This document shows, one piece after another, positions 1-64,000 of a DNA stretch of 64,000 bases (its first letter is position 1; every line of letters starts with the position of its first letter). The stretch is taken from positions 9,884 through 73,883 of the IMG/VR virus record IMGVR_UViG_3300009104_000012; one strand, 5' to 3'. The position numbers and the translations under genes are program-made. The notes under the pieces were generated by a model. That model saw only the letters and a list, made by a program, of their open reading frames with translations. It did not search any database and was not told the origin of the DNA. The stretch comes from a virus.

Positions 1-361
1 GTAATTTCATAAACCATATCTCTATATTATTATTCTCTTTTAATTCTTTTTGTAAATAATTCCAAATACTATATGTTCGTTTACTTTGACCAACTCTAAA
101 TCCATTTAAATAAGCATTGATTGTACTTTCAATACCACCTTTTGTTTGTGAACCACCAAACTTAACTATCTTTTTATTATTAGCAATTAAATATAACTTA
201 CCATCAGAATCTTGTCTTTCATCTTTTGTACAGGCAAATTTCATACTTAATTTATTCAAATCATTAAAATGCATTTCACCTAATTTTTGCCAGTAGGTCA
301 AATCAAGTTCATCTATAGTTTTTATTTGTTTATGCCCTAATAGTTCTGCTAATTTATTCAC
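1..361 (-). CDS. Partial GIY-YIG-family nuclease, Hpy188I-like (runs off window edge)
   Basis: Manual translation from GTG at 361: ...DGKLYLIANNKKIVKFGGSQTKGGIESTINAYLNG...RTYSIWNYLQKEL...IEIWFM; two-strand 'LY...K-x-G' pattern of divergent GIY-YIG; not in ORF track. Confidence 0.5.
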   Translation of the reverse strand, partial: MNKLAELLGHKQIKTIDELDLTYWQKLGEMHFNDLNKLSMKFACTKDERQDSDGKLYLIANNKKIVKFGGSQTKGGIESTINAYLNGFRVGQSKRTYSIWNYLQKELKENNNIEIWFMKL

Positions 362-486
362 TTCTTTTTCTTTCTTCCAAAATAATGATCTCCAGGTTCA
401 TAGTCCCACCTTTTACCGTGATGACCTCTTAAATCAGCCCACCACATTCTTATTTTAACTATTACTCTTCTAATTCTATAACTCAT
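358..486 (-). CDS. Small basic hypothetical protein (42 aa)
   Basis: Manual translation MSYRIRRVIVKIRMWWADLRGHHGKRWDYEPGDHYFGRKKKK; ATGA/GTGA overlaps with both neighbours. Confidence 0.6.
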   Translation of the reverse strand: MSYRIRRVIVKIRMWWADLRGHHGKRWDYEPGDHYFGRKKKK

Positions 487-1265
487 TTATTTTTTAATCT
501 ATTCCAGGCGAATCCATTTCTTAATTCTGTTAATGTGTATTGATTTGCTAATAAACTATCTATCCACTCACTTCTGTTTTCAGCATATAAAGGTTTCTCT
601 ATTTCAAATAAATCTCTTTTAGATACAGGTAAAGCACAGGATATTTTGTCGCAAAAGGACGGTACACCTGCCAACACAGCGTCAACAGCAGCAGTAGTTT
701 GAAATGATATTACTGCCCAAGCACCTTTTATTTCTTCCATAAATGGTACTTTTGATGTCTTTAATCTAAACCTTACTTCTCTATCTGTAGACCTTCTTAA
801 AATATTTTTCACTTCATCTTCCCAAGTTGTATCACCTAATCCATAATAATTTTTCATAAATTGAGAAGGTGGTAATACTACAATATATGTTCCAGTTAAC
901 TGCCAATCTTTTATTGTTATTTTTTCTCTAAATTTCTTTATCCTATTATAATCTGATTCGTCTAATTTGTCAATATAATTTAATGATAAAGCATTCTTTG
1001 TTAATCTATATATTCTATCTTTAAATATAGGGTTTATACCGTGTTTTTGTTCTTTGAAATAATAAGCGTGATCAAAGTAATAAAATTCTTTTGATCTTTT
1101 TAAAACTTCTCCAGTACCTCTTAATACACCAAACATTGATACTGGTTTTGTAATGTCTACCGATTGAAAATCTGGACCGTCTTTATGTAATGTACCACCT
1201 GCACTCCGTACAAATGGGTCTACGACTTGGTCGGTCATAGGTCTTGTCAATAAACCTTGTATCAT
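483..1265 (-). CDS. Glycosyltransferase-like / capsule polysaccharide biosynthesis-like protein
   Basis: C-terminal AWAVISFQTTAAVDAVLAGVPSF motif typical of GT-B-like KpsS/capsule_synth proteins; glycan island context. Confidence 0.5.
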   Translation of the reverse strand: MIQGLLTRPMTDQVVDPFVRSAGGTLHKDGPDFQSVDITKPVSMFGVLRGTGEVLKRSKEFYYFDHAYYFKEQKHGINPIFKDRIYRLTKNALSLNYIDKLDESDYNRIKKFREKITIKDWQLTGTYIVVLPPSQFMKNYYGLGDTTWEDEVKNILRRSTDREVRFRLKTSKVPFMEEIKGAWAVISFQTTAAVDAVLAGVPSFCDKISCALPVSKRDLFEIEKPLYAENRSEWIDSLLANQYTLTELRNGFAWNRLKNK

Positions 1266-1933
1266 AAATTAACTTTTGATGTTTCATTAAAGTTGTTAAA
1301 CCAATCTATAGAGTAATCACAACCTTTGTATTCCTCAAACCAAGGACCGCCTTCTGTAAAGTGAACATTTTTAACATCTTCTTTATATTCATATTCACTA
1401 ACTAACCAATTCCATTCTAATGGTAAATCTCCTATCAAATGGTCTCCTTCTAACCATTTAAATTGATGTAATTGTAATCCTGTTGCACTATTCACATAAT
1501 CTGGTGTTAGTGCTGTACACTTATCACAATTCATTAACATAAAACTTGACCAATTTTTCTTAACATATTTTGTTTGAGTTTGACCTAAAAACTTCTTTTC
1601 AGTTCTTGGTATATAATCGTGTTTACATACTTGTACAGCATATTTTTCGTCTCTTAATCTCCACAATTCTGCAACATCTGTCATCATTAACTGGTCACAA
1701 TCCATAAACAAAGCCCAACCTTTATAGTTCATAAGGTGAGGTACTATAAATCTACTAAAACTAAATTCAGTTGATTCTATATTACTTCGTTCTCTAGTAA
1801 AATTATCCTTTATATTTGGTAAATATATCGGTGTAATAGATACTGGTCTGGTACTCTTTTTTAATATACTATATGAAAGTACATTAAATGCTACTTTTTC
1901 TTTACTATCATATCCAATAAAAATGTTAATCAT
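1262..1933 (-). CDS. GT-A fold glycosyltransferase (GT8-like)
   Basis: IFIGYD, STEFSFSRF, ALFMDCD (DxD), KNWSS, WNWLV, HFTEGGPW. Confidence 0.8.
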   Translation of the reverse strand: MINIFIGYDSKEKVAFNVLSYSILKKSTRPVSITPIYLPNIKDNFTRERSNIESTEFSFSRFIVPHLMNYKGWALFMDCDQLMMTDVAELWRLRDEKYAVQVCKHDYIPRTEKKFLGQTQTKYVKKNWSSFMLMNCDKCTALTPDYVNSATGLQLHQFKWLEGDHLIGDLPLEWNWLVSEYEYKEDVKNVHFTEGGPWFEEYKGCDYSIDWFNNFNETSKVNL

Positions 1934-2148
1934 TATACATCTGTTCTAATAATATGTTTTCTTAAAGCTCTAACAAGTCTTTCTATGTTATCTATAATAT
2001 CAATTAAAGTTTTATCTTTAATATATCCTTGTGATTCTTTTAACTTATCATATTCTTTTAATGAGATTGACACCATTGGTGAATAATCTCTATTACTTTC
2101 ATTTTCATATGTCTTATCGTGTTCATCTGTTGTATCAAATTCGCTCAT
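1933..2148 (-). CDS. Hypothetical protein
   Basis: ORF; start moved to the ATG overlapping the upstream stop (MSEFD...). Confidence 0.55.
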   Translation of the reverse strand: MSEFDTTDEHDKTYENESNRDYSPMVSISLKEYDKLKESQGYIKDKTLIDIIDNIERLVRALRKHIIRTDV

Positions 2149-2879
2149 TGATTTCTGCTCCATTCTGGACTATGTGGTTTGTATTTTCTAGGACCTTTTC
2201 TATGGTCTAGGTACTGATTTATAAATTTGTCTCTTGCCATAATATGGCCCATACCACTATCGCCCAATTTGTGTTCTATATATTCATCTTCATTTGCCAG
2301 CATTTTTCTGGACAAATCTAAAGTATGACAATCAGTAAAAAATTTCTTTCCTTTTATCTTTATATCATAAACGGTATCGTGTATATACCATTCCTTGTAT
2401 TGTTTAAAAAACTTATCTGTACATTTTTTAGTATTATTAAATGCAACAAAACCTGTTTCTGTATATTGTTTTGGTCTATCATAAAAAGATATAAAAACAT
2501 TTTCTGGTAAACATTGGTCATACCATTCCATAGGTATTGTCTTAACAAAAACTGAATCACTATCTACATAAAATACCTTATCTGCATATTTTCTAGCTGC
2601 TGATTGAGCAAATACTTTATAACTAAATCGTACAGCGTCTTGAAAAAAGTCTCCTACAACTCTATTCTTATTTCTATCCCTAAACTTTAAACTTTCAGGT
2701 TCTTCTTCAAATAAATTATGATAATGTAAATTAGAACCTTTTGGGTATTGGTTTATATCATCTTCAACAAAAATATGTAATTCTAATTCTTGTTGAGTTT
2801 GGTAATATGATGTTATTAACTGATTAGCATAATCATCATACAACTTTTTATTATATGTACTAATTAATATCTGTTTCAA
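2145..2879 (-). CDS. GT-A fold glycosyltransferase-like protein
   Basis: DAVRFSYKVFA, VFYVDSD (DxD), YTETGFVAFN, HRKGPRK. Confidence 0.65.
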   Translation of the reverse strand: MKQILISTYNKKLYDDYANQLITSYYQTQQELELHIFVEDDINQYPKGSNLHYHNLFEEEPESLKFRDRNKNRVVGDFFQDAVRFSYKVFAQSAARKYADKVFYVDSDSVFVKTIPMEWYDQCLPENVFISFYDRPKQYTETGFVAFNNTKKCTDKFFKQYKEWYIHDTVYDIKIKGKKFFTDCHTLDLSRKMLANEDEYIEHKLGDSGMGHIMARDKFINQYLDHRKGPRKYKPHSPEWSRNQ

Positions 2880-3979
2880 TCTTTACCTTCAATACTTGTT
2901 CCTAGATACGGATCATTTTCTTGATTATATCTTTGTGATTCCTCTGGAAATGTTATCGTAGGCCACATATCAGATTGTCTATCACTACAATATCTATCAA
3001 TATCTGCGTCTACCATTTCTTCCATTAAACTTTGTACATTATGTTTATGTTCCCAACCTAATACTTCTTTTGCTTTAGTAGCGTCTCCTTGTAGTATATC
3101 TACCTCAGCAGGTCGTAAATGTTTTTGGTCTGTAGTAATAATTAATTGGTTACCTTTTGTAAAACACTCACCATCTTTCCAATAATGTTCTATTTCTTTA
3201 TAATCTAAAGCCATATCTGCAAATTCTTTTACGGTATGGATTTCACCAGTTGCTAATACATAATCATCTGGTTTATCGTGTTGTAGCATTTGCCACATAC
3301 CTCTACAAAAATCTTCAGCGTGTCCCCAATCTCTTTTAGCGTCCAAATTTCCTAAAACAATTGGTGTACTATTTTGTATCCAATGTGCTAAACCTTTTGA
3401 TATTTTTCTGGTTACAAAATCCTCACCTCTATGTGGACTTTCGTGGTTAAATAATATACCACAACAAGCAAACATACCATACGATTCTCTATAGTTTATT
3501 GTAATGTGATGAGCATATAATTTTGCAACACCATATGGACTTCTAGGCCAAAACTTCGTTGTTTCTTTTTGTGGTGTTTCAAATACTTTACCATACATTT
3601 CACTTGTACTTGCTTGATAGAATTTAATTTTAGGATTAACTTGTCTTATACTCTCTAGTATTCTTAAACAACCCATAGCGTCTATTAGAGTAGCAAGTTC
3701 TGGTTGTTTAAATGATAACCATACAAACGATTGAGCAGCTAAATTATAAACTTCATCTGGTTGAGTTTCTTCTATTGCTCTTCTTATATTCGCTTGGTCT
3801 ATTACATCAAGTTCAACAAACTCAATCTTATCTGTAATACCCATTTCATCTAATCGCCAATGTTTTGGTGATGTACTTCGTCTTTGTCCACCAAATACTT
3901 TGTATCCTTTTTCTAATAAAAATTTGGCCAAATAAGCGCCATCTTGTCCTGTTATACCTGTTATTAATGCTCGCTTCAT
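2876..3979 (-). CDS. gmd: GDP-mannose 4,6-dehydratase
   Basis: ALITGITGQDGAYLA, YNLAAQS, YQASTSE, PRSPYGVAK, FNHESP, LGNLDAKRDWGHA. Confidence 0.95.
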   Translation of the reverse strand: MKRALITGITGQDGAYLAKFLLEKGYKVFGGQRRSTSPKHWRLDEMGITDKIEFVELDVIDQANIRRAIEETQPDEVYNLAAQSFVWLSFKQPELATLIDAMGCLRILESIRQVNPKIKFYQASTSEMYGKVFETPQKETTKFWPRSPYGVAKLYAHHITINYRESYGMFACCGILFNHESPHRGEDFVTRKISKGLAHWIQNSTPIVLGNLDAKRDWGHAEDFCRGMWQMLQHDKPDDYVLATGEIHTVKEFADMALDYKEIEHYWKDGECFTKGNQLIITTDQKHLRPAEVDILQGDATKAKEVLGWEHKHNVQSLMEEMVDADIDRYCSDRQSDMWPTITFPEESQRYNQENDPYLGTSIEGKD

Positions 3980-5133
3980 TTTATCTCCTTCAAAATTGAA
4001 TACACCATTTCTATGTTGTCTTTTAAATCTCTTATATCATTTCCTATAAACAATCCATTATCGTGTATATAATTAGCATTTGGATAATCTCCATTTTTAT
4101 AATATTCCATATAATCTATTACAGGATTTTTCATAAAATTACCTGCAACAATAGGTCTGCACTCTATTCCATTTTCTTTAAATGATTTAACTACTTGGTC
4201 TCTTTTACCTTTTAAATCATCTACCAATACAATTGAGAAACCAAACCAACTGGATTCTCCTACTTCTTTTTGTATTTGTACACCTGGAAAATCTTTAAAT
4301 TTTTCTTGAAAGTATTTTGCGTTCTTAATTCTTTGTTTTCTCATTTCAGGCCATTTTTTAAGTTGTACACTTCCAATTGCACCACTCATTTCTAAAGGTC
4401 TTACACTATAACCTGGGGTTACAAAGGTAAAACTATCTTTAAAATTATCACCTGTTTTTTTATAAACTTTATTATCATCTGGTAAATCTCTACACCAACC
4501 GTGTGCCCTTAATGACCTTAAATAGTTAGCGTCATCTTTATTACAACACGCAATCATTCCACCTTCCATTGTTTGTAAATGATGTGAAAAGAAAAAAGAA
4601 TAACTACCTAATATACCAAAAGTACCAGCATAATCTCCTGTATCTGTTTTAGCACCTAAACTTTCACAATTATCCTCTAATATCCAAATATCTCGGTTTA
4701 AAGCAATATTAAATATTTCTTTATAATTACAAGAATTGCCTAAAAGATTTACTGCAAAGATAGCGCAAGTATCCTTATTAATAGCTTTTTTAACTTCGTT
4801 AGGGTCTATGTTTAAAGTTTCCCTATCTATATCTACAAAGTTTAATTTAAATCCGTATTGTTGTAATGGAAAAAATGTTGTTGACCAAGAAACAGCAGGT
4901 ACTATAATATTTCCTTCACAACCATATTTGTGTTTCAATAGTGCTAACATTAATAAATTAGCAGTTGACCCACTATTAACCATAACTGCTTCTTTGCAAC
5001 CAAAAAATTCTGCAAACTCTTGCTCAAACTTCTTGACGTGTGGACCCATTGTATATCGACCACTTTTTATAACTGATTGTATCGCCTCTAATTCTCTATT
5101 GTCCCAAGTATCACAGGCTAATGGATATTTCAT
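3976..5133 (-). CDS. colD: DegT/DnrJ-family PLP enzyme, ColD-type GDP-4-keto-6-deoxymannose 3-dehydratase
   Basis: VNSGSTAN, LEDNCESLGA, SFFFSHHLQTMEGG (His in place of the Schiff-base Lys), LRAHGW; adjacent to gmd. Confidence 0.8.
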   Translation of the reverse strand: MKYPLACDTWDNRELEAIQSVIKSGRYTMGPHVKKFEQEFAEFFGCKEAVMVNSGSTANLLMLALLKHKYGCEGNIIVPAVSWSTTFFPLQQYGFKLNFVDIDRETLNIDPNEVKKAINKDTCAIFAVNLLGNSCNYKEIFNIALNRDIWILEDNCESLGAKTDTGDYAGTFGILGSYSFFFSHHLQTMEGGMIACCNKDDANYLRSLRAHGWCRDLPDDNKVYKKTGDNFKDSFTFVTPGYSVRPLEMSGAIGSVQLKKWPEMRKQRIKNAKYFQEKFKDFPGVQIQKEVGESSWFGFSIVLVDDLKGKRDQVVKSFKENGIECRPIVAGNFMKNPVIDYMEYYKNGDYPNANYIHDNGLFIGNDIRDLKDNIEMVYSILKEIK

Positions 5134-5145
5134 AATCTTTCCTTA

Positions 5146-6999
5146 TTATATGTTCATTTTAAATACTTTATACCAAGCTGCAAATGTAGCTATTGTAAAT
5201 AACTCCTTTTGAGATTTTTGACCTGCGTTTGGATGAACAACAGGATCACCTTTTTCATTTACATCTACTTTCCAATTCTTGTTTAACATATATTTATCAT
5301 CAATTTCGGAAGTAGTATATTCAAAAATATTTTGAATATCTTTATTTTTCATAAGACTTCTAAAATATTCTTTTAAAGGTGTACTATCAGGTGCTGGTTG
5401 TGTCATCTTTCCAATTATACCTTCGTCTGTAGGAAATCTCCAACCAGTTTTATCTCTTTCTAATATTTGTTTTGGTAATCTTTTATAGTATGCTGTCTTT
5501 AGTAATGGTTTATTATGAAAAGCCCAATTTTCTTCTAAAAACTTTTTATTTACTTTAACTCTACCAGGAATAGACCTTACAAAATCTCTAAAAGTTCTAT
5601 TCATAAATGGAAATCTTCCTTCCATACTAAATCTCATACCTAACTTATCGTTTCTTATTAAAAAATCTTCTGCTAATGTATTTAAACATTCTATGTACAT
5701 CAAATCATTTAATTTATCACCTTGTAAACCACCTTTAGGTAACCAACTATCAAGATACTCTATTTGGTCTTTATGAGTTGCCCATAATTCCTTATTATTT
5801 AATATCCTATGATTAGCACATAAACCTTTTAATTTCGTGTGCCAAGGAAATTGTTCAGCTGGTAAATTTACTCCTAATCTATGATGTTTATATCCACATA
5901 ATAATTCATCACCACCATCACCACTTAAAGTCACCGTAATATCATTTTCTGAAATCATTTTATTTGTAGAATAATAAACTGGTAAACTTTTTGCTTGTCT
6001 AGGTTCCTCTAATGCTTCCATTGTATTTTCAAATTCATTAACATAATCTTGTTCAGGAAATCTAATTTCTTGATGGTTACCACCATACAAATCTGAAAGA
6101 TAAGCTGCTAATTTAGCGTCTTCATTTAATCTGCTACCTCGGAAATATGTTAGAAAACTTGATGAAAAGGTATTAGGTTTTGTTTTTAAGTGTTGTGTCA
6201 TTTCATATAATATAGAAGAGCTATCAATACCACCACTTAAAAATAAACCAATCTTTCTACGACCCATTAAGGTTTGTTTTACTGCTTGATTTAATTTAAC
6301 TCTCACCATATCCGAAACATCACCAGGAGACTTTATTGAATTATCTATTTTAATTGGAATATTATTAATATTTGTGGATACTTTCTTATCTGTAATTACA
6401 TTTATTTCAACAACTTCACCAGGTACTAATTTCTTTATACTTTTAAATAAAGTTAAATAACCTGCATTATAACCTTGTTTGTAATATTGTCTAAATCCTT
6501 CTTTATCTACTTTTCTTGGAAATCCTATTTCTAACAAACTTTTAATTTCGGAAGAAAATGCTAACTTACCTTGAATATAACCATAATAGAGTGGTTTCGT
6601 TCCATTACTATCTCTAGCAATAATCAAATTTTGTGTTTTTTTGTTATAAGCTGCAAAAGCAAACATTCCATCTAATTCATTAATAAAGTCTTTTCCTTTT
6701 TGGTCTAAACCAACTATTAATGTTTCGGTATCTGTATCTGTTTGAAATTGATGTTTTAATGAATCGTTTAATTCTTTATAATTGTAAATTTCGCCGTTAT
6801 AGACTAAAACCCAATCCTTGTAAAACCAAGGTTGTTTTGAATTTTCTACCGTATCTACAATTGATAAAAGATTATGACCTAGTGTAATTTGGTCATTGTG
6901 CCATTTACCATTTCCATCAGGACCTCTATGATGTGCTTGACACAACATTTCGTCCATTTGTCTTTCTGAAGGCCAAAGTATTCCGTGAATTGCACACAT
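5146..6999 (-). CDS. asnB: Asparagine synthase-family glutamine amidotransferase
   Basis: N-terminal Cys2 (MCAI), HRGPD, NGEIYN, LSGGIDSS, SGDGGDE, RNDKLGM. Confidence 0.9.
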   Translation of the reverse strand: MCAIHGILWPSERQMDEMLCQAHHRGPDGNGKWHNDQITLGHNLLSIVDTVENSKQPWFYKDWVLVYNGEIYNYKELNDSLKHQFQTDTDTETLIVGLDQKGKDFINELDGMFAFAAYNKKTQNLIIARDSNGTKPLYYGYIQGKLAFSSEIKSLLEIGFPRKVDKEGFRQYYKQGYNAGYLTLFKSIKKLVPGEVVEINVITDKKVSTNINNIPIKIDNSIKSPGDVSDMVRVKLNQAVKQTLMGRRKIGLFLSGGIDSSSILYEMTQHLKTKPNTFSSSFLTYFRGSRLNEDAKLAAYLSDLYGGNHQEIRFPEQDYVNEFENTMEALEEPRQAKSLPVYYSTNKMISENDITVTLSGDGGDELLCGYKHHRLGVNLPAEQFPWHTKLKGLCANHRILNNKELWATHKDQIEYLDSWLPKGGLQGDKLNDLMYIECLNTLAEDFLIRNDKLGMRFSMEGRFPFMNRTFRDFVRSIPGRVKVNKKFLEENWAFHNKPLLKTAYYKRLPKQILERDKTGWRFPTDEGIIGKMTQPAPDSTPLKEYFRSLMKNKDIQNIFEYTTSEIDDKYMLNKNWKVDVNEKGDPVVHPNAGQKSQKELFTIATFAAWYKVFKMNI

Positions 7000-7002
7000 A
7001 AT

Positions 7003-7086
7003 CTAAGCGAACCTCCAGAACAAAAAATTGCTGAGGTAAATCCAGCGCTCAAAATAGCCTGGTTTCTTCCAGTCTGGAGAGATCAT
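7003..7086 (-). CDS. Putative 27-aa aromatic-rich peptide
   Basis: Manual translation MISPDWKKPGYFERWIYLSNFLFWRFA fills the gap between the radical SAM gene and asnB. Confidence 0.35.
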   Translation of the reverse strand: MISPDWKKPGYFERWIYLSNFLFWRFA

Positions 7087-7117
7087 AATTTTCCATAAGT
7101 TTTTTATACGTATATAC

Positions 7118-7996
7118 TTATACATTTGGTTTACCTCTTACATCACGCTTGCAACTTTGACAAGGAGAGTTTGGAAACCAATCTGCTCTATTAATTCTTT
7201 GTCGCCACTCGGTATAATAATCACTAGTATAATTTAAAAATAAACTTGGTTCTTTTTTTAAATCACCTACAGCCCATTTACTATGTAATTCAGGCGTTAA
7301 CATATCGCAACAAATGGTCATTGAACCATCATACTCTATAAACACACCAGAATTCATACTTGTACACTTTTCAGTTCTTACATAGTCTTTATGTATATCT
7401 ACACTACCAGCACGGTTGGTTCCATTTTTCCAATAGTTTCTGGCGTGTATTGTACCTTTAACCTGTGGTACTTGATACCTAATCCAATCTTTATCTTTAT
7501 AATTTTCTTTAACAATTCTAGGTACACCAATTCTATCTGCTATCGTATTAATACGAACAAACACCTCATTTTCATCATATTCGGTTACACCATTTGCAAG
7601 GTAAGCTTGCATAGCAATATGATCCATACCTGCCTCTAATAATTCTTGCAAGTAATCTTTATTAAGGTAATCTGAATTGGTATTAAGGGATATTTTGGCG
7701 TGTGGTAAATAATACTTTGCTACTTTAATTTTTGAAAGTATTATTTCTTTTTTAGATAATGGTTCGTGATACCTGGTAAAATCTATACGACCATCAAAAT
7801 CTATTTCAGATAGTTGAGAAAATATAGAGTCATACATATCATCTGACATATAAACTATATTTTTATGGTCTCTTCTATCTACATCTGGTCTTGATAAAGG
7901 ACAAAATGTACAAGTTCTATTACAATAATTATGTATACCTATTTCAACTGACCTAATATTCTTTTTAAAAAGTCTTTTAGATTCTTCCAAGTTCAT
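7118..7996 (-). CDS. Radical SAM protein with SPASM/twitch domain
   Basis: CNRTCTFC (CxxxCxxC); C-terminal C...DGSMTICCD...VGDL...PCQSC. Confidence 0.85.
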   Translation of the reverse strand: MNLEESKRLFKKNIRSVEIGIHNYCNRTCTFCPLSRPDVDRRDHKNIVYMSDDMYDSIFSQLSEIDFDGRIDFTRYHEPLSKKEIILSKIKVAKYYLPHAKISLNTNSDYLNKDYLQELLEAGMDHIAMQAYLANGVTEYDENEVFVRINTIADRIGVPRIVKENYKDKDWIRYQVPQVKGTIHARNYWKNGTNRAGSVDIHKDYVRTEKCTSMNSGVFIEYDGSMTICCDMLTPELHSKWAVGDLKKEPSLFLNYTSDYYTEWRQRINRADWFPNSPCQSCKRDVRGKPNV

Positions 7997-8253
7997 TTAT
8001 TTAATAATTTATCTAACACAGCTTCAAATTCTAATGCTGGTAGGGGTTTACTAGAAAGATATTCCTGTACTCCTAAACCTCTTCTAAATTTACCATTAGG
8101 TAACTTCTCTAGTGCTTTTGGAATTTCTTTATGTCTTCCTAATACAAATCTTCTTGTACCAGGACCATAAGGTTTTATCTCACTATGTAATACAAAATAA
8201 TTTTCTCCTAATTGTTCTACTTTTGCCAATATTCTATTTAATGTTGCAGCCAT
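7993..8253 (-). CDS. Hypothetical protein
   Basis: ORF with GGAG RBS. Confidence 0.6.
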   Translation of the reverse strand: MAATLNRILAKVEQLGENYFVLHSEIKPYGPGTRRFVLGRHKEIPKALEKLPNGKFRRGLGVQEYLSSKPLPALEFEAVLDKLLNK

Positions 8254-8261
8254 TTTATCTC

Positions 8262-8930
8262 CTATTTTAATATAACTACATTACAAATTTGTCTATCTAC
8301 AGGTGCGTTAACTTCTTTAACTCCGTGCCAACCTCCTGTACTATTTTTAAATAAGCAAGACCTATTACCAGATACACTCTCTACTTTATGGAAATAAAAA
8401 TCTCCTGGTTCTGGATTCATTTTATCTATCTTCTTACCTTTATAAAATATAGTTTCACCACCCCAATCTTCTTGCCATTCTTTAGGCATAAAATAAAGTA
8501 AATGGGAACCAATCTTACCTATACTATCTATATGTGGACTAACGTCTAGTCCTGCCCTAGTTCTATGAAAGTCAAATCTTATTTTAAAATCTTCTATGTT
8601 TAAAGTTTTACAAATCCATTCTTTATATTCTTTGCCTCTTAATTCTGATATTAAGGTCTGCCAAACAAAAGGTAGGTCATTTACACTAGTTAAATATTGT
8701 TTAAAGTATTTACTACCTTGAGTTTCACCCATACAAAAAAACTTTCGGCAATGTGGTCTTTGTCCGTATTTTCTTTCTTCTGGAAATTCATCTTTAAATA
8801 ACTCATCACCAGGAAATGTTTTTAATAACTCTTCATAATCGTTTTGATTTATAAAGTTATCATAATAATTATGTGGTGTCCAACCATTAGTAATTAATTC
8901 TGTTGTAGGTATATTAATCATTGTGGCCAA
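8262..8930 (-). CDS. 2OG-Fe(II) oxygenase
   Basis: HID...LLYF...WGGET...WHGV...R facial triad pattern. Confidence 0.8.
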   Translation of the reverse strand: MATMINIPTTELITNGWTPHNYYDNFINQNDYEELLKTFPGDELFKDEFPEERKYGQRPHCRKFFCMGETQGSKYFKQYLTSVNDLPFVWQTLISELRGKEYKEWICKTLNIEDFKIRFDFHRTRAGLDVSPHIDSIGKIGSHLLYFMPKEWQEDWGGETIFYKGKKIDKMNPEPGDFYFHKVESVSGNRSCLFKNSTGGWHGVKEVNAPVDRQICNVVILK

Positions 8931-9316
8931 CTTGTTCGAGCAATATATGTCTTATAAATTATTTCATTCTTCTCTTGTAAACTTTTGACAAAATAACCTT
9001 CAATCAAATCATAACCTTGTTCTTTTGCCCATAAGACTCTTTTATTACCTGTATGTACACACATACCTTTTTTCTTTTCACCGTTCTCATCTTTAGGCCA
9101 ATTTTCTTTCCAATAATATTCATCTGTAGTTACCACTACAGGCCATTTCATACCGTGCTTAAGAATACTAGACCTGAATAATGGCATTCTTTTTTCTAAC
9201 CATTTCATACTTGGTATTAACATTATATTTTTAACCTCAAATAAATCTAACTGAGCGAAGCTAAGTTTACCTACGGGGTCAAGATGATTTTGTGCTCTTA
9301 ATATTTTCTTTTCCAT
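8918..9316 (-). CDS. ParB/Srx-like domain protein
   Basis: SILKHGMKWPVVV ... VHTGNKRVLWAKEQGY resembles the ParB-N 'GxxR' motif. Confidence 0.45.
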   Translation of the reverse strand: MEKKILRAQNHLDPVGKLSFAQLDLFEVKNIMLIPSMKWLEKRMPLFRSSILKHGMKWPVVVTTDEYYWKENWPKDENGEKKKGMCVHTGNKRVLWAKEQGYDLIEGYFVKSLQEKNEIIYKTYIARTSWPQ

Positions 9317-9845
9317 ATTGTGCTATGTAATAGGCGTCAACTATATCGGTAACAGGACTTGCTAATGTTTCCTGGTCTAACGCCTTCATTAAATCTATGT
9401 TAGTATCTTTTTTAAATTGTTCATACATCTTTTCTTTATCTGCATTGCCTTTTCCTGTTGCAAACTTTTTAATATTTGCTGGCGGTATTACTTCTATTTG
9501 TCCATACTTTTCTTGTAATCTATACTTTAAAATGCCACCATTTTCTGCAATCTGGAATAAAGCACGACCTTTACTGCCAAAGGAATAACCTTCCATAAAA
9601 ATATGTTTGTCATCTAGTTGATAGTTTTCTTCCAAACAATACAAGACCGTATCGCTAAGGTTTTTAAATCTTTCCACAGGATCATTATATTCTTTTGTAC
9701 CATAACCAATTATATTTCCTAAAAATATACCTTCATATTTCTTTTTAGGTGTGACGTAATAAAACATACAATCTTCATCATCTAATATACACCAACAAGG
9801 ACAAGTTAAACTATAATCAATCCCAATTATCTTCTGTTTCTTCAT
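9279..9845 (-). CDS. RuvC-like Holliday junction resolvase
   Basis: IIGIDYS, FMEGYSF, KKFATGKGNADK, DIVDAYY (RNase H fold acidic residues). Confidence 0.75.
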   Translation of the reverse strand: MKKQKIIGIDYSLTCPCWCILDDEDCMFYYVTPKKKYEGIFLGNIIGYGTKEYNDPVERFKNLSDTVLYCLEENYQLDDKHIFMEGYSFGSKGRALFQIAENGGILKYRLQEKYGQIEVIPPANIKKFATGKGNADKEKMYEQFKKDTNIDLMKALDQETLASPVTDIVDAYYIAQYGKENIKSTKSS

Positions 9846-10011
9846 TATCAGGTTCCTCTGCTTCGTTATCTATTTCGTAGCCACAAAACGGACAAGACAA
9901 TGGATCTAAATCCGTCTCTTCATCATTATATACTAACGTATATTTAGATTGACAATTACTGCAATACTTTTTAGTTTTCGTTAATGAAGATGATTCACCG
10001 ATACTTCGCAT
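9817..10011 (-). CDS. Small zinc-ribbon protein
   Basis: CSNC...CPFCG, acidic tail. Confidence 0.65.
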   Translation of the reverse strand: MRSIGESSSLTKTKKYCSNCQSKYTLVYNDEETDLDPLSCPFCGYEIDNEAEEPDNEETEDNWD

Positions 10012-10013
10012 AA

Positions 10014-11114
10014 TTATAACTTGAATTTCTTAAACTGATTTTTCTCTACATCTTGTTTGATACCACCGATAACATAAGATTCTATTTCTGTTTCCTGTGG
10101 TGCGTTTTGTTGTGATCTACTATTCAACCAATGGTCAACCCAAGGTAATGGGTTTGTTTTTTGGTTATATTGGGACTCTAAACCTATAGCTCTCATCCGT
10201 CTATTAGCCATATACTCTACAAATTGGTGTAATAATTTTTCTGATAAACCTATCATACTACCTTGAGAAAATAGATAAGTTGCCCACCTTTTCTCTTCAG
10301 CAACTGCTTCATCATACATTTTATAAACTTGTTGTATGTTATCTCTAATAACTTTTAACATTACCTTATCGTTTTCAACCTCTTTATAGTTGTTTATAAT
10401 TCTTTGTGATACTGCAAGGTGTTGAGACTCGTCTCTTGCAATAAAGGAAATAATCTTTGCACTACCTTCCATTAATTTTAATTCACCAAAGGCAAACGAA
10501 CAAGCAAAAGAAACATAAAATCTTAAACCTTCCAAGATATTTACGGTAACCAATGCTAAATATAATCGTTTCTTTAGTTCATATATATCCACTTTACTCT
10601 TGTCTAATTGATATTTGTAACCTAATTCTATTAAATCATCATAACATTTGGTAACTGAAGCAGCTCTCTTCTCTATCTTCTCATCTGTAATAATGGTATC
10701 AAAAATTTCAGATGGATTTGGATATAAATTTTTCATTATGTAAGTATAAGACCTACTATGAATTGTTTCCATAAAATCCCAGGTAACAATACAACCTTCT
10801 AATTCAGGTATAGATACAAAAGGTAAAAATGCCAAACAAGGTCCTCTACCTTGTACACTATCTAACATTGTTTGGTATTTTAAATTAGATGTAAAGATAT
10901 TCTTTTGATTAGGTAATAATTCTCCATAATCATTTCTATCTTTCTGTAAAGATACTTCTTCTGGTCTCCAGAAAAAACCTAATTGTTGTTGTGTAAGTTT
11001 ATCAAAGATAGGATATTTAAATGTATCATATCTTTGTACTCCTAAATCCTCACCAAAAAACATTGGTTGTTTAGTCATATCTAAATCTTTTGATTTATTA
11101 AAAACGGTTCTCAT
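10014..11114 (-). CDS. nrdB: Ribonucleotide reductase class Ia beta subunit
   Basis: FWRPEEV, ETIHSRSY, LEGLRFYVSF, RDESQH, APQETE. Confidence 0.97.
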   Translation of the reverse strand: MRTVFNKSKDLDMTKQPMFFGEDLGVQRYDTFKYPIFDKLTQQQLGFFWRPEEVSLQKDRNDYGELLPNQKNIFTSNLKYQTMLDSVQGRGPCLAFLPFVSIPELEGCIVTWDFMETIHSRSYTYIMKNLYPNPSEIFDTIITDEKIEKRAASVTKCYDDLIELGYKYQLDKSKVDIYELKKRLYLALVTVNILEGLRFYVSFACSFAFGELKLMEGSAKIISFIARDESQHLAVSQRIINNYKEVENDKVMLKVIRDNIQQVYKMYDEAVAEEKRWATYLFSQGSMIGLSEKLLHQFVEYMANRRMRAIGLESQYNQKTNPLPWVDHWLNSRSQQNAPQETEIESYVIGGIKQDVEKNQFKKFKL

Positions 11115-11512
11115 ATTTCCTTTTTTGTTTCTACTCCATAATATTCTTTATAGTTTTCAATCCAATAGTTAACTCTTTCCATAAACCAATCATAACCATT
11201 GTACCCAACCATTCGGTCCATTTCTTTAAAATTTTCCTCATCATAGATAATAAATGTAGGGACACCTCTTATAGGTTTAATATCCCCTCTTCCAACTGAA
11301 TCTATAAACCATTTAGGTGGTTTACTAGCGTCAATAATTTTTAATGGTAGTGTCTTACTAGCTTCTGTATCTTTATAAGTTGGATACACCTCAACCATAA
11401 ATGCCTGACAATAAGGACAGGTTTTACTATGAAACATTAATAATTCATAAGCATATAATGGAGTACAAAGTAGGAAGAATACTATACTACAAACACTTAT
11501 CAGGCGAGTCAT
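11111..11512 (-). CDS. Exported thioredoxin-fold protein (SoxS-like)
   Basis: Signal-peptide-like MTRLISV...LYA, then ELLMFHSKTCPYC, VPTFII (cis-Pro), RMVGY; start moved to 11512. Confidence 0.7.
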   Translation of the reverse strand: MTRLISVCSIVFFLLCTPLYAYELLMFHSKTCPYCQAFMVEVYPTYKDTEASKTLPLKIIDASKPPKWFIDSVGRGDIKPIRGVPTFIIYDEENFKEMDRMVGYNGYDWFMERVNYWIENYKEYYGVETKKEI

Positions 11513-12218
11513 AGGCGACTTCATCCAAATAATCATTTGAGTCATAATCTTTTTTCTTAAATCTGTTTTCATCTTTTTCTTTCTTATCTTTCAATTCATA
11601 GAAAAAATGGTCATCATCACCTGCTGTCCATTTTTCTTGTGATTCTACGCTGTATACCTTTGTAGAAACTTTGTAATCTGGAAATCTCATTTCACTTGGC
11701 GATAGAGATTTGTCGTAAAATATAGTTCTATTGTTTGGTTGAGCTGCAAAATGTCCATTTTCCAATCTCAATATGTTAAAAGATTTGTGCTGACTTGGTA
11801 CTTCTGAATAAGTTATATTTCTTTCCAAGTTGGTTGAATTGCAAACATCTATGGTAAACATATACCATCCTTTATACATTTTTTTACTAGGTGATAGATA
11901 CTTACATCTATTACCTTCCAATAATTGTTTTTCAATTACTGCAATATCATAACTAAAACAATCCCATAATTCTAATTCAGTTAATGGTATGTCTTCTTTA
12001 AAATCTTCCTTCCAAACAAACGCTGAAATTGGTAACTTATCGTACAAAGCACCTGTCTCATACAAAAATGTTTCAAAGTATAAAGCATTACCTTGAATAC
12101 TTTTTGCTGTTGTCCAAATACCTGGTTCTAATTCACCGTGTCCTTTTTGATGGTCATACAAATACTCTTTCTTAACAAACACCTCTACGTGTGGTATGTT
12201 TGCGACTAGAAATGCCAT
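11487..12218 (-). CDS. Conserved marine T4-like phage hypothetical protein
   Basis: LVANIP..V.KEYLYDH..GHGE...GALYDKLPISAF...WDCFSY...AAQPNNR pattern recalled from cyano/pelagimyoviruses. Confidence 0.65.
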   Translation of the reverse strand: MAFLVANIPHVEVFVKKEYLYDHQKGHGELEPGIWTTAKSIQGNALYFETFLYETGALYDKLPISAFVWKEDFKEDIPLTELELWDCFSYDIAVIEKQLLEGNRCKYLSPSKKMYKGWYMFTIDVCNSTNLERNITYSEVPSQHKSFNILRLENGHFAAQPNNRTIFYDKSLSPSEMRFPDYKVSTKVYSVESQEKWTAGDDDHFFYELKDKKEKDENRFKKKDYDSNDYLDEVAYDSPDKCL

Positions 12219-12227
12219 AAAGTTCCT

Positions 12228-14528
12228 TTATATTACACACGATTCACAATCCTCTGGATCGCCTGTAGGTTGATGTTCTACTTCACTTGTATTGGAATCT
12301 GACAACACTTTATCATTTTGATCTAAATCTTTCTTACTATCATATGTGTTTTGATAATATGAAGTCTTCCATCCATACTTATATGTATTTAATAAGTCTT
12401 CTGCCATCTTTGATATTGGTACCTGACCATCTTTATAATGTTCAGGATTATATGACCAATTACCGCTGATAGCCTGATCAAAATACTTTTGCATTACCGA
12501 GACTATGTTTATATATCCTTCATTTGATTTCATATCCCATAGTAAAGTATAATTATTTTTTAGTCTTCTATAATCTGGTACAACCTGTTTTAAAGGTCCC
12601 TTTTTACTTTTCTTTATAGAAAGATAATCTCTAGGTGGTTCTATGCCATTGGTGGCATTAGAAACCACACTAGAGGATTCAGACGGCATTTGAGCTGTGA
12701 GTGTGCTATGACGGAGGCCAGTCTCAACAATCTCCTTTCGGAGTTTCTCCCAATTGAAAGATAATTTGCGGCTAACAATTTCATCTACTTCCTTTTTATA
12801 GGTGTCAATTGGTAAGATACCATCGGAATATTTTGTCTTATTAAAGTATTCACATTTACCTTTTTCTTTTGCTAGAGTTAAACTAGATTGTAAAAGGTAA
12901 TATTGGAAAGCTTCTGATAACTTATCTACTTCTCTCCAACCTTGTTTATCTTCATAAGAATAACCTAATTTTGCCAAATAATGTGCTAACCCTATATAAC
13001 CAATGCCTAAACTTCTTCTGGCTTTAGTTGATATTTCAGCAGCTTTTACTGGATATTTTTGAAGGTCTATAACTTCATCAAGAGCCCTTACGGCTAAATC
13101 ACATATAGGTTCTAACTCATCTAAACTATTAATCTTACCTACATTAACAGCAGATAAAATACATAGAGCAATCTCACCGTCCTCACCATCTATATGTTGA
13201 ATTGGTTTGGTTGGTAATGTTATCTCTTGACATAAGTTAGACATTGTAATTCTATCCTTAAATGAGGAGTGAGTATTACAATGGTCTATATTCATAATGT
13301 ATATACGACCTGTTTCAGCTCTTTCTTTTAGCATTGCCATAAACAATTCTTGAGCTGATATTTTAATTTTACTTATTGATGTTTTTCGTTCAGCAATTTG
13401 GTACAAATTATCAAACTCTTTTGTACCAAATGCCTCAACTAATTCAGGTACGTCGTGTGGAGAAAACAAGGTGATGTCTTCGTCATTTATAAATCGTTCA
13501 TAGAATAATTTGGATAATTGTATGGAATAATCCAATTTTCTTACTCTATTATCTTCCGTACCTTTATTATTTTTTAATACTAATATGTCTTCTATTTCTT
13601 GGTGCCAAATAGGGAAGTGAGTAGTTGCACTCCCGCCTCTAACTCCATTTTGAGTACAACACTTAACCGTTGCTTCAAACTTTTTAAGGAAAGGGATAAC
13701 TCCTGTATGTTGGACCTCACCTCCCCTAATTTTCGAGTTGATTCCTCGAATCCGACCTGCATTGATCCCAATTCCAGCACGCTGGGCAATGTAGCGGCCA
13801 ATAGCCATATCACTAGAAAAGATACTAGGTAAAGTATCATCAATATCAACCAGTACACAACTAGCATACTGCCTAACAGGAGTCCTAACACCCGCCATAA
13901 CAGGCGTAGGAATATTGATTTTAAATCTGGATATAGCGTCATAATACCTTTTAACATAACTCATCCTCTTATTTTTAGGGTACTTTGCAAAGATAGTAGC
14001 TGCTATCATCATATACATAAACTGGGGTGTCTCATACACCGTACCAGAGCTTCTATCTTGAACAAGGTACTTATCTATGATTTGCCTTAATCCTGCATAG
14101 GTAAAATCATAATCTCTTTCGTGTGTAATCCAATTTTCCATTCTATCAAAATCTTTTTTCTCATAATTTTTTAGAATAGATTCGTCATAAACTTTTTTCT
14201 CAACACAATTAGTTACGTGTTTATAAAAATGTGGGTGGTCCCATAGTCTGTGGAATATTTGTTTTCTTAATGAATATAAAAGTAATCTAGCAGCAACATA
14301 TTGATAGTTTGGTGCTTCAAGGGAAATTAAATCTGAAGCTGACTTGATTAATATTTGTTGAATTTCTTTTGTGGTTATGTTATCATAAAATTGTAAATCA
14401 CTATTCATTTCAACCTGTGAGGAAGATACACCACTTATATCTTCACAAGCATACTCAACCATTTCGTGTATCTTATCAATATTAAGAGGTTCTATACCTC
14501 TACCATTACGTTTCTTAACATTTATCAT
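12228..14528 (-). CDS. nrdA: Ribonucleotide reductase class Ia alpha subunit with ATP cone
   Basis: VKKRNG ATP cone, ASCVL, SNLCQEI, TSYY, C-terminal CESC. Confidence 0.97.
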   Translation of the reverse strand: MINVKKRNGRGIEPLNIDKIHEMVEYACEDISGVSSSQVEMNSDLQFYDNITTKEIQQILIKSASDLISLEAPNYQYVAARLLLYSLRKQIFHRLWDHPHFYKHVTNCVEKKVYDESILKNYEKKDFDRMENWITHERDYDFTYAGLRQIIDKYLVQDRSSGTVYETPQFMYMMIAATIFAKYPKNKRMSYVKRYYDAISRFKINIPTPVMAGVRTPVRQYASCVLVDIDDTLPSIFSSDMAIGRYIAQRAGIGINAGRIRGINSKIRGGEVQHTGVIPFLKKFEATVKCCTQNGVRGGSATTHFPIWHQEIEDILVLKNNKGTEDNRVRKLDYSIQLSKLFYERFINDEDITLFSPHDVPELVEAFGTKEFDNLYQIAERKTSISKIKISAQELFMAMLKERAETGRIYIMNIDHCNTHSSFKDRITMSNLCQEITLPTKPIQHIDGEDGEIALCILSAVNVGKINSLDELEPICDLAVRALDEVIDLQKYPVKAAEISTKARRSLGIGYIGLAHYLAKLGYSYEDKQGWREVDKLSEAFQYYLLQSSLTLAKEKGKCEYFNKTKYSDGILPIDTYKKEVDEIVSRKLSFNWEKLRKEIVETGLRHSTLTAQMPSESSSVVSNATNGIEPPRDYLSIKKSKKGPLKQVVPDYRRLKNNYTLLWDMKSNEGYINIVSVMQKYFDQAISGNWSYNPEHYKDGQVPISKMAEDLLNTYKYGWKTSYYQNTYDSKKDLDQNDKVLSDSNTSEVEHQPTGDPEDCESCVI

Positions 14529-14536
14529 TCAACCTC

Positions 14537-15529
14537 CTAGCACCTTTTAAATGTATTTAATCTTGTCAACGCCTCTAATTTGGAAAATGTATTACTATCT
14601 ATCATCTGTTTGACCTTCACTTGGTCTAGTCCAGATTGTATCATTTCATTTATATCTTTACACTTCATATCTTCGGGCCATATTACTATATTAAAATCTT
14701 TCTCTATTACTTTATACATCTTATCAATAATTTCTTTGTTGCGAGGTTCGTTATCGAATATGTATGTTATATCTTCCGTCTTCACACGCAAAGTCAAATC
14801 TGAACCTGCAGCTGCAATACAATTATCTATAAACAAACTATCAATTGGTCCTTCTGTTATGTAAATATGTTGTTGATAATTTACTCTTTCAAGACCATAT
14901 ATCTTTTGTTTATTTTCATCTAATTTTATTGTAACGTATTTCGGTTGTTCTTTTCCAAATGCACGACCTTGGAAAGCAAAAAGGTTTCCTGATACATCAA
15001 AGAAAGGTATGATCAATCTTGGATGTTCATATCTTTCATTAAACGTATCAGGTTTAACCTTCTTCACAAGCGAATAAAATTTGCTACAATAATATAATCT
15101 TCCATAATGAACGGGAGGAATCAATCTCGAGCTAATATACTTCCTTGCTGGATGTGATTCAGCAAGTTCATCAATAGATTTTAAACCAGATAATATATTT
15201 GTTTCAAACTTTGGTGGTTTAAAATCAAACAAAGGTTTTGGCGTCGCTGGGGCCGACCCTTTATATCGTTCTAGTAAATATGCTTCATACATTTTAGGGT
15301 CAACAAACTTAATAAAGTTTGCAAGATTTTGACCCATACCACAATTATGGCATTTGAAAAACATATCGTTCTTTACACGATAAAAATATCCTCTTGCTTT
15401 AGTCTTACTCTTCTGACTATCACCACAATGGGGACATCTGAAATTAAATAAGTATTCTGTTCTTTTTTTAAACTGGTCTAACCGTAGGGCTAGCTGGTTA
15501 ATAAATTTTAAATCAATATAATTTGACAT
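14537..15529 (-). CDS. T4 gp61-like DNA primase
   Basis: FRCPHCGDS...KCHNC zinc finger, TOPRIM ITEGPIDS, FDNEPRN, KDINEM. Confidence 0.93.
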   Translation of the reverse strand: MSNYIDLKFINQLALRLDQFKKRTEYLFNFRCPHCGDSQKSKTKARGYFYRVKNDMFFKCHNCGMGQNLANFIKFVDPKMYEAYLLERYKGSAPATPKPLFDFKPPKFETNILSGLKSIDELAESHPARKYISSRLIPPVHYGRLYYCSKFYSLVKKVKPDTFNERYEHPRLIIPFFDVSGNLFAFQGRAFGKEQPKYVTIKLDENKQKIYGLERVNYQQHIYITEGPIDSLFIDNCIAAAGSDLTLRVKTEDITYIFDNEPRNKEIIDKMYKVIEKDFNIVIWPEDMKCKDINEMIQSGLDQVKVKQMIDSNTFSKLEALTRLNTFKRC

Positions 15530-15555
15530 TCACACACTCAATTTGTATAAGGATC

Positions 15556-15584
15556 ATATTACACCATCTAGTGTAAAAAGTCAA
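15556..15584 (-). promoter_or_regulatory. sigma70-type promoter upstream of primase
   Basis: TTGACT-N17-TAATAT. Confidence 0.65.
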
Positions 15585-15591
15585 GTCTCCT

Positions 15592-16017
15592 TTACTTCAT
15601 CATTTCAATAATCTCGGAGAAATTTCCTCCCACAATCCATCCTATAACTATTGCTCCACCTAATATAATCCAACGGTATTTCTCCAACATACCAACTCTA
15701 CCACCTATATCATTTCTCAATGCTTTAATTTCGGTAAGTAACCGTCTTTCCACACTATCCATTTCATTTCTTAATTGTGTGGATAATTCTTCAATCTGGT
15801 CTTGTCGGTCTTTTAATTTTGTAAAGATTATTTCATCTACCTTTTCTTGTTGAGATAATTTCTCTTCGTGTACAGCCAGCATAGACTTTATACTACCTGA
15901 TACTTCGGTAAGTTTACCTATTGCTGTGTCTAATCGTTCTTGGATTGATGTTGCAATAACAACATCTTTTTTAAGATTTTCTACATCTATTTTTAAATCT
16001 ACTATTGGGTCCGCCAT
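15592..16017 (-). CDS. Coiled-coil protein with C-terminal membrane anchor
   Basis: Heptad-rich body, WIILGGAIVIGWIV TM segment. Confidence 0.65.
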   Translation of the reverse strand: MADPIVDLKIDVENLKKDVVIATSIQERLDTAIGKLTEVSGSIKSMLAVHEEKLSQQEKVDEIIFTKLKDRQDQIEELSTQLRNEMDSVERRLLTEIKALRNDIGGRVGMLEKYRWIILGGAIVIGWIVGGNFSEIIEMMK

Positions 16018-16018
16018 A

Positions 16019-18211
16019 TTAATCCGTTTGTATAATAGTTATATTAGGTTGTGTAGAGGATGTCCCTACATCAATATGTTGAGCCTCTTTGTCTTGTAGT
16101 ATCTGAATATCAGCCTCTTTACTAGTTTCTACTTCAATATAAGCTCTATGATTATCATTATATCTATTTATGATTGTGTAATCACCTGAAGTTGAGGCAG
16201 TTGCGTCAAAGTCATTATTCAATGTTGATACTCTTCCTGTTGAAGTGGTACTTGTTGACACACCACCGCTGGTTGTAGTTAAAGTTTGGGTAATATCTCC
16301 TGTAGTATAATTTAAAACTTCTCCACTAGCAGTTACCAAAGTTTCTGCAACCGTATTGTCAACCCATTCTGTACCACATTTTTGATTTGCATTGTCCCAA
16401 TAGTATCCATAGTAATCACAATACCATTCATCTAATTCTGCCAACCATAATTCTAATTCCAAATCTGCGTCATAATCATCTTCATAACCATACTCCTCAT
16501 CTAACGAAGTGCTATCGTCTCCTGAATCTCCATATGTTCCTGTATAATACCAACTATATGTATTGTCATAAAATAAATTCCAATCTTCATAAGTCCACTC
16601 ACTTACATACTTATCTTTTAATCCTTCCATCTTCCAAGGTTTAGGTTGTCCATCACACCACTCATAGTTAGGCCAAGAACCACACCAACCATACCATTTT
16701 TTAAATAATTTTTTTGCTTTCTTTTCCCACGAATCAAAGTCTTTAAATAATGACCAATCATCAGCATACCATTCGTTTAAGTAGTCTAGGTATTTTTGAT
16801 CACACCAAGATGAATCATATCCATTATATTCACAATAGTTTGTTATTGTTAATTCAGGTGGACCACCAGCAGCAATGTATTCTGAATTGTTATAGTAGTC
16901 ATCTGATAAATCAAAATCTTCCCAAGTATATCCTTCAGTTGTTGATGTTGCGTCATCAACTACTTCTTCCGTTTTATCTTCTACAACAGCTGCATTGTAA
17001 GAAGTTAATCCATAGTCTTCTAATAATTTGTTGTATTCAGCTTCATATGCGTCCCAATCTACCTCGTCCCAATTTATAGAGTCCCAATTGATAGTATCCC
17101 AAGAACAATCTGAACAACCAATAGCGTCAAGGTATGCTTGGTCCATTTCTGAATACATTTTTTTCGCCTCGTCCCAATCCATTTTCTGTTCACCTTCGGC
17201 ATCCCAAACTGATATTTGGTTCTCTTCATCAATATAACCCCAATCTTTTAAGTCTTCTTCCCACTCATCATAATAAGATGTATCTATTTCTTCATCTATT
17301 ATTACTTCTTCTATTGCAATATCTTGGACTACATTTGTTTCTACTTCTATTGTATCAACTGCTAAATCTGTAGTGGTGCTTTCAGTTTTACCTTCTTCTA
17401 CCGTTAACTCTTCAGAAATAATTGCTTCTTCAATCTTTTGTGCCTCTTCACTATCAATTTCAATGTCTTCAAGTTTTGATTCATCCATTTCTATTTCTTG
17501 CCAACCAATGTCTTCATTTTCCATTGCTAAAGTAGTATATTTTTTCTCATCTTTAATTTCTTTTTCCATATCATCTATCTTCATCAAATCTTTTTGTTCT
17601 ACTGGAGATAATACTTTTGGTGGTTTAGGTGCTAAGTCATTTGAAAGTACGGTTACAGATTCATATACTTGATTAAGTGTTTGAGAACCTGCGTCATTAG
17701 ATACCGTAACCTCACCTATATTTCCTGAAGAATCAGGAAGTAATGTAATTGTAGTTTTACCTGAAGTTTCTACCGTACCTGTAAATGCTGTACCTTGTAC
17801 CGTAATTGAAGCAGTTGCTGTAGTAATGTTTACTTCACCACCTAATTTAGATATTGTTCCTGATTCATATGTAAATGACCCTACATTGACATTAATGTTC
17901 ATTGCAATTTCTATTGGTACAACCGAAGTATCAAAAGCAAATTCATCTATAGTTAATTCTGTATTAGGTCCCATTGTAAACTTGGTGTTATCAACATAAG
18001 ATAGAATCATACCACCATCTTCTCCTGTCTGGAGAAAATCGTTCATCTGTAAAGCATAACCCATTGAGGTTTTTTGGGTCTCTCCGTCTCTTTCGTTCCA
18101 AGTGGAACCCATTTGACCTACTACCTCTCCTACATTAACTGCAAGAGCACTAGTACAAAATGCCAGGAAAAAGGCAACTAATAAAAATAGTTTCCTCATT
18201 TTAACACCCAC
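16019..18211 (-). CDS. Secreted FecR-domain protein with long acidic, Trp/Tyr-rich C-terminal region
   Basis: Signal peptide; LQMNDFLQTGEDG...FTMGPNTELTID...TATASITVQGTAF FecR pattern. Confidence 0.75.
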   Translation of the reverse strand: MGVKMRKLFLLVAFFLAFCTSALAVNVGEVVGQMGSTWNERDGETQKTSMGYALQMNDFLQTGEDGGMILSYVDNTKFTMGPNTELTIDEFAFDTSVVPIEIAMNINVNVGSFTYESGTISKLGGEVNITTATASITVQGTAFTGTVETSGKTTITLLPDSSGNIGEVTVSNDAGSQTLNQVYESVTVLSNDLAPKPPKVLSPVEQKDLMKIDDMEKEIKDEKKYTTLAMENEDIGWQEIEMDESKLEDIEIDSEEAQKIEEAIISEELTVEEGKTESTTTDLAVDTIEVETNVVQDIAIEEVIIDEEIDTSYYDEWEEDLKDWGYIDEENQISVWDAEGEQKMDWDEAKKMYSEMDQAYLDAIGCSDCSWDTINWDSINWDEVDWDAYEAEYNKLLEDYGLTSYNAAVVEDKTEEVVDDATSTTEGYTWEDFDLSDDYYNNSEYIAAGGPPELTITNYCEYNGYDSSWCDQKYLDYLNEWYADDWSLFKDFDSWEKKAKKLFKKWYGWCGSWPNYEWCDGQPKPWKMEGLKDKYVSEWTYEDWNLFYDNTYSWYYTGTYGDSGDDSTSLDEEYGYEDDYDADLELELWLAELDEWYCDYYGYYWDNANQKCGTEWVDNTVAETLVTASGEVLNYTTGDITQTLTTTSGGVSTSTTSTGRVSTLNNDFDATASTSGDYTIINRYNDNHRAYIEVETSKEADIQILQDKEAQHIDVGTSSTQPNITIIQTD

Positions 18212-19286
18212 TATTAGTTAATTGAATAGTTGTATCTTCTGTTTGATTATTTCTGTTATAAGAATAAGTACAAGAATCAGAACCGTCTTGGTCTACTAGT
18301 AAAGTAAAGTCATAAATTGAATCACCTGATACGGTAAGATTTGCTGTATTACTTCCGTTTAATTGTTTTAATTCAACAACTGCTTCACTTGTATAGATAT
18401 AAACATATGCTGTATTACTTCCACCATTTCCATAATATCTAAACACATTACTATTACCACTAGTTACCGTTTTCATATAATTATTATTACCTCTTTGTAC
18501 CATTCTAACGTGAGAACCTGAAACGTCTGGATGAACATCTAAAATATTTGAGTTGCCTATTACGTCGTGTACTTGGTAGTTGCCTGTACCCCAAGAAGCC
18601 ATATGTACTTGATTTGAATTACCAATTATATAAACATCTATCGTTGCGCCTTCACTTCCTGAAGTATCTGCAAATTGTCCGTGTGAAGCAACCTGTGGAC
18701 CAATTGCCTTATTGGAGTTTGTATTCATACCTTCTGATAAAGTAGGGTGTGAATAAAATTCTACATCATTTGAATCACCAGACATAAGAACATATAAGAA
18801 ATGACCATCACCTCTACTATACATCCAAAAATCATTTGAGTCTCCAACTATATCTAAATCAACATTGGTAAGTTTAACATCATCACTTGTAACCGTATCT
18901 ATTTCTACTATGTTTGAACCACCTGTAATATCAATATCATAATAATGTCCTTCAGCACCAACATCATCTAAATCTACTCTTAATATATTAGAATTACCTG
19001 TAGCTGTATAATCAAAGGTCATATCCTCACCCATAAATGATTTATGGTTGCTATCGGTTACTAGATTTGAATTACCTATTTGTTTAATGATAAGAGTTAA
19101 GTTGTTACCTCTCATATTGAAAGTAGATGAGGTACTTATACCAACTTTATTACCAGAGCCATCTTGCTTGATGTAAATTGATCCGTCTGTGTCTTGATTG
19201 TCTTGTTTTATCCAAACAGAATTACCTGCCCAACAATTAGTTGTTAGGGTTACCAGAGTCACTAGAATCATTATCAGTTTTTTCAT
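18201..19286 (-). CDS. Curlin-repeat protein (CsgA/CsgB-like)
   Basis: Signal peptide; ~22-24 aa repeats I-x-Q-x-G-x-x-N / G-x-S-N (IKQDGSGN, IKQIGNSN, VQRGNNN); downstream of csgG. Confidence 0.8.
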   Translation of the reverse strand: MKKLIMILVTLVTLTTNCWAGNSVWIKQDNQDTDGSIYIKQDGSGNKVGISTSSTFNMRGNNLTLIIKQIGNSNLVTDSNHKSFMGEDMTFDYTATGNSNILRVDLDDVGAEGHYYDIDITGGSNIVEIDTVTSDDVKLTNVDLDIVGDSNDFWMYSRGDGHFLYVLMSGDSNDVEFYSHPTLSEGMNTNSNKAIGPQVASHGQFADTSGSEGATIDVYIIGNSNQVHMASWGTGNYQVHDVIGNSNILDVHPDVSGSHVRMVQRGNNNYMKTVTSGNSNVFRYYGNGGSNTAYVYIYTSEAVVELKQLNGSNTANLTVSGDSIYDFTLLVDQDGSDSCTYSYNRNNQTEDTTIQLTNSGC

Positions 19287-20277
19287 CTTGCTCCTCCTTT
19301 TCGTCTGTATCTATTTGGTTCCATTCTGCTTCGTTAGCTTCTTCTTTTAATTTCTCGTCTGCTATTTCATTTTCTTGTTTAAGTTTCTTTTCTTCAAGGA
19401 ATTCTTCATAAGTCTTTTCTTTTTTAGGTCCTGTATCGTGTATATTAAGTTCAATAGCATTCATTTCTACAACTGGTTTATCTTCAACAGCAATCTCTTC
19501 TATTGCCAGTTCTTTATATCTCCACAATCCTTTATCAACACCTTCTTTTATTAATTCTACTACACCTTTTTCAATTGCTTTTCTTACTGCAAAGGTAACT
19601 GGTTCATTTCTAGCAACACCAGCTTCTACTTCTAATAACATTGTATCAGCGTCAAAGTATTTAAATATATCTGCACCTCTTGATGTAGAAAATATAGTCT
19701 TCTCTATTGTAGTTGTTATAACTACTTCACCACTTTGTACATTAACCAATCTTAATATAATAGTAACCACATCTTGTCTGTATTGTGCGTGGTTTTGTAT
19801 ACCTAAAATTCTTGCACCAACACCACCTGATTTAATATCAGAATCATACCCAACTATACCACCTGTGATATATGCACCAGCAAATAGTAATGCTGGTAAA
19901 GGTTCAGCACCTTCTCCATCTACTTGTTGTCTTGTAGACCTAATTAATTTTCTTTCTTGTAAGAGACTTGGTAAACTTGCTCTTTCAACAACTCTAAACC
20001 ATTTGCCATCGCCTGCGTCTTGTAATGCCTTAATTAATAATTGATAAGACCCTTGCGTTACCGCTGTACTCATTGAAGCAAAGTCTCCACCTGGTTTCTT
20101 TTGACCTGTTAAGTCAACGAAATCATAAACAGCAATGACTATTGGGTCGCCTTCTAGTTGCTCAACTTTTTCTAAATCTTTATAAGCAACATCAGCTATT
20201 CTTACATCAAAGTCTGGTTTGCCAGCACAACTAACTAATAATAAAGTTAGTAAAAATATTCCTATGTACTTAAACAT
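19237..20277 (-). CDS. csgG: Curli secretion channel lipoprotein CsgG
   Basis: Lipobox LVSC, IAVYDFVDLTGQKK, STAVTQG, WFRVVER, LLQERKLIRS, GGIVGYD, EAGVARNEP. Confidence 0.93.
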   Translation of the reverse strand: MFKYIGIFLLTLLLVSCAGKPDFDVRIADVAYKDLEKVEQLEGDPIVIAVYDFVDLTGQKKPGGDFASMSTAVTQGSYQLLIKALQDAGDGKWFRVVERASLPSLLQERKLIRSTRQQVDGEGAEPLPALLFAGAYITGGIVGYDSDIKSGGVGARILGIQNHAQYRQDVVTIILRLVNVQSGEVVITTTIEKTIFSTSRGADIFKYFDADTMLLEVEAGVARNEPVTFAVRKAIEKGVVELIKEGVDKGLWRYKELAIEEIAVEDKPVVEMNAIELNIHDTGPKKEKTYEEFLEEKKLKQENEIADEKLKEEANEAEWNQIDTDEKEEQDEKTDNDSSDSGNPNN

Positions 20278-20753
20278 TACGAATTGTCTTCCTTCGGCAT
20301 AGTAAATGTTGTTACCGTACCATCTGATTCTGTAACCGTTACCGTAACCGTATCATTTGTTCCTGTAGTTGTTGTTGCCCAAGTTACCACTTCACCACCT
20401 ACTGGTGATGTAAATGTTCCAGAATCTTGTTGTAATCCATCTGTACCAAATACGTTATCAGTAATTTGTTTAGCAAGAGCTGTGTAAAATCTTGCTTCTA
20501 AATTTGCTTTGAATTTTGCTATAGCTGTTGCTTTAGCTTCTGCTTTTGCTTTTTCAGCGTCAGCTTTTTCAGCAGCTTTAATTGCGTCTTTTCTAGTCTT
20601 CTCTATATTCTCTATAGTTAAATAGTGTGATGATTTACCAACTCCTGAAAATGATGGACTATGGAATTTAAAATCTAATTCACTAGCGTTTACGCTACCA
20701 TTATATAAAACAAAACCTACTAAAACTGACAGAAAAATGGCGATTCTGATCAT
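20277..20753 (-). CDS. csgF: Curli assembly component CsgF
   Basis: Signal peptide, then ASELDFKFHSPSFSG (cf. CsgF N-terminal F-x-F-x-N-P-x-F-G-G); coupled to csgG. Confidence 0.85.
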   Translation of the reverse strand: MIRIAIFLSVLVGFVLYNGSVNASELDFKFHSPSFSGVGKSSHYLTIENIEKTRKDAIKAAEKADAEKAKAEAKATAIAKFKANLEARFYTALAKQITDNVFGTDGLQQDSGTFTSPVGGEVVTWATTTTGTNDTVTVTVTESDGTVTTFTMPKEDNS

Positions 20754-20777
20754 TATATCTCCTCTAATTTACTCCTA

Positions 20778-20785
20778 TATTTATA
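20778..20785 (-). promoter_or_regulatory. T4-type late promoter of the curli operon
   Basis: TATAAATA on minus strand, 25 nt upstream of csgF with GGAG RBS between. Confidence 0.7.
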
Positions 20786-20809
20786 AACTTTGACAACTAA
20801 ATATTGTAA

Positions 20810-22441
20810 ATGATTGCTATTATTAAAAAAGTAGGCTGGGCTTGGTTAACTATTGCTGTACTTCTATTTTTATATTTAGGAAATCCTACGTTAATGGAGA
20901 CATCAAGACTTTCCACGTTTGATTCTTACCAAAAAATAGGTAAGCACTATGATTCCAAAAGCCTAATATTGCTGGATATTTCAGACGCAGCCTTGGAAAA
21001 GCAAGGTCAATGGCCTTGGAAAAGGGACCAATTAGGTCGTGTAGTGGTCAATGCATATAAAAATGGAGCTGCTCTTGTAGTTATGCAAGTAGTCTTCCCA
21101 CATAAAGATAGATTAGGTGGTGATGAAATGTTCCTTAAAATGATTACAAAATATCCTGTAATATTAACCGAAACAAATGAAGTTAAAAATCTACAAAGTA
21201 TTTCCAGAAAATCTTTAGGTGTAGGTAATGTAGATGTACCTGTAGATATAGACGGTACTATAAGAAAATTACCTGTAAATAATTCCATACCCCAGGTTAT
21301 ATTAAAAGTTATAAACTTTCCAAAAATAGAACAAGATAATATATGGGTAGATTTTAGATACCATATTCCTAGAATAGATTATACTGATAATGATTGGTCA
21401 GGTATGAAAGGTAAAATAGTATTCATTGGTACCACATTTAAAGGTTCAACTTTTGTAACCACACCTAATGGATTAAAAAACACTCACGAAATTATGGCAA
21501 TCAGTACAGAAAATTTACTATCAGGAAAATTTATTGATAGACCTGATTGGTTACCTTACGCTGAAGGTGTTTTTATTTTACTTGCTTTATTATTTTTTGT
21601 ACTAGTTATTCCTAGATGTGGTGTAATGTGGTCTTTTCTATGGTATGCTGGATTTATATTTGATATTTTTCTTGGTGCTGGATTTCTATGGTGGAAATAC
21701 CAATACATAGCTGATTGGTTTAGTCCTCTATTACTAGGGTCTATACTATGGGCTCACTTAACATATAATAATTATTCAATAGAAAATAAATTAAGACTAC
21801 AAATTAAAAAACAATTTGAACATTACTTGGCACCTGCAATGGTACAAAGACTAATGGATAATCCATCACTATTAAAATTAGGTGGTGAAAGAAGAAAATT
21901 AACATTTCTATTTTCAGACATAAGAGGTTTCACTCCTATATCGGAGAAATTTAAAAATTCTCCTGAAAGACTAACTCGTTATGTTAATAGATTTTTAACT
22001 GCAATGACAACCATTATATTACAACACGGTGGTACTATTGATAAGTATATGGGTGATTGTATTATGGCCTTCTGGAACGCACCCCTAGATGTTAAGGAAC
22101 ACAGGAAACTGGCTGTTCAATGTGCTATAGCAATGAGAAGAAAACTTAAATTAATGAACATAAACAAAGAGTTTATGCCACCTATCAACATTGGTATTGG
22201 TATTAATACTGGTGAATGTCTTGTTGGAAATATGGGGTCTAAACAAAGATTTGATTATTCAGTTATAGGTGACGCTGTAAATCTAGCAAGTAGATTGGAA
22301 GGTGTTAGTAAAAATTACAACACCACTATTATAATCGGTGAAGATACTAGGGAGGCTTTAGAAGGTTTTAAATTCTATAAACTTGATGATGTAAAAGTCA
22401 AAGGCAAAACTGAAAAGATTACCATTTATTCTGTTAGATAA
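20810..22441 (+). CDS. CHASE2-domain class III adenylate cyclase
   Basis: LDISD..L...GQWPWKR (CHASE2), three TM helices, FSDIRGFT, DKYMGD, DYSVIGDAVNLASRLE, VKGK. Confidence 0.92.
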   Translation: MIAIIKKVGWAWLTIAVLLFLYLGNPTLMETSRLSTFDSYQKIGKHYDSKSLILLDISDAALEKQGQWPWKRDQLGRVVVNAYKNGAALVVMQVVFPHKDRLGGDEMFLKMITKYPVILTETNEVKNLQSISRKSLGVGNVDVPVDIDGTIRKLPVNNSIPQVILKVINFPKIEQDNIWVDFRYHIPRIDYTDNDWSGMKGKIVFIGTTFKGSTFVTTPNGLKNTHEIMAISTENLLSGKFIDRPDWLPYAEGVFILLALLFFVLVIPRCGVMWSFLWYAGFIFDIFLGAGFLWWKYQYIADWFSPLLLGSILWAHLTYNNYSIENKLRLQIKKQFEHYLAPAMVQRLMDNPSLLKLGGERRKLTFLFSDIRGFTPISEKFKNSPERLTRYVNRFLTAMTTIILQHGGTIDKYMGDCIMAFWNAPLDVKEHRKLAVQCAIAMRRKLKLMNINKEFMPPINIGIGINTGECLVGNMGSKQRFDYSVIGDAVNLASRLEGVSKNYNTTIIIGEDTREALEGFKFYKLDDVKVKGKTEKITIYSVR

Positions 22442-22681
22442 TTATCCTTTTATCTTTTTAGTTATCCAAAGTACAGCTGCATACATTATTAAAGCATAAA
22501 CGGAAACAAATAAAATTTCTGGAATATATTGAAATACATTGTAGGTTAAATCTAATACTGCTTCAACATCTCCCATTTCAGAAGATCCGTCTTCATCCAT
22601 ATCAATGGTTATAGATTTGGTAAAATCTCCTTCTACATTACCAACATTTTGTTCTATGTCTAATGTATTGTCTTCGTTCAT
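22442..22681 (-). CDS. Small membrane protein
   Basis: Acidic N-terminus plus C-terminal TM. Confidence 0.55.
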   Translation of the reverse strand: MNEDNTLDIEQNVGNVEGDFTKSITIDMDEDGSSEMGDVEAVLDLTYNVFQYIPEILFVSVYALIMYAAVLWITKKIKG

Positions 22682-22845
22682 TTTCTATCTGATAACTTAT
22701 TAATAAGGTCAAACGCAACTTTTACTTTTTCTTTAAGCACGATTATATCTCCGTGCATTTTTGCTAGGACAATTACCAAAGTTATAAACCCTAAAAATAA
22801 GGGCCACATCTTCATTAACATTGTCATTACTTCTAACGATTCCAT
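22678..22845 (-). CDS. Small membrane protein (55 aa)
   Basis: Manual translation MESLEVMTMLMKMWPLFLGFITLVIVLAKMHGDIIVLKEKVKVAFDLINKLSDRK; AAGGAG RBS. Confidence 0.6.
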   Translation of the reverse strand: MESLEVMTMLMKMWPLFLGFITLVIVLAKMHGDIIVLKEKVKVAFDLINKLSDRK

Positions 22846-22866
22846 AATCTCCTTTTGGTTATTGTA

Positions 22867-23088
22867 TTATTTTATGATCGGGTCTTTCTTTTTCGCAAGC
22901 CGAGCAATCACATTTTTTACAATCGCAATTTGAGCAAGTCTCTGGACAATGTGCTTCACATTTACAATTTCTACAATCTTCCATATTTTCTCCTTAATTT
23001 CTTTTCTAAATGCTATAGCACCGCCAGTAAGTAAAATGAATAGTATTAAATATCCCATTGTTGGTCCGTTATCTATGTATTCAATCAC
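22867..23088 (-). CDS. Small membrane protein
   Basis: N-terminal TM, basic C-terminus. Confidence 0.5.
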   Translation of the reverse strand: MIEYIDNGPTMGYLILFILLTGGAIAFRKEIKEKIWKIVEIVNVKHIVQRLAQIAIVKNVIARLAKKKDPIIK

Positions 23089-24281
23089 TTCTTAAACTTG
23101 GCAGCTTCTTCTGAACCTTTTGTAGCACTACCTTTACTATAACTATGTGCTCCCATTCCAGCAAGTTCACCATCTTTTACAATATAATATTTATCTCTTA
23201 TGTCAGTCTTATCAAAGAAACATTCCAATATTTCTCTAACACCAGCAGCATATCTATATTGTGCTGATAGAGAAGTTCCACTTGTATGTGGTGTCATACC
23301 GTGGTTTGGCATTGTTCTCCAAACGTGGTCATTTGGTGCTGGTTGTGGAAACCAAACATCACCTGCGTAACCACTTAATTGACCTGACTCTAATGCTCTT
23401 GCGATAGCGTCTCTATCACAAATCTTTCCTCTAGCAGTATTAACTATATATGCTCCAGGTTTACATTTACCAATTAGTTCATCATTAAATAAATGTTCCG
23501 TTTCTGGATGTAAAGGACAACTTATATTAATTACATCACATACACTAACTAATGACTCTACTGAATCGTGGAAAGTTAAGTTTAATTCTTTTTCTTTTTC
23601 TTCTGGCAATCTATGTCTATCAAAGTAATGTAAGTGTACATCAAATGGTGCCATCTTTCTTAACATATCATAACCAATACGACCAGCTGCAATTGTTCCT
23701 ATGTGCATACCTTCTACATCATAAGATCGTTTAACTGCGTCAGCAATATGCCAACCACCTTCGTTAACTATTCTATGTTGATTGTGGTAATCTCTTACTA
23801 AAGATAAAATCATCATAACTATATGTTCAGCAACTGACCGTGAATTACAATAAGTTACCTCAACTACATCTACTTTATTATCCATCGCAGCTTGTAAATC
23901 TACGTGGTCTGAACCAATACCTGCTGTGATTGCCATTTTTAAATTTGGTGCTGATTCCATTTTTTCTCTTGTTAAATAATAAGGCCAAAATGGTTGTGAT
24001 ATAACCACATCAGCGTCAACTAATTCTTTATCTGCTTGACAACCTTCTCCGTCTTTATCAGACGTAACAACTAATGTATGTCCATTGTCTTCTAAAAATT
24101 TTCTCAATCCCAATTCACCTGATACACAACCTAATAATTCTCCAGGTGTAAAGTCAATTGCTTTGGGTGTTGGTAGTGTCATACCATCTGGATACTTTTC
24201 TAATTTAGGTAAGTCTTTGACAGGATATGATTTTGGCATACCGTCTTTGGGGTCATCATATAATATACATAATATTTTCAT
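23085..24281 (-). CDS. fdh: NAD-dependent formate dehydrogenase
   Basis: LYDDP...ELLGCVSGELGL, ISQPFWP, AGIGSDH, AAGRIG, YFDRH, NTARG, DVWFPQP, TPHTSG. Confidence 0.95.
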   Translation of the reverse strand: MKILCILYDDPKDGMPKSYPVKDLPKLEKYPDGMTLPTPKAIDFTPGELLGCVSGELGLRKFLEDNGHTLVVTSDKDGEGCQADKELVDADVVISQPFWPYYLTREKMESAPNLKMAITAGIGSDHVDLQAAMDNKVDVVEVTYCNSRSVAEHIVMMILSLVRDYHNQHRIVNEGGWHIADAVKRSYDVEGMHIGTIAAGRIGYDMLRKMAPFDVHLHYFDRHRLPEEKEKELNLTFHDSVESLVSVCDVINISCPLHPETEHLFNDELIGKCKPGAYIVNTARGKICDRDAIARALESGQLSGYAGDVWFPQPAPNDHVWRTMPNHGMTPHTSGTSLSAQYRYAAGVREILECFFDKTDIRDKYYIVKDGELAGMGAHSYSKGSATKGSEEAAKFKK

Positions 24282-24664
24282 TATTTTTTCTCTTCTTTCT
24301 TTTCTTCCTCATAGTATTCTCTATAAGTGTTTAAGATTTGATTTTGTTTCATAATATAAGCACGGATTTGTGCAAAATTCTTTGCTAACTTTTCGTACTC
24401 TTCATCTGTAAGTCCAAATAAAACTGGATCAATATTATCTTTTTCTAATTTTGCCATTACTTCATCTGCATTTTCAGAAGTGATAATAAGCCAATTTAAT
24501 TCTTCTAATTTTGGTGCTGGTGTGTTGTCAAGGTTTAGATGTTGTCTCTCAACCTCGGTTTTGAATATCTGTAGTTTCTTAACGCCTGAACAACTAGTAA
24601 GGAACGTAACTAGGATTAGCGATAGAAGGACACTCTGGATTAATTTGAGATTTCTTCGTAGCAT
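24281..24664 (-). CDS. Outer-membrane spanin (o-spanin) lipoprotein
   Basis: Lipobox FLTSC, Pro-containing segment, overlaps end of i-spanin. Confidence 0.7.
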   Translation of the reverse strand: MLRRNLKLIQSVLLSLILVTFLTSCSGVKKLQIFKTEVERQHLNLDNTPAPKLEELNWLIITSENADEVMAKLEKDNIDPVLFGLTDEEYEKLAKNFAQIRAYIMKQNQILNTYREYYEEEKKEEKK

Positions 24665-25079
24665 TCAATTCTTTCTCCGTCAATGGGCTACCCATTGCAA
24701 TTTCATTACAACGAATAGCGTTTTGGGTAGCCCGATTTATTATTTTTTCAATCAGCTTCGGTTTTGCGATAGCGAGGTCACCGACGTCTCTCTTCTTACC
24801 TGAAGCATTTGTTTTATTAAACTTATCGTCAAGAAGTTTTAAGTCTTTATTCAATTTGCCATTAAGTTCGGTTAACTCTTTGTTGGCATTTAATATGCGT
24901 TCAAAGTCTTTCTTTTGTTGGGCAAGAACCTCTTTTTGAGATTCAACTGCTTCTTCCAGTTTGATTTGATTGGCTTTTAAAATTGCGTTGTCAGAACGTA
25001 GTTTCATAACATACATTCCTGCTCCCGCTATACCAGCAATCATTATGATTGCCATTACCATTTTCAATTGCCCAAACAT
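24594..25079 (-). CDS. Inner-membrane spanin (i-spanin)
   Basis: N-terminal TM, long coiled coil, AKPKLIEKIIN, C-terminal Cys pair. Confidence 0.7.
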   Translation of the reverse strand: MFGQLKMVMAIIMIAGIAGAGMYVMKLRSDNAILKANQIKLEEAVESQKEVLAQQKKDFERILNANKELTELNGKLNKDLKLLDDKFNKTNASGKKRDVGDLAIAKPKLIEKIINRATQNAIRCNEIAMGSPLTEKELNATKKSQINPECPSIANPSYVPY

Positions 25080-25083
25080 TATA

Positions 25084-25242
25084 CTAGTCTTTCTTTAGTA
25101 TTGCCCAAGCGCCGTAAGCGATTGCAGCCCAAGCTGCAATGTGAGCAATAGGACTAAAAAATAAAACCACAACACCCATACCGATTAATACTCCACCGTG
25201 TAAAGATGTTAGTTCTTTAATTCTTCCTTTAATAAACTCCAT
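25084..25242 (-). CDS. Small two-TM protein, possible holin (52 aa)
   Basis: Manual translation MEFIKGRIKELTSLHGGVLIGMGVVVLFFSPIAHIAAWAAIAYGAWAILKKD; AGGAG RBS; precedes spanins. Confidence 0.55.
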   Translation of the reverse strand: MEFIKGRIKELTSLHGGVLIGMGVVVLFFSPIAHIAAWAAIAYGAWAILKKD

Positions 25243-25258
25243 ATTTTTTCTCCTTTTT

Positions 25259-25840
25259 TTATTTTATCTTGGCGTTAACTTTTCTATGTTTATTCCAAGC
25301 CATAAATCCACCTAGTCTCAAAGAGTAGTATGCTAGGTAGTTCATAAGATAGAATCCATTGACTTCTATATTAATATCTCTAAAGATTTCATCTGATCGT
25401 TTTTGAGATATAACACCAAGGGTATCTTTCTTATTTTGTCTTAATAGTGTCTGATACTTATAAGCATAATCGTGTACCAAACCACCCATTAATAACACAC
25501 CAACTGGTGATAAAAATGTATGCAAGAATTTTGGTATACTTGCACCATCAAATTTAAAACCTGCTGGTATAATATATTTATTTCCGTTTAATACATACTC
25601 AAAATCTTCTACAATTTCCCAATGTCTAACACCGAGCAACCATAAAAGAATTCCTTTAAAAAAACCTTTACCTTTTGTTCTTATTGGTATTGGTTTCATT
25701 GTTGGCATTTCTGTATAAGCAAATGTATAACAACTAGCTTTCTTCTTATCAAATAAATTGATAATTAATCCTGCTATAACAACTAATATTAAAATTGTCC
25801 ACATCCAAAATTTCATTGCTAAACTTATTAATAATTCCAT
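25259..25840 (-). CDS. DUF1353-family protein with N-terminal TM
   Basis: IPAGFKFDGASIP...LVHDYAY...DEIF motif. Confidence 0.75.
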   Translation of the reverse strand: MELLISLAMKFWMWTILILVVIAGLIINLFDKKKASCYTFAYTEMPTMKPIPIRTKGKGFFKGILLWLLGVRHWEIVEDFEYVLNGNKYIIPAGFKFDGASIPKFLHTFLSPVGVLLMGGLVHDYAYKYQTLLRQNKKDTLGVISQKRSDEIFRDINIEVNGFYLMNYLAYYSLRLGGFMAWNKHRKVNAKIK

Positions 25841-25841
25841 A

Positions 25842-26315
25842 TTATTTCTTTCCCTTACCTTTTAATTTTGATATTATTTTTTTAGCGGTAAGAAATGGTC
25901 TCATTGTTCCTGGTGCTTGAGCAGAATGGTTAGCATTTAAACCAACACCTCTGCTATCTCTTCCACCTTGACCTTTCGGTGGTTTATCACCTAAACTTTT
26001 CATTGGCGATATACTATCAAAACTTCCTAGTCTAACACCACCAAGATATATATTCTCTTGCTTACCATAGCTTTTTTCATCTATAATTTTATCGGCATTA
26101 TCTAGTTTATCCAATATCTGTTTCATAACTACATTATTATTGTCATCACTTTCTTGTACTTTTCTTTTCAAAGTACCCATAACAGGATTTTTTTTCTTTT
26201 TCTTATCTACTCCTGGTTCGTGAGTAGGTGGTAATGCAACATTAGCACCTGAACCAACAGCATTTGTTGGGGCGTCCTCCGACCACAATTCTTTAAACTT
26301 TTTGTAATCTACCAT
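25842..26315 (-). CDS. Hypothetical, probable internal head protein
   Basis: Start moved to MVDYKKFKELWSEDAPTN; E-APTN pattern typical of T4-like marine phage proteins. Confidence 0.55.
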   Translation of the reverse strand: MVDYKKFKELWSEDAPTNAVGSGANVALPPTHEPGVDKKKKKNPVMGTLKRKVQESDDNNNVVMKQILDKLDNADKIIDEKSYGKQENIYLGGVRLGSFDSISPMKSLGDKPPKGQGGRDSRGVGLNANHSAQAPGTMRPFLTAKKIISKLKGKGKK

Positions 26316-26784
26316 ATTCTTCCTCTGGATATAATTCTCCATTAAGTTCATAAATGTCAATACCAAAAGCAGTACACATAGGTTTTACTCCTTCAATGAT
26401 AGGTTTTTCTTCTCTCTCTTCAAGTAAAACCCTTTCATATTCTCCCATTTCTTTTAACCATTTTATAACAGCACTTTCTAAAACCATTTGATGTTTTACA
26501 TAACTTTTATCTTCTCTAATTAATAGAGCCATAGCTACACCAAAAGCAGCTAACTTACTTTTTAAACCAACTCTTTGTAATATCCTTTTCAGGTTAAATA
26601 CAAATCGGTGTAATATAGTATAAGATTTTCTTTCTTTAGACGTCTTTAATGTCTTTGACTTTCTTAATACTTTACCTCTATTATCTATAATTCCGAAGGC
26701 GTAAGCCTCTTGCTTTTCCCAAGGAGTTACCAATAGTTTAATAACCCTATATGTTATTAATAAATCAATTGCTCTACTAGCCAT
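26293..26784 (-). CDS. Conserved T4-like hypothetical protein
   Basis: YRVIKLLVTPWEK..AY..GIID..G...YTILHRFVFNLKR. Confidence 0.7.
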   Translation of the reverse strand: MASRAIDLLITYRVIKLLVTPWEKQEAYAFGIIDNRGKVLRKSKTLKTSKERKSYTILHRFVFNLKRILQRVGLKSKLAAFGVAMALLIREDKSYVKHQMVLESAVIKWLKEMGEYERVLLEEREEKPIIEGVKPMCTAFGIDIYELNGELYPEEEYGRLQKV

Positions 26785-27146
26785 TATACTTCCTTTAATA
26801 AATCTATTATATGTTTATCTTCTTTAACATCTTCTAATTCGTGTGGATAAAGATAGTTTAAGTATTTAAAAACTGGTTTTAATATCTTCCAATATCGTCT
26901 ATCAATTTTATACAACAACAAAATTACACTAGCTTCTACACCAAACACATTTTGCAATACAATAATATGGTTAAGTATTAACCTAATTTTTATATCGTTT
27001 GTAACGTCATACTTACGAAATAACCTTTTAAGATATTTAAATCTTTTTAAGTCTTCGTAAAACTCTTCCTCTTTTTCAAGAGTAGGGTTATCATAATTGT
27101 GTTGTGCAAATAAAAGCCAATTATCTTTTGTAATATCCTTAAACAT
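26784..27146 (-). CDS. Conserved T4-like hypothetical protein
   Basis: FAQHNYDNP...EFYEDLKRFKYLKRL...LILNHII..NVFG. Confidence 0.7.
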   Translation of the reverse strand: MFKDITKDNWLLFAQHNYDNPTLEKEEEFYEDLKRFKYLKRLFRKYDVTNDIKIRLILNHIIVLQNVFGVEASVILLLYKIDRRYWKILKPVFKYLNYLYPHELEDVKEDKHIIDLLKEV

Positions 27147-27166
27147 AATCTAAAATTCAAAAGATA

Positions 27167-27595
27167 TTAAACTAATTTTGCATAAACTTTAGATGAACCG
27201 TTTTGTAATGTTTCGTGCTTAATTTCGATTTTCATACCATCAGCTTTTCTATGACTGATACCATCATCATCTAAATCCGTTCCATCTGTATCTTTACCTT
27301 TTCTGCCACCATATTGTGTCATTTCTGCTGTGATAGATCCACTAGGTCCGTCCAACTTAGCGTCAAAATCTAAACCAATTGTGTTTAGTTTCATTTTAAG
27401 TTGTTCAACTGCACCTTGAGGATTGATATACTCTCCATCACCAATAGAACCGACATAAGCATTCACTTTTTGCAATACAGCTGGGTCTTGTATGTTATGA
27501 GCGCCTATATTTCCATCTTCTGGAGAATTAGACGTGGTAACACCTACACCCATTGTATTAAGGTCTTCTTTAACGTGTTCCTTAAATCTTTTCAT
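27167..27595 (-). CDS. Hypothetical protein with capsid-targeting-like N-terminus
   Basis: MKRFKEHVKE. Confidence 0.6.
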   Translation of the reverse strand: MKRFKEHVKEDLNTMGVGVTTSNSPEDGNIGAHNIQDPAVLQKVNAYVGSIGDGEYINPQGAVEQLKMKLNTIGLDFDAKLDGPSGSITAEMTQYGGRKGKDTDGTDLDDDGISHRKADGMKIEIKHETLQNGSSKVYAKLV

Positions 27596-27606
27596 TTCCT
27601 TTTCCT

Positions 27607-27846
27607 TTATTTAACTAGTGTAGCTGCAGCTACATTAGCTTGTTTGCCTGCCATTTCAGTATCTATGTCCTGTCCTAGCATAGCAATAAATTTATCAGTT
27701 TGTTGAATCGCACCGTTCAAAGCATTTAAATTTGCTTTCATCTGACCTAAATCCGTTTCAACTCCTTTAATCTTTTCGGCATAACCAGTAAATTCTCTTT
27801 CGAGTCTTTGCTTTTCTGCCTTTAATGTTGTTTCATCAATTTTCAT
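27607..27846 (-). CDS. Small coiled-coil protein
   Basis: ORF with AGGAG RBS. Confidence 0.6.
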   Translation of the reverse strand: MKIDETTLKAEKQRLEREFTGYAEKIKGVETDLGQMKANLNALNGAIQQTDKFIAMLGQDIDTEMAGKQANVAAATLVK

Positions 27847-27864
27847 AATTTCTCCTAATAATTA

Positions 27865-28326
27865 TTATGCGACAGCGTAACCGTGTCCACCAATTATATT
27901 CCAGTTGGAATTTTTAAATAACAAATGCACCGTTTCACCTGGAGCATTCAAAGTTATGTTAGCACCACCTCTTAAATTTGTAGGTGTTATAACTAATGCT
28001 TCTGTTCCTGATGTTGCTGTGTCTATTATAATTTTAGTTTGTCCATCTGCACCGTCAGCTATAGAACAAGCTCCGCCACCACTAGTTGCGTTAATTTCTG
28101 TAATTTGAGAAGTAACGTCTACTACTAATGCTGAAGAACCATCTGCTGTTAATGCTTGTGATACTTGTTTTAAACCGATCCAAGAAGGTACATTATTGAA
28201 CACATCAGCTGACGTGACCTTTTTATTGATTGGTGTACCAGAAGGATCATCTACTATATGAAACAAATCTACGGCCGCTAAAGCGTCACCGAGATCAGTT
28301 AGGGCTGTAATTTTTTTATCTGCCAT
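27865..28326 (-). CDS. Putative virion structural protein
   Basis: MADKKITALT N-terminal motif; Ala/Gly/Thr-rich; late promoter upstream. Confidence 0.65.
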   Translation of the reverse strand: MADKKITALTDLGDALAAVDLFHIVDDPSGTPINKKVTSADVFNNVPSWIGLKQVSQALTADGSSALVVDVTSQITEINATSGGGACSIADGADGQTKIIIDTATSGTEALVITPTNLRGGANITLNAPGETVHLLFKNSNWNIIGGHGYAVA

Positions 28327-28402
28327 TTTATCTCCTTATTAACCCCTTAATGGGGAATGCTACTCCGTGCATATACACGGACCACTTTATTAATATATGT
28401 AC

Positions 28403-28410
28403 TATTTATA
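28403..28410 (-). promoter_or_regulatory. T4-type late promoter
   Basis: TATAAATA. Confidence 0.7.
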
Positions 28411-28448
28411 AAAGAAAAAAGGCGCCAAAGATTATTCGGCGCCTTCTT
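28411..28448 (-). terminator. Intrinsic terminator
   Basis: AAGGCGCC-loop-GGCGCCTT followed by TTTTCTTT on minus strand. Confidence 0.8.
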
Positions 28449-28470
28449 TAGTGTTGATTTCTATAGACTA

Positions 28471-28758
28471 TTAAGCGTCTGCTGAATTAGTCAATGCGAC
28501 TAGAGTTTCGTGTGATACACGACCTGATCTGCCACCAGAACCAGTTGTTTTCAAGTTCCAACCTGCGTGAGCCATTGCTACCGTTGTTTCTGAATCTTTG
28601 TAATTGAAAAGACCCATAGTAACCCCAGTAATAAAATTGTCTGCTGTTGTATCGTTGAAAAGGTCAGTACGATTAGCACTAGACCATTCTTTTCTGATTG
28701 CTGCTACAGACCATAATGGTGCTCCAGCTGCTTCGTCTTTATTTGTATGACTTGACAT
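28471..28758 (-). CDS. Putative virion structural protein
   Basis: AHAGWNLKTTGSGGRSGRV..ETLVA; late promoter TATAAATA at 28813-28820. Confidence 0.65.
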   Translation of the reverse strand: MSSHTNKDEAAGAPLWSVAAIRKEWSSANRTDLFNDTTADNFITGVTMGLFNYKDSETTVAMAHAGWNLKTTGSGGRSGRVSHETLVALTNSADA

Positions 28759-28812
28759 ATTATTCTCTCCCTTGTTTAATTGTTAAGGTACTCAATTTTT
28801 ACTATATGTTGG

Positions 28813-28820
28813 TATTTATA
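28813..28820 (-). promoter_or_regulatory. T4-type late promoter
   Basis: TATAAATA. Confidence 0.65.
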
Positions 28821-28918
28821 AGATTAATGATTGAAGGATAAAGATTAAGACACCGATAGCGACAGAACAAGCCAAGATCCCTGCTATGGTATATACGGTG
28901 TTCATCTACTCGTATTTA

Positions 28919-29434
28919 TTAGTACCCTAACCTTTGTAATTGTCTTATAGTATTTGATGTTGATGTATGGAAAATTGCTATACCACCTTTTGATTTCCAT
29001 TGGTCTACATTTCTTTTAAAATCATCTATTAATAAGTTAGGTCTACCAGCAGTCTTGGCATATAATTGTTTTTCTATTCTCTTAACTAAATGTAATCTTG
29101 AATTAGGTACACTTAAATATCTCATAGCCCATTTAGTTTTACCTGCAATGCAACTAGGGTCTGTAGATGGATCTACATATGCTGATAGTATATGTGGTTG
29201 AAAAGGAAGTATCTTTTGCCATAAAGCTTTACCGTCTCTAGTCCAAGGCATAGTGTCCCAAAAATTAGGATAATTTTTGATTGGTTTCCATTTATCTCTT
29301 ATTGATTTATAGACCGTTTTAGGTTCTTTCATCCATTTTGCAATGGGCATACCTGTAGCTCGTTGTGCTTGTGTGATAAAATCACATAACACTCCGTCCA
29401 TATCACAATAGATTGTTGGTAAATTGTCCTTCAT
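28919..29434 (-). CDS. HAD-family 5'(3')-deoxyribonucleotidase
   Basis: IYCDMDGVLCDF, GKTKW, LLIDD, W...GGIAI. Confidence 0.85.
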   Translation of the reverse strand: MKDNLPTIYCDMDGVLCDFITQAQRATGMPIAKWMKEPKTVYKSIRDKWKPIKNYPNFWDTMPWTRDGKALWQKILPFQPHILSAYVDPSTDPSCIAGKTKWAMRYLSVPNSRLHLVKRIEKQLYAKTAGRPNLLIDDFKRNVDQWKSKGGIAIFHTSTSNTIRQLQRLGY

Positions 29435-29451
29435 AAAGTCCTTTATGAAGA

Positions 29452-30720
29452 TTATCGGGAATAATTTATCTTCGGCTCTGTATCTACTTTAGCAGGTTTT
29501 CTACCAGTCAAAGTTTTGGTAACATCTTCGCCTACAATAGGTGGTAATGCAACAACAACTGGTCCATCACTATCTTTTTTTGCTTTTTGGAGTACCGTCT
29601 TCGCTTTAGCTACATCTTTCTTTGCAACATATAATTTTCTAAATCTAAATTCTCCATCTATACCTGCGTCTTTTAAATGATGTAATATATTGCCTTCATA
29701 ACCTTCATTTACTTTTTCGTTTAGTTCATTAATTTGGTGTTCTAATGATTCCTTTTTCATCTTATCTTTAAGATGTTTATAAGCAACACCAATAGTTAAA
29801 GGCACTTCTCCTGTTTCTTTATTCGGTTGTGGTTTAACTACCTTATTTTTTTCGTTTTCTATTTTAGTTTTAAGAACATTAACTTGTCCTTGTAAAGTTA
29901 AGATTTGTTTTTTTAATGCTTCGGGGTCCTCTTGTTTACCTGAATCTGAACCGTCCATCTTATCTCTTTTTAATCTAATCTTTGCAATCTTAACACCAGG
30001 TTTATTATCTTTTTTAATTGCTGGAACATCTGCTGTAGAAGCTTTTTCTTTTTCATCAGCCTCTTTCATAGAAGGATCATAATGTCCAACTTTGACACCA
30101 AAACGTTTTTTCTTTGCTCTTTTCCAAATACTACCTTTTCTTGAAGCTGTATTTGCACCGTCTCTTTCCTCTATGTCTTGACCTTTAGGTTCGTGTTCTG
30201 CTTTTTTGAATTTTTTATCGCCGTGTTTACCACCAGAAGCTTTTCGAGCACCCCATATTTCGTCTATTGATTCTGGTATTATTTTAATAGCTTTCATTTT
30301 AGAAAGGTTACCTGTCTTATACCAATCAATCCATTTTTGGGCTTCTTTTTCTGTCTTATAACTACCGTGTACAAATTTACCACCATCTGTTTTAGTAACC
30401 TGTACGGTAAATTTTTCAGTTCTTAATTTTTTAAGGTCTGAACCATCAATCTTATTGTTCTTATTTAAATCAATCTTCTTTTGTTTTGGAGTTAATTCTT
30501 CTTTGATACCTTTTTTAATCTTAGCGGGGTCTGATTTTTTACCTGCTGGTACCTTTTGAATCTTTCCGCCTTTAGCAAGAAAGTCTTTCATCTGTTTGTC
30601 AAATGCTTTTTGTTGGTCTGGTGTTCTAGCTTCTAATTTAGTATAGATTGGTTGGTTTTTAGCTGCTATAGCTGTAGCCATTTCTTCTACACTACCTGCT
30701 TTACTTTTTAAATAACTCAT
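29452..30720 (-). CDS. Lys/Glu-rich putative internal head polyprotein
   Basis: Modules separated by (L/I/V)xE sites; EF-hand-like IDLNKNNKIDGSDL. Confidence 0.55.
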   Translation of the reverse strand: MSYLKSKAGSVEEMATAIAAKNQPIYTKLEARTPDQQKAFDKQMKDFLAKGGKIQKVPAGKKSDPAKIKKGIKEELTPKQKKIDLNKNNKIDGSDLKKLRTEKFTVQVTKTDGGKFVHGSYKTEKEAQKWIDWYKTGNLSKMKAIKIIPESIDEIWGARKASGGKHGDKKFKKAEHEPKGQDIEERDGANTASRKGSIWKRAKKKRFGVKVGHYDPSMKEADEKEKASTADVPAIKKDNKPGVKIAKIRLKRDKMDGSDSGKQEDPEALKKQILTLQGQVNVLKTKIENEKNKVVKPQPNKETGEVPLTIGVAYKHLKDKMKKESLEHQINELNEKVNEGYEGNILHHLKDAGIDGEFRFRKLYVAKKDVAKAKTVLQKAKKDSDGPVVVALPPIVGEDVTKTLTGRKPAKVDTEPKINYSR

Positions 30721-32342
30721 TTTTTTGCCTTATCTCCCCGTTTATGCTGTAGCCATAATCTCTCAAATGTTTTACTAGCATTTTCGTTCTTATATTTATC
30801 CTTTTTAACTGGTGTACCATCTTTGTCTTTGTAATGTGGTTTATGACCTTTATTTTTCATAGACCAAGCAAGAGCATATGGATTATCAATCTTTGGATTA
30901 TCTTTCATAGCTCTAACAGAACCTTCCCAACCTGGAGGAGAAACTTCCTTAATTACTTCTTCTTTTTTCATATTATAATCTGCGTCACCATCATCTATAA
31001 TTTTATATCTTAAATCTTTTGCCATTGCCTTAACTTGTTTGTCAGAATCTTGTCCTCTATTACCTGCTGTAATTTTTAAAGTACCAATCTTTGAACCTGT
31101 TTTGATAACAAACATTCTTTGATTGTTTCCTTTAAGAGTAAAAAATCTGTCTCTTCCTCCAGCAGTTTCACCACTAAATGTTCCATATTTTTTAAGTGTA
31201 TTCATATCTACAGGTGGATTAAAATTAATATCTGTACTTTCTGTTAGTTTTTGTTCAACTGGTGATGTATTTCTACCCATTTTATCAATCTTAAAACCTT
31301 TAGCTCTTAATTTCTGTGCCTTGTTTTGAATATCTTGTAATGAAGAACCGTCTTCAAAGCCTGCGTGTTTGCCATACTTATCACTATAAGATAATCTGAA
31401 AGGTGCTTTAGCTTCTCTTAATGTAAATTCTTCTTTAGCAAGTTTTGATAACACATTTATATTTGCCTGACTTATTGCAATCTTTGTAGGTTCATCATAA
31501 CCTTTAATCATTTTTCTAATCGCTGGCGTTACGTCACTTGGTTTTTTAGTTGACCATAATTTTTTAATATTGGCAATCTGAACATCATTTAATTTACTTC
31601 TTAAATAATCATCACCAATATCCTCTTGTACTTGGTCTCTTGTCTCTTCTGTTTCTACACCTGCAATAAAGAAAGCTGAGTGTTCACCATAACTTTCGGT
31701 AACTGGCATTTTCTTTTGTATCATACGTGATAAAGCAAGACCAGATATGAAAGGTATCTTTTTCTTTCTTAATCTGTTCAAAGCACTATCAGGTATTCTA
31801 TCAAAGATTTTTCTTAATTTGTTTGCGTTAGGTAATGAAATAGTTTTACCTTTCATATCAGCATATGATTTTGCCAATGCGTCTAGTTGAGCGTCTGTAA
31901 ATTCCATTATGTCTTGTTCAAAGGCTTCAATTAAAGAATTTTCTAATTCAGTTTCTTCATTAGCTCTCTTCAATGCATTAGCAACACTTGGATGTTTTGC
32001 TAAACCTTTTGCAATCTTTTCAATAGCTGCATAAGCACCTGAATAATTACCGCCTTTGTATCTAGGGTCATTTAATATACCAAATGCCATCTTGATTTGT
32101 TTATCAGTATATTCTACTATAGTTCCTTCACCTAGTATATCTTTAACCGTTGATACTGATAATTTTAATTTCTTTGCTATCTCAGCAGCACTAGCACCAT
32201 CATCACGCATTGTTGCTATGTCTTTCATTCTGCCTTCTTCAACAGCAGCTGCTTCTTTTAGAGCTAGACCTAAATTGCCTAAACCTTTTTCGTTTCTTTT
32301 AGCTACTTGCGCTAAAGCGTCTGACATTCTTAATAAAGCCAT
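30717..32342 (-). CDS. Putative internal head polyprotein
   Basis: Repeated xxE sites; internal HTH (GASAAEIAKKLKLSVSTVKDIL); EVSPPGWEG..DNPYALAWSM module. Confidence 0.55.
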   Translation of the reverse strand: MALLRMSDALAQVAKRNEKGLGNLGLALKEAAAVEEGRMKDIATMRDDGASAAEIAKKLKLSVSTVKDILGEGTIVEYTDKQIKMAFGILNDPRYKGGNYSGAYAAIEKIAKGLAKHPSVANALKRANEETELENSLIEAFEQDIMEFTDAQLDALAKSYADMKGKTISLPNANKLRKIFDRIPDSALNRLRKKKIPFISGLALSRMIQKKMPVTESYGEHSAFFIAGVETEETRDQVQEDIGDDYLRSKLNDVQIANIKKLWSTKKPSDVTPAIRKMIKGYDEPTKIAISQANINVLSKLAKEEFTLREAKAPFRLSYSDKYGKHAGFEDGSSLQDIQNKAQKLRAKGFKIDKMGRNTSPVEQKLTESTDINFNPPVDMNTLKKYGTFSGETAGGRDRFFTLKGNNQRMFVIKTGSKIGTLKITAGNRGQDSDKQVKAMAKDLRYKIIDDGDADYNMKKEEVIKEVSPPGWEGSVRAMKDNPKIDNPYALAWSMKNKGHKPHYKDKDGTPVKKDKYKNENASKTFERLWLQHKRGDKAKK

Positions 32343-32740
32343 TAGCCAAATATCCTTCCGATTCTTTGTCTGTATAAGTGTCCACCGTGAGTATCATAAT
32401 TACGTTTTAAATTAGTCATATAAGTTCTGTCTAATACATTACCTCTAGGACCTTTAGCTGGCGCATTAAAACTGGCTGGTTTTAAAACATCTCCAGTATT
32501 CTTATCTATAAAACAATTGATACTTCGTCTGCTACCTTTTTCCACATTATAAATTTTAATGTATTTCGGGCCTACTGATTTATCTAAATCGTTTTTTTGA
32601 CGTGCGTATAAGTCTTTAAAAGTAGGGTGATTTTTATATTTCTCCCTACCTATTTTCATATACTCTTCTGCGCCTTTGATAACTGCAGCTTGATTAACCT
32701 GCTCATTAACAAGTTCTCTAATTTGTTTATATGTTTTCAT
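32342..32740 (-). CDS. Conserved phage hypothetical protein
   Basis: GPKYIKI...CFIDKNTGDVLKPASFNAPAKGPRGNV; CTS-like MKTYKQ start. Confidence 0.65.
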   Translation of the reverse strand: MKTYKQIRELVNEQVNQAAVIKGAEEYMKIGREKYKNHPTFKDLYARQKNDLDKSVGPKYIKIYNVEKGSRRSINCFIDKNTGDVLKPASFNAPAKGPRGNVLDRTYMTNLKRNYDTHGGHLYRQRIGRIFG

Positions 32741-34893
32741 TATTTTACAAATTCTTTGAAGCTCTTAAATCTCTCATCATCTTCAGCTAAATCTTCGTGC
32801 ATACGCATTGTTGCGTCCTCCAATTTAACTTTCCATTCTTCGCCGTATCTTTTCTTATATTTATCTATTGTAGACTCTGAAGCAGACCAATCATCAATAT
32901 CCTCTTTGGTTATTTCTTTTTTAGCCTCTGGAGCCTGTTCAGCTCTCTTCTTGGTATCTACAGGTTTTTCACTTGGTGTCTCACCTGGTGTAATCTCTTT
33001 AGTATGGTTGGCATAATCAGCACCAATTTCATACGCTTCATCTTGTTCTTCTGAACCAACCAAATCTTTTTTAAATTGGTCTAAAGATTTTTTATCTTCG
33101 TTCATTTCTTTATCCTTTATCTTGTCTGATACCGCTTCAAAACCATAATCTACATTAAGGTTATATTCTCTCAATATTGCTTCTTTATCAGCAGCTACTG
33201 GCATACAATCCCAAATCCAACATTTGTGTAAGTTTTCATTGGTGTCTTCTATCAGTACATAATTTGTACCTCTTCTCTTGACTATGCCTTGTAAATTTTC
33301 TGTTATACTTTTAACGGTATCGTTTATGTTAAATAATTGTTCTCTTATGTAAAGGTCTCTAACTTGTTTTGCTTCAAACTGACTTCTTAAATTTACCATT
33401 GGTTTGACACCTTTTTTACCTGTAACGTGTATCATACCACCAGCTGTGTCAGCAGCCAAGTTCATACCTTTTCTGACCGATTTAAATAGTAATTCACCAC
33501 TTCCAAATCCACGAGGTAAACCTCTTTTGAAGGTAGCAAAATCGTTTTGAGCAGCAGCACTTCTCATCTTGCTTGCACTCATACCCATTGCCCCCTCAGC
33601 GTCTGGATCTCTTTCACCAGCTGACACTACGTTAATATTCTTAAAATTATAATATCCGTGTCTGCTTTGTACATCATTATATTTTTTTAAAATGGTATCA
33701 AACTCTCTTACTCGGTCACTACCAACCACCATTGTTATATCGGCGTAATTTTGTTTGTATAGTTTTGTTGCTATATCCAAAATCATATTGGTAGTATTAA
33801 TCTCTATGTCTCTAGCATATCTAGGAAACATCTTTTTCATATAGCTTAATTTCTCACTAGGACTTAATGGGTTCTTTTTATTATCTTCTGACCTACTAAT
33901 ATAAATTTTATGTGTGTCAGCTCTAATCCCTTTAACTTTATTAATAAGCTTTTCGTGTCCTATTGTCGGAGGGTTAAATCTACCAAAAGTAAACGCCATA
34001 TGCTTTTCAGTAATAACTTCTTCCTTGATTTTACCTAATGATTTAATCTCATCATCTGTTACCTTACCATCATCTAATATCTCTTTAAGTTTCTTATAAA
34101 GTTTTTGATAATGATATTTTTCTAGGTATTTGTAAATAACATTTTTAGGAAGTTTGTGTTTCTTACCAAATTTTCTTATTTCTTCTGGTGACATATCATT
34201 ACCGAAGGCAGCTTGTCTGTCTTCTAACGATTTATCTCCTATTTTTACTAATATTTTAATACTCTCTTCAATCTCTTCTAACTTTTCATTTATTAATTCT
34301 TGCAAGTCTGCAACATCACTTGGTTTCAAACCTGTAAGTTCTTGATAGTCAATCAGGTCTCTTTGTAATTCTCCTGTAACCACATCAATTTCTTGTACCT
34401 TTTTTTGGAATTCTTTTTCGTATTGTGTTTTATCAAACTCATCACCTGTTGGTTTTCTTATCCAATCATTTGCTTTAATGTCAAATATACCATCAGCCAT
34501 ATTATCATTTTTCTTTTTTAATTCTGGATCGGTAATAACATAATAGTTAATTGGATGTTTTGTACCTGGTACCAATTTGCCATTTATATTCTTTAAAGTT
34601 TTGGCAATTCTTAATCTTACTTCGTCTCTCTTTGCCTTTGGTACACCAAATAATACATTGATATCCAAATCAGCGTCATCACGGTATCTCTTTGTAAGAA
34701 TAGAACCAATTAAACTATGCTTAATTACAGGTGCCTCATCATTGAATTTTTTAAGCTGATCATTAATCATATCCAAAACTACCTTTTTAAGTTTTGGATT
34801 TGGAGTATCAGCTTTATCAAATACACCTTGCGAGTATGTTTTTCTAGGTATATCAATAATTGATTCTTCTAAATGTTTTTTAAATTGTTTCAT
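32740..34893 (-). CDS. Fusion of Pol-beta-like nucleotidyltransferase and cytidylyltransferase (HUP) domains
   Basis: LIGSI...DADLDINV (NTase); AFTFGRFNPPTIGH, VVGSDR, MSASKMR (cytidylyltransferase). Confidence 0.8.
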   Translation of the reverse strand: MKQFKKHLEESIIDIPRKTYSQGVFDKADTPNPKLKKVVLDMINDQLKKFNDEAPVIKHSLIGSILTKRYRDDADLDINVLFGVPKAKRDEVRLRIAKTLKNINGKLVPGTKHPINYYVITDPELKKKNDNMADGIFDIKANDWIRKPTGDEFDKTQYEKEFQKKVQEIDVVTGELQRDLIDYQELTGLKPSDVADLQELINEKLEEIEESIKILVKIGDKSLEDRQAAFGNDMSPEEIRKFGKKHKLPKNVIYKYLEKYHYQKLYKKLKEILDDGKVTDDEIKSLGKIKEEVITEKHMAFTFGRFNPPTIGHEKLINKVKGIRADTHKIYISRSEDNKKNPLSPSEKLSYMKKMFPRYARDIEINTTNMILDIATKLYKQNYADITMVVGSDRVREFDTILKKYNDVQSRHGYYNFKNINVVSAGERDPDAEGAMGMSASKMRSAAAQNDFATFKRGLPRGFGSGELLFKSVRKGMNLAADTAGGMIHVTGKKGVKPMVNLRSQFEAKQVRDLYIREQLFNINDTVKSITENLQGIVKRRGTNYVLIEDTNENLHKCWIWDCMPVAADKEAILREYNLNVDYGFEAVSDKIKDKEMNEDKKSLDQFKKDLVGSEEQDEAYEIGADYANHTKEITPGETPSEKPVDTKKRAEQAPEAKKEITKEDIDDWSASESTIDKYKKRYGEEWKVKLEDATMRMHEDLAEDDERFKSFKEFVK

Positions 34894-35570
34894 CTTTTTC
34901 TACTTGCCATTTCTCTTGCTATCCATCTTTTTGCAATATGACTTTGTATAGGTGCTTTCATTTTCTGTCTCACTATTTTGGATGCTTTACTCATTGTTAA
35001 AGTTACCAATTCAGATTCAGATTTATTATTATCTACAATAATAAAATTTGACATACCAAATAATCTTTGAAATTTACCCATATTACTTTGTACCGTTTCC
35101 CAAGATTTTACTAAATAAAATTCTGGTACTTGTCTGCTTCTAGTTTTGTTTCTTTCTTTTGCCACATCTAAACTTGTATTAACAAATATCATATAACAAT
35201 CATAACCTAATTGTTTTAATAAAGATACTTGAAGGTGTATAATACTATAATCTCTACCCGTTGCGTCAACTACCATACCTAATCTACCTTGTACATAGGA
35301 ATCTATTTGTCTTTTTGTTAATGCTTTAGCTCTACCTCGAATCATATCTCTAAAATATTGTTCACTATCTGGCATAGATAAAGATAAATTAACTTGTTTT
35401 AACATTCTTTCAAAATGTACATCTGAATTTACTAACTTCATTCCTAAACCAGCAGTAACCGAATTGGTTACAAAAGTTTTACCTGAACCAGGTCCACCTG
35501 CCAGAAAAAAAGCTTTAAATATTCCTGGATCGTAAACACCTTCTGTTAATATCTGACTATAACTTTTCAT
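34890..35570 (-). CDS. Zeta-toxin-like P-loop kinase
   Basis: AGGPGSGKT, VNSD, VVDAT, FVNTSLDVAKERN..R. Confidence 0.75.
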   Translation of the reverse strand: MKSYSQILTEGVYDPGIFKAFFLAGGPGSGKTFVTNSVTAGLGMKLVNSDVHFERMLKQVNLSLSMPDSEQYFRDMIRGRAKALTKRQIDSYVQGRLGMVVDATGRDYSIIHLQVSLLKQLGYDCYMIFVNTSLDVAKERNKTRSRQVPEFYLVKSWETVQSNMGKFQRLFGMSNFIIVDNNKSESELVTLTMSKASKIVRQKMKAPIQSHIAKRWIAREMASRKR

Positions 35571-36800
35571 TTACCATCCTTTAGGCAATGTAAAATTTGC
35601 CCTACTAAAATCTAATCTATCTACCAACTTAACAGCACCTGCAACTCTATCAACTGCAACATATCCTTCAGGAGAGGTTACTCTATAACCATCTTTTGTT
35701 CTTATAAAATGTCCAATACTGGATATCTGTGCCAATTTTTGTATCAATGTGTTCTTACAATTTGCTAAACTTATATGACTTGCTATTGCAAAATACAATG
35801 ATGACTTATTCCTATCTATAAATTTTAAACCATCTGCTTTTGCTTTAATATATTGTGATTTACCTTTATCAGTTTTTCTTGAGTCTATTTCTTGTTGCAA
35901 CATATTTTCATAGTAATCTCTAAACATTTCTTGCATTTGTTTTACTTTACCCATATCACCTTTTGTATTTTTAATATAATAATTAAAGAAACTTTTTAAT
36001 CTAAAACCTACTGATAAAGGTTTACTTGAATTCTTTTCCATTTCATTTAATATTGCTGTGGCTTTATATAAAGAACCTTCTGCCATTCTTATTTGTGCGT
36101 CAAATCTATTTAAATCTCCTTTACTAAATGTTGAGGTACCAGATGTATCTTTATAAGCAGCGTCAGCTAAAAATATAGAAGATGTACTTGACCTGCCTGA
36201 TATGGTTCCATAACCAGCAGATAATCTATTCATACTTTTACCACTATAAGATGTATGAAAAACTATTCCTATTTTTGCTCTTCTTATTCGTCTGCCAAGG
36301 TCCGAACCAGCTGGTACTGCATATGTAATTGTATTAGGTGTAAAAGTTATCATACTTTCACCATTAATTTTGTCTCCTGATAAATCACCTTTAGTAAATA
36401 ATAAATCACCTTGTAAGATACCTTTGATACCTAACTTTGGTAATTCTCTTAAACATACTTGTAATTTATTAACCAGGGGGCCATTATGGTTTCTACGGAT
36501 ATCTCCTGTAGAATAATTGATTTTTGGATTTACATTGAAGACTGATTTGGTACCGACAAAGAATTTGCCGTTTTCTGGATTGATTCCACATATTACAGCA
36601 GGCGCACCGTCCCACTTAACAGACATATTAAGTTTTCCACCTGTATTACCTGCTAGCATATCTCTTACTGCTTTTAAGAAATTTACAGCATTATCACCGC
36701 CTTTGGAACCTCTATTGATTATGTCATCTTCTAGGTGTTCTAGGTGGGTGTTCGTAGTTTTTGTGAAAAACCCTTTGAAACTAAAAAATTCGTTTAACAT
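35571..36800 (-). CDS. Conserved T4-like protein (DUF6267-like, ligase-type fold)
   Basis: NTHLEHLED, SVKWDGAPA, QGDLLF, FTPNTITY, PEGYV, KLVDRLDFSRANF. Confidence 0.7.
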   Translation of the reverse strand: MLNEFFSFKGFFTKTTNTHLEHLEDDIINRGSKGGDNAVNFLKAVRDMLAGNTGGKLNMSVKWDGAPAVICGINPENGKFFVGTKSVFNVNPKINYSTGDIRRNHNGPLVNKLQVCLRELPKLGIKGILQGDLLFTKGDLSGDKINGESMITFTPNTITYAVPAGSDLGRRIRRAKIGIVFHTSYSGKSMNRLSAGYGTISGRSSTSSIFLADAAYKDTSGTSTFSKGDLNRFDAQIRMAEGSLYKATAILNEMEKNSSKPLSVGFRLKSFFNYYIKNTKGDMGKVKQMQEMFRDYYENMLQQEIDSRKTDKGKSQYIKAKADGLKFIDRNKSSLYFAIASHISLANCKNTLIQKLAQISSIGHFIRTKDGYRVTSPEGYVAVDRVAGAVKLVDRLDFSRANFTLPKGW

Positions 36801-36850
36801 TTTTCCTCATTTTATCCATTAATATAATATCACTTATTCCATTAACCACT

Positions 36851-36866
36851 CATACTACTATTTATA
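36851..36866. repeat. 16-bp direct repeat copy 1, containing late promoter
   Basis: CATACTACTATTTATA, identical to 38010-38025. Confidence 0.8.
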
Positions 36867-38012
36867 CTAAAATATTTTTATAAAAGGGCCATTCAAATTA
36901 CTAAATTCTTTTTTTGCTCCATAGTATAAAGTTTCCAACCATTCTTCAAATTTTCTTTTTCGGTCTATTTTCATATATAAATCAATAGTTCTTAAAGCGT
37001 GTAGTTTTGAGTATATTCTACCTAGTGTATTTCTATCTTTTTCAAAGTTTCTTAAACCTCTTTTTAAGTTTTGTTCAAAACTAGATTTTGCTGTGCCATA
37101 TGTTAAAGGAGCGTCCCAATTAACTTTTTGTCCTGCAATAGTTTTATTTTTTATTCTATCATAAAAATTTGCCCAAAAATCTATTTGTTGATTAGTAAAT
37201 TTACCTGATATTGTTATCATATTATCTTTTACTACCGAAGGAGGCATTTCAAGATTTAATTTAGATAGAAAAGGTCTTAAAGCTGCTACGGAAGATTTAC
37301 CTAATTTTGCACCACCACTTTTTGGTGTTATGTCAGTTTGAGGACCAGTTGTTGGTTGAGAGTATCTAAAACTTCTAACTTGTAAAGCATATTCTTTATC
37401 GCCTGCAAAAAATCTTAATGAAAATTCTCCTGTATCAAATAGAGGTGGTTTCTCCATATCTAAATCACAATACAAACTATTTGCTTTTAATTTAAATTTT
37501 AATTCTTTTTTATTACCTAAATTTGCCTCTTCTACTCTTGCTACTTTATCAGTTTTATTTAAACCTTTTAGTGAAATAGGTATCATTGATTTATTAAGTA
37601 ATCTTTTTTGCATAAGTTTATTTAATTTTTCCAACTTTGCGTCATTATCTTCACCACCAGATAACATTTTTTTAATTTCTTTTTCTACTTTTAACTCTTC
37701 ACCTTTTTTAACCATCACAATATCCATAGGATTCCATTTATCTTTAGTAGAAACTCCCATATCCCTAGCCGCTTTTTCTAAAAAAGGCATAATACCATTA
37801 TCTCTACTATAAAGATAACCTTTGTGATTACCCAAATATTGTTTTAATGCTTTTGCTTGTAATTGAAAATAGTAATACCATAACGCTGGCATATTTGGAT
37901 ATGCTTTTTTCTCCACGAATGCTATCGTTGGTTCTTTACCTTTTTCTATTAATTGCTCGAAGAAAACTCTTGAACCGTTTTCTTGCATTTTTGTATCTTT
38001 TGCTGAAGCCAT
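36867..38012 (-). CDS. Putative PD-(D/E)XK-type endonuclease
   Basis: QE...DKWNPMDIVMV...PISLK pattern. Confidence 0.6.
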   Translation of the reverse strand: MASAKDTKMQENGSRVFFEQLIEKGKEPTIAFVEKKAYPNMPALWYYYFQLQAKALKQYLGNHKGYLYSRDNGIMPFLEKAARDMGVSTKDKWNPMDIVMVKKGEELKVEKEIKKMLSGGEDNDAKLEKLNKLMQKRLLNKSMIPISLKGLNKTDKVARVEEANLGNKKELKFKLKANSLYCDLDMEKPPLFDTGEFSLRFFAGDKEYALQVRSFRYSQPTTGPQTDITPKSGGAKLGKSSVAALRPFLSKLNLEMPPSVVKDNMITISGKFTNQQIDFWANFYDRIKNKTIAGQKVNWDAPLTYGTAKSSFEQNLKRGLRNFEKDRNTLGRIYSKLHALRTIDLYMKIDRKRKFEEWLETLYYGAKKEFSNLNGPFIKIF

Positions 38013-38048
38013 ACTACTATTTATATACTAGTAGTTATCGTTAGTCAA
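38010..38048 (-). promoter_or_regulatory. Overlapping sigma70 and late promoter; 16-bp direct repeat copy 2
   Basis: TTGACT-N17-TATAAA overlapping TATAAATA, followed 5 nt later by ATG. Confidence 0.65.
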
Positions 38049-38052
38049 GCCA

Positions 38053-38328
38053 TTATCTTACGGTATTAATACAAAGGAATTTTGGTATGCCACCATTAAC
38101 TTGCCAGACCTTATTCTTATTCTGGAATTTGACTAATGCTGAAGCATCCTTTTCAAAGAAATATACGGCGACTACCTGTTTGGTAGGGTATTCAATAACT
38201 TTCCATAAAATATCTTTATTCTTTTTAAACATACGCTTACGGTAAGTTAATGGTGTATTTCCATTTCTATTACCTGGTCGTCTGTCGCCTCTATGGAACC
38301 TTGTTTTATTTTTATATCTTTTTCTCAT
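38053..38328 (-). CDS. Basic hypothetical protein
   Basis: ORF coupled to helicase stop. Confidence 0.6.
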   Translation of the reverse strand: MRKRYKNKTRFHRGDRRPGNRNGNTPLTYRKRMFKKNKDILWKVIEYPTKQVVAVYFFEKDASALVKFQNKNKVWQVNGGIPKFLCINTVR

Positions 38329-39704
38329 ACTTTAAATTCAGAAAACTTATCGTACATATCTTCTGGCTTTTCTTTCTCTTCATCCGTTTGGTTAGCGTCC
38401 ACTATATTCTGAGCTTTGTTTTCAACATCATACAATCTCATTTTAGACCTATCTACACCAACAATAAATGCCCTATTAATACTCGGGTCATTATATCTAT
38501 TCTTTAATTGTTTTATTTTCATTTGAGATAGAGCTTCTAACTCTTCATTTGAAATAAGAGCAAACATAAAGTCTGCTGTTGCTGGTAATCCAAAACTTTC
38601 GGATGTATCTTCTAAACCAATATCAGTTGACACAAAACCTGCTCTATTGGTTTGTGTTGCACTAAATATCGGCATATTAAATTCTACTGCAAGACCTCTT
38701 AACTCTTCAGCAATGGATTTAACCATTGTATAAGTGTTTATATTTGCACCTCTAAATCTTGCTGATGTACATATGTTTAAATAATCTATAAACAATACAT
38801 CTGGTTTAAAACTTTTCTTTAATGCTAATTCATTTAACAATGCCCTAAAATGTCCTGCGTGTGCAGCTGCTGTAGGGTATTCTTTAATGATTAATTTACC
38901 TGCTGTCTTCTCATTTAATTTTTTAACTTTATCATCATACAATTGTTTTGGCATAACGTGTAAATCTTCCATAGAAACATCTAATAAGTTAGCGTCTATT
39001 CTTTCAGCAATTCTTTCTTCTGCCATTTCTAAAGTAATGTATAATATATTCTTACCTTGTAATAGATAAGATGAAGCTGTATGACACATATATAAAGACT
39101 TACCAACACCTGTACCTGCTAGACAAATATTTAAAGTCTTTGGTGGTACACCACCTTTGGTAATCTTATTCATATATTCTAAATCAAAATTAAATCTCTT
39201 TTCTTTTGTATGGTAGAAATCAAATCTTGATTGAGAGTCTTCTATATAATCGTGACCAATATGAGTATCAAAAGATACTGCTAATGCGTCTGATAAAATG
39301 GAAGGTATAGCTTCGGGTGTTCTTTTAGGGTCTTTCTTATCTAATATTCTGATACCACTTAATACTGCATTGTGAACAGCACGGTCTTTACAAAACTTTT
39401 CAGTTGTATCTAACAACCATTCTTGGTCAACATCTTCTTTATTTAAAGTATTAACTAATTCTTTAACAGCTTTATAATCATCTTCTCTTACATCTTTTCT
39501 GTTATTAAATTCTATGATAATTGTTTCTTTGGTAGGAACATTTTTATATTTTAAAACAAACTTCTCTATTTCTCTAAATAAAATCTTCTCAATGTTGTTT
39601 GTAAAATACTCTTCTTTGATAAAAGGTAATGCCTTACGGACATATGGTTCATTGAAAAACAAATTTCTTAATATGGTTATTTCAATTCGCTCATTCATAT
39701 ACAA
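38325..39704 (-). CDS. T4 gp41-like replicative helicase
   Basis: LAGTGVGKS, YITLEMAEE, IDYLNI, SATQTNR, SESFGLPATAD, QLKNRY. Confidence 0.96.
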   Translation of the reverse strand: MYMNERIEITILRNLFFNEPYVRKALPFIKEEYFTNNIEKILFREIEKFVLKYKNVPTKETIIIEFNNRKDVREDDYKAVKELVNTLNKEDVDQEWLLDTTEKFCKDRAVHNAVLSGIRILDKKDPKRTPEAIPSILSDALAVSFDTHIGHDYIEDSQSRFDFYHTKEKRFNFDLEYMNKITKGGVPPKTLNICLAGTGVGKSLYMCHTASSYLLQGKNILYITLEMAEERIAERIDANLLDVSMEDLHVMPKQLYDDKVKKLNEKTAGKLIIKEYPTAAAHAGHFRALLNELALKKSFKPDVLFIDYLNICTSARFRGANINTYTMVKSIAEELRGLAVEFNMPIFSATQTNRAGFVSTDIGLEDTSESFGLPATADFMFALISNEELEALSQMKIKQLKNRYNDPSINRAFIVGVDRSKMRLYDVENKAQNIVDANQTDEEKEKPEDMYDKFSEFKV

Positions 39705-40014
39705 CCGTTCCCTCTTTCATTTGTTTATCCATAATTTCTACTAATACGTCTCCAATATAATCTATAAACTCTTGATTGTCAAGCAAATCAAAGTCATTTG
39801 GATTCCTCATAATAGTGTAATCAAATTTTAAAGGCATTTCACCTTTCTTATTTTCTTTACCTGCAAAACCGACCTTGCCATATTTGTATATAACATCTTT
39901 AAACTTTTCGCAAGTGAGCTTAATACAGGTATGGTCCTCTTTATCGTTTTGTGCGTAAACGTATTCGAGTTTATTCGGTACCGTAGGAGAATTTCTTTTT
40001 GGTATGTTCATCAA
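39691..40014 (-). CDS. gp40-like protein
   Basis: Syntenic between uvsX and gp41; VIYKYGKV...FDY...YIGDVL. Confidence 0.55.
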
Positions 40015-40990
40015 TCTTTTTCAATACTTCCTTTGTAAAATATTTTTCAGGATCATTATAGATTTGTTTACCAAATACTTTTGAACCATCTGGCATTTCA
40101 TATCTTGTTGATACCTTTTTAAATAAATCTATTTCTTCTGCTAATTCTAATAAACCATAATATTTGTCTAACCCTTTATCATAGGTTAACATAACATCTA
40201 TCATAGCATTCTCTTTTGTTATTCTTGATTTATAATTTTTACAATGTATAATATTACCAACTACTTCTGTTCCATCTTTTACTTTTTTCTTGGAAAGGTA
40301 GATGATTGATGAAGCAGCGTATTTCAGACCTGAACCGCCACCCATTTCTTTTTGTGGGAACATTGAGCCAATCACATCATAAGTGTGGTTGGTCATTATC
40401 ATAGGCACATTTGCTTTGCCTAATTTAAGTGTTAAAACTCTAAATGTAGATTTGACTATTTGACTTCTAGTCATATCTCTTGTCTCTTTACCTTCTGCTG
40501 TGTCGGTCATTTCTTTAGTTGTAGATAACATACCTAAACTATCTAACACGAACATTAAAGGTTTTCTTTTTGATTCGTCTTGTTCTAAATATTTGTCAAC
40601 TATTTTGATTGCTTGTGCTCTGAATTCTTGTACGGTTGCAACTGGAACAACTACAACTCTTTTACTATCTAAACCTCTCTTCTCAATTAACTCTCTTGAT
40701 ACGGCATTTTCTGATTCGAAATACACCACACCAGCTTCTTTATTAGTATCTAAAAAATTCTTACATATACCTAACGCAAAGAAAGTTTTACCTGTCATAG
40801 CTTCTCCTGCGATAGCAGTTATTCTATTACCTGGTAAACCTCCATAAACACTAGCGGATAGTAAAGCATTGAAAGCGTAGGAACCTGTGTCAATAAAAGT
40901 TGAAACATCAGCAGCGGTTACTCCTTCACTTGCTAATGTAGCATATTCATTTCCAGTTTCTTTGATTATATCTTTTAAAAAATCACTCAT
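39971..40990 (-). CDS. uvsX: UvsX RecA-like recombinase
   Basis: [30 protein letters not shown]. Confidence 0.95.
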
Positions 40991-41010
40991 TTTTATATTA
41001 TTATCTCCTC

Positions 41011-41039
41011 ATTATATACCAATTATTTATTATTGTCAA
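41011..41039 (-). promoter_or_regulatory. Consensus sigma70 promoter for uvsX
   Basis: TTGACA-N17-TATAAT. Confidence 0.85.
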
Positions 41040-41377
41040 GCTTTATCGTGTAACCATTTAGCCTTGACTACTACAGGTTTTCCTTTTTTCATATGTTCAA
41101 TTTGTTTAGGGCCTGGTTCTTTTTCCCACTCGAATCTATATGTTGTGTCTTCTGGTACCCAACCTACTTGTGGCTCTTCATAAGCCTCTTCAGGTAATTT
41201 AACCCATAACGAATCAAATAACTCTTCAGCACTCATCATACCAAATTGATTATATATCTTACCTGTCATTTCTTCTGTTAGATGACGTAACCTTTCTTTA
41301 TTGTATTCCTTCTTTCGTTGGAAATCCCAATATGGTCCTAGGTCTTCATAACTTTTCTTTGTAATTGTCATTATCAT
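41036..41377 (-). CDS. Hypothetical protein
   Basis: ORF. Confidence 0.6.
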   Translation of the reverse strand: MIMTITKKSYEDLGPYWDFQRKKEYNKERLRHLTEEMTGKIYNQFGMMSAEELFDSLWVKLPEEAYEEPQVGWVPEDTTYRFEWEKEPGPKQIEHMKKGKPVVVKAKWLHDKA

Positions 41378-41378
41378 A

Positions 41379-42773
41379 TTATTTATTATAGATGTAATGT
41401 TCCTTCTTGTCTATCATTGTTGTATAATAATGTGGTAAACTTCTTATTAAGTTTCTATACTTCCTAAAACCTATAGATTTACCCCAACCCATATAGTCCC
41501 TTATTTGACTTATAGTTACCTGTTTATTATCTTTTATAAACTTTAATAACTTTTCTCTACTTCTTGACTCACCCATAATATCTTTTTTAATTACAGATAA
41601 TCCTTCATCTATCATATTCTCAAAACCTTTTACTCTATTCTTCCAACTATGGACTTTTCTACAATGTTTAAGTGCTAGTTTTGCCTGTTCATTTCTCCAT
41701 TTAGTTGAAGTTATTAAATGTTCAAAATGTTCTACTGCTTCATCTACGGTATTAAAACCAGTTTCTAAATCTCCAAACAATTCTTTTGTCTCACTACCAA
41801 TCTGGTAAACATATGGTACACCTTGACCTAATCCGTCCTGTGAAGACATTGCCCAACGGTTACCACCGTGGAAACCTGCAACACATTTATGTAATTCATC
41901 CAAATATTCTTGTCTATCAGCTGGGCCACCAAATTTAATAAAAGATAAATCATCAAAGTATTTTTTTAATTTTGTTTTAGAAGTTGTAGCGTCTGCCATT
42001 GTTAACCATAACCTAAAATCTGTTCTTTTAGACCTTAACTTTTTAATAATTTGTAAAAACTTTTCCCAACCTCTATAGTTATGCGTTCTATGATTGAACA
42101 CTATATAAGGTCCTGATATTTCTTCTACATCTTTTCTAATTTTATCATCTTCAAATCCTAGATAAACTGGTCTCATTATACCTCTTAACTTATCAATTGT
42201 TTGTTTACTATAATGTTGTTCTGCTTCTGCAAGTGTATCATCTATTTGTGTTTGTGTATTAAAACCACACGCCTTCATTAATAACATACCACTAATATTG
42301 TTATGATAAAAACTTACCAACATATTAGGATTGTTTTCTTTGTTCTCTATCCAATGTGAATAACCAATTACAGGAGAGTCCTGACTATATAAGTTTATCA
42401 TATTATTCATTACATTGGTTGTTTGTTCTGGTAAATGTGAAAACACCAAATCTATTTCCATAATTCTATTGTCTAATATAGTTTTCCAAAAATAGAAATC
42501 ATAATGAGACCTCATAGAATTTGGAAATGTAGGTGTATTAAAAATGTATTGTTTAACATTTGGAAAATCAAACTCTTTACAATGTGATGGCATTGGCATA
42601 TGAAAGAATAAATCTTTTCTCTTCTTGTTTAATTCTTTAATGACATTGGACATTACTAGAACATAACTATCTTTTGATAGTTCTCTTTGTTTAGTAATAT
42701 TAGGTACAACTAATATTTGGTAAATATTTTCTTTGCCTAATGGTTGTTTGTTAAAGAATTTATCTAATGTCAT
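41379..42773 (-). CDS. GT-B fold glycosyltransferase-like protein (candidate DNA-modifying)
   Basis: FSHLPE, YSHW, IVFNHR, Y...L...GF...WAMS..DG...GVP GT-B pattern; C-terminal HTH-like tail. Confidence 0.6.
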   Translation of the reverse strand: MTLDKFFNKQPLGKENIYQILVVPNITKQRELSKDSYVLVMSNVIKELNKKRKDLFFHMPMPSHCKEFDFPNVKQYIFNTPTFPNSMRSHYDFYFWKTILDNRIMEIDLVFSHLPEQTTNVMNNMINLYSQDSPVIGYSHWIENKENNPNMLVSFYHNNISGMLLMKACGFNTQTQIDDTLAEAEQHYSKQTIDKLRGIMRPVYLGFEDDKIRKDVEEISGPYIVFNHRTHNYRGWEKFLQIIKKLRSKRTDFRLWLTMADATTSKTKLKKYFDDLSFIKFGGPADRQEYLDELHKCVAGFHGGNRWAMSSQDGLGQGVPYVYQIGSETKELFGDLETGFNTVDEAVEHFEHLITSTKWRNEQAKLALKHCRKVHSWKNRVKGFENMIDEGLSVIKKDIMGESRSREKLLKFIKDNKQVTISQIRDYMGWGKSIGFRKYRNLIRSLPHYYTTMIDKKEHYIYNK

Positions 42774-43602
42774 TAGCTAATCTCCTTGCACCATAAGTTA
42801 TCATAAAATCTGCACCAGCTCTTTTAAATACTTCGTATGTTTCTCTTAAACTACCAGGCGCACCAATACCTAACCACTCACCCGATACTTGATAAGCACC
42901 ACAAGGTTTGCCTGTTGCTTTCTTTATGCCATAAATTAAATCTATACTTGTCATACCTGGTTTCACCATTAATTCATCTGCACCATCTTGAGCATATTTT
43001 ATAGACCTTTTAATTGCACCTGCTTTATCTGATACATCTAATTGATATGGTCTTTCAATCCCTTTCGGTATCGCCATAGTCTCACGCCAACCTCTATAAA
43101 AAGTAGAACGGAATTTTGTACTATAACTCATCACAGGTATATTACCATCTTTTATTGATTTAATATTCTTAACCGTATTATCTTGACAATCACTTGGTGC
43201 TATTGTAGCACCTGAAGCTGTGTAAATATCTTTTGCTTGTTGTAATAATAATTTATCTGTACGCTCTTGGTCTCCTATAATGCAACAATGTCCGTCCTGT
43301 GTATAAGAACATAAACAAATATCTACATTTAATTTAATAGGTAAAGTTGAAAGACTAGCTGCTACTACACATACTTGGTCAAATTTATGGTCATCAATTC
43401 CTTCTCCAGGTCTCCAACTATCTGATTTTTCTCCTAGTTTAAATTCTGGAACATAGAATAATAAAAACTCTTTAACACCTAGGTCTATATCTTTCTTAAC
43501 TCTTTCGTTAATTTCTTTCCAAGCATTAAAAATTTTATTATCTTCACCTAATCCAGTATCTTTTGTTCTAGGTCCAGCAAATATTGGTTGTATTAATCTC
43601 AT
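42760..43602 (-). CDS. hemB: Divergent porphobilinogen synthase (ALA dehydratase)-family protein
   Basis: LIQPIF, DICLCSYTQDGHC, IAPSD, MSYSTKF, YQLD, GADELMVKPG, AYQVSGE, KRAGAD..ITY. Confidence 0.85.
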   Translation of the reverse strand: MRLIQPIFAGPRTKDTGLGEDNKIFNAWKEINERVKKDIDLGVKEFLLFYVPEFKLGEKSDSWRPGEGIDDHKFDQVCVVAASLSTLPIKLNVDICLCSYTQDGHCCIIGDQERTDKLLLQQAKDIYTASGATIAPSDCQDNTVKNIKSIKDGNIPVMSYSTKFRSTFYRGWRETMAIPKGIERPYQLDVSDKAGAIKRSIKYAQDGADELMVKPGMTSIDLIYGIKKATGKPCGAYQVSGEWLGIGAPGSLRETYEVFKRAGADFMITYGARRLANDIR

Positions 43603-44708
43603 CTTATTATATCAATCTTGTCCATAGTCTGATTGTTCCATACTTCGTTTTCAGTTCTTAATTTATTATCTGTTTTTAATTTGTCATATCTTTTTGTTGC
43701 TTTATTCTTCCACCATTTTACAATATTTTCTAATTCAAATTTATCATAGTTTTCACCTTTAATTAACTTATCGGTCTTACCTAATAATATATCTTTGACA
43801 TTTGAGAAACCATAATCTGACATATAAAATCTTTTTTGTGTTGTAATACCTTCTGCCTTTGCCATAGATTTAACAAAGGTATCATAATCACCACTACCTT
43901 TTAATGCTCTCTTAACCATACCAATCATTGCTGTGGTAATTTTTAACTTTCTACTAGAGGCACCTTTATGTACAATATCATCACCTATAATATCTTCAAT
44001 ATAACTTTTTAAATTAAAATAAGTTTCTTCACCTAAAGTTGGTACAAATTTTGACATTGTATCTCCTTTATATCTTAAATATGGTTTCAGTCCATCATAC
44101 ATAGATGTACCTTTTATATTACCATATAAACTTGTAGTTTCAAACAAACAAAATTCTGTATCATATTTCTTATTTAGCATTTCTCTTACTTTATGAGAAC
44201 AACAAATCAATGCCAATAGTTTACCACCAAGATAATTAAAACCAAATGGTTGTACTGGTACTATATTGAAACCCATTATGGCCCTTTTATTAAAGATAGG
44301 TAAATCTGGAGTACCACCCAAATAATTATTTCTTGGTTTAGAATTGATAATAGGCGAACCTAATTTAATAAATCCTATAATAGTATTTGAAGTATTATCT
44401 TTAACAACTAATTTTAATTCTTTACCTGGCGCCTGGTCTGGAGAGAAACTAGCAATCATTTCCAACATTGTATTAAAAGTGGAGTGTTGCATTTCAACCA
44501 CTTGTATATCCATATCTTCAGGTTTAATATTATAATCATTAAACATATCATCTTCCAATCCAAAACCTGGTAGTGATGGTGGAATATTCTTAACTCTTTC
44601 AATCTTTCTCAATCTAAAATAGTCATCTATACGATTCAAACTATCAAAATAATCTCTAAAGATTTTAGAGCAATGTAATGCTTGTTCAACGTTTAGGGTC
44701 TTCATCAT
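43599..44708 (-). CDS. DUF4338/DruA-like (Mom-related GNAT) protein
   Basis: PGKEL...GFIKLGSP, IVPVQPFGFNYLGGKLLALIC, ETTSLYG, SMYDGL. Confidence 0.75.
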   Translation of the reverse strand: MMKTLNVEQALHCSKIFRDYFDSLNRIDDYFRLRKIERVKNIPPSLPGFGLEDDMFNDYNIKPEDMDIQVVEMQHSTFNTMLEMIASFSPDQAPGKELKLVVKDNTSNTIIGFIKLGSPIINSKPRNNYLGGTPDLPIFNKRAIMGFNIVPVQPFGFNYLGGKLLALICCSHKVREMLNKKYDTEFCLFETTSLYGNIKGTSMYDGLKPYLRYKGDTMSKFVPTLGEETYFNLKSYIEDIIGDDIVHKGASSRKLKITTAMIGMVKRALKGSGDYDTFVKSMAKAEGITTQKRFYMSDYGFSNVKDILLGKTDKLIKGENYDKFELENIVKWWKNKATKRYDKLKTDNKLRTENEVWNNQTMDKIDIIR

Positions 44709-44796
44709 TCCACTTCTTTAATAACCATATCGGTAATATATAAACTAATACCATAAATAATATAAAAATTAATCCTACTCCTATCATTTCCATCAT
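44686..44796 (-). CDS. Small membrane protein (36 aa)
   Basis: Manual translation MMEMIGVGLIFILFMVLVYILPIWLLKKWNDEDPKR; ATGA-coupled. Confidence 0.45.
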   Translation of the reverse strand: MMEMIGVGLIFILFMVLVYILPIWLLKKWNDEDPKR

Positions 44797-45335
44797 AATT
44801 CATTCCCCCAATTATCCCAACCATCTACTTGTTGTCGGGCAAATAGTTCTATTCTTGGCAGATCACCTGCCAACTCTATAATTCTTGACCTAACCTCATC
44901 TGGTTTTCTACTATGTTCTCTTCGTTCAGCAACCACTAATCTATCTACATTGGTACCAACTCTATGTGGTTTTCCTTTTGTTGCCAAGATACATATTTCA
45001 GGATTGGCTCTTGTCCATAATCCTGTACCTTTAAAATAATAATTCTTAATTCTATTCTTGTTAGTTTTTATCCAATAAAATCCTACCGTCTTATATTTAA
45101 AACCCCATTTCTCAACAATTGGTATTTGTTTATGTAATAATGGGTCTGTACACCACATAAACAATATACAATCTTTATCTGCAATATCTCCAACTGGTAA
45201 ATCTTCAATCTCTTTCATTGTCATTGTTGGATAATGGTGTATAGGATTTGTTTGTGCCTTATCATTATTCCAATTCTGAAAATGCCAAGGAGGATCGGCA
45301 TAAATTATATTATATTTTTTCTTACTTAATTCCAA
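44793..45335 (-). CDS. MT-A70-family N6-adenine methyltransferase
   Basis: IIYADPPW, LFMW, WGFKYKT, TRANPE, HSRKP, RIELFAR, GWDNWGNE. Confidence 0.92.
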   Translation of the reverse strand: MELSKKKYNIIYADPPWHFQNWNNDKAQTNPIHHYPTMTMKEIEDLPVGDIADKDCILFMWCTDPLLHKQIPIVEKWGFKYKTVGFYWIKTNKNRIKNYYFKGTGLWTRANPEICILATKGKPHRVGTNVDRLVVAERREHSRKPDEVRSRIIELAGDLPRIELFARQQVDGWDNWGNEL

Positions 45336-47800
45336 AAGTCCTCCAAACTCGCCACTCGTTCATACTTCCAACCAATAGAGTTTAATATAAATCTCAATGG
45401 GTCTAAAAATGTTTTTTCAAATTGAGTTGTATAATCTATATACTCTTGCAACTTAAATTCTCTAGGTAATTTTGTAAGATAACTAATAACACCATACTTA
45501 AATGGATTAGGTTCTTTTAATAATATAAACTTAATCTTATCTCCTTCTTGTATCAATGGATATTTAGCAGTAAGTTTAAGTTGTTTTAAATAATGATTGT
45601 ATATTAAAGACCCTTTAACGTGTATTGGACAACTCTTCTGAAATATATTACTAGCGTCTGAATATTTTTTAAGATTATTACAAGACCTTGGAAAAGCAAT
45701 CGCTTCTGGTGGTAGTCCTTCAAATTCATTTTTAAACTTATCAACAAAATTAATTAAATCTGGTTCTTCCTTCTTCATAATAATATCAATTGCTTCTTTA
45801 ATTCTTTTTCTACAAATTGCTGGTGTTGAAGATTTAACTGCCTCAATTCCCATAATTTTCATTTTAGGTTCAGCATATCTAACGCCTTCACTATCATATA
45901 CATTTAACATATATCTTTTCTTTGATACCCATATACCTTTATCAGCAATAACTTCTCTTGCCATTTCCATTTTTTGGTCAAAAGCATTTGTATATTCTGC
46001 AAGTTCTTTATAACACTTATCAATATATGGTTCAAATTGTTTTTCACACGCCTTGTTTAAAAATTCAACTACTTGGTCTTTTGATTTATTACCACATATT
46101 TTTTCTACTAACTTATCTAAACACACATAAATTGAATCTGTATCAGACGCAACTATATAATCGTGGTCATCTGTTTTTAATAAATGATTTAAATAATCGT
46201 TCATCTTATTCTCAATAAATTTAATAACATACTGACCTCCAGTAGTTATCGCTGTCGCTTGTCTTACATCATAGTATCTGAAAAATTGGTTACCAATAGC
46301 ACCATAGGCACTATTCAATGCAATCTTTCTTGACCATTGTATATTATGGAATCTACTTACCTTTTTTAATAAAGACTTCTCTTTTGTTTTTTCATATTCT
46401 TGTCTTGCTTTAATTTCTTTTTGTTTAAATTTAACTCGTTCTTTATACATTGTCTCCATCATATTAGCAAGAAAACCTTGACTATCGGTTTTAAACAACG
46501 CACCATTTGGAGTTATACACGCACCTTCTTTTTTAAGATAACTTAAATCTGATTTTTTATTTAATAAATTACTTACAGAAACTCCATTACCTTTCATACC
46601 AATAATTTTTTCAGGTGAAATATTATATTGCATAATTAAATGTGGATACAAACTATTTAAATCAAATGACACTACCCACTTATGCATACCAACCTGTGGA
46701 TCTTTTACATATGCACCAATATATTTTGTATCTTTACTATGTTCTTCTCTAGGTGGTACAGCAATCTTATTTTTTAATAAGTGATTATAAATTAAAGTAT
46801 CCCAAGTTCTAACTTGACTAAACACATCTGAATAATTTACTTTAGCGTCATACGCCATAGTTAAGACTAGTTCAATTAAACCAAGTTTATCTTCTAGTCT
46901 ATCCACTATTTCAACATCTTGAATATTATAATCTATAAAAGATTGTAAATCTTTAGTGTACCATTCTTTAAATGTATCATAAGGGTTATCATCTTTCTTT
47001 TCGCCTAGTTCTACTTGACCAATCCAATCCAATCTATAACTCTCTTGTCTTGTTGGAATATATTTTGTATATAAATCCAAATAATCTAACATTGCAATAC
47101 CAACCACATTGTATACCGTTTGTGGTCTACCTCTTACTTCAACCGTTTCTTGTTCAACTATATTCCAAGGTGATAATTTTCTTATTACTTTTTCATCTGT
47201 TAATAATTTAATTCTATTGCATAGATATGGTAAATCAAAAAACTTTGTATTCCAACCTGTAATAACATCTGGATAATTTTTCATCCAGAATTTCATAAAC
47301 TCCATTATTAAAACTTTTTCATTACTACATTTAATATAGGTTACATCTTTTCTATCTGTTTTAAAATCACCAATACCCCAAGTTATAATCTGTTTGTTAG
47401 AGGCATTTTTAACCGTAATACATATTAACTCTTCTATAGGATTTTGTACATCTGGAAATCCATCTTCACAGGTTGTTTCTATATCTAATGTAAAAATGGA
47501 AATAAATTCTTTAGACCATTCAATTGTTTCTGGATATTCAGCTGAAATATATTGATATTGAAATCTATCTAAACCAAATAATGGAGCACCACTATATGAT
47601 TTTTTAAATTCTCTTGCTCTTGAAATACTATTAAAGTTTACAGGTTTTAAATTTTGACCTTGTAAAGTTTTCCAATCTCCATTACCTAATACATAAAGAG
47701 TTGGATTAAAATCTATCTTCTCTTGGAAAGACTTGTTTCTTTCAATACCACGGACTAGTAATTTACCTCTATGTTCAATAACTGATTTATAAAAATTCAC
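45326..47800 (-). CDS. T4 gp43-like family B DNA polymerase
   Basis: DIET exonuclease, SFDLNSLYP, KIALNSAYG, SDTDS, C-terminal clamp motif SLEDFW. Confidence 0.97.
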   Translation of the reverse strand: MNFYKSVIEHRGKLLVRGIERNKSFQEKIDFNPTLYVLGNGDWKTLQGQNLKPVNFNSISRAREFKKSYSGAPLFGLDRFQYQYISAEYPETIEWSKEFISIFTLDIETTCEDGFPDVQNPIEELICITVKNASNKQIITWGIGDFKTDRKDVTYIKCSNEKVLIMEFMKFWMKNYPDVITGWNTKFFDLPYLCNRIKLLTDEKVIRKLSPWNIVEQETVEVRGRPQTVYNVVGIAMLDYLDLYTKYIPTRQESYRLDWIGQVELGEKKDDNPYDTFKEWYTKDLQSFIDYNIQDVEIVDRLEDKLGLIELVLTMAYDAKVNYSDVFSQVRTWDTLIYNHLLKNKIAVPPREEHSKDTKYIGAYVKDPQVGMHKWVVSFDLNSLYPHLIMQYNISPEKIIGMKGNGVSVSNLLNKKSDLSYLKKEGACITPNGALFKTDSQGFLANMMETMYKERVKFKQKEIKARQEYEKTKEKSLLKKVSRFHNIQWSRKIALNSAYGAIGNQFFRYYDVRQATAITTGGQYVIKFIENKMNDYLNHLLKTDDHDYIVASDTDSIYVCLDKLVEKICGNKSKDQVVEFLNKACEKQFEPYIDKCYKELAEYTNAFDQKMEMAREVIADKGIWVSKKRYMLNVYDSEGVRYAEPKMKIMGIEAVKSSTPAICRKRIKEAIDIIMKKEEPDLINFVDKFKNEFEGLPPEAIAFPRSCNNLKKYSDASNIFQKSCPIHVKGSLIYNHYLKQLKLTAKYPLIQEGDKIKFILLKEPNPFKYGVISYLTKLPREFKLQEYIDYTTQFEKTFLDPLRFILNSIGWKYERVASLEDFWN

Positions 47801-48602
47801 TTAAATTGCCTTCCGCTTTATACTTTGATATGTTCTTCCTATTATACACCATTTCTTTCGATAAGTCAAATGGCATTTTCTTTGTTTCTTTGTACGAAGA
47901 AGTTCCACTCATCCACGACTTCACCCACCAAATCAAATCGGTATGTTTTGGGTATTTTAAGTTCCAAGTAACCGTTGACTTTTTTAAATTTTTTCGGTCT
48001 TTCGGTGTCATTGGATAGATATATCTAAATTGTTTACCCTTCACTCGGTTCAATTTTAATTCTTTAAGTTGTTTTGGGTTTGGTCTATGACCGTATTTTA
48101 AACCTTCTTTATTTGGTAATTGTCCTTGTAAAGTTCTAGGGTGTACTTTCTCTCCTGTTTCGGTAACATAAGTATCTGTTATAGAAAATCCACCATATAA
48201 AAAATTAGCTGCCTGATATACATAGCCAGGTTTGCCCACAATACCATCTGCCCAAGTATAAAGATATTTAACATCTGTATTTTGTTTTAACCATTTAATT
48301 GATAGTGATAGTAATTGAGATTCAGAATTTCTAGGCATAGAATCATCCATACACATCTTGCCTATTTCTAGGTAATCTTTTGTATCTAATTTTGGAAATA
48401 ATTTTTGTATAGTATGTTTTGGTCTTGTACCCCAACCAAAGGTAATAACTCCAACTAATGTATCATATGAATCTACTGGAAACTTTTTGTTTCTTACAAA
48501 GCAACCTAGATAATGCTTAGTGAGTCTCGGCATAACAGCCGAGTAATGGCGTTTAGCAACGAATTCAGCTGCTGTTATTTTGTGTAAAGGTTTTATTATC
48601 AT
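47787..48602 (-). CDS. Mom-family adenine-modifying GNAT enzyme
   Basis: KRHYS, GVITFG, EIGKMC...PRNSESQLLS, YTWAD, GYVYQAANFLYGG, KFRYIY-like motif. Confidence 0.85.
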   Translation of the reverse strand: MIIKPLHKITAAEFVAKRHYSAVMPRLTKHYLGCFVRNKKFPVDSYDTLVGVITFGWGTRPKHTIQKLFPKLDTKDYLEIGKMCMDDSMPRNSESQLLSLSIKWLKQNTDVKYLYTWADGIVGKPGYVYQAANFLYGGFSITDTYVTETGEKVHPRTLQGQLPNKEGLKYGHRPNPKQLKELKLNRVKGKQFRYIYPMTPKDRKNLKKSTVTWNLKYPKHTDLIWWVKSWMSGTSSYKETKKMPFDLSKEMVYNRKNISKYKAEGNLSEFL

Positions 48603-48922
48603 TATATATCATCTTTGTCTCTCAATTCTACTATCAATTTGTCGTGTTCTTTGCCTAACATTATTTGGCAACCTAATCTACTTCTTTTAGGGTCATAACC
48701 CTTTTCATATTCCAAGAGTTCTTGTTCTAAACTATTTTCAACAATTGGTAAATTATCCACATACACGTGGCAGGTAGCACAGGCGCAATTACCCCCACAA
48801 TCGGCAGGTATTTCGGGAATTGGAACACTACTAAACTTTGTAGCAGCTTCCATAATTGAAAATCCTGGTGGTACTTCAACTCTTATCTTTGAACCGTCTC
48901 TTACAAAATATATTTCTATCAT
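48602..48922 (-). CDS. fdx: 2Fe-2S ferredoxin (ISC/adrenodoxin type)
   Basis: CGGNCACATCHV ... SRLGCQ. Confidence 0.92.
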   Translation of the reverse strand: MIEIYFVRDGSKIRVEVPPGFSIMEAATKFSSVPIPEIPADCGGNCACATCHVYVDNLPIVENSLEQELLEYEKGYDPKRSRLGCQIMLGKEHDKLIVELRDKDDI

Positions 48923-48925
48923 TCA

Positions 48926-49255
48926 TCACTTATCTATTTTAGGTAATTCTGTTTCAGTAATCAATTCTGGTTTTCTTGGTTGTATAATTCCTGTACCTAA
49001 ATGATAATTGTATGAGTTTTTTATATCTGTTTTTGGTGATACCTCTGCTATAATATGTTCTCTTTTAATTTTAATAACATCTTCTGTAGCATAAGGTAAA
49101 TAGGGAGTTAACATTAATTGTACAGGTTTTCCTGGTGCTGATTGTGTTGGTATAATCACAAACGCTTTTTTAATTTCTGTTATCTCTCCTGATTGATTTT
49201 GTATTTGGCCTATTACATCTTCGCCAGTAGATAATCTTAATATTTTTATTTCCAT
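48926..49255 (-). CDS. Conserved T4-like Sm-fold-like protein
   Basis: IKILRLSTGEDVI...PYLPY. Confidence 0.6.
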   Translation of the reverse strand: MEIKILRLSTGEDVIGQIQNQSGEITEIKKAFVIIPTQSAPGKPVQLMLTPYLPYATEDVIKIKREHIIAEVSPKTDIKNSYNYHLGTGIIQPRKPELITETELPKIDK

Positions 49256-49264
49256 AATCTCCTC

Positions 49265-49293
49265 ATTATATCATTACTTTAATCTAATGTCAA
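49265..49293 (-). promoter_or_regulatory. Consensus sigma70 promoter heading the fdx-mom-polymerase operon
   Basis: TTGACA-N17-TATAAT. Confidence 0.85.
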
Positions 49294-50687
49294 TCCTCGT
49301 CCTTCAAACTATACTTTGTTGTTATTATATACTTACGGTTAGGATTAACCATTACATTAAATCTATTCATTGTTTCTCTATCAAATAATATTTTAGATTT
49401 TTCTTCTCTATCATCTAAAGTAAATTCAACATCTTTATATAATCCACCTGCAAATTCTACATCAAGTTCGATTACATATCTATCTTCTTTATAATCTCTT
49501 AAACCACCTACATTAATTGTTTCTTTTCTTATTATATCGTTTGTAATTGATTTGCCTTCTAGTGTCCAAGTAATTTTCTTACCACTAACTTTCATTTTCT
49601 CAGCGTGTATAACGGAGTTACCTGAATTACCTGTATCAAATTTTCCAACAATTCGTCCAAATGGGTGTATATGTACCACTTCTTTATACCCACACTCAGC
49701 AGGTACTCTTTTCCAATTTTCTCTATCTTCAAAGTGTTGTACTATTTCTTTACTTAAATTTCTTCCTGTTGCCTCTTCAATACCTTGCGTACCAGCAGAA
49801 GAGTTAACTTCAATAATATATGGTGGTTCTTTTTCTCTATTCTTAGCAGGTATAAAATCTACTGCAACAAATAATCCATCTACTGCTTTTGCAGCCTTTA
49901 AACTTTCTTCAACTTCCACTTCCGTTAATTCTAATTTTGAAACTCCTGCACCTTGAGATACATTACTTCTAAAATCTCCTGGTATAACTTCTCTTTTCAT
50001 TGAAGCTAATACTTGACCATTTAATACCAAAACTCTAGCGTCCCAATCCGTTTTAACATATTGTTGTAATAAAATATCAGAGTCTTCATCTTGTTTATTA
50101 AGTAATTGTACAATCGAATCTAATGCTCTTTCTGATTCAATAAACAATACACCAACACCTTTTGAACCTCTTAATGTTTTTAAAATAACAGGAAACTTTT
50201 CCTCTAATTGTTCAAATGCTTCCATTGAATTTTCTGGATCGGTAACCAATACTGATTTAGGTTGTTTAATACCATAATCAGATAATCTTAAAGAAGTTCT
50301 ATATTTGTCAGCACATATACTTATAGCCTGTCTGCTATTAACAACACAAACCATATGCTTTTCTAATCTTGAAACCAAGTCCATCCAACTATCTCTACGA
50401 ACAACTGAACCTCGTACAATTGCTACCGTATCTTTAGATGAAACTCTAAAACCTTTTTTATCTTCTTTGTTATGGAAATATAACTCTTCATCTTCTTCTT
50501 TGGTTACATAACCACCAGTATTTCTAAAGATGTATGCTTTATGTCCTAACTTAAGCGCCTCTTTCATAAGGTTTTTTGCCGTATGAAAATTTAAATCATC
50601 TTCAGGTTCATCTGAAATAATGATTAATCTAAAAGGTTTTCTTACTTTAGCTTCTGTTATGTATTCTTTGAATTTTGGTACTTGCAT
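49290..50687 (-). CDS. RimK-like ATP-grasp ligase fused to retropepsin-like protease
   Basis: DKYRT, PVILK..GSKGVGV, DFRSNVSQG, AVDF, IEVNSSAG; C-terminal KFDTGN. Confidence 0.85.
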   Translation of the reverse strand: MQVPKFKEYITEAKVRKPFRLIIISDEPEDDLNFHTAKNLMKEALKLGHKAYIFRNTGGYVTKEEDEELYFHNKEDKKGFRVSSKDTVAIVRGSVVRRDSWMDLVSRLEKHMVCVVNSRQAISICADKYRTSLRLSDYGIKQPKSVLVTDPENSMEAFEQLEEKFPVILKTLRGSKGVGVLFIESERALDSIVQLLNKQDEDSDILLQQYVKTDWDARVLVLNGQVLASMKREVIPGDFRSNVSQGAGVSKLELTEVEVEESLKAAKAVDGLFVAVDFIPAKNREKEPPYIIEVNSSAGTQGIEEATGRNLSKEIVQHFEDRENWKRVPAECGYKEVVHIHPFGRIVGKFDTGNSGNSVIHAEKMKVSGKKITWTLEGKSITNDIIRKETINVGGLRDYKEDRYVIELDVEFAGGLYKDVEFTLDDREEKSKILFDRETMNRFNVMVNPNRKYIITTKYSLKDED

Positions 50688-51127
50688 TACTCATCTTCTT
50701 TTTTAACTTCCTCGGTGACATTTTTCTTACCGATATTATATTTAGTTGCTAATGTCCACTCTTTTTTTTCTTTAAATGGTAAAACTTTAATTTGACTTAA
50801 CGGTGCTTTATTCTCCGCCTTTGTCTTATCATTAATTTCAATCAAACTCCAGTCCTGTAATAGAACAGCAATGGTATTTCTACGCTGTATATCGTTTTCT
50901 GTTAGTGTTGATTTTTTACCGTCTAAAGCAAATAGTTCTTTGAAATGCGTAATGTAATATTTACCTTGCTTGTGTAATATATGGCAAGATTGAAATAACG
51001 TTTTGTCTTTTCTGGAAGCGACACCGATTCGTGTCAAGGTTTCTCTAACTTTTAAAAAATCGTCAGGTTGTTTTATTGATACTTCCAGCATATCACTAAC
51101 CGACCACTTTATAATCTCTTCATTCAT
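50687..51127 (-). CDS. regA: Translational repressor RegA
   Basis: PDDFLKVRETLTRIG, QSCHILHKQG, HFKELFALDGK. Confidence 0.96.
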   Translation of the reverse strand: MNEEIIKWSVSDMLEVSIKQPDDFLKVRETLTRIGVASRKDKTLFQSCHILHKQGKYYITHFKELFALDGKKSTLTENDIQRRNTIAVLLQDWSLIEINDKTKAENKAPLSQIKVLPFKEKKEWTLATKYNIGKKNVTEEVKKEDE

Positions 51128-51519
51128 TTTCTTTTTCTCCCACCTTTTTCAAGGTTCAATTTAATATTTTCAAGTTGGTCATTTGTTAGTATGCTTAAAG
51201 CCTCTTTTGCTTTTGAATTACTATAATCATAATACTCTTTTACTAATTCAAGGTCTTTGACTTTCTTTTGTGTAAGCCATCTACCACCAAATCGCCTTCT
51301 CTCTCTTATACTATTTATAAAATAGTCAAATTGCATTTTCTTTGGGAGAAAATGGTAACCGTTCATTTCATTGGAATGCATTATGGTATCATAAAAAGAA
51401 GATAGACACCTGTTAATAATAAATGATGGATATTTCTTTTCCCAAGTAAGGTCATCTGAATCCATTAACCGTTTCTTGGTTATATTAATTGCATTTAAAT
51501 AATCTTTTAGTTCGTACAT
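51124..51519 (-). CDS. Clamp loader small subunit (gp62)
   Basis: YPSFIINRCLS, NEMN, QFDY, VKEYYDYS..KA. Confidence 0.92.
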   Translation of the reverse strand: MYELKDYLNAINITKKRLMDSDDLTWEKKYPSFIINRCLSSFYDTIMHSNEMNGYHFLPKKMQFDYFINSIRERRRFGGRWLTQKKVKDLELVKEYYDYSNSKAKEALSILTNDQLENIKLNLEKGGRKRK

Positions 51520-52085
51520 ATCTTCTTAATAAAAATTAACTTCTTATTCTCACCTGTTGGTTTAACATACAAAGATTTCAACTCTTCTTTACTATGCCAT
51601 TTCATAGATACTGCTTTATGTTTAGGTAGACCTGCAGTTTCGCCAATCATTTTCCAATTATCTGCCTTATAGACAGCACCATTATTACCACCTGCAACAA
51701 AGGTAATTAGGTATTTTAATTCATTCCCATACTTTTCCCGCCAATATGGAATCGCTTGTCTCCTTAATTCTTTTAATACTCTGGTTCCAACATTTTTAAT
51801 CTTTTTCCTCATACAGAACCTCCAATTATTCGCAAAACTATTGAAGTTTTCCTTATATGTTTTGATATCCATACCAACATATTTAAGAATATCCTTTGGT
51901 GGTGGATAGACGGAGGAACCAATTCCTATCATACCAACTGGTTTATCTTGATAAAACACAACCCAATCCACTCTCCGACCAACGGAGGCTGTTGTTGGTA
52001 CGTAACTATGATACTTTGATATAGTCTCTTTAATGTACTCTTTGGATTGATTGTCATTTGCTATTCTTAGCTCGATTGTTTCCAT
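51507..52085 (-). CDS. Short DUF4338/Mom-related GNAT protein
   Basis: KYHSY...GRR...GMIGIGS, NNWRFC, W.EKYG..L..LITFV, GAVYKADNW..IGETAG. Confidence 0.75.
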   Translation of the reverse strand: METIELRIANDNQSKEYIKETISKYHSYVPTTASVGRRVDWVVFYQDKPVGMIGIGSSVYPPPKDILKYVGMDIKTYKENFNSFANNWRFCMRKKIKNVGTRVLKELRRQAIPYWREKYGNELKYLITFVAGGNNGAVYKADNWKMIGETAGLPKHKAVSMKWHSKEELKSLYVKPTGENKKLIFIKKICTN

Positions 52086-52681
52086 TCTTTATTATGTCCA
52101 CTTACTCCAAAATGCATTGTATTAAAACTAATTACATACCTTTCATCTGTAGTATTTGTTTTTGTGCCGTGTTCTAACCAACTTGGAAATAGATATAAAT
52201 GTCCTTCTTTTGCTGGTAGTATTGCTTCCATAGCATTGTATCCTGTAACCTCACTATAGAGTTCACACATCTTATAAGGTTGCAAAGGATTTTTAAAAGT
52301 TAAACCTACTGAACCTTCAGGACATTTTGGATAATAAGCACCACTAATAAGACTTGCTTGGTGTCTATGCATTTTTAAACTTGTATCTTTTTCCATAATA
52401 CTAAACCAACTATTAATCATTTCAAATTCTCTTAACCCTAATAACTTTCCGTATTCTTTTAAACGCTGTTCAAATTCTCTCCTCAATTCGGCGAATTCTG
52501 GTTTATCTAATATACTATCATATGGATTATATGTACTCTTACCACCACCTTCTAATAAAGGGTGATCTTTCATTGATGGTTTATATGCTTCTAATTTCTC
52601 CGTAATATGGTCATTAGGTGAGCATAAAATCCTAAATTCCATTACTGCTAATGGAAATATATTATGTATTTCTATTGTCAT
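52067..52681 (-). CDS. 2OG-Fe(II) oxygenase-like protein (TIGR02466-like)
   Basis: HRH...ISGAYY...LFPSWLEH...RYVISFN. Confidence 0.8.
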   Translation of the reverse strand: MTIEIHNIFPLAVMEFRILCSPNDHITEKLEAYKPSMKDHPLLEGGGKSTYNPYDSILDKPEFAELRREFEQRLKEYGKLLGLREFEMINSWFSIMEKDTSLKMHRHQASLISGAYYPKCPEGSVGLTFKNPLQPYKMCELYSEVTGYNAMEAILPAKEGHLYLFPSWLEHGTKTNTTDERYVISFNTMHFGVSGHNKEWKQSS

Positions 52682-52778
52682 TAATTAAATGCTCCAAAAA
52701 AATTAGGATTATTAAAAGTCATATACACTACAAATATTATATACATTAATAAAAATACATACAACATTAACATATATT

Positions 52779-53723
52779 TCATTTGAATTTACAATTTGCC
52801 ATTATTTCAGTTAGACAAGCAACCATATTAATTTCTTGGTCTGCAACAAAAGCTGCCTTGTATTGGTAACCTGCAATAATTAAAACTGCCTGTGGTATTG
52901 ATTTTGGTTCCAGATACTTATAAAGAACATCATATAATCCTGTAAATAATGTTGATGGATCTTTATCTAAATTCTGAACAACCCATTTACGCATATCATT
53001 AAATTTTTTATCTTTAAGCATAGCAATTAATTCTTTATTGTTTGCTTCAGATAAACTGAATAATATACCACTATCTATCTTACCTCTAACAGAATACCGT
53101 TGAAGTTCATTAATAGTTCTTCTAAAATCTGGATAAAATTTTTGTACTAGTTCAGCAAGTACCTTCTTATCATAACCAATCTTCTCTTCTTCTAATAGTT
53201 TAATTAATCGAAGCATAAACGCTGTAGCCGTTTTGACTTTTTGACCATTAGCGATCTTAAAATCAATCACGGTACATCTACTATGGAGTGCTGGTATGAT
53301 TTTGTTTTTGTAATTGCAAGTAAATATAAATCTACAATTATTATAAAATGTTTCTATAAAATTTCTTAAAGCAGGCTGAACACTATCAGCATTCATATAA
53401 TCTGCTTCATCTACAATTACAACTTTATGATTAGAGTCTTCCGTTAGGGATACGGTTGACGCAAAATTCTTAATCTTATTTCTTAAAGTATCTATGTGTC
53501 TACCTTCATCTGAACCATTAATAATAATGTAATCAGCGCCTAGTTCTTCACATAAAGCACGAGCTACGGTAGTCTTACCTGTACCTGCTGTACCTGATAA
53601 TAAAAGATTTGGGATTTCTTTTTGTTTTAGAAAATTTAAAAAAGTTTCTTTTAAATCTGCTGTGAGAATACAATCACGTATTGCTCTTGGTCGGTATTTT
53701 TCAACCCATAAGTAATCGGACAT
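52779..53723 (-). CDS. Clamp loader large subunit (gp44)
   Basis: LWVEKYRP, GTAGTGKTT, DEAD, SRC, PDFRR. Confidence 0.96.
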   Translation of the reverse strand: MSDYLWVEKYRPRAIRDCILTADLKETFLNFLKQKEIPNLLLSGTAGTGKTTVARALCEELGADYIIINGSDEGRHIDTLRNKIKNFASTVSLTEDSNHKVVIVDEADYMNADSVQPALRNFIETFYNNCRFIFTCNYKNKIIPALHSRCTVIDFKIANGQKVKTATAFMLRLIKLLEEEKIGYDKKVLAELVQKFYPDFRRTINELQRYSVRGKIDSGILFSLSEANNKELIAMLKDKKFNDMRKWVVQNLDKDPSTLFTGLYDVLYKYLEPKSIPQAVLIIAGYQYKAAFVADQEINMVACLTEIMANCKFK

Positions 53724-53734
53724 TTAGAACCTCC

Positions 53735-54400
53735 TTAAAATTCGGAATCTGGTTCTAATGCTATCCAATATTGTATAGGTCTATTGCGATTAACAAAATG
53801 ACTTATCTTCTGTTTAGAAATTGCAACATCATAATCATCAGGAAACATTTTAAAGTTTTCTGCTTTAAAGTAAGCAGTAAATGATTTAGTTGTTTCTCCT
53901 AGATTTACAGCATAAGTGTTTGATGACTTATTCTTTTTATCTGTTGCGACTATACTAATTTTCTTACCATCACCTTTAACTGCAATGTCTGGTAGATTTA
54001 ATGTAGTATAACCTTTTCTAACTTTTTCAAAGTCAGCTTTTGTAAGTTTAAATGCTACTTCTTTATCTGGCATATTAATAGTTTTGCTTGGCGCCACTAT
54101 TACTGATTTGTCAGCAAAGAAATATTTAACTTGTTGTCTGGATTTACCATCGCCAATAGCAACATTTGAACCTGAATTAAATTTTAAATCTGGACTTTCA
54201 AATAACTCAACTGCTCTTAAAAATTCAGGTAAGTCATATATTGCAAATTCAGAATCAAACGATTCAGATATATCAGCTTCTGCCAATATATTTTTCATTG
54301 TTGAAATTGTAGATAGTTTCTTTCCAGGTTTTACTAAAATGTTCTGGTTTATTTCAGAAAAGTTTTTTAGTATCGAAAGTGTATCTGTTGTTAGGTTCAT
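53735..54400 (-). CDS. Sliding clamp (gp45)
   Basis: LKNFSEINQNI, FAIYDL..FL, YWIALE. Confidence 0.94.
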   Translation of the reverse strand: MNLTTDTLSILKNFSEINQNILVKPGKKLSTISTMKNILAEADISESFDSEFAIYDLPEFLRAVELFESPDLKFNSGSNVAIGDGKSRQQVKYFFADKSVIVAPSKTINMPDKEVAFKLTKADFEKVRKGYTTLNLPDIAVKGDGKKISIVATDKKNKSSNTYAVNLGETTKSFTAYFKAENFKMFPDDYDVAISKQKISHFVNRNRPIQYWIALEPDSEF

Positions 54401-54435
54401 TTCAATTTCTCCATAATAATTAATAATATAAGGAC

Positions 54436-54464
54436 ATTATATATCAGAAAGCATATAATGTCAA
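54436..54464 (-). promoter_or_regulatory. Consensus sigma70 promoter for gp45
   Basis: TTGACA-N17-TATAAT. Confidence 0.85.
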
Positions 54465-54470
54465 TACTGG

Positions 54471-54980
54471 TTAGTGTAGTTTATGTTTTAAAGTTTCAAG
54501 TATTTTATCTGGTAGAGTTTCAACATATGGGTCTCCGTCTATACCTTGGTCATTAATACCAGGCTCTTCGAACCATTGCTCAACCACTCCATCATTTACA
54601 ACCATTGCATAACGCCAAGAACGCATACCAAACCCTAGGTGTGTTTTGTTTATTAACATACCCATACGTCTAGTAAACCAACCAGAACCATCTGGTATCA
54701 TCTTAACATTATTAATTTGTTGGTCTTCAGCCCAAGCATTCATCACAAACGAATCGTTTACTGATATACAATAAACATCATTACAACCTTTAGTGATAAA
54801 CTCGTCATAGAGTCTTTCAAATTCAGGTAGTTGTTTTGTTGAACAAGTTGGAGTAAAAGCACCAGGCAATGAGAACACTACTACTTTTTTACCATCAAAG
54901 TAATCTTCTGTAGTAACGTTTTTCCACTTACCTAATTCTCTAACTTTAAATACCACACTTGGTAGTTTTTTTCCAATCAT
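54471..54980 (-). CDS. Peroxiredoxin (Prx5 type)
   Basis: SLPGAFTPTCS, SVNDSFVM.AW, RSWRYAM. Confidence 0.93.
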   Translation of the reverse strand: MIGKKLPSVVFKVRELGKWKNVTTEDYFDGKKVVVFSLPGAFTPTCSTKQLPEFERLYDEFITKGCNDVYCISVNDSFVMNAWAEDQQINNVKMIPDGSGWFTRRMGMLINKTHLGFGMRSWRYAMVVNDGVVEQWFEEPGINDQGIDGDPYVETLPDKILETLKHKLH

Positions 54981-54993
54981 AATTTCCTCTTTT

Positions 54994-55067
54994 TGGAGCG
55001 GACACTTGGTACTGCCCCAAGGTCTCGAAGTTGGTAACCTCGCATAATTCTTTTATACTATGTCCGC
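54994..55067 (-). tRNA. Atypical tRNA-Gly, anticodon ACC, encoded CCA
   Basis: GCGGACA TA GTAT AAAAGA ATTAT G CGAGG TTACCAA CTTCG AGAC CTTGG GGCAGTA CCAAG TGTCCGC T CCA: 7-bp acceptor, 5-bp anticodon and T stems, U73. Confidence 0.9.
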
Positions 55068-55074
55068 AATTATT

Positions 55075-55103
55075 ATAATAACATTTCCTACCAATATTGT
55101 CAA
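55075..55103 (-). promoter_or_regulatory. sigma70 promoter directly upstream of the tRNA
   Basis: TTGACA-N17-TATTAT with TG extension; -10 box ends 7 nt before tRNA G1. Confidence 0.75.
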
Positions 55104-55108
55104 GTCTC

Positions 55109-55154
55109 CTAGGGAGCAGTAGGGTCCACGCTAGCTTCCCCTACCACTCACTAG
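55109..55154 (-). ncRNA. Candidate small hairpin RNA
   Basis: GAGTGGTAGGG/CCCTACTGCTC stem with 14-nt loop GAAGCTAGCGTGGA; own promoter; GC-rich; no ORF. Confidence 0.5.
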
Positions 55155-55156
55155 CC

Positions 55157-55185
55157 ATTATAACGTAAAAAAGGCGGAGAGTCAA
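55157..55185 (-). promoter_or_regulatory. sigma70 promoter embedded in the hsp20 terminator
   Basis: TTGACT-N17-TATAAT. Confidence 0.75.
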
Positions 55186-55196
55186 GTCTCCGCCTT
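55167..55196 (-). terminator. Intrinsic terminator after hsp20
   Basis: AAGGCGGAGA-CTTGAC-TCTCCGCCTT-TTTT. Confidence 0.85.
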
Positions 55197-55215
55197 AATT
55201 TTAATATAGGGTTAA

Positions 55216-55680
55216 TTACTTAACGTCTATAGTTTTAAGTTTCATTTCTTCTGGAATTATCTTTTCCATAGAAACTTTTAAAAGACCATCTTTCAGCTCT
55301 GCACCTTTGACTTTTACATCATTAGCGATTGTGAAAGCTCTTTTAAAGTATCTTTTTGAAATACCTTTATGTACCATCTTCTCGTCTTTTTTAGCGTCAG
55401 CACCAACTGAATCGTTGACTACAGACTTAACTTTAGACTCGATAGTTAACATACCGTTTTCTACCAATACATTAATGTCTTTCTTATTGAAGCCAGCTAA
55501 TGCTACTTCAATATCGTAAGTGTTCTTACCAGACTTAACTATATTGTATGGTGGATAAGACGGTTGTATATCGTTGATAAAATCGTCATCAAACATTGAC
55601 CCAAAATGGTCAAACACGTCATCAAATCCTACGGATAATGGTCTTAATTTATTAAAAATTGATAATGCTCTATTGGTCAT
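55216..55680 (-). CDS. Small heat-shock protein Hsp20 (IbpA-like)
   Basis: VGFD, SYPPYNI, IEVALAGF, HKGISKR, GAELKDGLL; real start MTNRAL after AGGAGG. Confidence 0.93.
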   Translation of the reverse strand: MTNRALSIFNKLRPLSVGFDDVFDHFGSMFDDDFINDIQPSYPPYNIVKSGKNTYDIEVALAGFNKKDINVLVENGMLTIESKVKSVVNDSVGADAKKDEKMVHKGISKRYFKRAFTIANDVKVKGAELKDGLLKVSMEKIIPEEMKLKTIDVK

Positions 55681-55684
55681 AATT

Positions 55685-55708
55685 AACCTCCTTTTATTAA
55701 GCAAAGTT
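55685..55708 (-). promoter_or_regulatory. ROSE-like RNA thermometer
   Basis: AACUUUGCUU-AAUAA-AAGGAGGUU: UUGCU pairs over the SD with a bulged G. Confidence 0.7.
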
Positions 55709-55787
55709 ATCGTTTCCGAGAGCCCACAATGGCACTCTCTAAATGGTATATAATCATTATTTATAAGATTACAAGCCATTATAATCA

Positions 55788-55807
55788 GGGGGTGCCTTAG
55801 CACCCCC
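55788..55807. repeat. GC-rich hairpin repeat copy 1
   Basis: GGGGGTGC-CTTA-GCACCCCC; 19/20 identical to 56316-56335. Confidence 0.8.
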
Positions 55808-55928
55808 CTAGCGACGCCGACTTTATTATTCTTTGATAATGGGTGTCGGTCGGTACCCCTTTCTACGCTGTTAAGGTCTTATGAATTGCCTTAACTATAA
55901 TATATATACATCAAACAAGGCGTAGAAA
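55808..55928 (-). ncRNA. Candidate structured RNA between rpsU and hsp20
   Basis: Several stems: TTTCTACGC/GCGTAGAAA, GTTAAGG/CCTTAAC, CGACCGAC/GTCGGCGTCG, ATTAT/ATAAT; no ORF. Confidence 0.45.
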
Positions 55929-55930
55929 AA

Positions 55931-56137
55931 CTATAAATCTCTTAATTCTTTAAGCTTTTGCTTCTTCTTCCAATTACGAATCATTTCCTTCTTTTTTCTT
56001 TGTTTTTTTGTGGAAGGCTTTTCATAATATTGACGCATACGTAACTCTTTAAAAAGACCATCTTTTTGGAGTTTCTTTTTTAAAACTCTCATAGCCTTTT
56101 CAACGTTACCGCCTCTTACTTCTACCGTTATTGTCAT
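55931..56137 (-). CDS. rpsU: 30S ribosomal protein bS21
   Basis: VEVRGGNVEKAMRVLKKKLQKDG..KELR.RQYYEKPS. Confidence 0.93.
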   Translation of the reverse strand: MTITVEVRGGNVEKAMRVLKKKLQKDGLFKELRMRQYYEKPSTKKQRKKKEMIRNWKKKQKLKELRDL

Positions 56138-56292
56138 AATATTTTTATTAAAATTACTACTTGAAGACCTAATACAACTATTGGTACAATGGTTCTAATT
56201 AGTTCCATTATATGGTTGTATTCATCTAATTTTTTTTCTAAAGCTAATCTCTTATTATTTCTCTTCATATATTCTGTATAAAAATCACTCAT
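56134..56292 (-). CDS. Small membrane protein
   Basis: Start moved to MSDFY after AAGGA; C-terminal TM. Confidence 0.55.
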   Translation of the reverse strand: MSDFYTEYMKRNNKRLALEKKLDEYNHIMELIRTIVPIVVLGLQVVILIKIL

Positions 56293-56315
56293 TATTTCCT
56301 TCTGGTAGTTTAATC

Positions 56316-56335
56316 GGGGGTGCCTAAGCACCCCC
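56316..56335. repeat. GC-rich hairpin repeat copy 2
   Basis: GGGGGTGC-CTAA-GCACCCCC. Confidence 0.8.
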
Positions 56336-56359
56336 TTTGGACTACACTATGAATAAGTT

Positions 56360-57607
56360 TTAGATGTGAGCAGAATTACCATCTGAATCATATTCAGATT
56401 GGTTATCCTCGTCTTCATCTGCCTCATTATTATCGGCGTCCATTTGAGAATTAATTTCCTCTTGTCTCTTCTGTTCAAGTATTTGATCAACACTTGCACC
56501 AGCGTCCACTTTGGTATATAATTCTACAAACGAATTCTTTGTGTCTTCATCAAACCTATTAGTACATAACTGAATAGCTTTAACTTTATCACCAAAGATT
56601 GCATATGCTTGAACAATATGTACCAATCTTCTAGTTGATATAATTTCATCTACTCCGCCATCAAAATAAGTTTTTCTGATAACATCAGCCCAAGTTGTTA
56701 GTTTTTCAACAAACTTAACATCTGATTTTCCAGCTGCTTTTAATTCATTATTCAGAATTTTTTGTTCTGTTTTTACAGCAGGATATTTCTGTTCAAAGGT
56801 TACTGGAAATCTTTCCAAAAACGCTTCGTTAAGTATGTTAGTTCCGATAAACTTACCACTTTCACTACCTTGTCCTTTTGTATTGGCAGTAGCGATAACT
56901 TGGAAACCATCTTTTGGTTTCACAAACTTGTTTATCTTTTTAACATAAACACCTGAACCTTCTAATATCGGTTGTAAACACATAATTTTATTAGAAGCAA
57001 GGTCAATTTCATCTAACAATAAAAGAGCACCTCTTTCCATTGCTTCGATAACTGGTCCGTTTTGCCAAACCGTCTGACCATCTTTTAATCTGAATCCGCC
57101 TAAAAGGTCGTCTTCATCTGTTTCAATTGTAATGTTAACCCTAATCAGTTCTTTTTTAGCTTCGGCAGCTGCCTGTATAACAGACATTGTTTTACCGTTA
57201 CCTGAAAGTCCTGTAATAAAAATAGGATAAAACTTATTAGATTTTACAATTGATCTAATATCACTATGGTTACCAAAAGATACGAAAGTTTTAAATTTAT
57301 TAGGAACAATATTTCCTTCTAAACTAGAAACTACATAAGCAGCTTCTGTATCAATCTTCTCTTCTGGAATTTCTACTGATTTTGTTTCAGTAGTATTTTT
57401 AGGTTGAACAACTATGTCCTCACCTTTTAAAGGCAATTTAAAAATAGATTTTCCTACTTTATAACCTTTATTTTTTATTAACCATTGAGGAGCATACTTA
57501 CAACCAAACTTTTTGTTTGCTTGTTTTAACTCGTCAACCGTTAACTCAGCTTTGTTAAACATCTTAAAAGCGTGTTTTACAAAGTCTTGTTGTTTCACAT
57601 TTAACAT
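56360..57607 (-). CDS. CobS-like MoxR AAA+ ATPase
   Basis: GLSGNGKT, DEDDLLGG, LLLDEID, TANTKGQG, AFLERF, ISTRR; start moved to MLNVK. Confidence 0.9.
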   Translation of the reverse strand: MLNVKQQDFVKHAFKMFNKAELTVDELKQANKKFGCKYAPQWLIKNKGYKVGKSIFKLPLKGEDIVVQPKNTTETKSVEIPEEKIDTEAAYVVSSLEGNIVPNKFKTFVSFGNHSDIRSIVKSNKFYPIFITGLSGNGKTMSVIQAAAEAKKELIRVNITIETDEDDLLGGFRLKDGQTVWQNGPVIEAMERGALLLLDEIDLASNKIMCLQPILEGSGVYVKKINKFVKPKDGFQVIATANTKGQGSESGKFIGTNILNEAFLERFPVTFEQKYPAVKTEQKILNNELKAAGKSDVKFVEKLTTWADVIRKTYFDGGVDEIISTRRLVHIVQAYAIFGDKVKAIQLCTNRFDEDTKNSFVELYTKVDAGASVDQILEQKRQEEINSQMDADNNEADEDEDNQSEYDSDGNSAHI

Positions 57608-57638
57608 AATGTTAGTCCTTTCATCATTTATACCAGCC

Positions 57639-57666
57639 ATCCTAAAGGAATTGGTCTGGAAGTCAA
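57639..57666 (-). promoter_or_regulatory. Early-type promoter
   Basis: TTGACT-N16-TAGGAT, same -10 variant as 60101. Confidence 0.55.
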
Positions 57667-57706
57667 GCCATTATTTTTACTAGAAATACAGGCTTTATTC
57701 AACATA

Positions 57707-60088
57707 CTACGCTACTTGTTCGATAAATTTATTCAAAACTACCCTTGATTGTATTCGATTCGACATACTTTTTGAGAATAGTCTTCTTATATCGCCTTTT
57801 TTAGCGCCGTCTTTTAATTGAGATAAATCTACCTGTTGAACATCCATAGATTTACCATTTAATAGATAGTATTCATTATAACCTCTTTTAGAAATACATA
57901 ATGATTTATCTTTTAAAAACTTTTTTCTTTGTACCTGACGGTCTCTAACTTTAATAGTTCTACCATTTTTATTTGTCTCATATTCTGGTACAAATCTATC
58001 AAAAGACCATCTTCTTAAATCTTTTAAGATATAAAAACCAACCGTTTTTACACCATATTTTTTTCTTATCATATTTAATAATATTGTAGTAACGTCATCT
58101 GAAGAGGAGTGATAATAAAATGGAGTTTCTGGTTCTGACCACAATTTCTTACCATCTTTAATAACAATTTTATCTCCTTCACCAGAACATTCTTCCAATT
58201 TAGTACCTACTTTACCAGTTGTGTCATCTATTTTATAACCCATATTATAGTAGTTCATACCATTTGAACCACCATCTGTTAAAGTTATAAAAGTCATTTT
58301 CTCAATACTATATTTCTTTTTAAATTCTGGTACCAATTGTAAACAAGCAGCTAAAGATTCATTTAAAGGTGTTGAAGACAAATAATAATCATTTGGAATT
58401 GGAATTGAATTACCTGGATGTGGATCTGGTTGTGCAATTCCTCTTCTGTATGCTCTCCAATTATATCTACTATCAAAACTTTCAGCAAGTTGATACATAT
58501 ACATACACGCTTTATCTAATTCTGATTTTTTCATACGGTGACTCAATATATTTACTAGGTTAAAAAATCCCATAGACATATCACCTTCTTTATATTTGAA
58601 TTGGTGTTTACCTAATTCTATTCTTTGTTGTCTGTTTAACCAACCTTCACCTCTTTTATTGTCATTAAACATATAAACTTCAAAAGGTATTCCAATTCTT
58701 TCACAAAACCATACAAGGTTTAATAATTGATGAACCGTTTTAGCAACTACGTCTGACATTGAACCTGACCAGTCCAATAACATCATCATACCGTGGTTCT
58801 TATCTGTTGGTAATACCGTTAATCTTTTAAAAATATCTTCTGAAAATTTATAGTCTCTTAATTTTAATGGGTCTATAATACCTGTTTTATCTGTAGCAGC
58901 TCTTTTATAAGCACTAGCAGATTTTCTCATTTCAAATTCTTTAACCAAATACATAACGGTTTTAGAATTGTCTTTTTTAAATCTTTTATAATCTCTTTCC
59001 AACCAGTTGTAATATGTTTTATACTCTTGATGGCAATAATCTTTAGTCAAATAATGGTTATTACTTCTAGTCATTTCAGACATAAACTTTTTATAACTAG
59101 TCATACACTCATTTAAATCAACTTTAGGAATTGAACAATATCTATAACTAGTTTTTTTATCTAATAATTTTTCTGTACTTTGGTCAAAACTATCCTGTGT
59201 AATAGCTCTTAATGGATTTGGTGCCTTATTAACAGCAACATCATCACCGCCTCTACCACCTGGATTTCCTTCTTGACCTTTTTTAAGTTCTTTTTTCTTC
59301 TCTTCTTCTGATTTTTCTTCTTTAGATTCTGTACCATCTTCACCATCTTTATCTTTGTTTTCTTCTTTATCCTGTTTTGATTCACCAGGCATATCAATTT
59401 CTTTACCATCTTCCGTATCACCTTCTTTTTCTTTAGGCTCTGCTTGGTCATAATTCATTGCAATTGGATGGTCGTCAAAATCTGGTAACTTTTTAAGTTT
59501 TTCCATTTCTTTTTTAGCTTTACCATATAACTCTTCAGCAAGTTTTAATACATCTTTAAATGTTTTTAAAGCTTTAACTTTTTTAATAATTTTATGGTCA
59601 TCTTTACTAAAGATAAATTGTTTTCTAAAAGTTGATTTGAAATATAAGTTTATCTTATCAATAAACATTAAGTTTTTATTAAGGTCACCTACTGGTGTTA
59701 ATCCAAAAAAGTCTTGCGAGTCTAATATCTCAAAGGCGTTCATATAATTTCTTACTACACCTGGATATTTCTTTTTAATTTTTTCGTCTATTCTACAATC
59801 TTCTAATACATTTACATATGCTCTGAAATCTTTATCATTTAATTTTTCCCAAGATTTAGTTGGTGTCCATAAAGCGTGAGCACATTCGTGAGCAATTAAC
59901 ATATCGTAAACATCACCAGATTTTACTTTAAAAATTGGTAGAGTTAATATACGGTTCTTTACATCAAAAGAAGCCGTCTTAACATTGTTATGTTGTACGG
60001 TAATATTTTCTGTTGCGATTAATTTTGCTAATTGTGATTTAGCGTCTATATTTAAATTTTCTGATTTGTTCAATGTGTTGTCCTTCAT
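57707..60088 (-). CDS. CobT-like metallopeptidase plus vWA protein (MoxR partner)
   Basis: TASFD..R.L.LP, HECAH, NVLED.RI, acidic linker, LDWSGSM, STPLNE, LTDG (MIDAS). Confidence 0.88.
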   Translation of the reverse strand: MKDNTLNKSENLNIDAKSQLAKLIATENITVQHNNVKTASFDVKNRILTLPIFKVKSGDVYDMLIAHECAHALWTPTKSWEKLNDKDFRAYVNVLEDCRIDEKIKKKYPGVVRNYMNAFEILDSQDFFGLTPVGDLNKNLMFIDKINLYFKSTFRKQFIFSKDDHKIIKKVKALKTFKDVLKLAEELYGKAKKEMEKLKKLPDFDDHPIAMNYDQAEPKEKEGDTEDGKEIDMPGESKQDKEENKDKDGEDGTESKEEKSEEEKKKELKKGQEGNPGGRGGDDVAVNKAPNPLRAITQDSFDQSTEKLLDKKTSYRYCSIPKVDLNECMTSYKKFMSEMTRSNNHYLTKDYCHQEYKTYYNWLERDYKRFKKDNSKTVMYLVKEFEMRKSASAYKRAATDKTGIIDPLKLRDYKFSEDIFKRLTVLPTDKNHGMMMLLDWSGSMSDVVAKTVHQLLNLVWFCERIGIPFEVYMFNDNKRGEGWLNRQQRIELGKHQFKYKEGDMSMGFFNLVNILSHRMKKSELDKACMYMYQLAESFDSRYNWRAYRRGIAQPDPHPGNSIPIPNDYYLSSTPLNESLAACLQLVPEFKKKYSIEKMTFITLTDGGSNGMNYYNMGYKIDDTTGKVGTKLEECSGEGDKIVIKDGKKLWSEPETPFYYHSSSDDVTTILLNMIRKKYGVKTVGFYILKDLRRWSFDRFVPEYETNKNGRTIKVRDRQVQRKKFLKDKSLCISKRGYNEYYLLNGKSMDVQQVDLSQLKDGAKKGDIRRLFSKSMSNRIQSRVVLNKFIEQVA

Positions 60089-60100
60089 AATTCTATGGCT

Positions 60101-60129
60101 ATCCTATCAGCTCTTGGCGTGAAAGTCAA
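60101..60129 (-). promoter_or_regulatory. Early-type promoter
   Basis: TTGACT-N17-TAGGAT. Confidence 0.65.
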
Positions 60130-60141
60130 GAAAAAAATGCC

Positions 60142-60171
60142 AAAAAAAAGCCACGGAAACCGTAGCTTTTT
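60142..60171. terminator. Probable bidirectional terminator
   Basis: A-tract, GCCACGG-AAA-CCGTAGC, T-tract. Confidence 0.6.
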
Positions 60172-60196
60172 AAACTTTTTTTGTTCTGGTAATGTT

Positions 60197-61507
60197 CTAT
60201 CGGCCCACCTGGACTAGATATTTCTGCTTGGTTGATGGCCAATCCATATAAATTATATCATCATAAAAATGCGATTCGCTGGATACTCTATTAGTTTTAA
60301 TAAGATTATCTATTCGTTTTCTAGCGTATTTGGATTTCCATAATTCTGATAATGCTTCTGTAGTATTATCAAATGCTGGTATTAATTTATCTTCGGTTAT
60401 CTCTTCTCTTAAAAATTCATTAGTATTAGTATATAATTGACCAAAGTATATGCCTCTAGCGTGTTCAGATTTAATTAAATTCTTTGGTATAGATAGTCTA
60501 TTAAATGTAAAGTTATGAGACCTATTTCTATGGTCTCTTTTATGTGGTTGTCCACTAGGTTTCTTTGCAAAATACCATTCAAAGTATTTTCTAGTATGAT
60601 TTTTTAACAACCAATTCTGTATCATTTTTCTAGTTGTTAATTCAGGTTCATATGATACACTACCTGCTGTCCAACCCATTTTCTTCCAATGTTTTAATCT
60701 ATCGTATTGTGATAATGGTATTGCTTTTGTTTTACCATATAAAGATGTAGTGGTTACACCAACCAATGTATCTCCATATTGTTTCTTCCAAGTTTTAGCA
60801 ACTACATCTGAAAGACATAATAATGCTAACAATTTACCACCTACTAAATTATAACCTAAAGGTTGTACTGGTACAATGGTACTACCGATTGTTGTATGAT
60901 TAATCATCTTTTCAGTTTTTCTTTTTCTGTCCCAACCAATATGTTTATCTCTTGGTGTTAAATCTAAAAAGTCAGAAGACATACAAGTTATGCCTAAAAA
61001 TTTACCTGTCTTTTTGTCTTGTATAATAAAGTTTAAATTTCTACCTATATTACTATTGTTTTTCATAGTAGATAAAAATGTTCTTAATGCATTCCATATA
61101 GCAGGCATTTTCTTACCTGTAATAGATTTTAAAGTATCATCATCTGTCCATATAACCTCTGGCTCTAAATTACTATACTCCATTGGGTCTGTTGGATTCC
61201 AAAAATTGTTTTTTACTTCTTGAATTAAAGCACCTTGTTCGGCGTCTTTTAGGGCAGGTTTATCATCAAAGAAACTATTAGTTTCTACGGTTGGATATCT
61301 ATTATGTACTTCACACCATTTTTGATATAAAGTATATTCTTTTACATCCATTGCTGATACAAAGGACAAATCTTTTATTATTGTCTCTCTTAATGTATCA
61401 TCTTCTATAGTAGGTATCTTATCCAAATCTGTATTCTTTTGGAATTCAGACCATTGGTCCTCTATGAATTTAATGTATTCTGGTGAATCTGTACTTTGTG
61501 CTGTCAT
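60197..61507 (-). CDS. DUF4338/DruA-like (Mom-related GNAT) protein
   Basis: IGRNL, RDKHIGW, IVPVQPLGYNLVGGKLLALL, W...YGD.L..VTTTSLYG, SQYDRL..WKKMG.TAG; start at MTAQ downstream of promoter. Confidence 0.8.
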   Translation of the reverse strand: MTAQSTDSPEYIKFIEDQWSEFQKNTDLDKIPTIEDDTLRETIIKDLSFVSAMDVKEYTLYQKWCEVHNRYPTVETNSFFDDKPALKDAEQGALIQEVKNNFWNPTDPMEYSNLEPEVIWTDDDTLKSITGKKMPAIWNALRTFLSTMKNNSNIGRNLNFIIQDKKTGKFLGITCMSSDFLDLTPRDKHIGWDRKRKTEKMINHTTIGSTIVPVQPLGYNLVGGKLLALLCLSDVVAKTWKKQYGDTLVGVTTTSLYGKTKAIPLSQYDRLKHWKKMGWTAGSVSYEPELTTRKMIQNWLLKNHTRKYFEWYFAKKPSGQPHKRDHRNRSHNFTFNRLSIPKNLIKSEHARGIYFGQLYTNTNEFLREEITEDKLIPAFDNTTEALSELWKSKYARKRIDNLIKTNRVSSESHFYDDIIYMDWPSTKQKYLVQVGR

Positions 61508-61513
61508 AATATA

Positions 61514-61542
61514 AGGATAACATAGCTTCAATCATTTGTCAA
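61514..61542 (-). promoter_or_regulatory. sigma70-type promoter
   Basis: TTGACA-N17-TATCCT. Confidence 0.6.
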
Positions 61543-61706
61543 GATCGTTCAATTTTATACCAATAATAGTCATCTTCCTTGGTTTCCAAGTAATTGGCAT
61601 AGTCTTCTTCTCTTTGTTTACCACCTTCCATACCATCTACATAAATGGTATCGAATTCCCACTTTGCATTTGGTATCTTTTTATCTTTTTTCTCTACGTA
61701 AAGCAT
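61539..61706 (-). CDS. Hypothetical protein (55 aa)
   Basis: Manual translation MLYVEKKDKKIPNAKWEFDTIYVDGMEGGKQREEDYANYLETKEDDYYWYKIERS. Confidence 0.45.
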   Translation of the reverse strand: MLYVEKKDKKIPNAKWEFDTIYVDGMEGGKQREEDYANYLETKEDDYYWYKIERS

Positions 61707-62304
61707 TTCTTCTGGCCTTATTAATATCTTTTAAAGCACGTTTTCTTCCCATTTCTAGTTTCATCTTACTAACTTTTTCTGTAAAATTACGACCTATAGT
61801 ATGGTCATATTCGTGCTGGTATATTCTACTCATTATACCATCTAAATGAGCTTCTTTTAAATCACCTTTTTCATCTGTAAATTTTGCTACACATTTTCTT
61901 GGTCTTACTATGCTAAGGAATAACCAAGGAAAAGTTAAACAACCTTCTTTCATCATAACCGTTTCATCACTAACACTCATTATCATAGGATTGAAACAAG
62001 CCATTTTTAAGCCATTTTCTATTTGTAGATTATCTCCTAGTACAAACATATTGAATGGTAATCCTACTTGGTTACAAGTTAGTCCTATACCACCATATTT
62101 CCTCATACAAGAAAACATATCGTCTACCAAATCTTGTCGGTCTTTAAAACCAAATTCTTTTAATAGTACATCATCAAAAGGTGCTATCGCTGATTGTACT
62201 CTAGGGTCTGTAGGTGGTATTAACTTCAAATCAGGCTTAGTTCCTGGTTTAGAGTTTGGTTTTATTTCTTTTACACCTGACCCTTTTTCATCTGTATATT
62301 TCAT
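61681..62304 (-). CDS. def: Peptide deformylase
   Basis: GIGLTCNQVG, EGCLT, QHEYDH. Confidence 0.93.
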   Translation of the reverse strand: MKYTDEKGSGVKEIKPNSKPGTKPDLKLIPPTDPRVQSAIAPFDDVLLKEFGFKDRQDLVDDMFSCMRKYGGIGLTCNQVGLPFNMFVLGDNLQIENGLKMACFNPMIMSVSDETVMMKEGCLTFPWLFLSIVRPRKCVAKFTDEKGDLKEAHLDGIMSRIYQHEYDHTIGRNFTEKVSKMKLEMGRKRALKDINKARRNALRREKR

Positions 62305-62846
62305 TTAGTCTCCTGTAAATTGATATTCAATACAATCCTTCTTCCATATTTAACTGGTTTGCTACTGGAATGGAGTATAGTTCCATCAAACATTACACCT
62401 CTATTTATTTTAGGTGTAACGTTATCAATCTCTTCTTTCTTATCATTATAAAAATATGTATCTCCATCATAAGTTCCAATATAATATAATATAGTTTTAT
62501 GTTTCATATCGTGGTCTTTATGTGGATTATTTCTATGTGGTATATTTGCACTTGTTGTCATACCCCACCTTAATCTCATTATGTGGTAATTATGTAATTC
62601 AAATGCGTCTTTAATTACAAGAGCAGCTGAATTGGTAACATCATACCATTGAGATAATATTCCTCTATCGTCTGTTGGTGAATTAGCAAATATTAAATGA
62701 TTAAATGAATAGTTTAATATATTACCATCTGCTTCCGTATGTGATGAGTTTGGTAAATAATACCAAGGAAATTCTGGACTTTCAATTCTATATTTTAAAA
62801 ATCCTAACATAGATACGGATAATAAGTTTTCTTTAATTGTTATCAT
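62301..62846 (-). CDS. 2OG-Fe(II) oxygenase
   Basis: HKD...YYI...DGDT...FDG..LHSS...RIVLN. Confidence 0.8.
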   Translation of the reverse strand: MITIKENLLSVSMLGFLKYRIESPEFPWYYLPNSSHTEADGNILNYSFNHLIFANSPTDDRGILSQWYDVTNSAALVIKDAFELHNYHIMRLRWGMTTSANIPHRNNPHKDHDMKHKTILYYIGTYDGDTYFYNDKKEEIDNVTPKINRGVMFDGTILHSSSKPVKYGRRIVLNINLQETK

Positions 62847-63448
62847 TTTTGTTTATGCCAAAATATATTTAAAGTTAATCTACCATTGTCTTCATTAGTG
62901 CCGTGGTGTCCAAATCCTTTATGTGGTAAAAAAGATGTAAATATTAATGCCCTATTTTGTACAAATTTTATTTCATTTATCATATTAGCTTCTGTATGTG
63001 GTGCTGACCCAGGTTCATCTGATTGTACCACACCATCTTTTTTAAAATATGGTTCATATAGTTTTGTACCTGAATTAAGATTTGTTTCAGATAGATAAAT
63101 TAACATTGAATAATGAGCGTCTGGTGAATCTCTATGTATAAAATCTTTTGAGTCATCACTACCTAATCTTAAATGTGTATATAGTTTAAAGTCATATCTT
63201 TCATTAAAGAAATTAGGAAACTTTGTACTAAATTCATTTACAAATAATCCTGTCATAAATCTATTACTTGATTTTAAATCTTCACTTCTGGTACCAGGCC
63301 AATATTGTTGGTCTTTACCTACACCAACTAATTCTGGATGTTCCTTTGCTGGAAATCTTGGTATCTTTTTAAATTCATCTTTAATAATATCAAAATTATT
63401 AAAAAAATTATCTACAACCATTACTCTCATCTTGACTTCCTTCTCCAA
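62843..63448 (-). CDS. 2OG-Fe(II) oxygenase (DUF6445-like)
   Basis: VVDNFF, WPG.RS, IHRD, IYLSETNLNSGT, NRA, H, GRLTLN. Confidence 0.78.
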   Translation of the reverse strand: MEKEVKMRVMVVDNFFNNFDIIKDEFKKIPRFPAKEHPELVGVGKDQQYWPGTRSEDLKSSNRFMTGLFVNEFSTKFPNFFNERYDFKLYTHLRLGSDDSKDFIHRDSPDAHYSMLIYLSETNLNSGTKLYEPYFKKDGVVQSDEPGSAPHTEANMINEIKFVQNRALIFTSFLPHKGFGHHGTNEDNGRLTLNIFWHKQK

Positions 63449-63951
63449 AATGCATTTAAAGTTAATCTACCATCATCTACATTGGTACCATAACTACCAA
63501 CAGCACTATGATTATATCTTGAATCAAATATAACTGCTCTATTCTGTACACATTTAATTACATCTGTTTTTTGTTTATCTTTATCATATAATGCTGTACC
63601 TGAATTAAGGTTTGTTTCTGATAGATAAACTAACATAGAAAAATCATCACTTGGTGAATCAGTATGTACATTTTCATTATGTTCTTTTAATCTTAAATGT
63701 GTGTACAATGTATAATAACAAGGTTCTGGTAAAAAATAATATAACTTTTCATTAAATGTTTTTAAAAATAAAAGTGATAAAAATGGACTATCTGATAATT
63801 CTACACTTCTAAAACCAGGCCAATAAAACTTATCCAGTTTTGCATTCTTTAAATCTGGATGTTGGTTATTTGGATATCTTTTTATCTGTTTAAATCCAGG
63901 TAATAACTTATCAATGTTGTCAAAAAAGTTTTCTATTACTACATACTTCAT
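63427..63951 (-). CDS. 2OG-Fe(II) oxygenase (DUF6445-like), tandem paralog
   Basis: IENFF, WPGFRS, VHTD, VYLSETNLNSGT, NRA, H, GRLTLN. Confidence 0.78.
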   Translation of the reverse strand: MKYVVIENFFDNIDKLLPGFKQIKRYPNNQHPDLKNAKLDKFYWPGFRSVELSDSPFLSLLFLKTFNEKLYYFLPEPCYYTLYTHLRLKEHNENVHTDSPSDDFSMLVYLSETNLNSGTALYDKDKQKTDVIKCVQNRAVIFDSRYNHSAVGSYGTNVDDGRLTLNAFWRRKSR

Positions 63952-64000
63952 ACTTGACCTATCTTTGTAAAATTGTGTTCCTTTTCAAACTTAATTATGT
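63948..64000 (-). CDS. C-terminal end of probable gp46 (SbcC-like) recombination nuclease subunit
   Basis: ...IIKFEKEHNFTKIGQV* matches the usual gp46 terminus; truncated by window. Confidence 0.5.
   Translation of the reverse strand, partial: IIKFEKEHNFTKIGQV

What the first reader, a model, noticed from the sequence alone, without database searches (positions are those of the whole stretch)
43599..61507. Candidate tRNA-dependent DNA hypermodification system: dedicated non-ribosomal tRNA-Gly plus four Mom/DUF4338 enzymes
SEEN: four Mom/DUF4338-type GNAT proteins (43599-44708, 47787-48602, 51507-52085, 60197-61507), three of them inserted in replisome operons, and an atypical tRNA-Gly (54994-55067) with its own promoter. 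KNOWN: Mu Mom makes N6-carbamoylmethyl (glycinamide) adenine. From memory, and to be verified, recent biochemistry reports Gly-tRNA(Gly) as its donor. Staphylococci use special tRNA-Gly species with altered D/T loops and weak EF-Tu binding as donors for the GNAT-fold FemXAB transferases. INFERENCE: the phage encodes a tRNA that host GlyRS charges but translation ignores, channelling glycine to a paralogous set of DNA aminoacyl-transferases (anti-restriction). This would be notable in a host lineage known for conditional glycine auxotrophy (SAR11). I know of no description of this pairing.
Basis: partly seen in the sequence, partly recalled or inferred. Interest (0 to 1): 0.9.

Follow-up and report, generated by a model that had tools for sequence, protein, structure and literature searches.

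The report
Hidden phage glycine tRNA, Mom-like enzymes
An ocean phage of the SAR11 type carries a real but previously overlooked glycine tRNA with an unusual shape, plus four enzymes related to phage Mu's DNA-modifying enzyme Mom; the tRNA does not travel with those enzymes across related phages, so it is more likely a translation tRNA than their private glycine donor.

Summary
The window is the replication module of an uncultured pelagimyophage (T4-like). It encodes one true Mom (PF25680, E 9.5e-52), two DruA/DUF4338 proteins whose GNAT core is structurally closest to Mu Mom (Z 10.0), and a 192-aa GNAT that links the two families by profile comparison.

The element at 54994-55067(-) is a real 74-nt tRNA-Gly(ACC). 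It has its own promoter, an encoded CCA and the full GlyRS identity set. All four stems covary (9 of 21 pairs change on both sides). ARAGORN, Rfam and published annotations all miss it.

The "dedicated donor" reading is only partly supported.
- The tRNA occurs in Mom-less relatives: Mosig, HTVC008M and about 10 contigs spanning the Mom slot.
- Mom occurs without it in Melnitz.
- Cyanophages carry DUF4338-like genes without it.
- Its wobble base toggles between A and U across the family, with a weak matching trend in codon usage.
- GGU is 64.5% of the phage's Gly codons.
- Its odd T-loop (GGCAGUA) is the normal T-loop of alphaproteobacterial tmRNA.

In its favour, it shares G55 and a weak 51-63 pair with staphylococcal non-proteogenic tRNA-Gly. 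tRNA-Gly genes also sporadically abut Mom or DUF4338 genes in other phage lineages.

This scan has noted similar pairings before on other DNA.

The parts
54994..55067 (-). 74-nt non-canonical tRNA-Gly(ACC) with encoded CCA. Acceptor GCGGACA/UGUCCGC, discriminator U73, D loop AAAAGAA, anticodon loop UUACCAA, T stem C49-G65/U50-A64/U51-A63, T loop GGCAGUA.
   Evidence: Fold; ARAGORN -mt only; covariation in 11 homologues; covariance model R1 scores 96 bits on the window's own record
55075..55103 (-). Sigma-70-type promoter (TTGACA, 17 nt, TATTAT, with extended TG). It places the transcription start at or next to G1 of the tRNA. No terminator separates the tRNA from the peroxiredoxin gene.
   Evidence: the promoter is conserved upstream of family members
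47787..48602 (-). Mom-family GNAT (271 aa) directly downstream of gp43. Belongs to the K111/I151 subfamily. Accessory gene, absent from this slot in Mosig and HTVC008M.
   Evidence: absence in relatives
43599..44708 (-). DruA/DUF4338 family protein no. 1 (369 aa, phrog_19197), upstream of the Dam-like methyltransferase and gp43. A homologue sits next to the polymerase gene in HTVC008M.
60197..61531 (-). DruA/DUF4338 family protein no. 2 (probable ATG start at 61507, 436 aa). GNAT core at residues 118-388. Core gene of pelagimyophages.
   Evidence: AlphaFold2 model pLDDT 92.4; best structural match Mu Mom 8BV8, Z 10.0, 169 of 202 residues aligned
51507..52085 (-). 192-aa short GNAT intermediate between Mom and DUF4338. 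It lies between gp62 and a 2OG-Fe(II) oxygenase in the clamp-loader operon.
   Evidence: a DUF4338-like gene occupies the same gp44-gp62 slot in cyanomyophages
45326..47800 (-). gp43 DNA polymerase (context: overlaps the start of Mom)
54471..54980 (-). Peroxiredoxin gene, 13 nt downstream of the tRNA's CCA and probably co-transcribed with it
55171..55196 (-). Intrinsic terminator of the Hsp20 gene. Its loop holds a TTGACT -35 hexamer of a second upstream promoter.

Best explanation
Two features lie side by side here and are not a dedicated pair.

(1) The tRNA. The RNA is a genuine phage tRNA-Gly. It derives from the T4-type phage tRNA-Gly(UCC), with the same D stem and acceptor end. In the pelagimyophage lineage its elbow was remodelled: the D loop lost GG, and the T loop became GGCAGUA, the alphaproteobacterial tmRNA type. 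Its wobble base is A or U. It is transcribed from its own early-type promoter, ahead of the gp45 or peroxiredoxin mRNA. Host GlyRS is inferred to charge it, because the identity set is intact. It most likely decodes the phage's GGU-rich messages. It is the only tRNA called in the isolate genomes of this lineage. From memory, A34 and U34 are the two wobble bases able to read a whole four-codon box.

(2) The enzymes. The phage carries a set of Mom-related GNAT enzymes. The true Mom is an accessory gene. By homology with Mu Mom it probably moves glycine from Gly-tRNA(Gly) onto N6 of adenine in double-stranded phage DNA as an anti-restriction mark. It could draw on any charged tRNA-Gly in the cell, the phage's own included. 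The two DUF4338 proteins and the 192-aa GNAT are conserved, replisome-linked genes of marine T4-like phages. They are probably acyl- or aminoacyl-transferases, but their substrate is unknown.

Shown: the family and fold assignments, the RNA structure and its conservation, and the gene distributions. Inferred: charging, decoding, and the DNA modification chemistry.
For: - The tRNA is real and under selection.
- The identity elements can be read directly from the sequence and match those listed in PMC7826273.
- Canonical tRNA-Gly(UCC) genes in related phages share the D stem and acceptor end and score 55-58 bits with model R1.
- The tRNA is independent of Mom: Mosig and HTVC008M have the RNA and no Mom; Melnitz has Mom and no such RNA. 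None of 30 tRNA-bearing loci has Mom or the 192-aa gene.
- Cyanophages with DUF4338-like genes lack the RNA.
- Decoding role: GGT is 64.5% of Gly codons. The family has both ACC and UCC anticodons and never GCC or CCC. ACC loci use more GGT and less GGA than UCC loci, p 0.0018 and 6e-5 per locus, and 0.075 and 0.062 after collapsing to tRNA types.
- The alphaproteobacterial tmRNA consensus T loop is GGCgGUA, so this loop type works with the translation machinery of the host's class.
- The same T loop occurs in a tRNA-like gene with a CAU anticodon (L317) and in one with UCA (L248), so it is not specific to glycine.
- Mom assignment. Mom's donor: PMC13219725.
- DUF4338 is a Mom-like GNAT.
Against: - The tRNA lacks G18G19 and T54-Psi55. 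It has G55 and U50-A64/U51-A63 in all 19 sequence types. These are the same kinds of departure that mark the staphylococcal non-proteogenic tRNA-Gly, which bind EF-Tu poorly (PMC7826273).
- Every complete genome that has the tRNA also has DUF4338 genes.
- tRNA-Gly genes directly abut Mom or DUF4338 genes in several other phage lineages.
- The codon-usage trend is only marginal once near-duplicates are collapsed, and the window itself (ACC anticodon, GGA 23-25%) runs against it.
- U or A at position 34 could simply reflect AT mutation bias.
- The window's Mom has K at R111 and I at R151, two residues essential in Mu Mom, so its chemistry may differ.
- No expression, charging or DNA-adduct data exist.
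Confidence: 0.55

Rival explanations
1. The odd-elbow tRNA-Gly is charged by host GlyRS but kept out of translation. It serves as a private glycine donor for the Mom-related GNATs (Mom, the two DUF4338 proteins and the 192-aa GNAT), which hypermodify phage DNA.
For: - Mom uses Gly-tRNA(Gly).
- G55 and the A/U pair at 51-63 parallel the staphylococcal non-proteogenic tRNA-Gly, whose determinants for the transferase lie in the D and T arms.
- All tRNA-bearing complete genomes carry DUF4338.
- The DUF4338 core is closest to Mom.
- tRNA-Gly genes sit 7-70 nt from Mom or DUF4338 genes in other lineages: L173, L175-179, L181, L198/L204, L318, L320/321.
Against: - There is no co-occurrence with Mom.
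- DUF4338-like genes exist without the RNA in three complete cyanophage genomes and in 77 of 80 distant DUF4338 loci within 4 kb.
- In the Mom tree, adjacency to Ala, Gly, Thr or His tRNAs is intermixed among near-identical Moms of one clade. That points to a location inside tRNA arrays, not to donor pairing.
- Mu Mom accepts all host tRNA-Gly isoacceptors.
- The T loop is tmRNA-like and not specific to glycine.
- The anticodon loop is strictly kept, with only A or U at position 34.
- In the window the tRNA is 5-6 kb from any of the four genes.
Confidence: 0.15
2. The tRNA is a counter-defence or take-over device: a replacement or decoy that stays functional when host tRNA-Gly is cleaved or depleted during infection. 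Its altered elbow and wobble base would let it escape a host tRNA-targeting nuclease.
For: - It is the only tRNA in these genomes, is strongly conserved, and is driven by an early-type promoter.
- The loops are altered while the charging determinants are kept.
- That phage tRNAs can evade anticodon nucleases is general knowledge recalled from memory; it was not tested here.
Against: - No tRNA-targeting system was identified here.
- The anticodon loop, the usual nuclease target, is otherwise a canonical U33-NCC-A37 loop.
- The changes sit in the elbow.
Confidence: 0.1
3. The element is mainly a cis-acting tRNA-like 5' leader. RNase P or RNase Z processing at this structure would mature or stabilise the downstream gp45 or peroxiredoxin mRNA, and the released RNA would have no role of its own.
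For: - It is always promoter-proximal and lies 13-30 nt ahead of the next start codon, with no terminator between.
- In other phages Mom's ATG lies 7-11 nt after a tRNA 3' end.
Against: - A processing signal has no need for invariant GlyRS identity elements, an intact NCC anticodon loop or an encoded CCA.
- In HTVC008M and L135 the gene sits at other loci, ahead of other genes.
Confidence: 0.07

Closest known systems
Bacteriophage Mu Mom (Pfam PF25680; PDB 8BV8; Silva et al. 2026, PMC13219725)
   Same: The window's 271-aa protein is a clear family member (176 bits; E 2.7e-16 to 8BV8). It keeps H58, Y59, N121, S124, D149, G153 and Y159. The DUF4338 GNAT core has Mom as its best structural match (Z 10.0, rmsd 3.8 A, 169 of 202 residues).
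   Different: The window's Mom belongs to a subfamily (marine T4-like phages, Melnitz, a Psychrobacter phage) with K at R111 and I at R151, both essential in Mu Mom. It sits in a T4-type replisome operon and has no Com regulator. The DUF4338 proteins show no direct sequence similarity to Mom (hhalign probability 0.8%). They carry long extra N- and C-terminal helical parts, and their Z-score margin over generic GNATs is under 1.
Staphylococcal non-proteogenic tRNA-Gly (NP1-3) feeding FmhB/FemA/FemB (Rietmeyer et al., PMC7826273)
   Same: Gly identity set kept, G at position 55 in place of Psi55, U50-A64 and an A/U pair at 51-63, and departures concentrated in the D and T arms.
   Different: - It is a different evolutionary lineage: derived from T4-type phage tRNA-Gly, with a tmRNA-like GGCAGUA loop rather than UGC/UGU.
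- The wobble base varies between A and U.
- It is the only tRNA of the phage.
- No Fem-type partner is present.
- No measurement of EF-Tu or ribosome binding exists.
T4-type phage tRNA-Gly(UCC) genes of marine T4-like phages
   Same: The acceptor end GCGG...CCGC-U-CCA, the D stem GUAU/AUUAC, the length and cloverleaf, and the promoter-proximal position are shared. Canonical copies score 55-58 bits with the model (L173, L177, L181).
   Different: The canonical copies have D loop AAUGG, T loop UUCGAUU and G51-C63, and standard tools detect them. The window's type has none of these and is missed by ARAGORN, Rfam and, according to PMC7029224, tRNAscan-SE.
Alphaproteobacterial two-piece tmRNA tRNA-like domain (Rfam RF01849), including the Melnitz phage ssrA
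   Same: The 7-nt T loop is identical to Melnitz (GGCAGUA) and matches the family consensus GGCgGUA, closed by the same two G-C pairs.
   Different: The window's RNA is a complete four-arm tRNA with an anticodon loop and Gly identity, not Ala identity. It has no mRNA-like part. The apparent D-arm match in Melnitz is that gene's promoter.
DruA of type I Druantia (Pfam PF14236)
   Same: Both long window proteins pass the Pfam cut-off, and the conserved core (QPxGxN...GGKL, TTSLYG) is shared.
   Different: No DruB-E genes are present. The genes are phage-encoded and replisome-linked. No function is known for DruA, and no held paper links it to Mom or GNATs.

Membership tests
Mom (PF25680) | Profile match above the curated cut-off | tested here: met
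   47787-48602: 176 bits against a cut-off of 27.1; phrog_1384 at E 3e-41; 8BV8 at E 2.7e-16
Mom (PF25680) | Active-site residues shown to matter in Mu Mom (H58, Y59, R111, S124, D149, R151, Y159) | tested here: inconclusive
   Alignment A5: H58, Y59, S124, D149 and Y159 are kept. R111 is K and R151 is I in the whole marine subfamily, which has K at position 154. In Mu, R111K is drastically reduced and R151A is dead.
Mom (PF25680) | Gly-tRNA(Gly)-dependent modification of N6-adenine in dsDNA | not testable with these tools
   Biochemistry only; inferred from homology
DruA / DUF4338 (PF14236) | Profile match above the curated cut-off | tested here: met
   44.5 and 65 bits against a cut-off of 27. 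The 192-aa ORF itself does not match, but many of its homologues do, and its profile aligns at 90% probability.
Type I Druantia defence system | DruA encoded together with DruB-DruE (a large helicase) | tested here: not met
   The neighbours are T4-type replisome and auxiliary genes. This is a domain relative, not a Druantia system.
GNAT fold, Mom-like | Structural superposition of the DUF4338 core on Mom and other GNATs | tested here: met
   Model pLDDT 92.4. VIA-align gives 8BV8 Z 10.0 as the top hit, followed by SpeG and other GNATs at Z 8.2-9.2. The Foldseek list is all GNATs but none reaches E<=1e-3.
Canonical bacterial elongator tRNA (Rfam RF00005) | Cloverleaf with 7-bp acceptor stem, 5-bp anticodon and T stems, 7-nt loops, U33 and R37 | tested here: met
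Canonical bacterial elongator tRNA (Rfam RF00005) | Conserved elbow (G18G19, T54-Psi55-C56) and detection by standard models | tested here: not met
   D loop AAAAGAA and T loop GGCAGUA. Standard ARAGORN finds no gene, and there is no Rfam tRNA hit at E<10. File it as a non-canonical tRNA.
tRNA-Gly (bacterial GlyRS substrate) | G1-C72, C2-G71, G3-C70, U73, C35, C36 | tested here: met
   Read from the sequence and invariant in alignment A1. The identity set is as listed in PMC7826273. Actual charging was not tested.
Non-proteogenic tRNA-Gly (staphylococcal type) | Poor EF-Tu and ribosome binding, and preference by an aminoacyl-transferase | not testable with these tools
   Only sequence parallels are available (G55; U50-A64; A/U at 51-63). 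The lineage differs, so this is a case of 'may work like', not membership.
Dedicated tRNA-plus-transferase system | Co-occurrence of the RNA with Mom or DUF4338 across phages beyond shared ancestry | tested here: not met
   - RNA without Mom: Mosig, HTVC008M and about 10 contigs.
- Mom without the RNA: Melnitz.
- DUF4338-like genes without the RNA: S-SM2, S-SRM01 and S-SCSM2R.
- Only sporadic adjacency elsewhere.

The most novel reading that the evidence does not exclude
The remodelled-elbow tRNA-Gly of pelagimyophages is a non-proteogenic glycine carrier. It would be charged by host GlyRS, poorly used by EF-Tu, and preferred by Mom-related GNATs (the core DUF4338 proteins, plus Mom where present) that aminoacylate phage DNA or a replisome component. 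That would make it a phage counterpart of the staphylococcal NP-tRNA/Fem partition. The sporadic tRNA-Gly-Mom and tRNA-Gly-DUF4338 cassettes in other T4-like phages would be the same system in compact form.
Probability: 0.15. Interest if true: 0.9.

Novelty: new variant of a known kind. Interest (0 to 1): 0.55.

Why it matters
- Pelagimyophages infect SAR11, the most abundant bacteria in the ocean. Published annotations list their type isolate HTVC008M as having no tRNA.
- This work shows a conserved, covarying tRNA-Gly with a tmRNA-type T loop and an A/U wobble base. Standard tRNA finders miss it, and one isolate record annotates it as a 31-aa protein.
- The work also ties the function-unknown DruA/DUF4338 family to Mom, the only known tRNA-dependent DNA aminoacyl-transferase. 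The tie rests on a bridging family and on structure. These genes sit in a conserved slot of the replisome operons of marine T4-like phages.
- The hypothesis is now directly testable in cultured systems: HTVC008M and Mosig have the tRNA and DUF4338 but no Mom, and Melnitz has Mom but no such tRNA.
- If the tRNA turned out to be a private glycine donor, it would be the first viral non-proteogenic tRNA.
- If it decodes, it is a rare natural bacterial-system tRNA with A34 outside tRNA-Arg.

Tried and rejected
- Standard ARAGORN at lowered thresholds and Rfam at E<10 do not call the RNA. This reflects the odd loops; it does not show that no tRNA is there.
- My first two collection patterns required TTACCAA and so wrongly made A34 look invariant. 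I corrected this with the T-loop-only hits.
- The D-arm resemblance to the Melnitz tmRNA was rejected: that stretch is its promoter -10 region.
- Inosine at position 34 was not seen. The one RNA-library contig covering the tRNA reads T>A at 55035, a UCC relative, not T>C.
- No RNA holder was listed for the stretch, and the contigs cannot show expression, RNA ends or charging.
- Mom against DUF4338 directly by hhalign was not significant. phmmer of DUF4338 against PDB sequences found nothing. Foldseek gave no match at E<=1e-3.
- The idea that the tRNA next to Mom predicts its donor (Gly or Ala) was rejected. The adjacency types are intermixed among near-identical Moms of one clade.
- A scan of cellular genomes found no Pelagibacterales copy of the tRNA. 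This used one exact pattern on one genome per species, so absence is not proven.
- The GC-rich hairpin upstream of the tRNA has no exact copy in viral contigs.
- A strict regex for mini tRNA-Gly near distant DUF4338 genes found nothing, but it required an encoded UCCA, which those lineages lack.

Full report
**What the window is.** All genes between 41 and 64 kb lie on the minus strand of a DNA with about 30% G+C. PHROG and Pfam scans give a T4-type replication module with marine auxiliary genes. The gene order is:
- DUF4338 protein no. 1
- Dam-like methyltransferase
- gp43 polymerase
- Mom
- two small ORFs
- an ATP-grasp protein
- RegA
- gp62
- a 192-aa ORF
- a 2OG-Fe(II) oxygenase
- gp44
- gp45
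- peroxiredoxin
- the RNA element
- Hsp20
- CobS
- a peptidase
- DUF4338 protein no. 2

The record is a 73.9-kb IMG/VR contig, about 40% complete. The nearest isolates are the Pelagibacter phages Mosig and HTVC008M and the OM43 phage Melnitz.

**The four proteins.**
- 47787-48602 is an unambiguous Mom: PF25680 at 176 bits, and PDB 8BV8 at E 2.7e-16.
- The two long proteins pass the DruA/DUF4338 cut-off and are paralogues.
- The 192-aa ORF is below the Pfam thresholds. Its family profile aligns to the Mom clade (84% probability, E 7e-6, over the GNAT core) and to DUF4338 (90%, E 1.5e-6, 168 columns). Mom against DUF4338 directly is not significant. Many of its homologues carry a precomputed PF14236 hit.
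- An AlphaFold2 model of DUF4338 no. 2 (pLDDT 92.4) has a GNAT core at residues 118-388. Its best structural match is Mu Mom (Z 10.0, rmsd 3.8 A, 169 of 202 residues). Generic GNATs follow at Z 8.2-9.2. Foldseek lists only GNATs, but none reaches E 1e-3.

"Mom/DUF4338-type GNATs" is therefore a fair description, with a thin margin for Mom over other GNATs.

An alignment with Mu Mom uses the paper's numbering. It shows that the window's Mom keeps H58, Y59, N121, S124, D149, G153 and Y159. It has K at R111 and I at R151. In Mu, R111K is drastically reduced and R151A is inactive. This K111/I151 subfamily includes Melnitz, a Psychrobacter phage and 1,818 metagenomic proteins.

**The RNA is a real tRNA.** The reverse complement of 54994-55067 reads GCGGACA...UGUCCGC-U-CCA. 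It folds as a cloverleaf. Standard ARAGORN, Rfam and lowered thresholds miss it; only the mitochondrial mode calls Gly(acc). Homologues were found in Mosig and in many IMG/VR contigs.
- In 11 distinct sequences, 95.7% of pair cells are paired, 9 of 21 pairs change on both sides, and no shuffle or register shift comes near that.
- The GlyRS identity set (G1-C72, C2-G71, G3-C70, U73, C35, C36; listed in PMC7826273) is invariant.
- A sigma-70-type promoter puts the start at G1. Its -35 hexamer often lies in the loop of the upstream terminator, and this arrangement is conserved.
- The next gene starts 13-30 nt after the CCA.
- The published pelagimyophage survey lists HTVC008M with 0 tRNAs (PMC7029224). 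The Mosig record annotates a 31-aa CDS over the gene. The tRNA is therefore unrecognised.
- In HTVC008M a diverged copy (77 bits, T loop AGCGUUA) lies at another locus, and standard ARAGORN does call it tRNA-Gly(acc).

**Where the tRNA comes from.** Canonical tRNA-Gly(UCC) genes of related marine T4-like phages share the acceptor end and the D stem and score 55-58 bits with the model. They have D loop AAUGG, T loop UUCGAUU and G51-C63. The window's type is a derivative with a remodelled elbow.

Its T loop GGCAGUA is identical to that of the Melnitz two-piece tmRNA. It matches the Rfam alphaproteobacterial tmRNA consensus GGCgGUA. The same loop occurs in a tRNA-like gene with a CAU anticodon (L317) and in a Patescibacteria MAG tRNA with a Gly-type acceptor and a UCA anticodon. 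The loop is therefore neither specific to glycine nor foreign to translation-linked RNAs of the host's class. No Pelagibacterales genome carried the tRNA by the pattern used.

**Is the tRNA tied to Mom or DUF4338?**

| Genome or contig | This tRNA | Mom | DruA/DUF4338 |
|---|---|---|---|
| Window's contig (about 40% complete) | 1 | 1 | 2 |
| Mosig (complete) | 1 | 0 | 1 |
| HTVC008M (complete) | 1 | 0 | 2 |
| Melnitz (complete) | none (only its tmRNA scores, 27.5 bits) | 1 | 0 |
| Two contig fragments (G001 and G002, holding L129 and L087) | 1 each | 0 | 1 each |

Further results:
- None of 30 tRNA-bearing loci contains Mom or the 192-aa gene. About 10 of them span the gp43-gp62 interval where both genes lie in the window.
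- Of 80 Mom-clade loci, four have the odd-elbow tRNA at the syntenic place. All four carry the UCC version.
- L226 covers the Hsp20-peroxiredoxin-gp45 stretch and has no match to the model.
- Three complete cyanomyophage genomes carry a DUF4338-like gene between gp44 and gp62, the slot of the 192-aa gene here. They have no match to the RNA model.

So Mom is an accessory gene. The DUF4338 proteins are core genes of the pelagimyophage lineage, and the clamp-loader slot of the 192-aa gene also holds a DUF4338-like gene in cyanomyophages. The tRNA is a marker of the pelagimyophage lineage.

Their T stem is weak (A49-U65, U50-A64, A51-U63), and the transferase determinants lie in the D and T arms. 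The window's family has G55, U50-A64 and U51-A63 in all 19 sequence types.

Against it:
- My first searches had forced the ACC anticodon. The unbiased T-loop-only hits show about 24 loci with UCC and about 15 with ACC, never GCC or CCC. The window's acceptor/D-arm variant occurs with both anticodons.
- From memory, unmodified U34 and A34 are the two wobble bases that can read a whole family box. This was not checked here.
- GGT is 64.5% of the window's Gly codons.
- ACC loci use more GGT and less GGA than UCC loci: 72.4% and 10.8% against 67.1% and 17.3%, p 0.0018 and 6e-5. After collapsing to 11 and 8 tRNA types, p is 0.075 and 0.062. This is a weak trend in the decoding direction, and the window itself is an outlier.
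- One metatranscriptome contig covers a UCC relative at the same promoter-tRNA-gp45 locus. It shows no inosine signature, and it cannot prove expression.

**Adjacency seen elsewhere.** In 20 of 80 Mom-clade loci a tRNA lies within 120 nt of Mom:
- tRNA-Gly(UCC) 7-10 nt away: L173, L175-179, L181.
- A degenerate Gly(UCC)-like RNA 9 nt downstream: L198, L204.
- tRNA-Ala(UGC, G3:U70) 7-11 nt upstream: nine loci.
- Thr and His tRNA arrays in the rest.

A maximum-likelihood tree puts nearly all of these Moms in one 18-row clade. There, near-identical Moms sit beside different tRNAs. The parsimonious reading is that one phage lineage keeps Mom inside its tRNA array.

In a separate sample of 80 distant DUF4338 loci, 77 have no Gly tRNA within 4 kb. 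L318 has one tRNA-Gly(UCC) and L320/321 have two in tandem, 25-70 nt upstream of the DUF4338 gene.

Earlier notes of this scan describe similar pairings in other phages. I treat them as leads. My own test finds the pairing real but sporadic.

**Verdict.**
- The most likely account (0.55) is a lineage-specific, unannotated phage tRNA-Gly used for decoding, lying near a set of Mom-related GNATs. The true Mom probably glycylates phage DNA from whatever Gly-tRNA is present.
- The dedicated-donor model keeps about 0.15. It rests on the staphylococcal parallels, the universal presence of DUF4338 in tRNA-bearing genomes, and the scattered cassettes.
- No held paper links DruA/DUF4338 with Mom or describes this tRNA.

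Noticed in passing
window 54994-55067(-); L145 1484-1901: The tRNA's T loop GGCAGUA with its two closing G-C pairs is identical to that of the Melnitz two-piece tmRNA. It matches the Rfam alphaproteobacterial tmRNA consensus (GGCgGUA). The phage tRNA-Gly may have acquired a tmRNA-type elbow by convergence or by recombination.
   Followed up: partly
L175-L179, L173, L181, L168-L172, L174, L194, L197, L198, L204, L200-L203: In 20 of 80 marine Mom-clade loci a tRNA gene lies within 120 nt of Mom: Gly(UCC) or a Gly-like RNA in 9, Ala(UGC) in 8 by nearest neighbour (L173 also has Ala upstream of Mom), Thr or His in 3. Mom's ATG is often 7-11 nt after the tRNA 3' end with no Shine-Dalgarno sequence. 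The tree shows that the adjacency types are intermixed within one clade.
   Followed up: yes
L318 3858-3930 and L320/L321 3785-3940: In a distant DUF4338 lineage, one tRNA-Gly(UCC) gene or two in tandem, with their own promoter, lie 25-70 nt upstream of the DUF4338 gene. The other 77 loci of that sample have no Gly tRNA within 4 kb.
   Followed up: partly
L317 471-541: A tRNA-like gene with a CAU anticodon and the same GGCAGUA T loop sits directly after a tRNA-Ala in another phage contig. Standard ARAGORN does not call it.
   Followed up: no
L248 3643-3718(-): A Patescibacteria-group MAG contig (6 kb) holds a tRNA with a Gly-type acceptor (GCGG...CCGC-U-CCA), the GGCAGUA T loop and anticodon UCA. 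It may be a UGA-reading glycine tRNA, or the contig may be a phage contig binned with the MAG.
   Followed up: no
window 55104-55155(-): A GC-rich hairpin (-24.9 kcal/mol, z -2.2) lies between the Hsp20 terminator and the tRNA promoter. A second promoter (TTGACT-17-TATAAT, 55185-55157) could transcribe it. Relatives lack this insert, and viral contigs hold no exact copy.
   Followed up: partly
L001 7774-7869 (Mosig_000011): The Mosig GenBank record annotates a 31-aa hypothetical protein over the tRNA gene. In HTVC008M the RefSeq record (L142) lists no feature over the corresponding stretch (record 91140-91213). A published table gives HTVC008M 0 tRNAs.
   Followed up: yes
L233 2698-3756; L234 2701-3759; L236 2704-3825: The cyanomyophages S-SM2, S-SRM01 and S-SCSM2R carry a 352-373-aa DUF4338-like gene between gp44 and gp62. 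Two records call it 'putative cytoplasmic protein' and one calls it 'methylcarbamoylase mom'.
   Followed up: partly
window 54436-54464(-): A perfect 12-of-12 sigma-70 consensus promoter (TTGACA-17-TATAAT) lies directly upstream of gp45, so the sliding-clamp gene has its own strong promoter besides read-through from the tRNA promoter.
   Followed up: no
window 47787-48602(-) and alignment A5: The marine, Melnitz and Psychrobacter Mom subfamily has IGKM and WADGIVGK where Mu has LNRM and FADERCGR. It thus lacks both arginines essential in Mu Mom (R111, R151) but keeps a lysine at positions 111 and 154.
   Followed up: partly

Follow-up and report, generated by a model that had tools for sequence, protein, structure and literature searches.

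The stretch of viral DNA analysed here (64,000 nt, positions 9,884 to 73,883 of the IMG/VR record IMGVR_UViG_3300009104_000012; hereafter the window) encodes a genuine, selected and unannotated phage tRNA-Gly with the rare anticodon ACC and an elbow in which A18 and G55 covary. To judge from its sequence and those of its relatives, this elbow is rewired rather than degenerate or damaged, and the gene is the ortholog of the phage T4 tRNA-Gly(UCC), altered in its D loop and T arm. The source is a viral contig of ~74 kb (73.9 kb), ~40% complete, from a T4-like myovirus whose closest isolates are the Pelagibacter phages Mosig and HTVC008M (family Kyanoviridae) and whose host type is SAR11, the ocean's commonest bacterium. 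We found no description of this tRNA, or of any phage tRNA with a G55/A18 elbow, in the literature; the pelagimyophage papers relied on tRNAscan-SE, and the tRNA-Gly family is absent from their text.

Structure of the tRNA gene

The reverse complement was read as a 74-nt cloverleaf with anticodon ACC and an encoded CCA (Table 1), confirming the coordinates, strand, anticodon, T loop, GlyRS identity set and U50-A64 and U51-A63 pairs given by a first-pass annotation made from the letters alone. The acceptor stem GCGGACA/UGUCCGC supplies G1-C72, C2-G71 and G3-C70 and is followed by U73 and the CCA. The anticodon stem has 5 bp and closes the loop UUACCAA, the variable loop has 4 nt, and the T stem CUUGG/CCAAG (including C49-G65, U50-A64 and U51-A63) carries the T loop GGCAGUA. 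The D loop, which the annotation had given as AAAAGA without G18G19, does lack G18; it has 7 nt (AAAAGAA), however, is closed by a 3-bp stem plus U13.U22, and keeps a single G at the position of G19. The features of an elongator are thus present in the 7-bp acceptor stem, the 5-bp anticodon and T stems, the 7-nt anticodon loop, U33 and the purine at 37, but the elbow is not canonical, the D loop having A18/G19 and the T loop G54-G55-C56. The predicted folding energy is -23.9 kcal/mol (z = -2.56 relative to shuffles). As the annotation had anticipated, the gene escapes standard detection tools: ARAGORN called no tRNA in the whole window, nor any at this locus with relaxed thresholds, and the Rfam tRNA model (RF00005) gave no match at its gathering score or at E <= 10.

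The T4 tRNA-Gly(UCC) (NC_000866, 72291-72364) has the same length of 74 nt, D stem, U73, encoded CCA and anticodon-loop frame. Its acceptor stem, GCGGAUA/UAUCCGC, is identical in the Mosig copy and differs from that of the window by one compensated pair. The differences lie in the D loop (AAUGGUA, with G18G19, in T4; AAAAGAA in the window), the T loop (UUCGAUU; GGCAGUA), the pair 51-63 (G-C; U-A) and the anticodon (UCC; ACC). A continuous sequence family joins the canonical- and rewired-elbow forms of the T4-type tRNA-Gly.

Table 1. Features of the window discussed in the text, with positions counted from its first letter
Feature	Position	Strand	Evidence or remark
tRNA-Gly(ACC) gene, CCA encoded, 74 nt	54994..55067 (read 55067..54994)	-	sequence and fold; alignment to T4 tRNA-Gly and Mosig homolog; covariation (66 homologs)
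Anticodon ACC	55033..55035	-	inside loop UUACCAA (55037..55031), read from sequence
D loop AAAAGAA, A18 and a single G at 19	55048..55054	-	sequence; T4/Mosig alignment; 66-homolog consensus AAAAGUA; 18 covaries with 55
T arm CUUGG-GGCAGUA-CCAAG, G55 replacing U55	55005..55021 (T loop 55016..55010)	-	sequence; alpha_tmRNA T-arm match; covariation
Sigma-70-type promoter TTGACA-17-TATTAT with TG extension	55075..55103	-	11/12 consensus positions matched
Terminator hairpin, bidirectional	55171..55196	both	ends upstream hsp20 and parts it from the tRNA unit
hsp20	55803..55216	-	upstream of tRNA
Peroxiredoxin gene	54471..54980	-	Redoxin, E 3.9e-28; start 13 nt past the tRNA CCA
Mom-family gene, candidate user of Gly-tRNA-Gly	47787..48602	-	Pfam PF25680, E 9.5e-52; PDB 8bv8 Mom, E 2.7e-16
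Two DruA/DUF4338-like genes	43599-44708; 60197-61507		

Genomic context and promoter

In pelagimyophage genomes the tRNA has a fixed place, between hsp20 and the gp45 sliding-clamp operon. In the window the tRNA is followed on the minus strand by peroxiredoxin, gp45, gp44 and then the remainder of the replication module, and because no terminator separates them the tRNA and peroxiredoxin are probably co-transcribed. The downstream neighbor itself varies among relatives (peroxiredoxin here, gp45 in Mosig, others elsewhere). A promoter matching at least 9 of the 12 consensus positions precedes the tRNA in 52 of 94 distinct homolog contexts, and in 48 of these 52 its -10 element ends 7-8 nt before G1 (7 nt in the window), a spacing that would place the transcription start at or next to the mature 5' end. 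The tRNA would be transcribed from its own early-type promoter, starting at G1 or one base before it. A promoter-driven hairpin was also seen, located in minus-strand order between the bidirectional terminator and the tRNA's own promoter.

Homologs and covariation

We scanned viral contigs using the 5' half of the tRNA, yielding 68 distinct sequences on marine T4-like contigs of the pelagimyophage type, and aligned 66 of them, that of the window included. Cloverleaf pairing held in 99.5% of stem cells, and 12 of the 20 pairs showed compensatory change, with 226 cells changed on both sides; these values were matched by none of 500 shuffles, and controls with a slid register paired at merely 34-51%. 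The homologs thus show no sign of the random decay that, according to the first-pass annotation, would have counted against its reading. Pairs 1-72, 2-71, 3-70 and 4-69, U73, C35 and C36 were invariant in all 66, as were positions 32, 33 and 35-38 of the anticodon loop, where only position 34 varies. All five pairs of the anticodon stem vary, and covariation is seen at four of the five pairs in the T stem. The GlyRS identity set (G1-C72, C2-G71, G3-C70, U73, C35, C36), which had been claimed to be intact, is therefore not only present in the window but kept in every homolog while other stem pairs change.

The Mosig homolog lies at the same place, has compensatory changes in its acceptor and anticodon stems, carries ACC, and is annotated in its record as the hypothetical protein Mosig_000011; no homolog was found in the HTVC008M genome. 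Members of the family with A18 are largely invisible to standard finders, with ARAGORN recovering 2 of 68, as against 69 of 70 members with G18. Pelagimyophage genomes credited with few or no tRNAs, and the Mosig_000011 entry, need re-annotation.

Coupling of positions 18 and 55

The contact between G18 and Psi55 is treated as near-universal in tRNA, and U55 and U54 are the targets of TruB- and TrmA-type enzymes. We assembled 173 distinct sequences of T4-type tRNA-Gly genes, covering both D-loop types. Those with a GG D loop had U55 in 85 of 88 cases; those with an AG D loop had G55 in 77 of 81, the other four having T at that position, which we take to be parsing slips. G19 and C56 were constant throughout the set. 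The T loops of the A18 group follow the pattern NGCRNUA (GGCAGUA, UGCAAUA, UGCAUUA, CGCAAUA, AGCGUUA), and loops resembling GUCAGUA or AUCGUUA go with G18. On a tree computed from the columns outside the elbow, position 18 changed five times and so did position 55, every time jointly; just two of these five changes fall on supported branches, so that the formal test is powerless, and the independent pairs (2-5) are too few for the coupling to reach significance.

The proposal that both elbow loops changed together under selection, and not by decay, agrees with this coupling and with the joint changes on the tree. The term "degenerate", which the annotation had applied to the elbow, does not: the change is a defined swap from G18-U55 to A18-G55 with G19 and C56 retained, and its T loop recurs in tmRNA and in other phage tRNAs, as described below. 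We infer that an A18-G55 contact substitutes for G18-Psi55 while G19-C56 is kept. With the GGCAGUA loop such an elbow would remove U55, and in the window U54 as well, that is, the sites of TruB/TrmA-type modification. A18-G55 would then be a natural, covarying alternative to G18-Psi55, found in tRNAs of many identities and matching the tmRNA T loop of the host's class, and it makes a well-defined case in which to study the purpose of the elbow contact and of its modifications.

Occurrence of the same T arm in tmRNA and other phage tRNAs

The sole Rfam match to the window element was to the T arm of alpha_tmRNA (RF01849), scoring 11.4 bits where the gathering score is 50. The element is no member of that family; it has a G3-C70 pair and a complete anticodon arm but no ORF part. 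Like the window tRNA, the alphaproteobacterial two-piece tmRNA has a GGCRGUA T loop (consensus GGCgGUA) on a 5-bp stem closed by G-C, followed by the acceptor strand and CCA; unlike it, tmRNA has alanine identity (G3.U70), lacks an anticodon arm and requires SmpB. Since tmRNA acts on the ribosome, GGCRGUA is a loop that functions in a ribosome-used RNA. At the position equivalent to U55, G is found in the Caulobacter tmRNA and GG in that of the Reclinomonas mitochondrion (PMC1168896).

The 15-mer UUGGGGCAGUACCAA from the T arm occurs in many viral contigs within cloverleaves with the anticodons GAA, UUU, UUG, UAC, GUA, UGG, GAU, CAU and UCC, which have other acceptor stems and D loops that are mostly AG, not GG. 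These tRNAs, assigned to Phe, Lys, Gln, Val, Tyr, Pro, Ile and CAU, lie inside large phage tRNA clusters and were missed by ARAGORN. With a strict parser, we counted at most one of them per cluster (present in 10 of 20 clusters), and none duplicated an anticodon called by ARAGORN. In one contig (L070), the 28 called tRNAs serve 19 amino acids and the hidden one supplies the missing Tyr. That these tRNAs fill gaps in tRNA sets suggests that G55-type elbows are compatible with decoding, and some phage tRNA sets that have been counted as incomplete may in fact be complete. In bacterial genomes, none of the 120 matches to the 15-mer listed was tRNA-like, all appearing coding or due to chance. In three pelagimyophage contigs (L028, L471 and L472), ARAGORN called a tRNA-Thr, which implies a standard T loop; there, only tRNA-Gly is known to be rewired.

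Anticodon and codon usage

Of the A18 family, 55 sequences have U at the wobble position, 22 have A and one has G, and ACC was found in none of the 88 G18 sequences of the elbow set; a single tRNA-Gly(ACC) with a canonical elbow was found outside that set (L486). ACC occurs with many different stems and arises about five times on the tree. The wobble base changes 17 times across the whole T4-type tRNA-Gly tree, and five U/A switches fall within the A18 family. Such frequent switching could also mean that base 34 is unconstrained. The rarity attributed to ACC is borne out by the published use of G34 for GGU and GGC in all three kingdoms (PMC6720975), and unmodified A34 pairs best with U (PMC11066159). 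The tRNAs with unmodified A34 described so far, which are natural rarities or engineered orthogonal tRNAs (PMC11066159), share with the window tRNA an A34 outside the TadA-edited Arg-ACG context. The phage ACC tRNAs differ from these in that they occur naturally and are conserved, a single phage family having 22 distinct sequences, and thus provide a conserved tRNA-Gly with A34, an anticodon that cells avoid. A search for a TadA-like or dCMP-deaminase family gene on the 74-kb contig found none, which has little weight given that the contig is ~40% complete.

Glycine codons in the window genome are GGU (64.8%), GGA (25.1%), GGC (7.4%) and GGG (2.7%). Loci with ACC had more GGU (71% vs 59%) and less GGA (12% vs 23%) than loci with UCC (Mann-Whitney p ~5e-7, relatedness ignored), a link that comprises 3-5 independent contrasts and is not significant after allowing for relatedness. 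The GGU-rich codon usage supports the decoding of GGU, which the annotation had listed as an alternative.

Predicted affinity for EF-Tu

Binding to EF-Tu was predicted with the three-base-pair model of Schrader and Uhlenbeck, using the per-pair values of Table 2 in PMC3239215 and a reference of -10.1 kcal/mol back-calculated from Table 3. The window T stem scored -9.1 kcal/mol, compared with averages of -10.8 to -11.0 for the bacterial tRNA-Gly classes, -11.0 for T4 tRNA-Gly and -9.5 for the staphylococcal cell-wall tRNA-Gly. It is thus predicted to bind ~1.7-1.9 kcal/mol more weakly than bacterial tRNA-Gly, in line with the weak EF-Tu determinants proposed by the annotation, and by this model it lacks the tight T stem typical of that class. 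All 60 scorable A18 sequences were shifted in the same direction (mean +1.06, none below +0.1). As to the pairs on which the proposal had rested, the absence of G51-C63 is conserved, since 51-63 is never G-C in the A18 family and mostly G-C in the G18 group, but U50-A64 and U51-A63 as such are not. Weak EF-Tu values are normal for their class in the other identities that carry this T arm (Phe, Lys, Gln, Ile and others), glycine being the exception.

A known parallel for such a combination is given by the non-proteogenic tRNA-Gly NP1-3 of S. aureus and S. epidermidis, which are the glycine donors for FmhB/FemA/FemB (PMC7826273; PMC3239215) and have a TGC/TGT (G55) T loop without pseudouridine, weak EF-Tu affinity and no ribosome binding (PMC7826273). 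NP1-3 and the window tRNA have in common G55 (hence no Psi55), an altered D loop, a weak T stem and the GlyRS identity set. The T stem of NP1-3 is both predicted and measured to be weak for EF-Tu (-9.5), whereas the weakness of the window tRNA is predicted. The window tRNA differs from them in keeping G19 and C56, in its 18-55 covariation, in its T4-type lineage and in having no Fem-type transferase. It is also not matched by an always-present dedicated transferase of the NP type, as its candidate user, Mom, is absent from most tRNA-bearing relatives.

Association with Mom-family genes

The window contains a Mom-family gene 6.4 kb from the tRNA. Its product appears to keep the Ser corresponding to S124 of Mu Mom and to have Lys in place of R111, on a numbering whose offset we inferred. 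Mu Mom was shown in 2026 to move glycine from Gly-tRNA-Gly onto adenine in dsDNA and to accept all three E. coli isoacceptors (PMC13219725). As in the Mu system, a Mom-family enzyme stands alongside a tRNA of glycine identity, here in the same genome; Mu Mom, however, uses the host tRNA-Gly, any isoacceptor, with no phage-encoded dedicated tRNA described there (PMC13219725), and in the phages examined here the co-occurrence is not obligate. The Mosig genome has the tRNA and no Mom gene. Conversely, Mom without a T4-type tRNA-Gly is found in Melnitz (complete) and in a second genome (G016; 171 kb, 100% complete). A small ORF occupies the syntenic tRNA site in G016. Mom was found in 0 of 13 further tRNA-bearing contigs (16-47 kb, 9-32% complete), where the positive control was detected, and in 0 of 28 ACC loci.

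Among 80 loci with close Mom homologs, 22 had a tRNA 7-20 nt away, comprising 12 ordinary tRNA-Ala and 10 tRNA-Gly, and two of these 10 tRNA-Gly genes had an A18/G55-type elbow. The tRNA-Ala cases indicate that adjacency partly reflects insertion into tRNA arrays.

Possible functions

On balance, we lean towards reading the window tRNA as a functional translational tRNA-Gly that decodes GGU and descends from a T4-type tRNA-Gly(UCC). Host GlyRS would charge it through the intact bacterial identity set, and on the ribosome A34 would form a Watson-Crick pair with GGU, the phage's dominant glycine codon; an A34 left unmodified should be a weaker reader of GGC and the remaining GGN codons. Weighing against translation are the weak EF-Tu prediction, G55 as a hallmark of non-proteogenic tRNAs, the standard T loop implied for the tRNA-Thr of the three pelagimyophage contigs, the lability of the wobble base, the few independent contrasts behind the codon-usage link and the 25% share of GGA in the window. 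Several of these traits would suit a tRNA that is charged by GlyRS and then kept off EF-Tu and the ribosome by its elbow and weak T stem, forming a private pool of glycine for Mom or another GNAT-type enzyme. We hold this non-ribosomal role to be unlikely, though the likeliest of the rival readings. In its favour, the co-substrate of Mu Mom is Gly-tRNA-Gly (PMC13219725), the window encodes a Mom-family protein with the presumed S124 Ser kept, the EF-Tu prediction of -9.1 is weaker than the -9.5 of the staphylococcal cell-wall tRNA-Gly with the whole A18 family shifted to weak values, the staphylococcal non-proteogenic tRNA-Gly likewise has G55 and stays off ribosomes (PMC7826273), and tRNA-Gly genes abut Mom at 7-20 nt in 10 of the 80 Mom loci, two of them with the A18/G55-type elbow. 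The two genes nevertheless separate both ways (Mosig on one side, Melnitz and G016 on the other), and Mom is missing from all 13 other tRNA-bearing contigs (9-32% complete) and all 28 ACC loci. A special tRNA would moreover be unneeded if, as in Mu, Mom takes all host tRNA-Gly isoacceptors; 12 of the 22 tRNAs abutting Mom are ordinary tRNA-Ala; G19-C56 is retained, unlike in the staphylococcal tRNAs; and the same T arm is found in tRNAs that complete decoding sets. The broader proposition, that the whole A18/G55 weak-T-stem family is a virus-encoded non-proteogenic glycine carrier feeding tRNA-dependent DNA hypermodification (by Mom here, perhaps by GNAT-like enzymes in relatives), seems to us a little more doubtful still. 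If true, DNA chemistry would for the first time be seen to have a private supply of aminoacyl-tRNA, and the staphylococcal G55 solution would have been invented a second time, independently. With G55, a Mom gene and an EF-Tu stem predicted to be weak all in one phage, it becomes directly testable whether viruses partition aminoacyl-tRNA between translation and DNA modification.

The restriction of the GGCAGUA arm to at most one tRNA per examined cluster, with an identity differing by phage (Phe, Lys, Tyr, Gln, Val, Pro, Ile, CAU, Gly), brings in a further reading, also raised in the first-pass annotation, in which the tRNA is a translation-competent stand-in for host tRNA-Gly and, through an elbow that has no U54/U55, would be poorly attacked by a host toxin or nuclease aimed at tRNA-Gly or the T loop during infection. 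Such differing identities would be expected if every phage safeguarded whichever tRNA its own host attacks, as is reported for the tRNA-Lys and tRNA-Tyr of phage T5. We consider this improbable: the present analysis identified no such nuclease or toxin, the idea is purely inferential, and to our knowledge the reported escape variants alter the anticodon loop or stem and not the elbow. The arrangement of the locus, with the promoter directly in front, 13 nt to the next start codon and no terminator between, together with tRNAs abutting ORFs by 7-20 nt in related phages, would also fit a tRNA-like leader acting in cis, one that chiefly serves the 5' processing or stabilisation of the mRNA behind it (peroxiredoxin, gp45) rather than carrying an amino acid. 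The downstream gene varies among relatives, however, and processing alone would not call for the conservation seen in the anticodon loop, GlyRS set, U73 and CCA, making such a leader highly improbable. That the gene is a decaying pseudogene of a T4-type tRNA-Gly could be supposed from its being missed by both ARAGORN and Rfam; its stems, however, are kept by compensatory change in 66 variants, its loop changes are coordinated and recurrent, and its promoter is conserved, and the covariation data effectively refute this reading.

DruA-like genes

The two DruA/DUF4338-like genes of the window were considered and rejected as relatives of Mom (a BLASTP search returned nothing and hhalign of shallow profiles gave a probability of 0.3%) and as genes tied to the tRNA, since they also occur in HTVC008M, which is without it. 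The AlphaFold model of the DruA-like protein was poor (pLDDT 57), and the ESM Atlas pointed weakly, with a score of 0.83, to a family of GNAT-like phage proteins.

Sequence variation in the tRNA-Gly family

All 65 other aligned members of the A18/G55 family (T4-type tRNA-Gly with A18 and G55 in the elbow, in place of the canonical G18/U55) have U or C at D-loop position 20, where the window tRNA-Gly(ACC) has A, giving AAAAGAA instead of AAAAGUA or AAAAGCA. In three distinct members (L260, L264 and L283), a 6-nt anticodon loop, UCCCAA, replaces UUUCCAA. On one viral contig, L486 (positions 8781-8854), ARAGORN detects a tRNA-Gly(ACC) whose elbow is canonical (GG/UUC), and the ACC anticodon thus extends beyond the rewired family. 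The same contig also encodes Mom, a DNA modification protein whose phage Mu representative uses Gly-tRNA-Gly. The homolog of the window tRNA-Gly(ACC) in Pelagibacter phage Mosig (MT647606, L001:3524-3619) appears in the public record as Mosig_000011, a 31-aa hypothetical protein, which is probably a spurious ORF call on top of an RNA gene.

Directly 5' of the window tRNA promoter (55109-55185, minus strand), we identified another promoter followed by a hairpin, possibly a small RNA or a regulatory structure. No counterpart of this unit was found in the Mosig intergenic region examined.

Coordinates of features and loci described in this section
Feature	Location	Strand	Details
D-loop residue	window 55049		tRNA position 19 by sequence count, canonical position 20
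Promoter	window 55185..55157	minus	TTGACT-17-TATAAT; inside hsp20 terminator
G+C-rich hairpin	window 55154..55109	minus	46 nt; -24.9 kcal/mol; z -2.5
tRNA-like gene with GG D loop (example)	L067, ~5563-5660 of reversed locus	minus	
Mom-adjoining tRNA-Ala	L452-L463, L477, L480, L481		
Mom-adjoining tRNA-Gly	L458, L461, L464-L469, L506, L507		
ALAD (porphobilinogen synthase) homolog	window 42760-43602		
MT-A70 adenine methyltransferase	window 44793-45335		
DruA/DUF4338-like proteins	within window 42760-45335 and 60197-61507		two proteins

tRNA-like genes sharing the T arm

Five viral loci (L003, L029, L067, L072 and L109) contain an unusual tRNA-like gene, not called by ARAGORN, that combines the GGCAGUA T arm of the window tRNA-Gly with a D loop of the canonical GG type. 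Pairing of the 3' acceptor strand of this gene is better with part of the anticodon region than with the 5' end. The gene may represent a permuted or type II tRNA, or else a mini-helix inserted in another tRNA. Five further loci (L009, L073, L081, L017 and L115) carry tRNA-like genes that combine this T arm with a CAU anticodon and have either a D arm reduced to a 4-bp stem and a 4-nt loop or an anticodon stem that is extended; these are a further hidden noncanonical class.

Genes adjoining Mom and auxiliary genes

Of 80 loci from marine phages that encode close homologs of Mom, 22 have a tRNA gene, either tRNA-Ala(UGC) (12) or tRNA-Gly (10), on the same strand as the Mom ORF and separated from it by 7-20 nt. 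Some Mom homologs might use the adjoining tRNA, or Ala-tRNA.

In the window (42760-45335 and 60197-61507), auxiliary genes are interspersed through the replication module. Close relatives of the DruA-like gene number more than 3500, and several of them come from phage contigs of ~150 kb.
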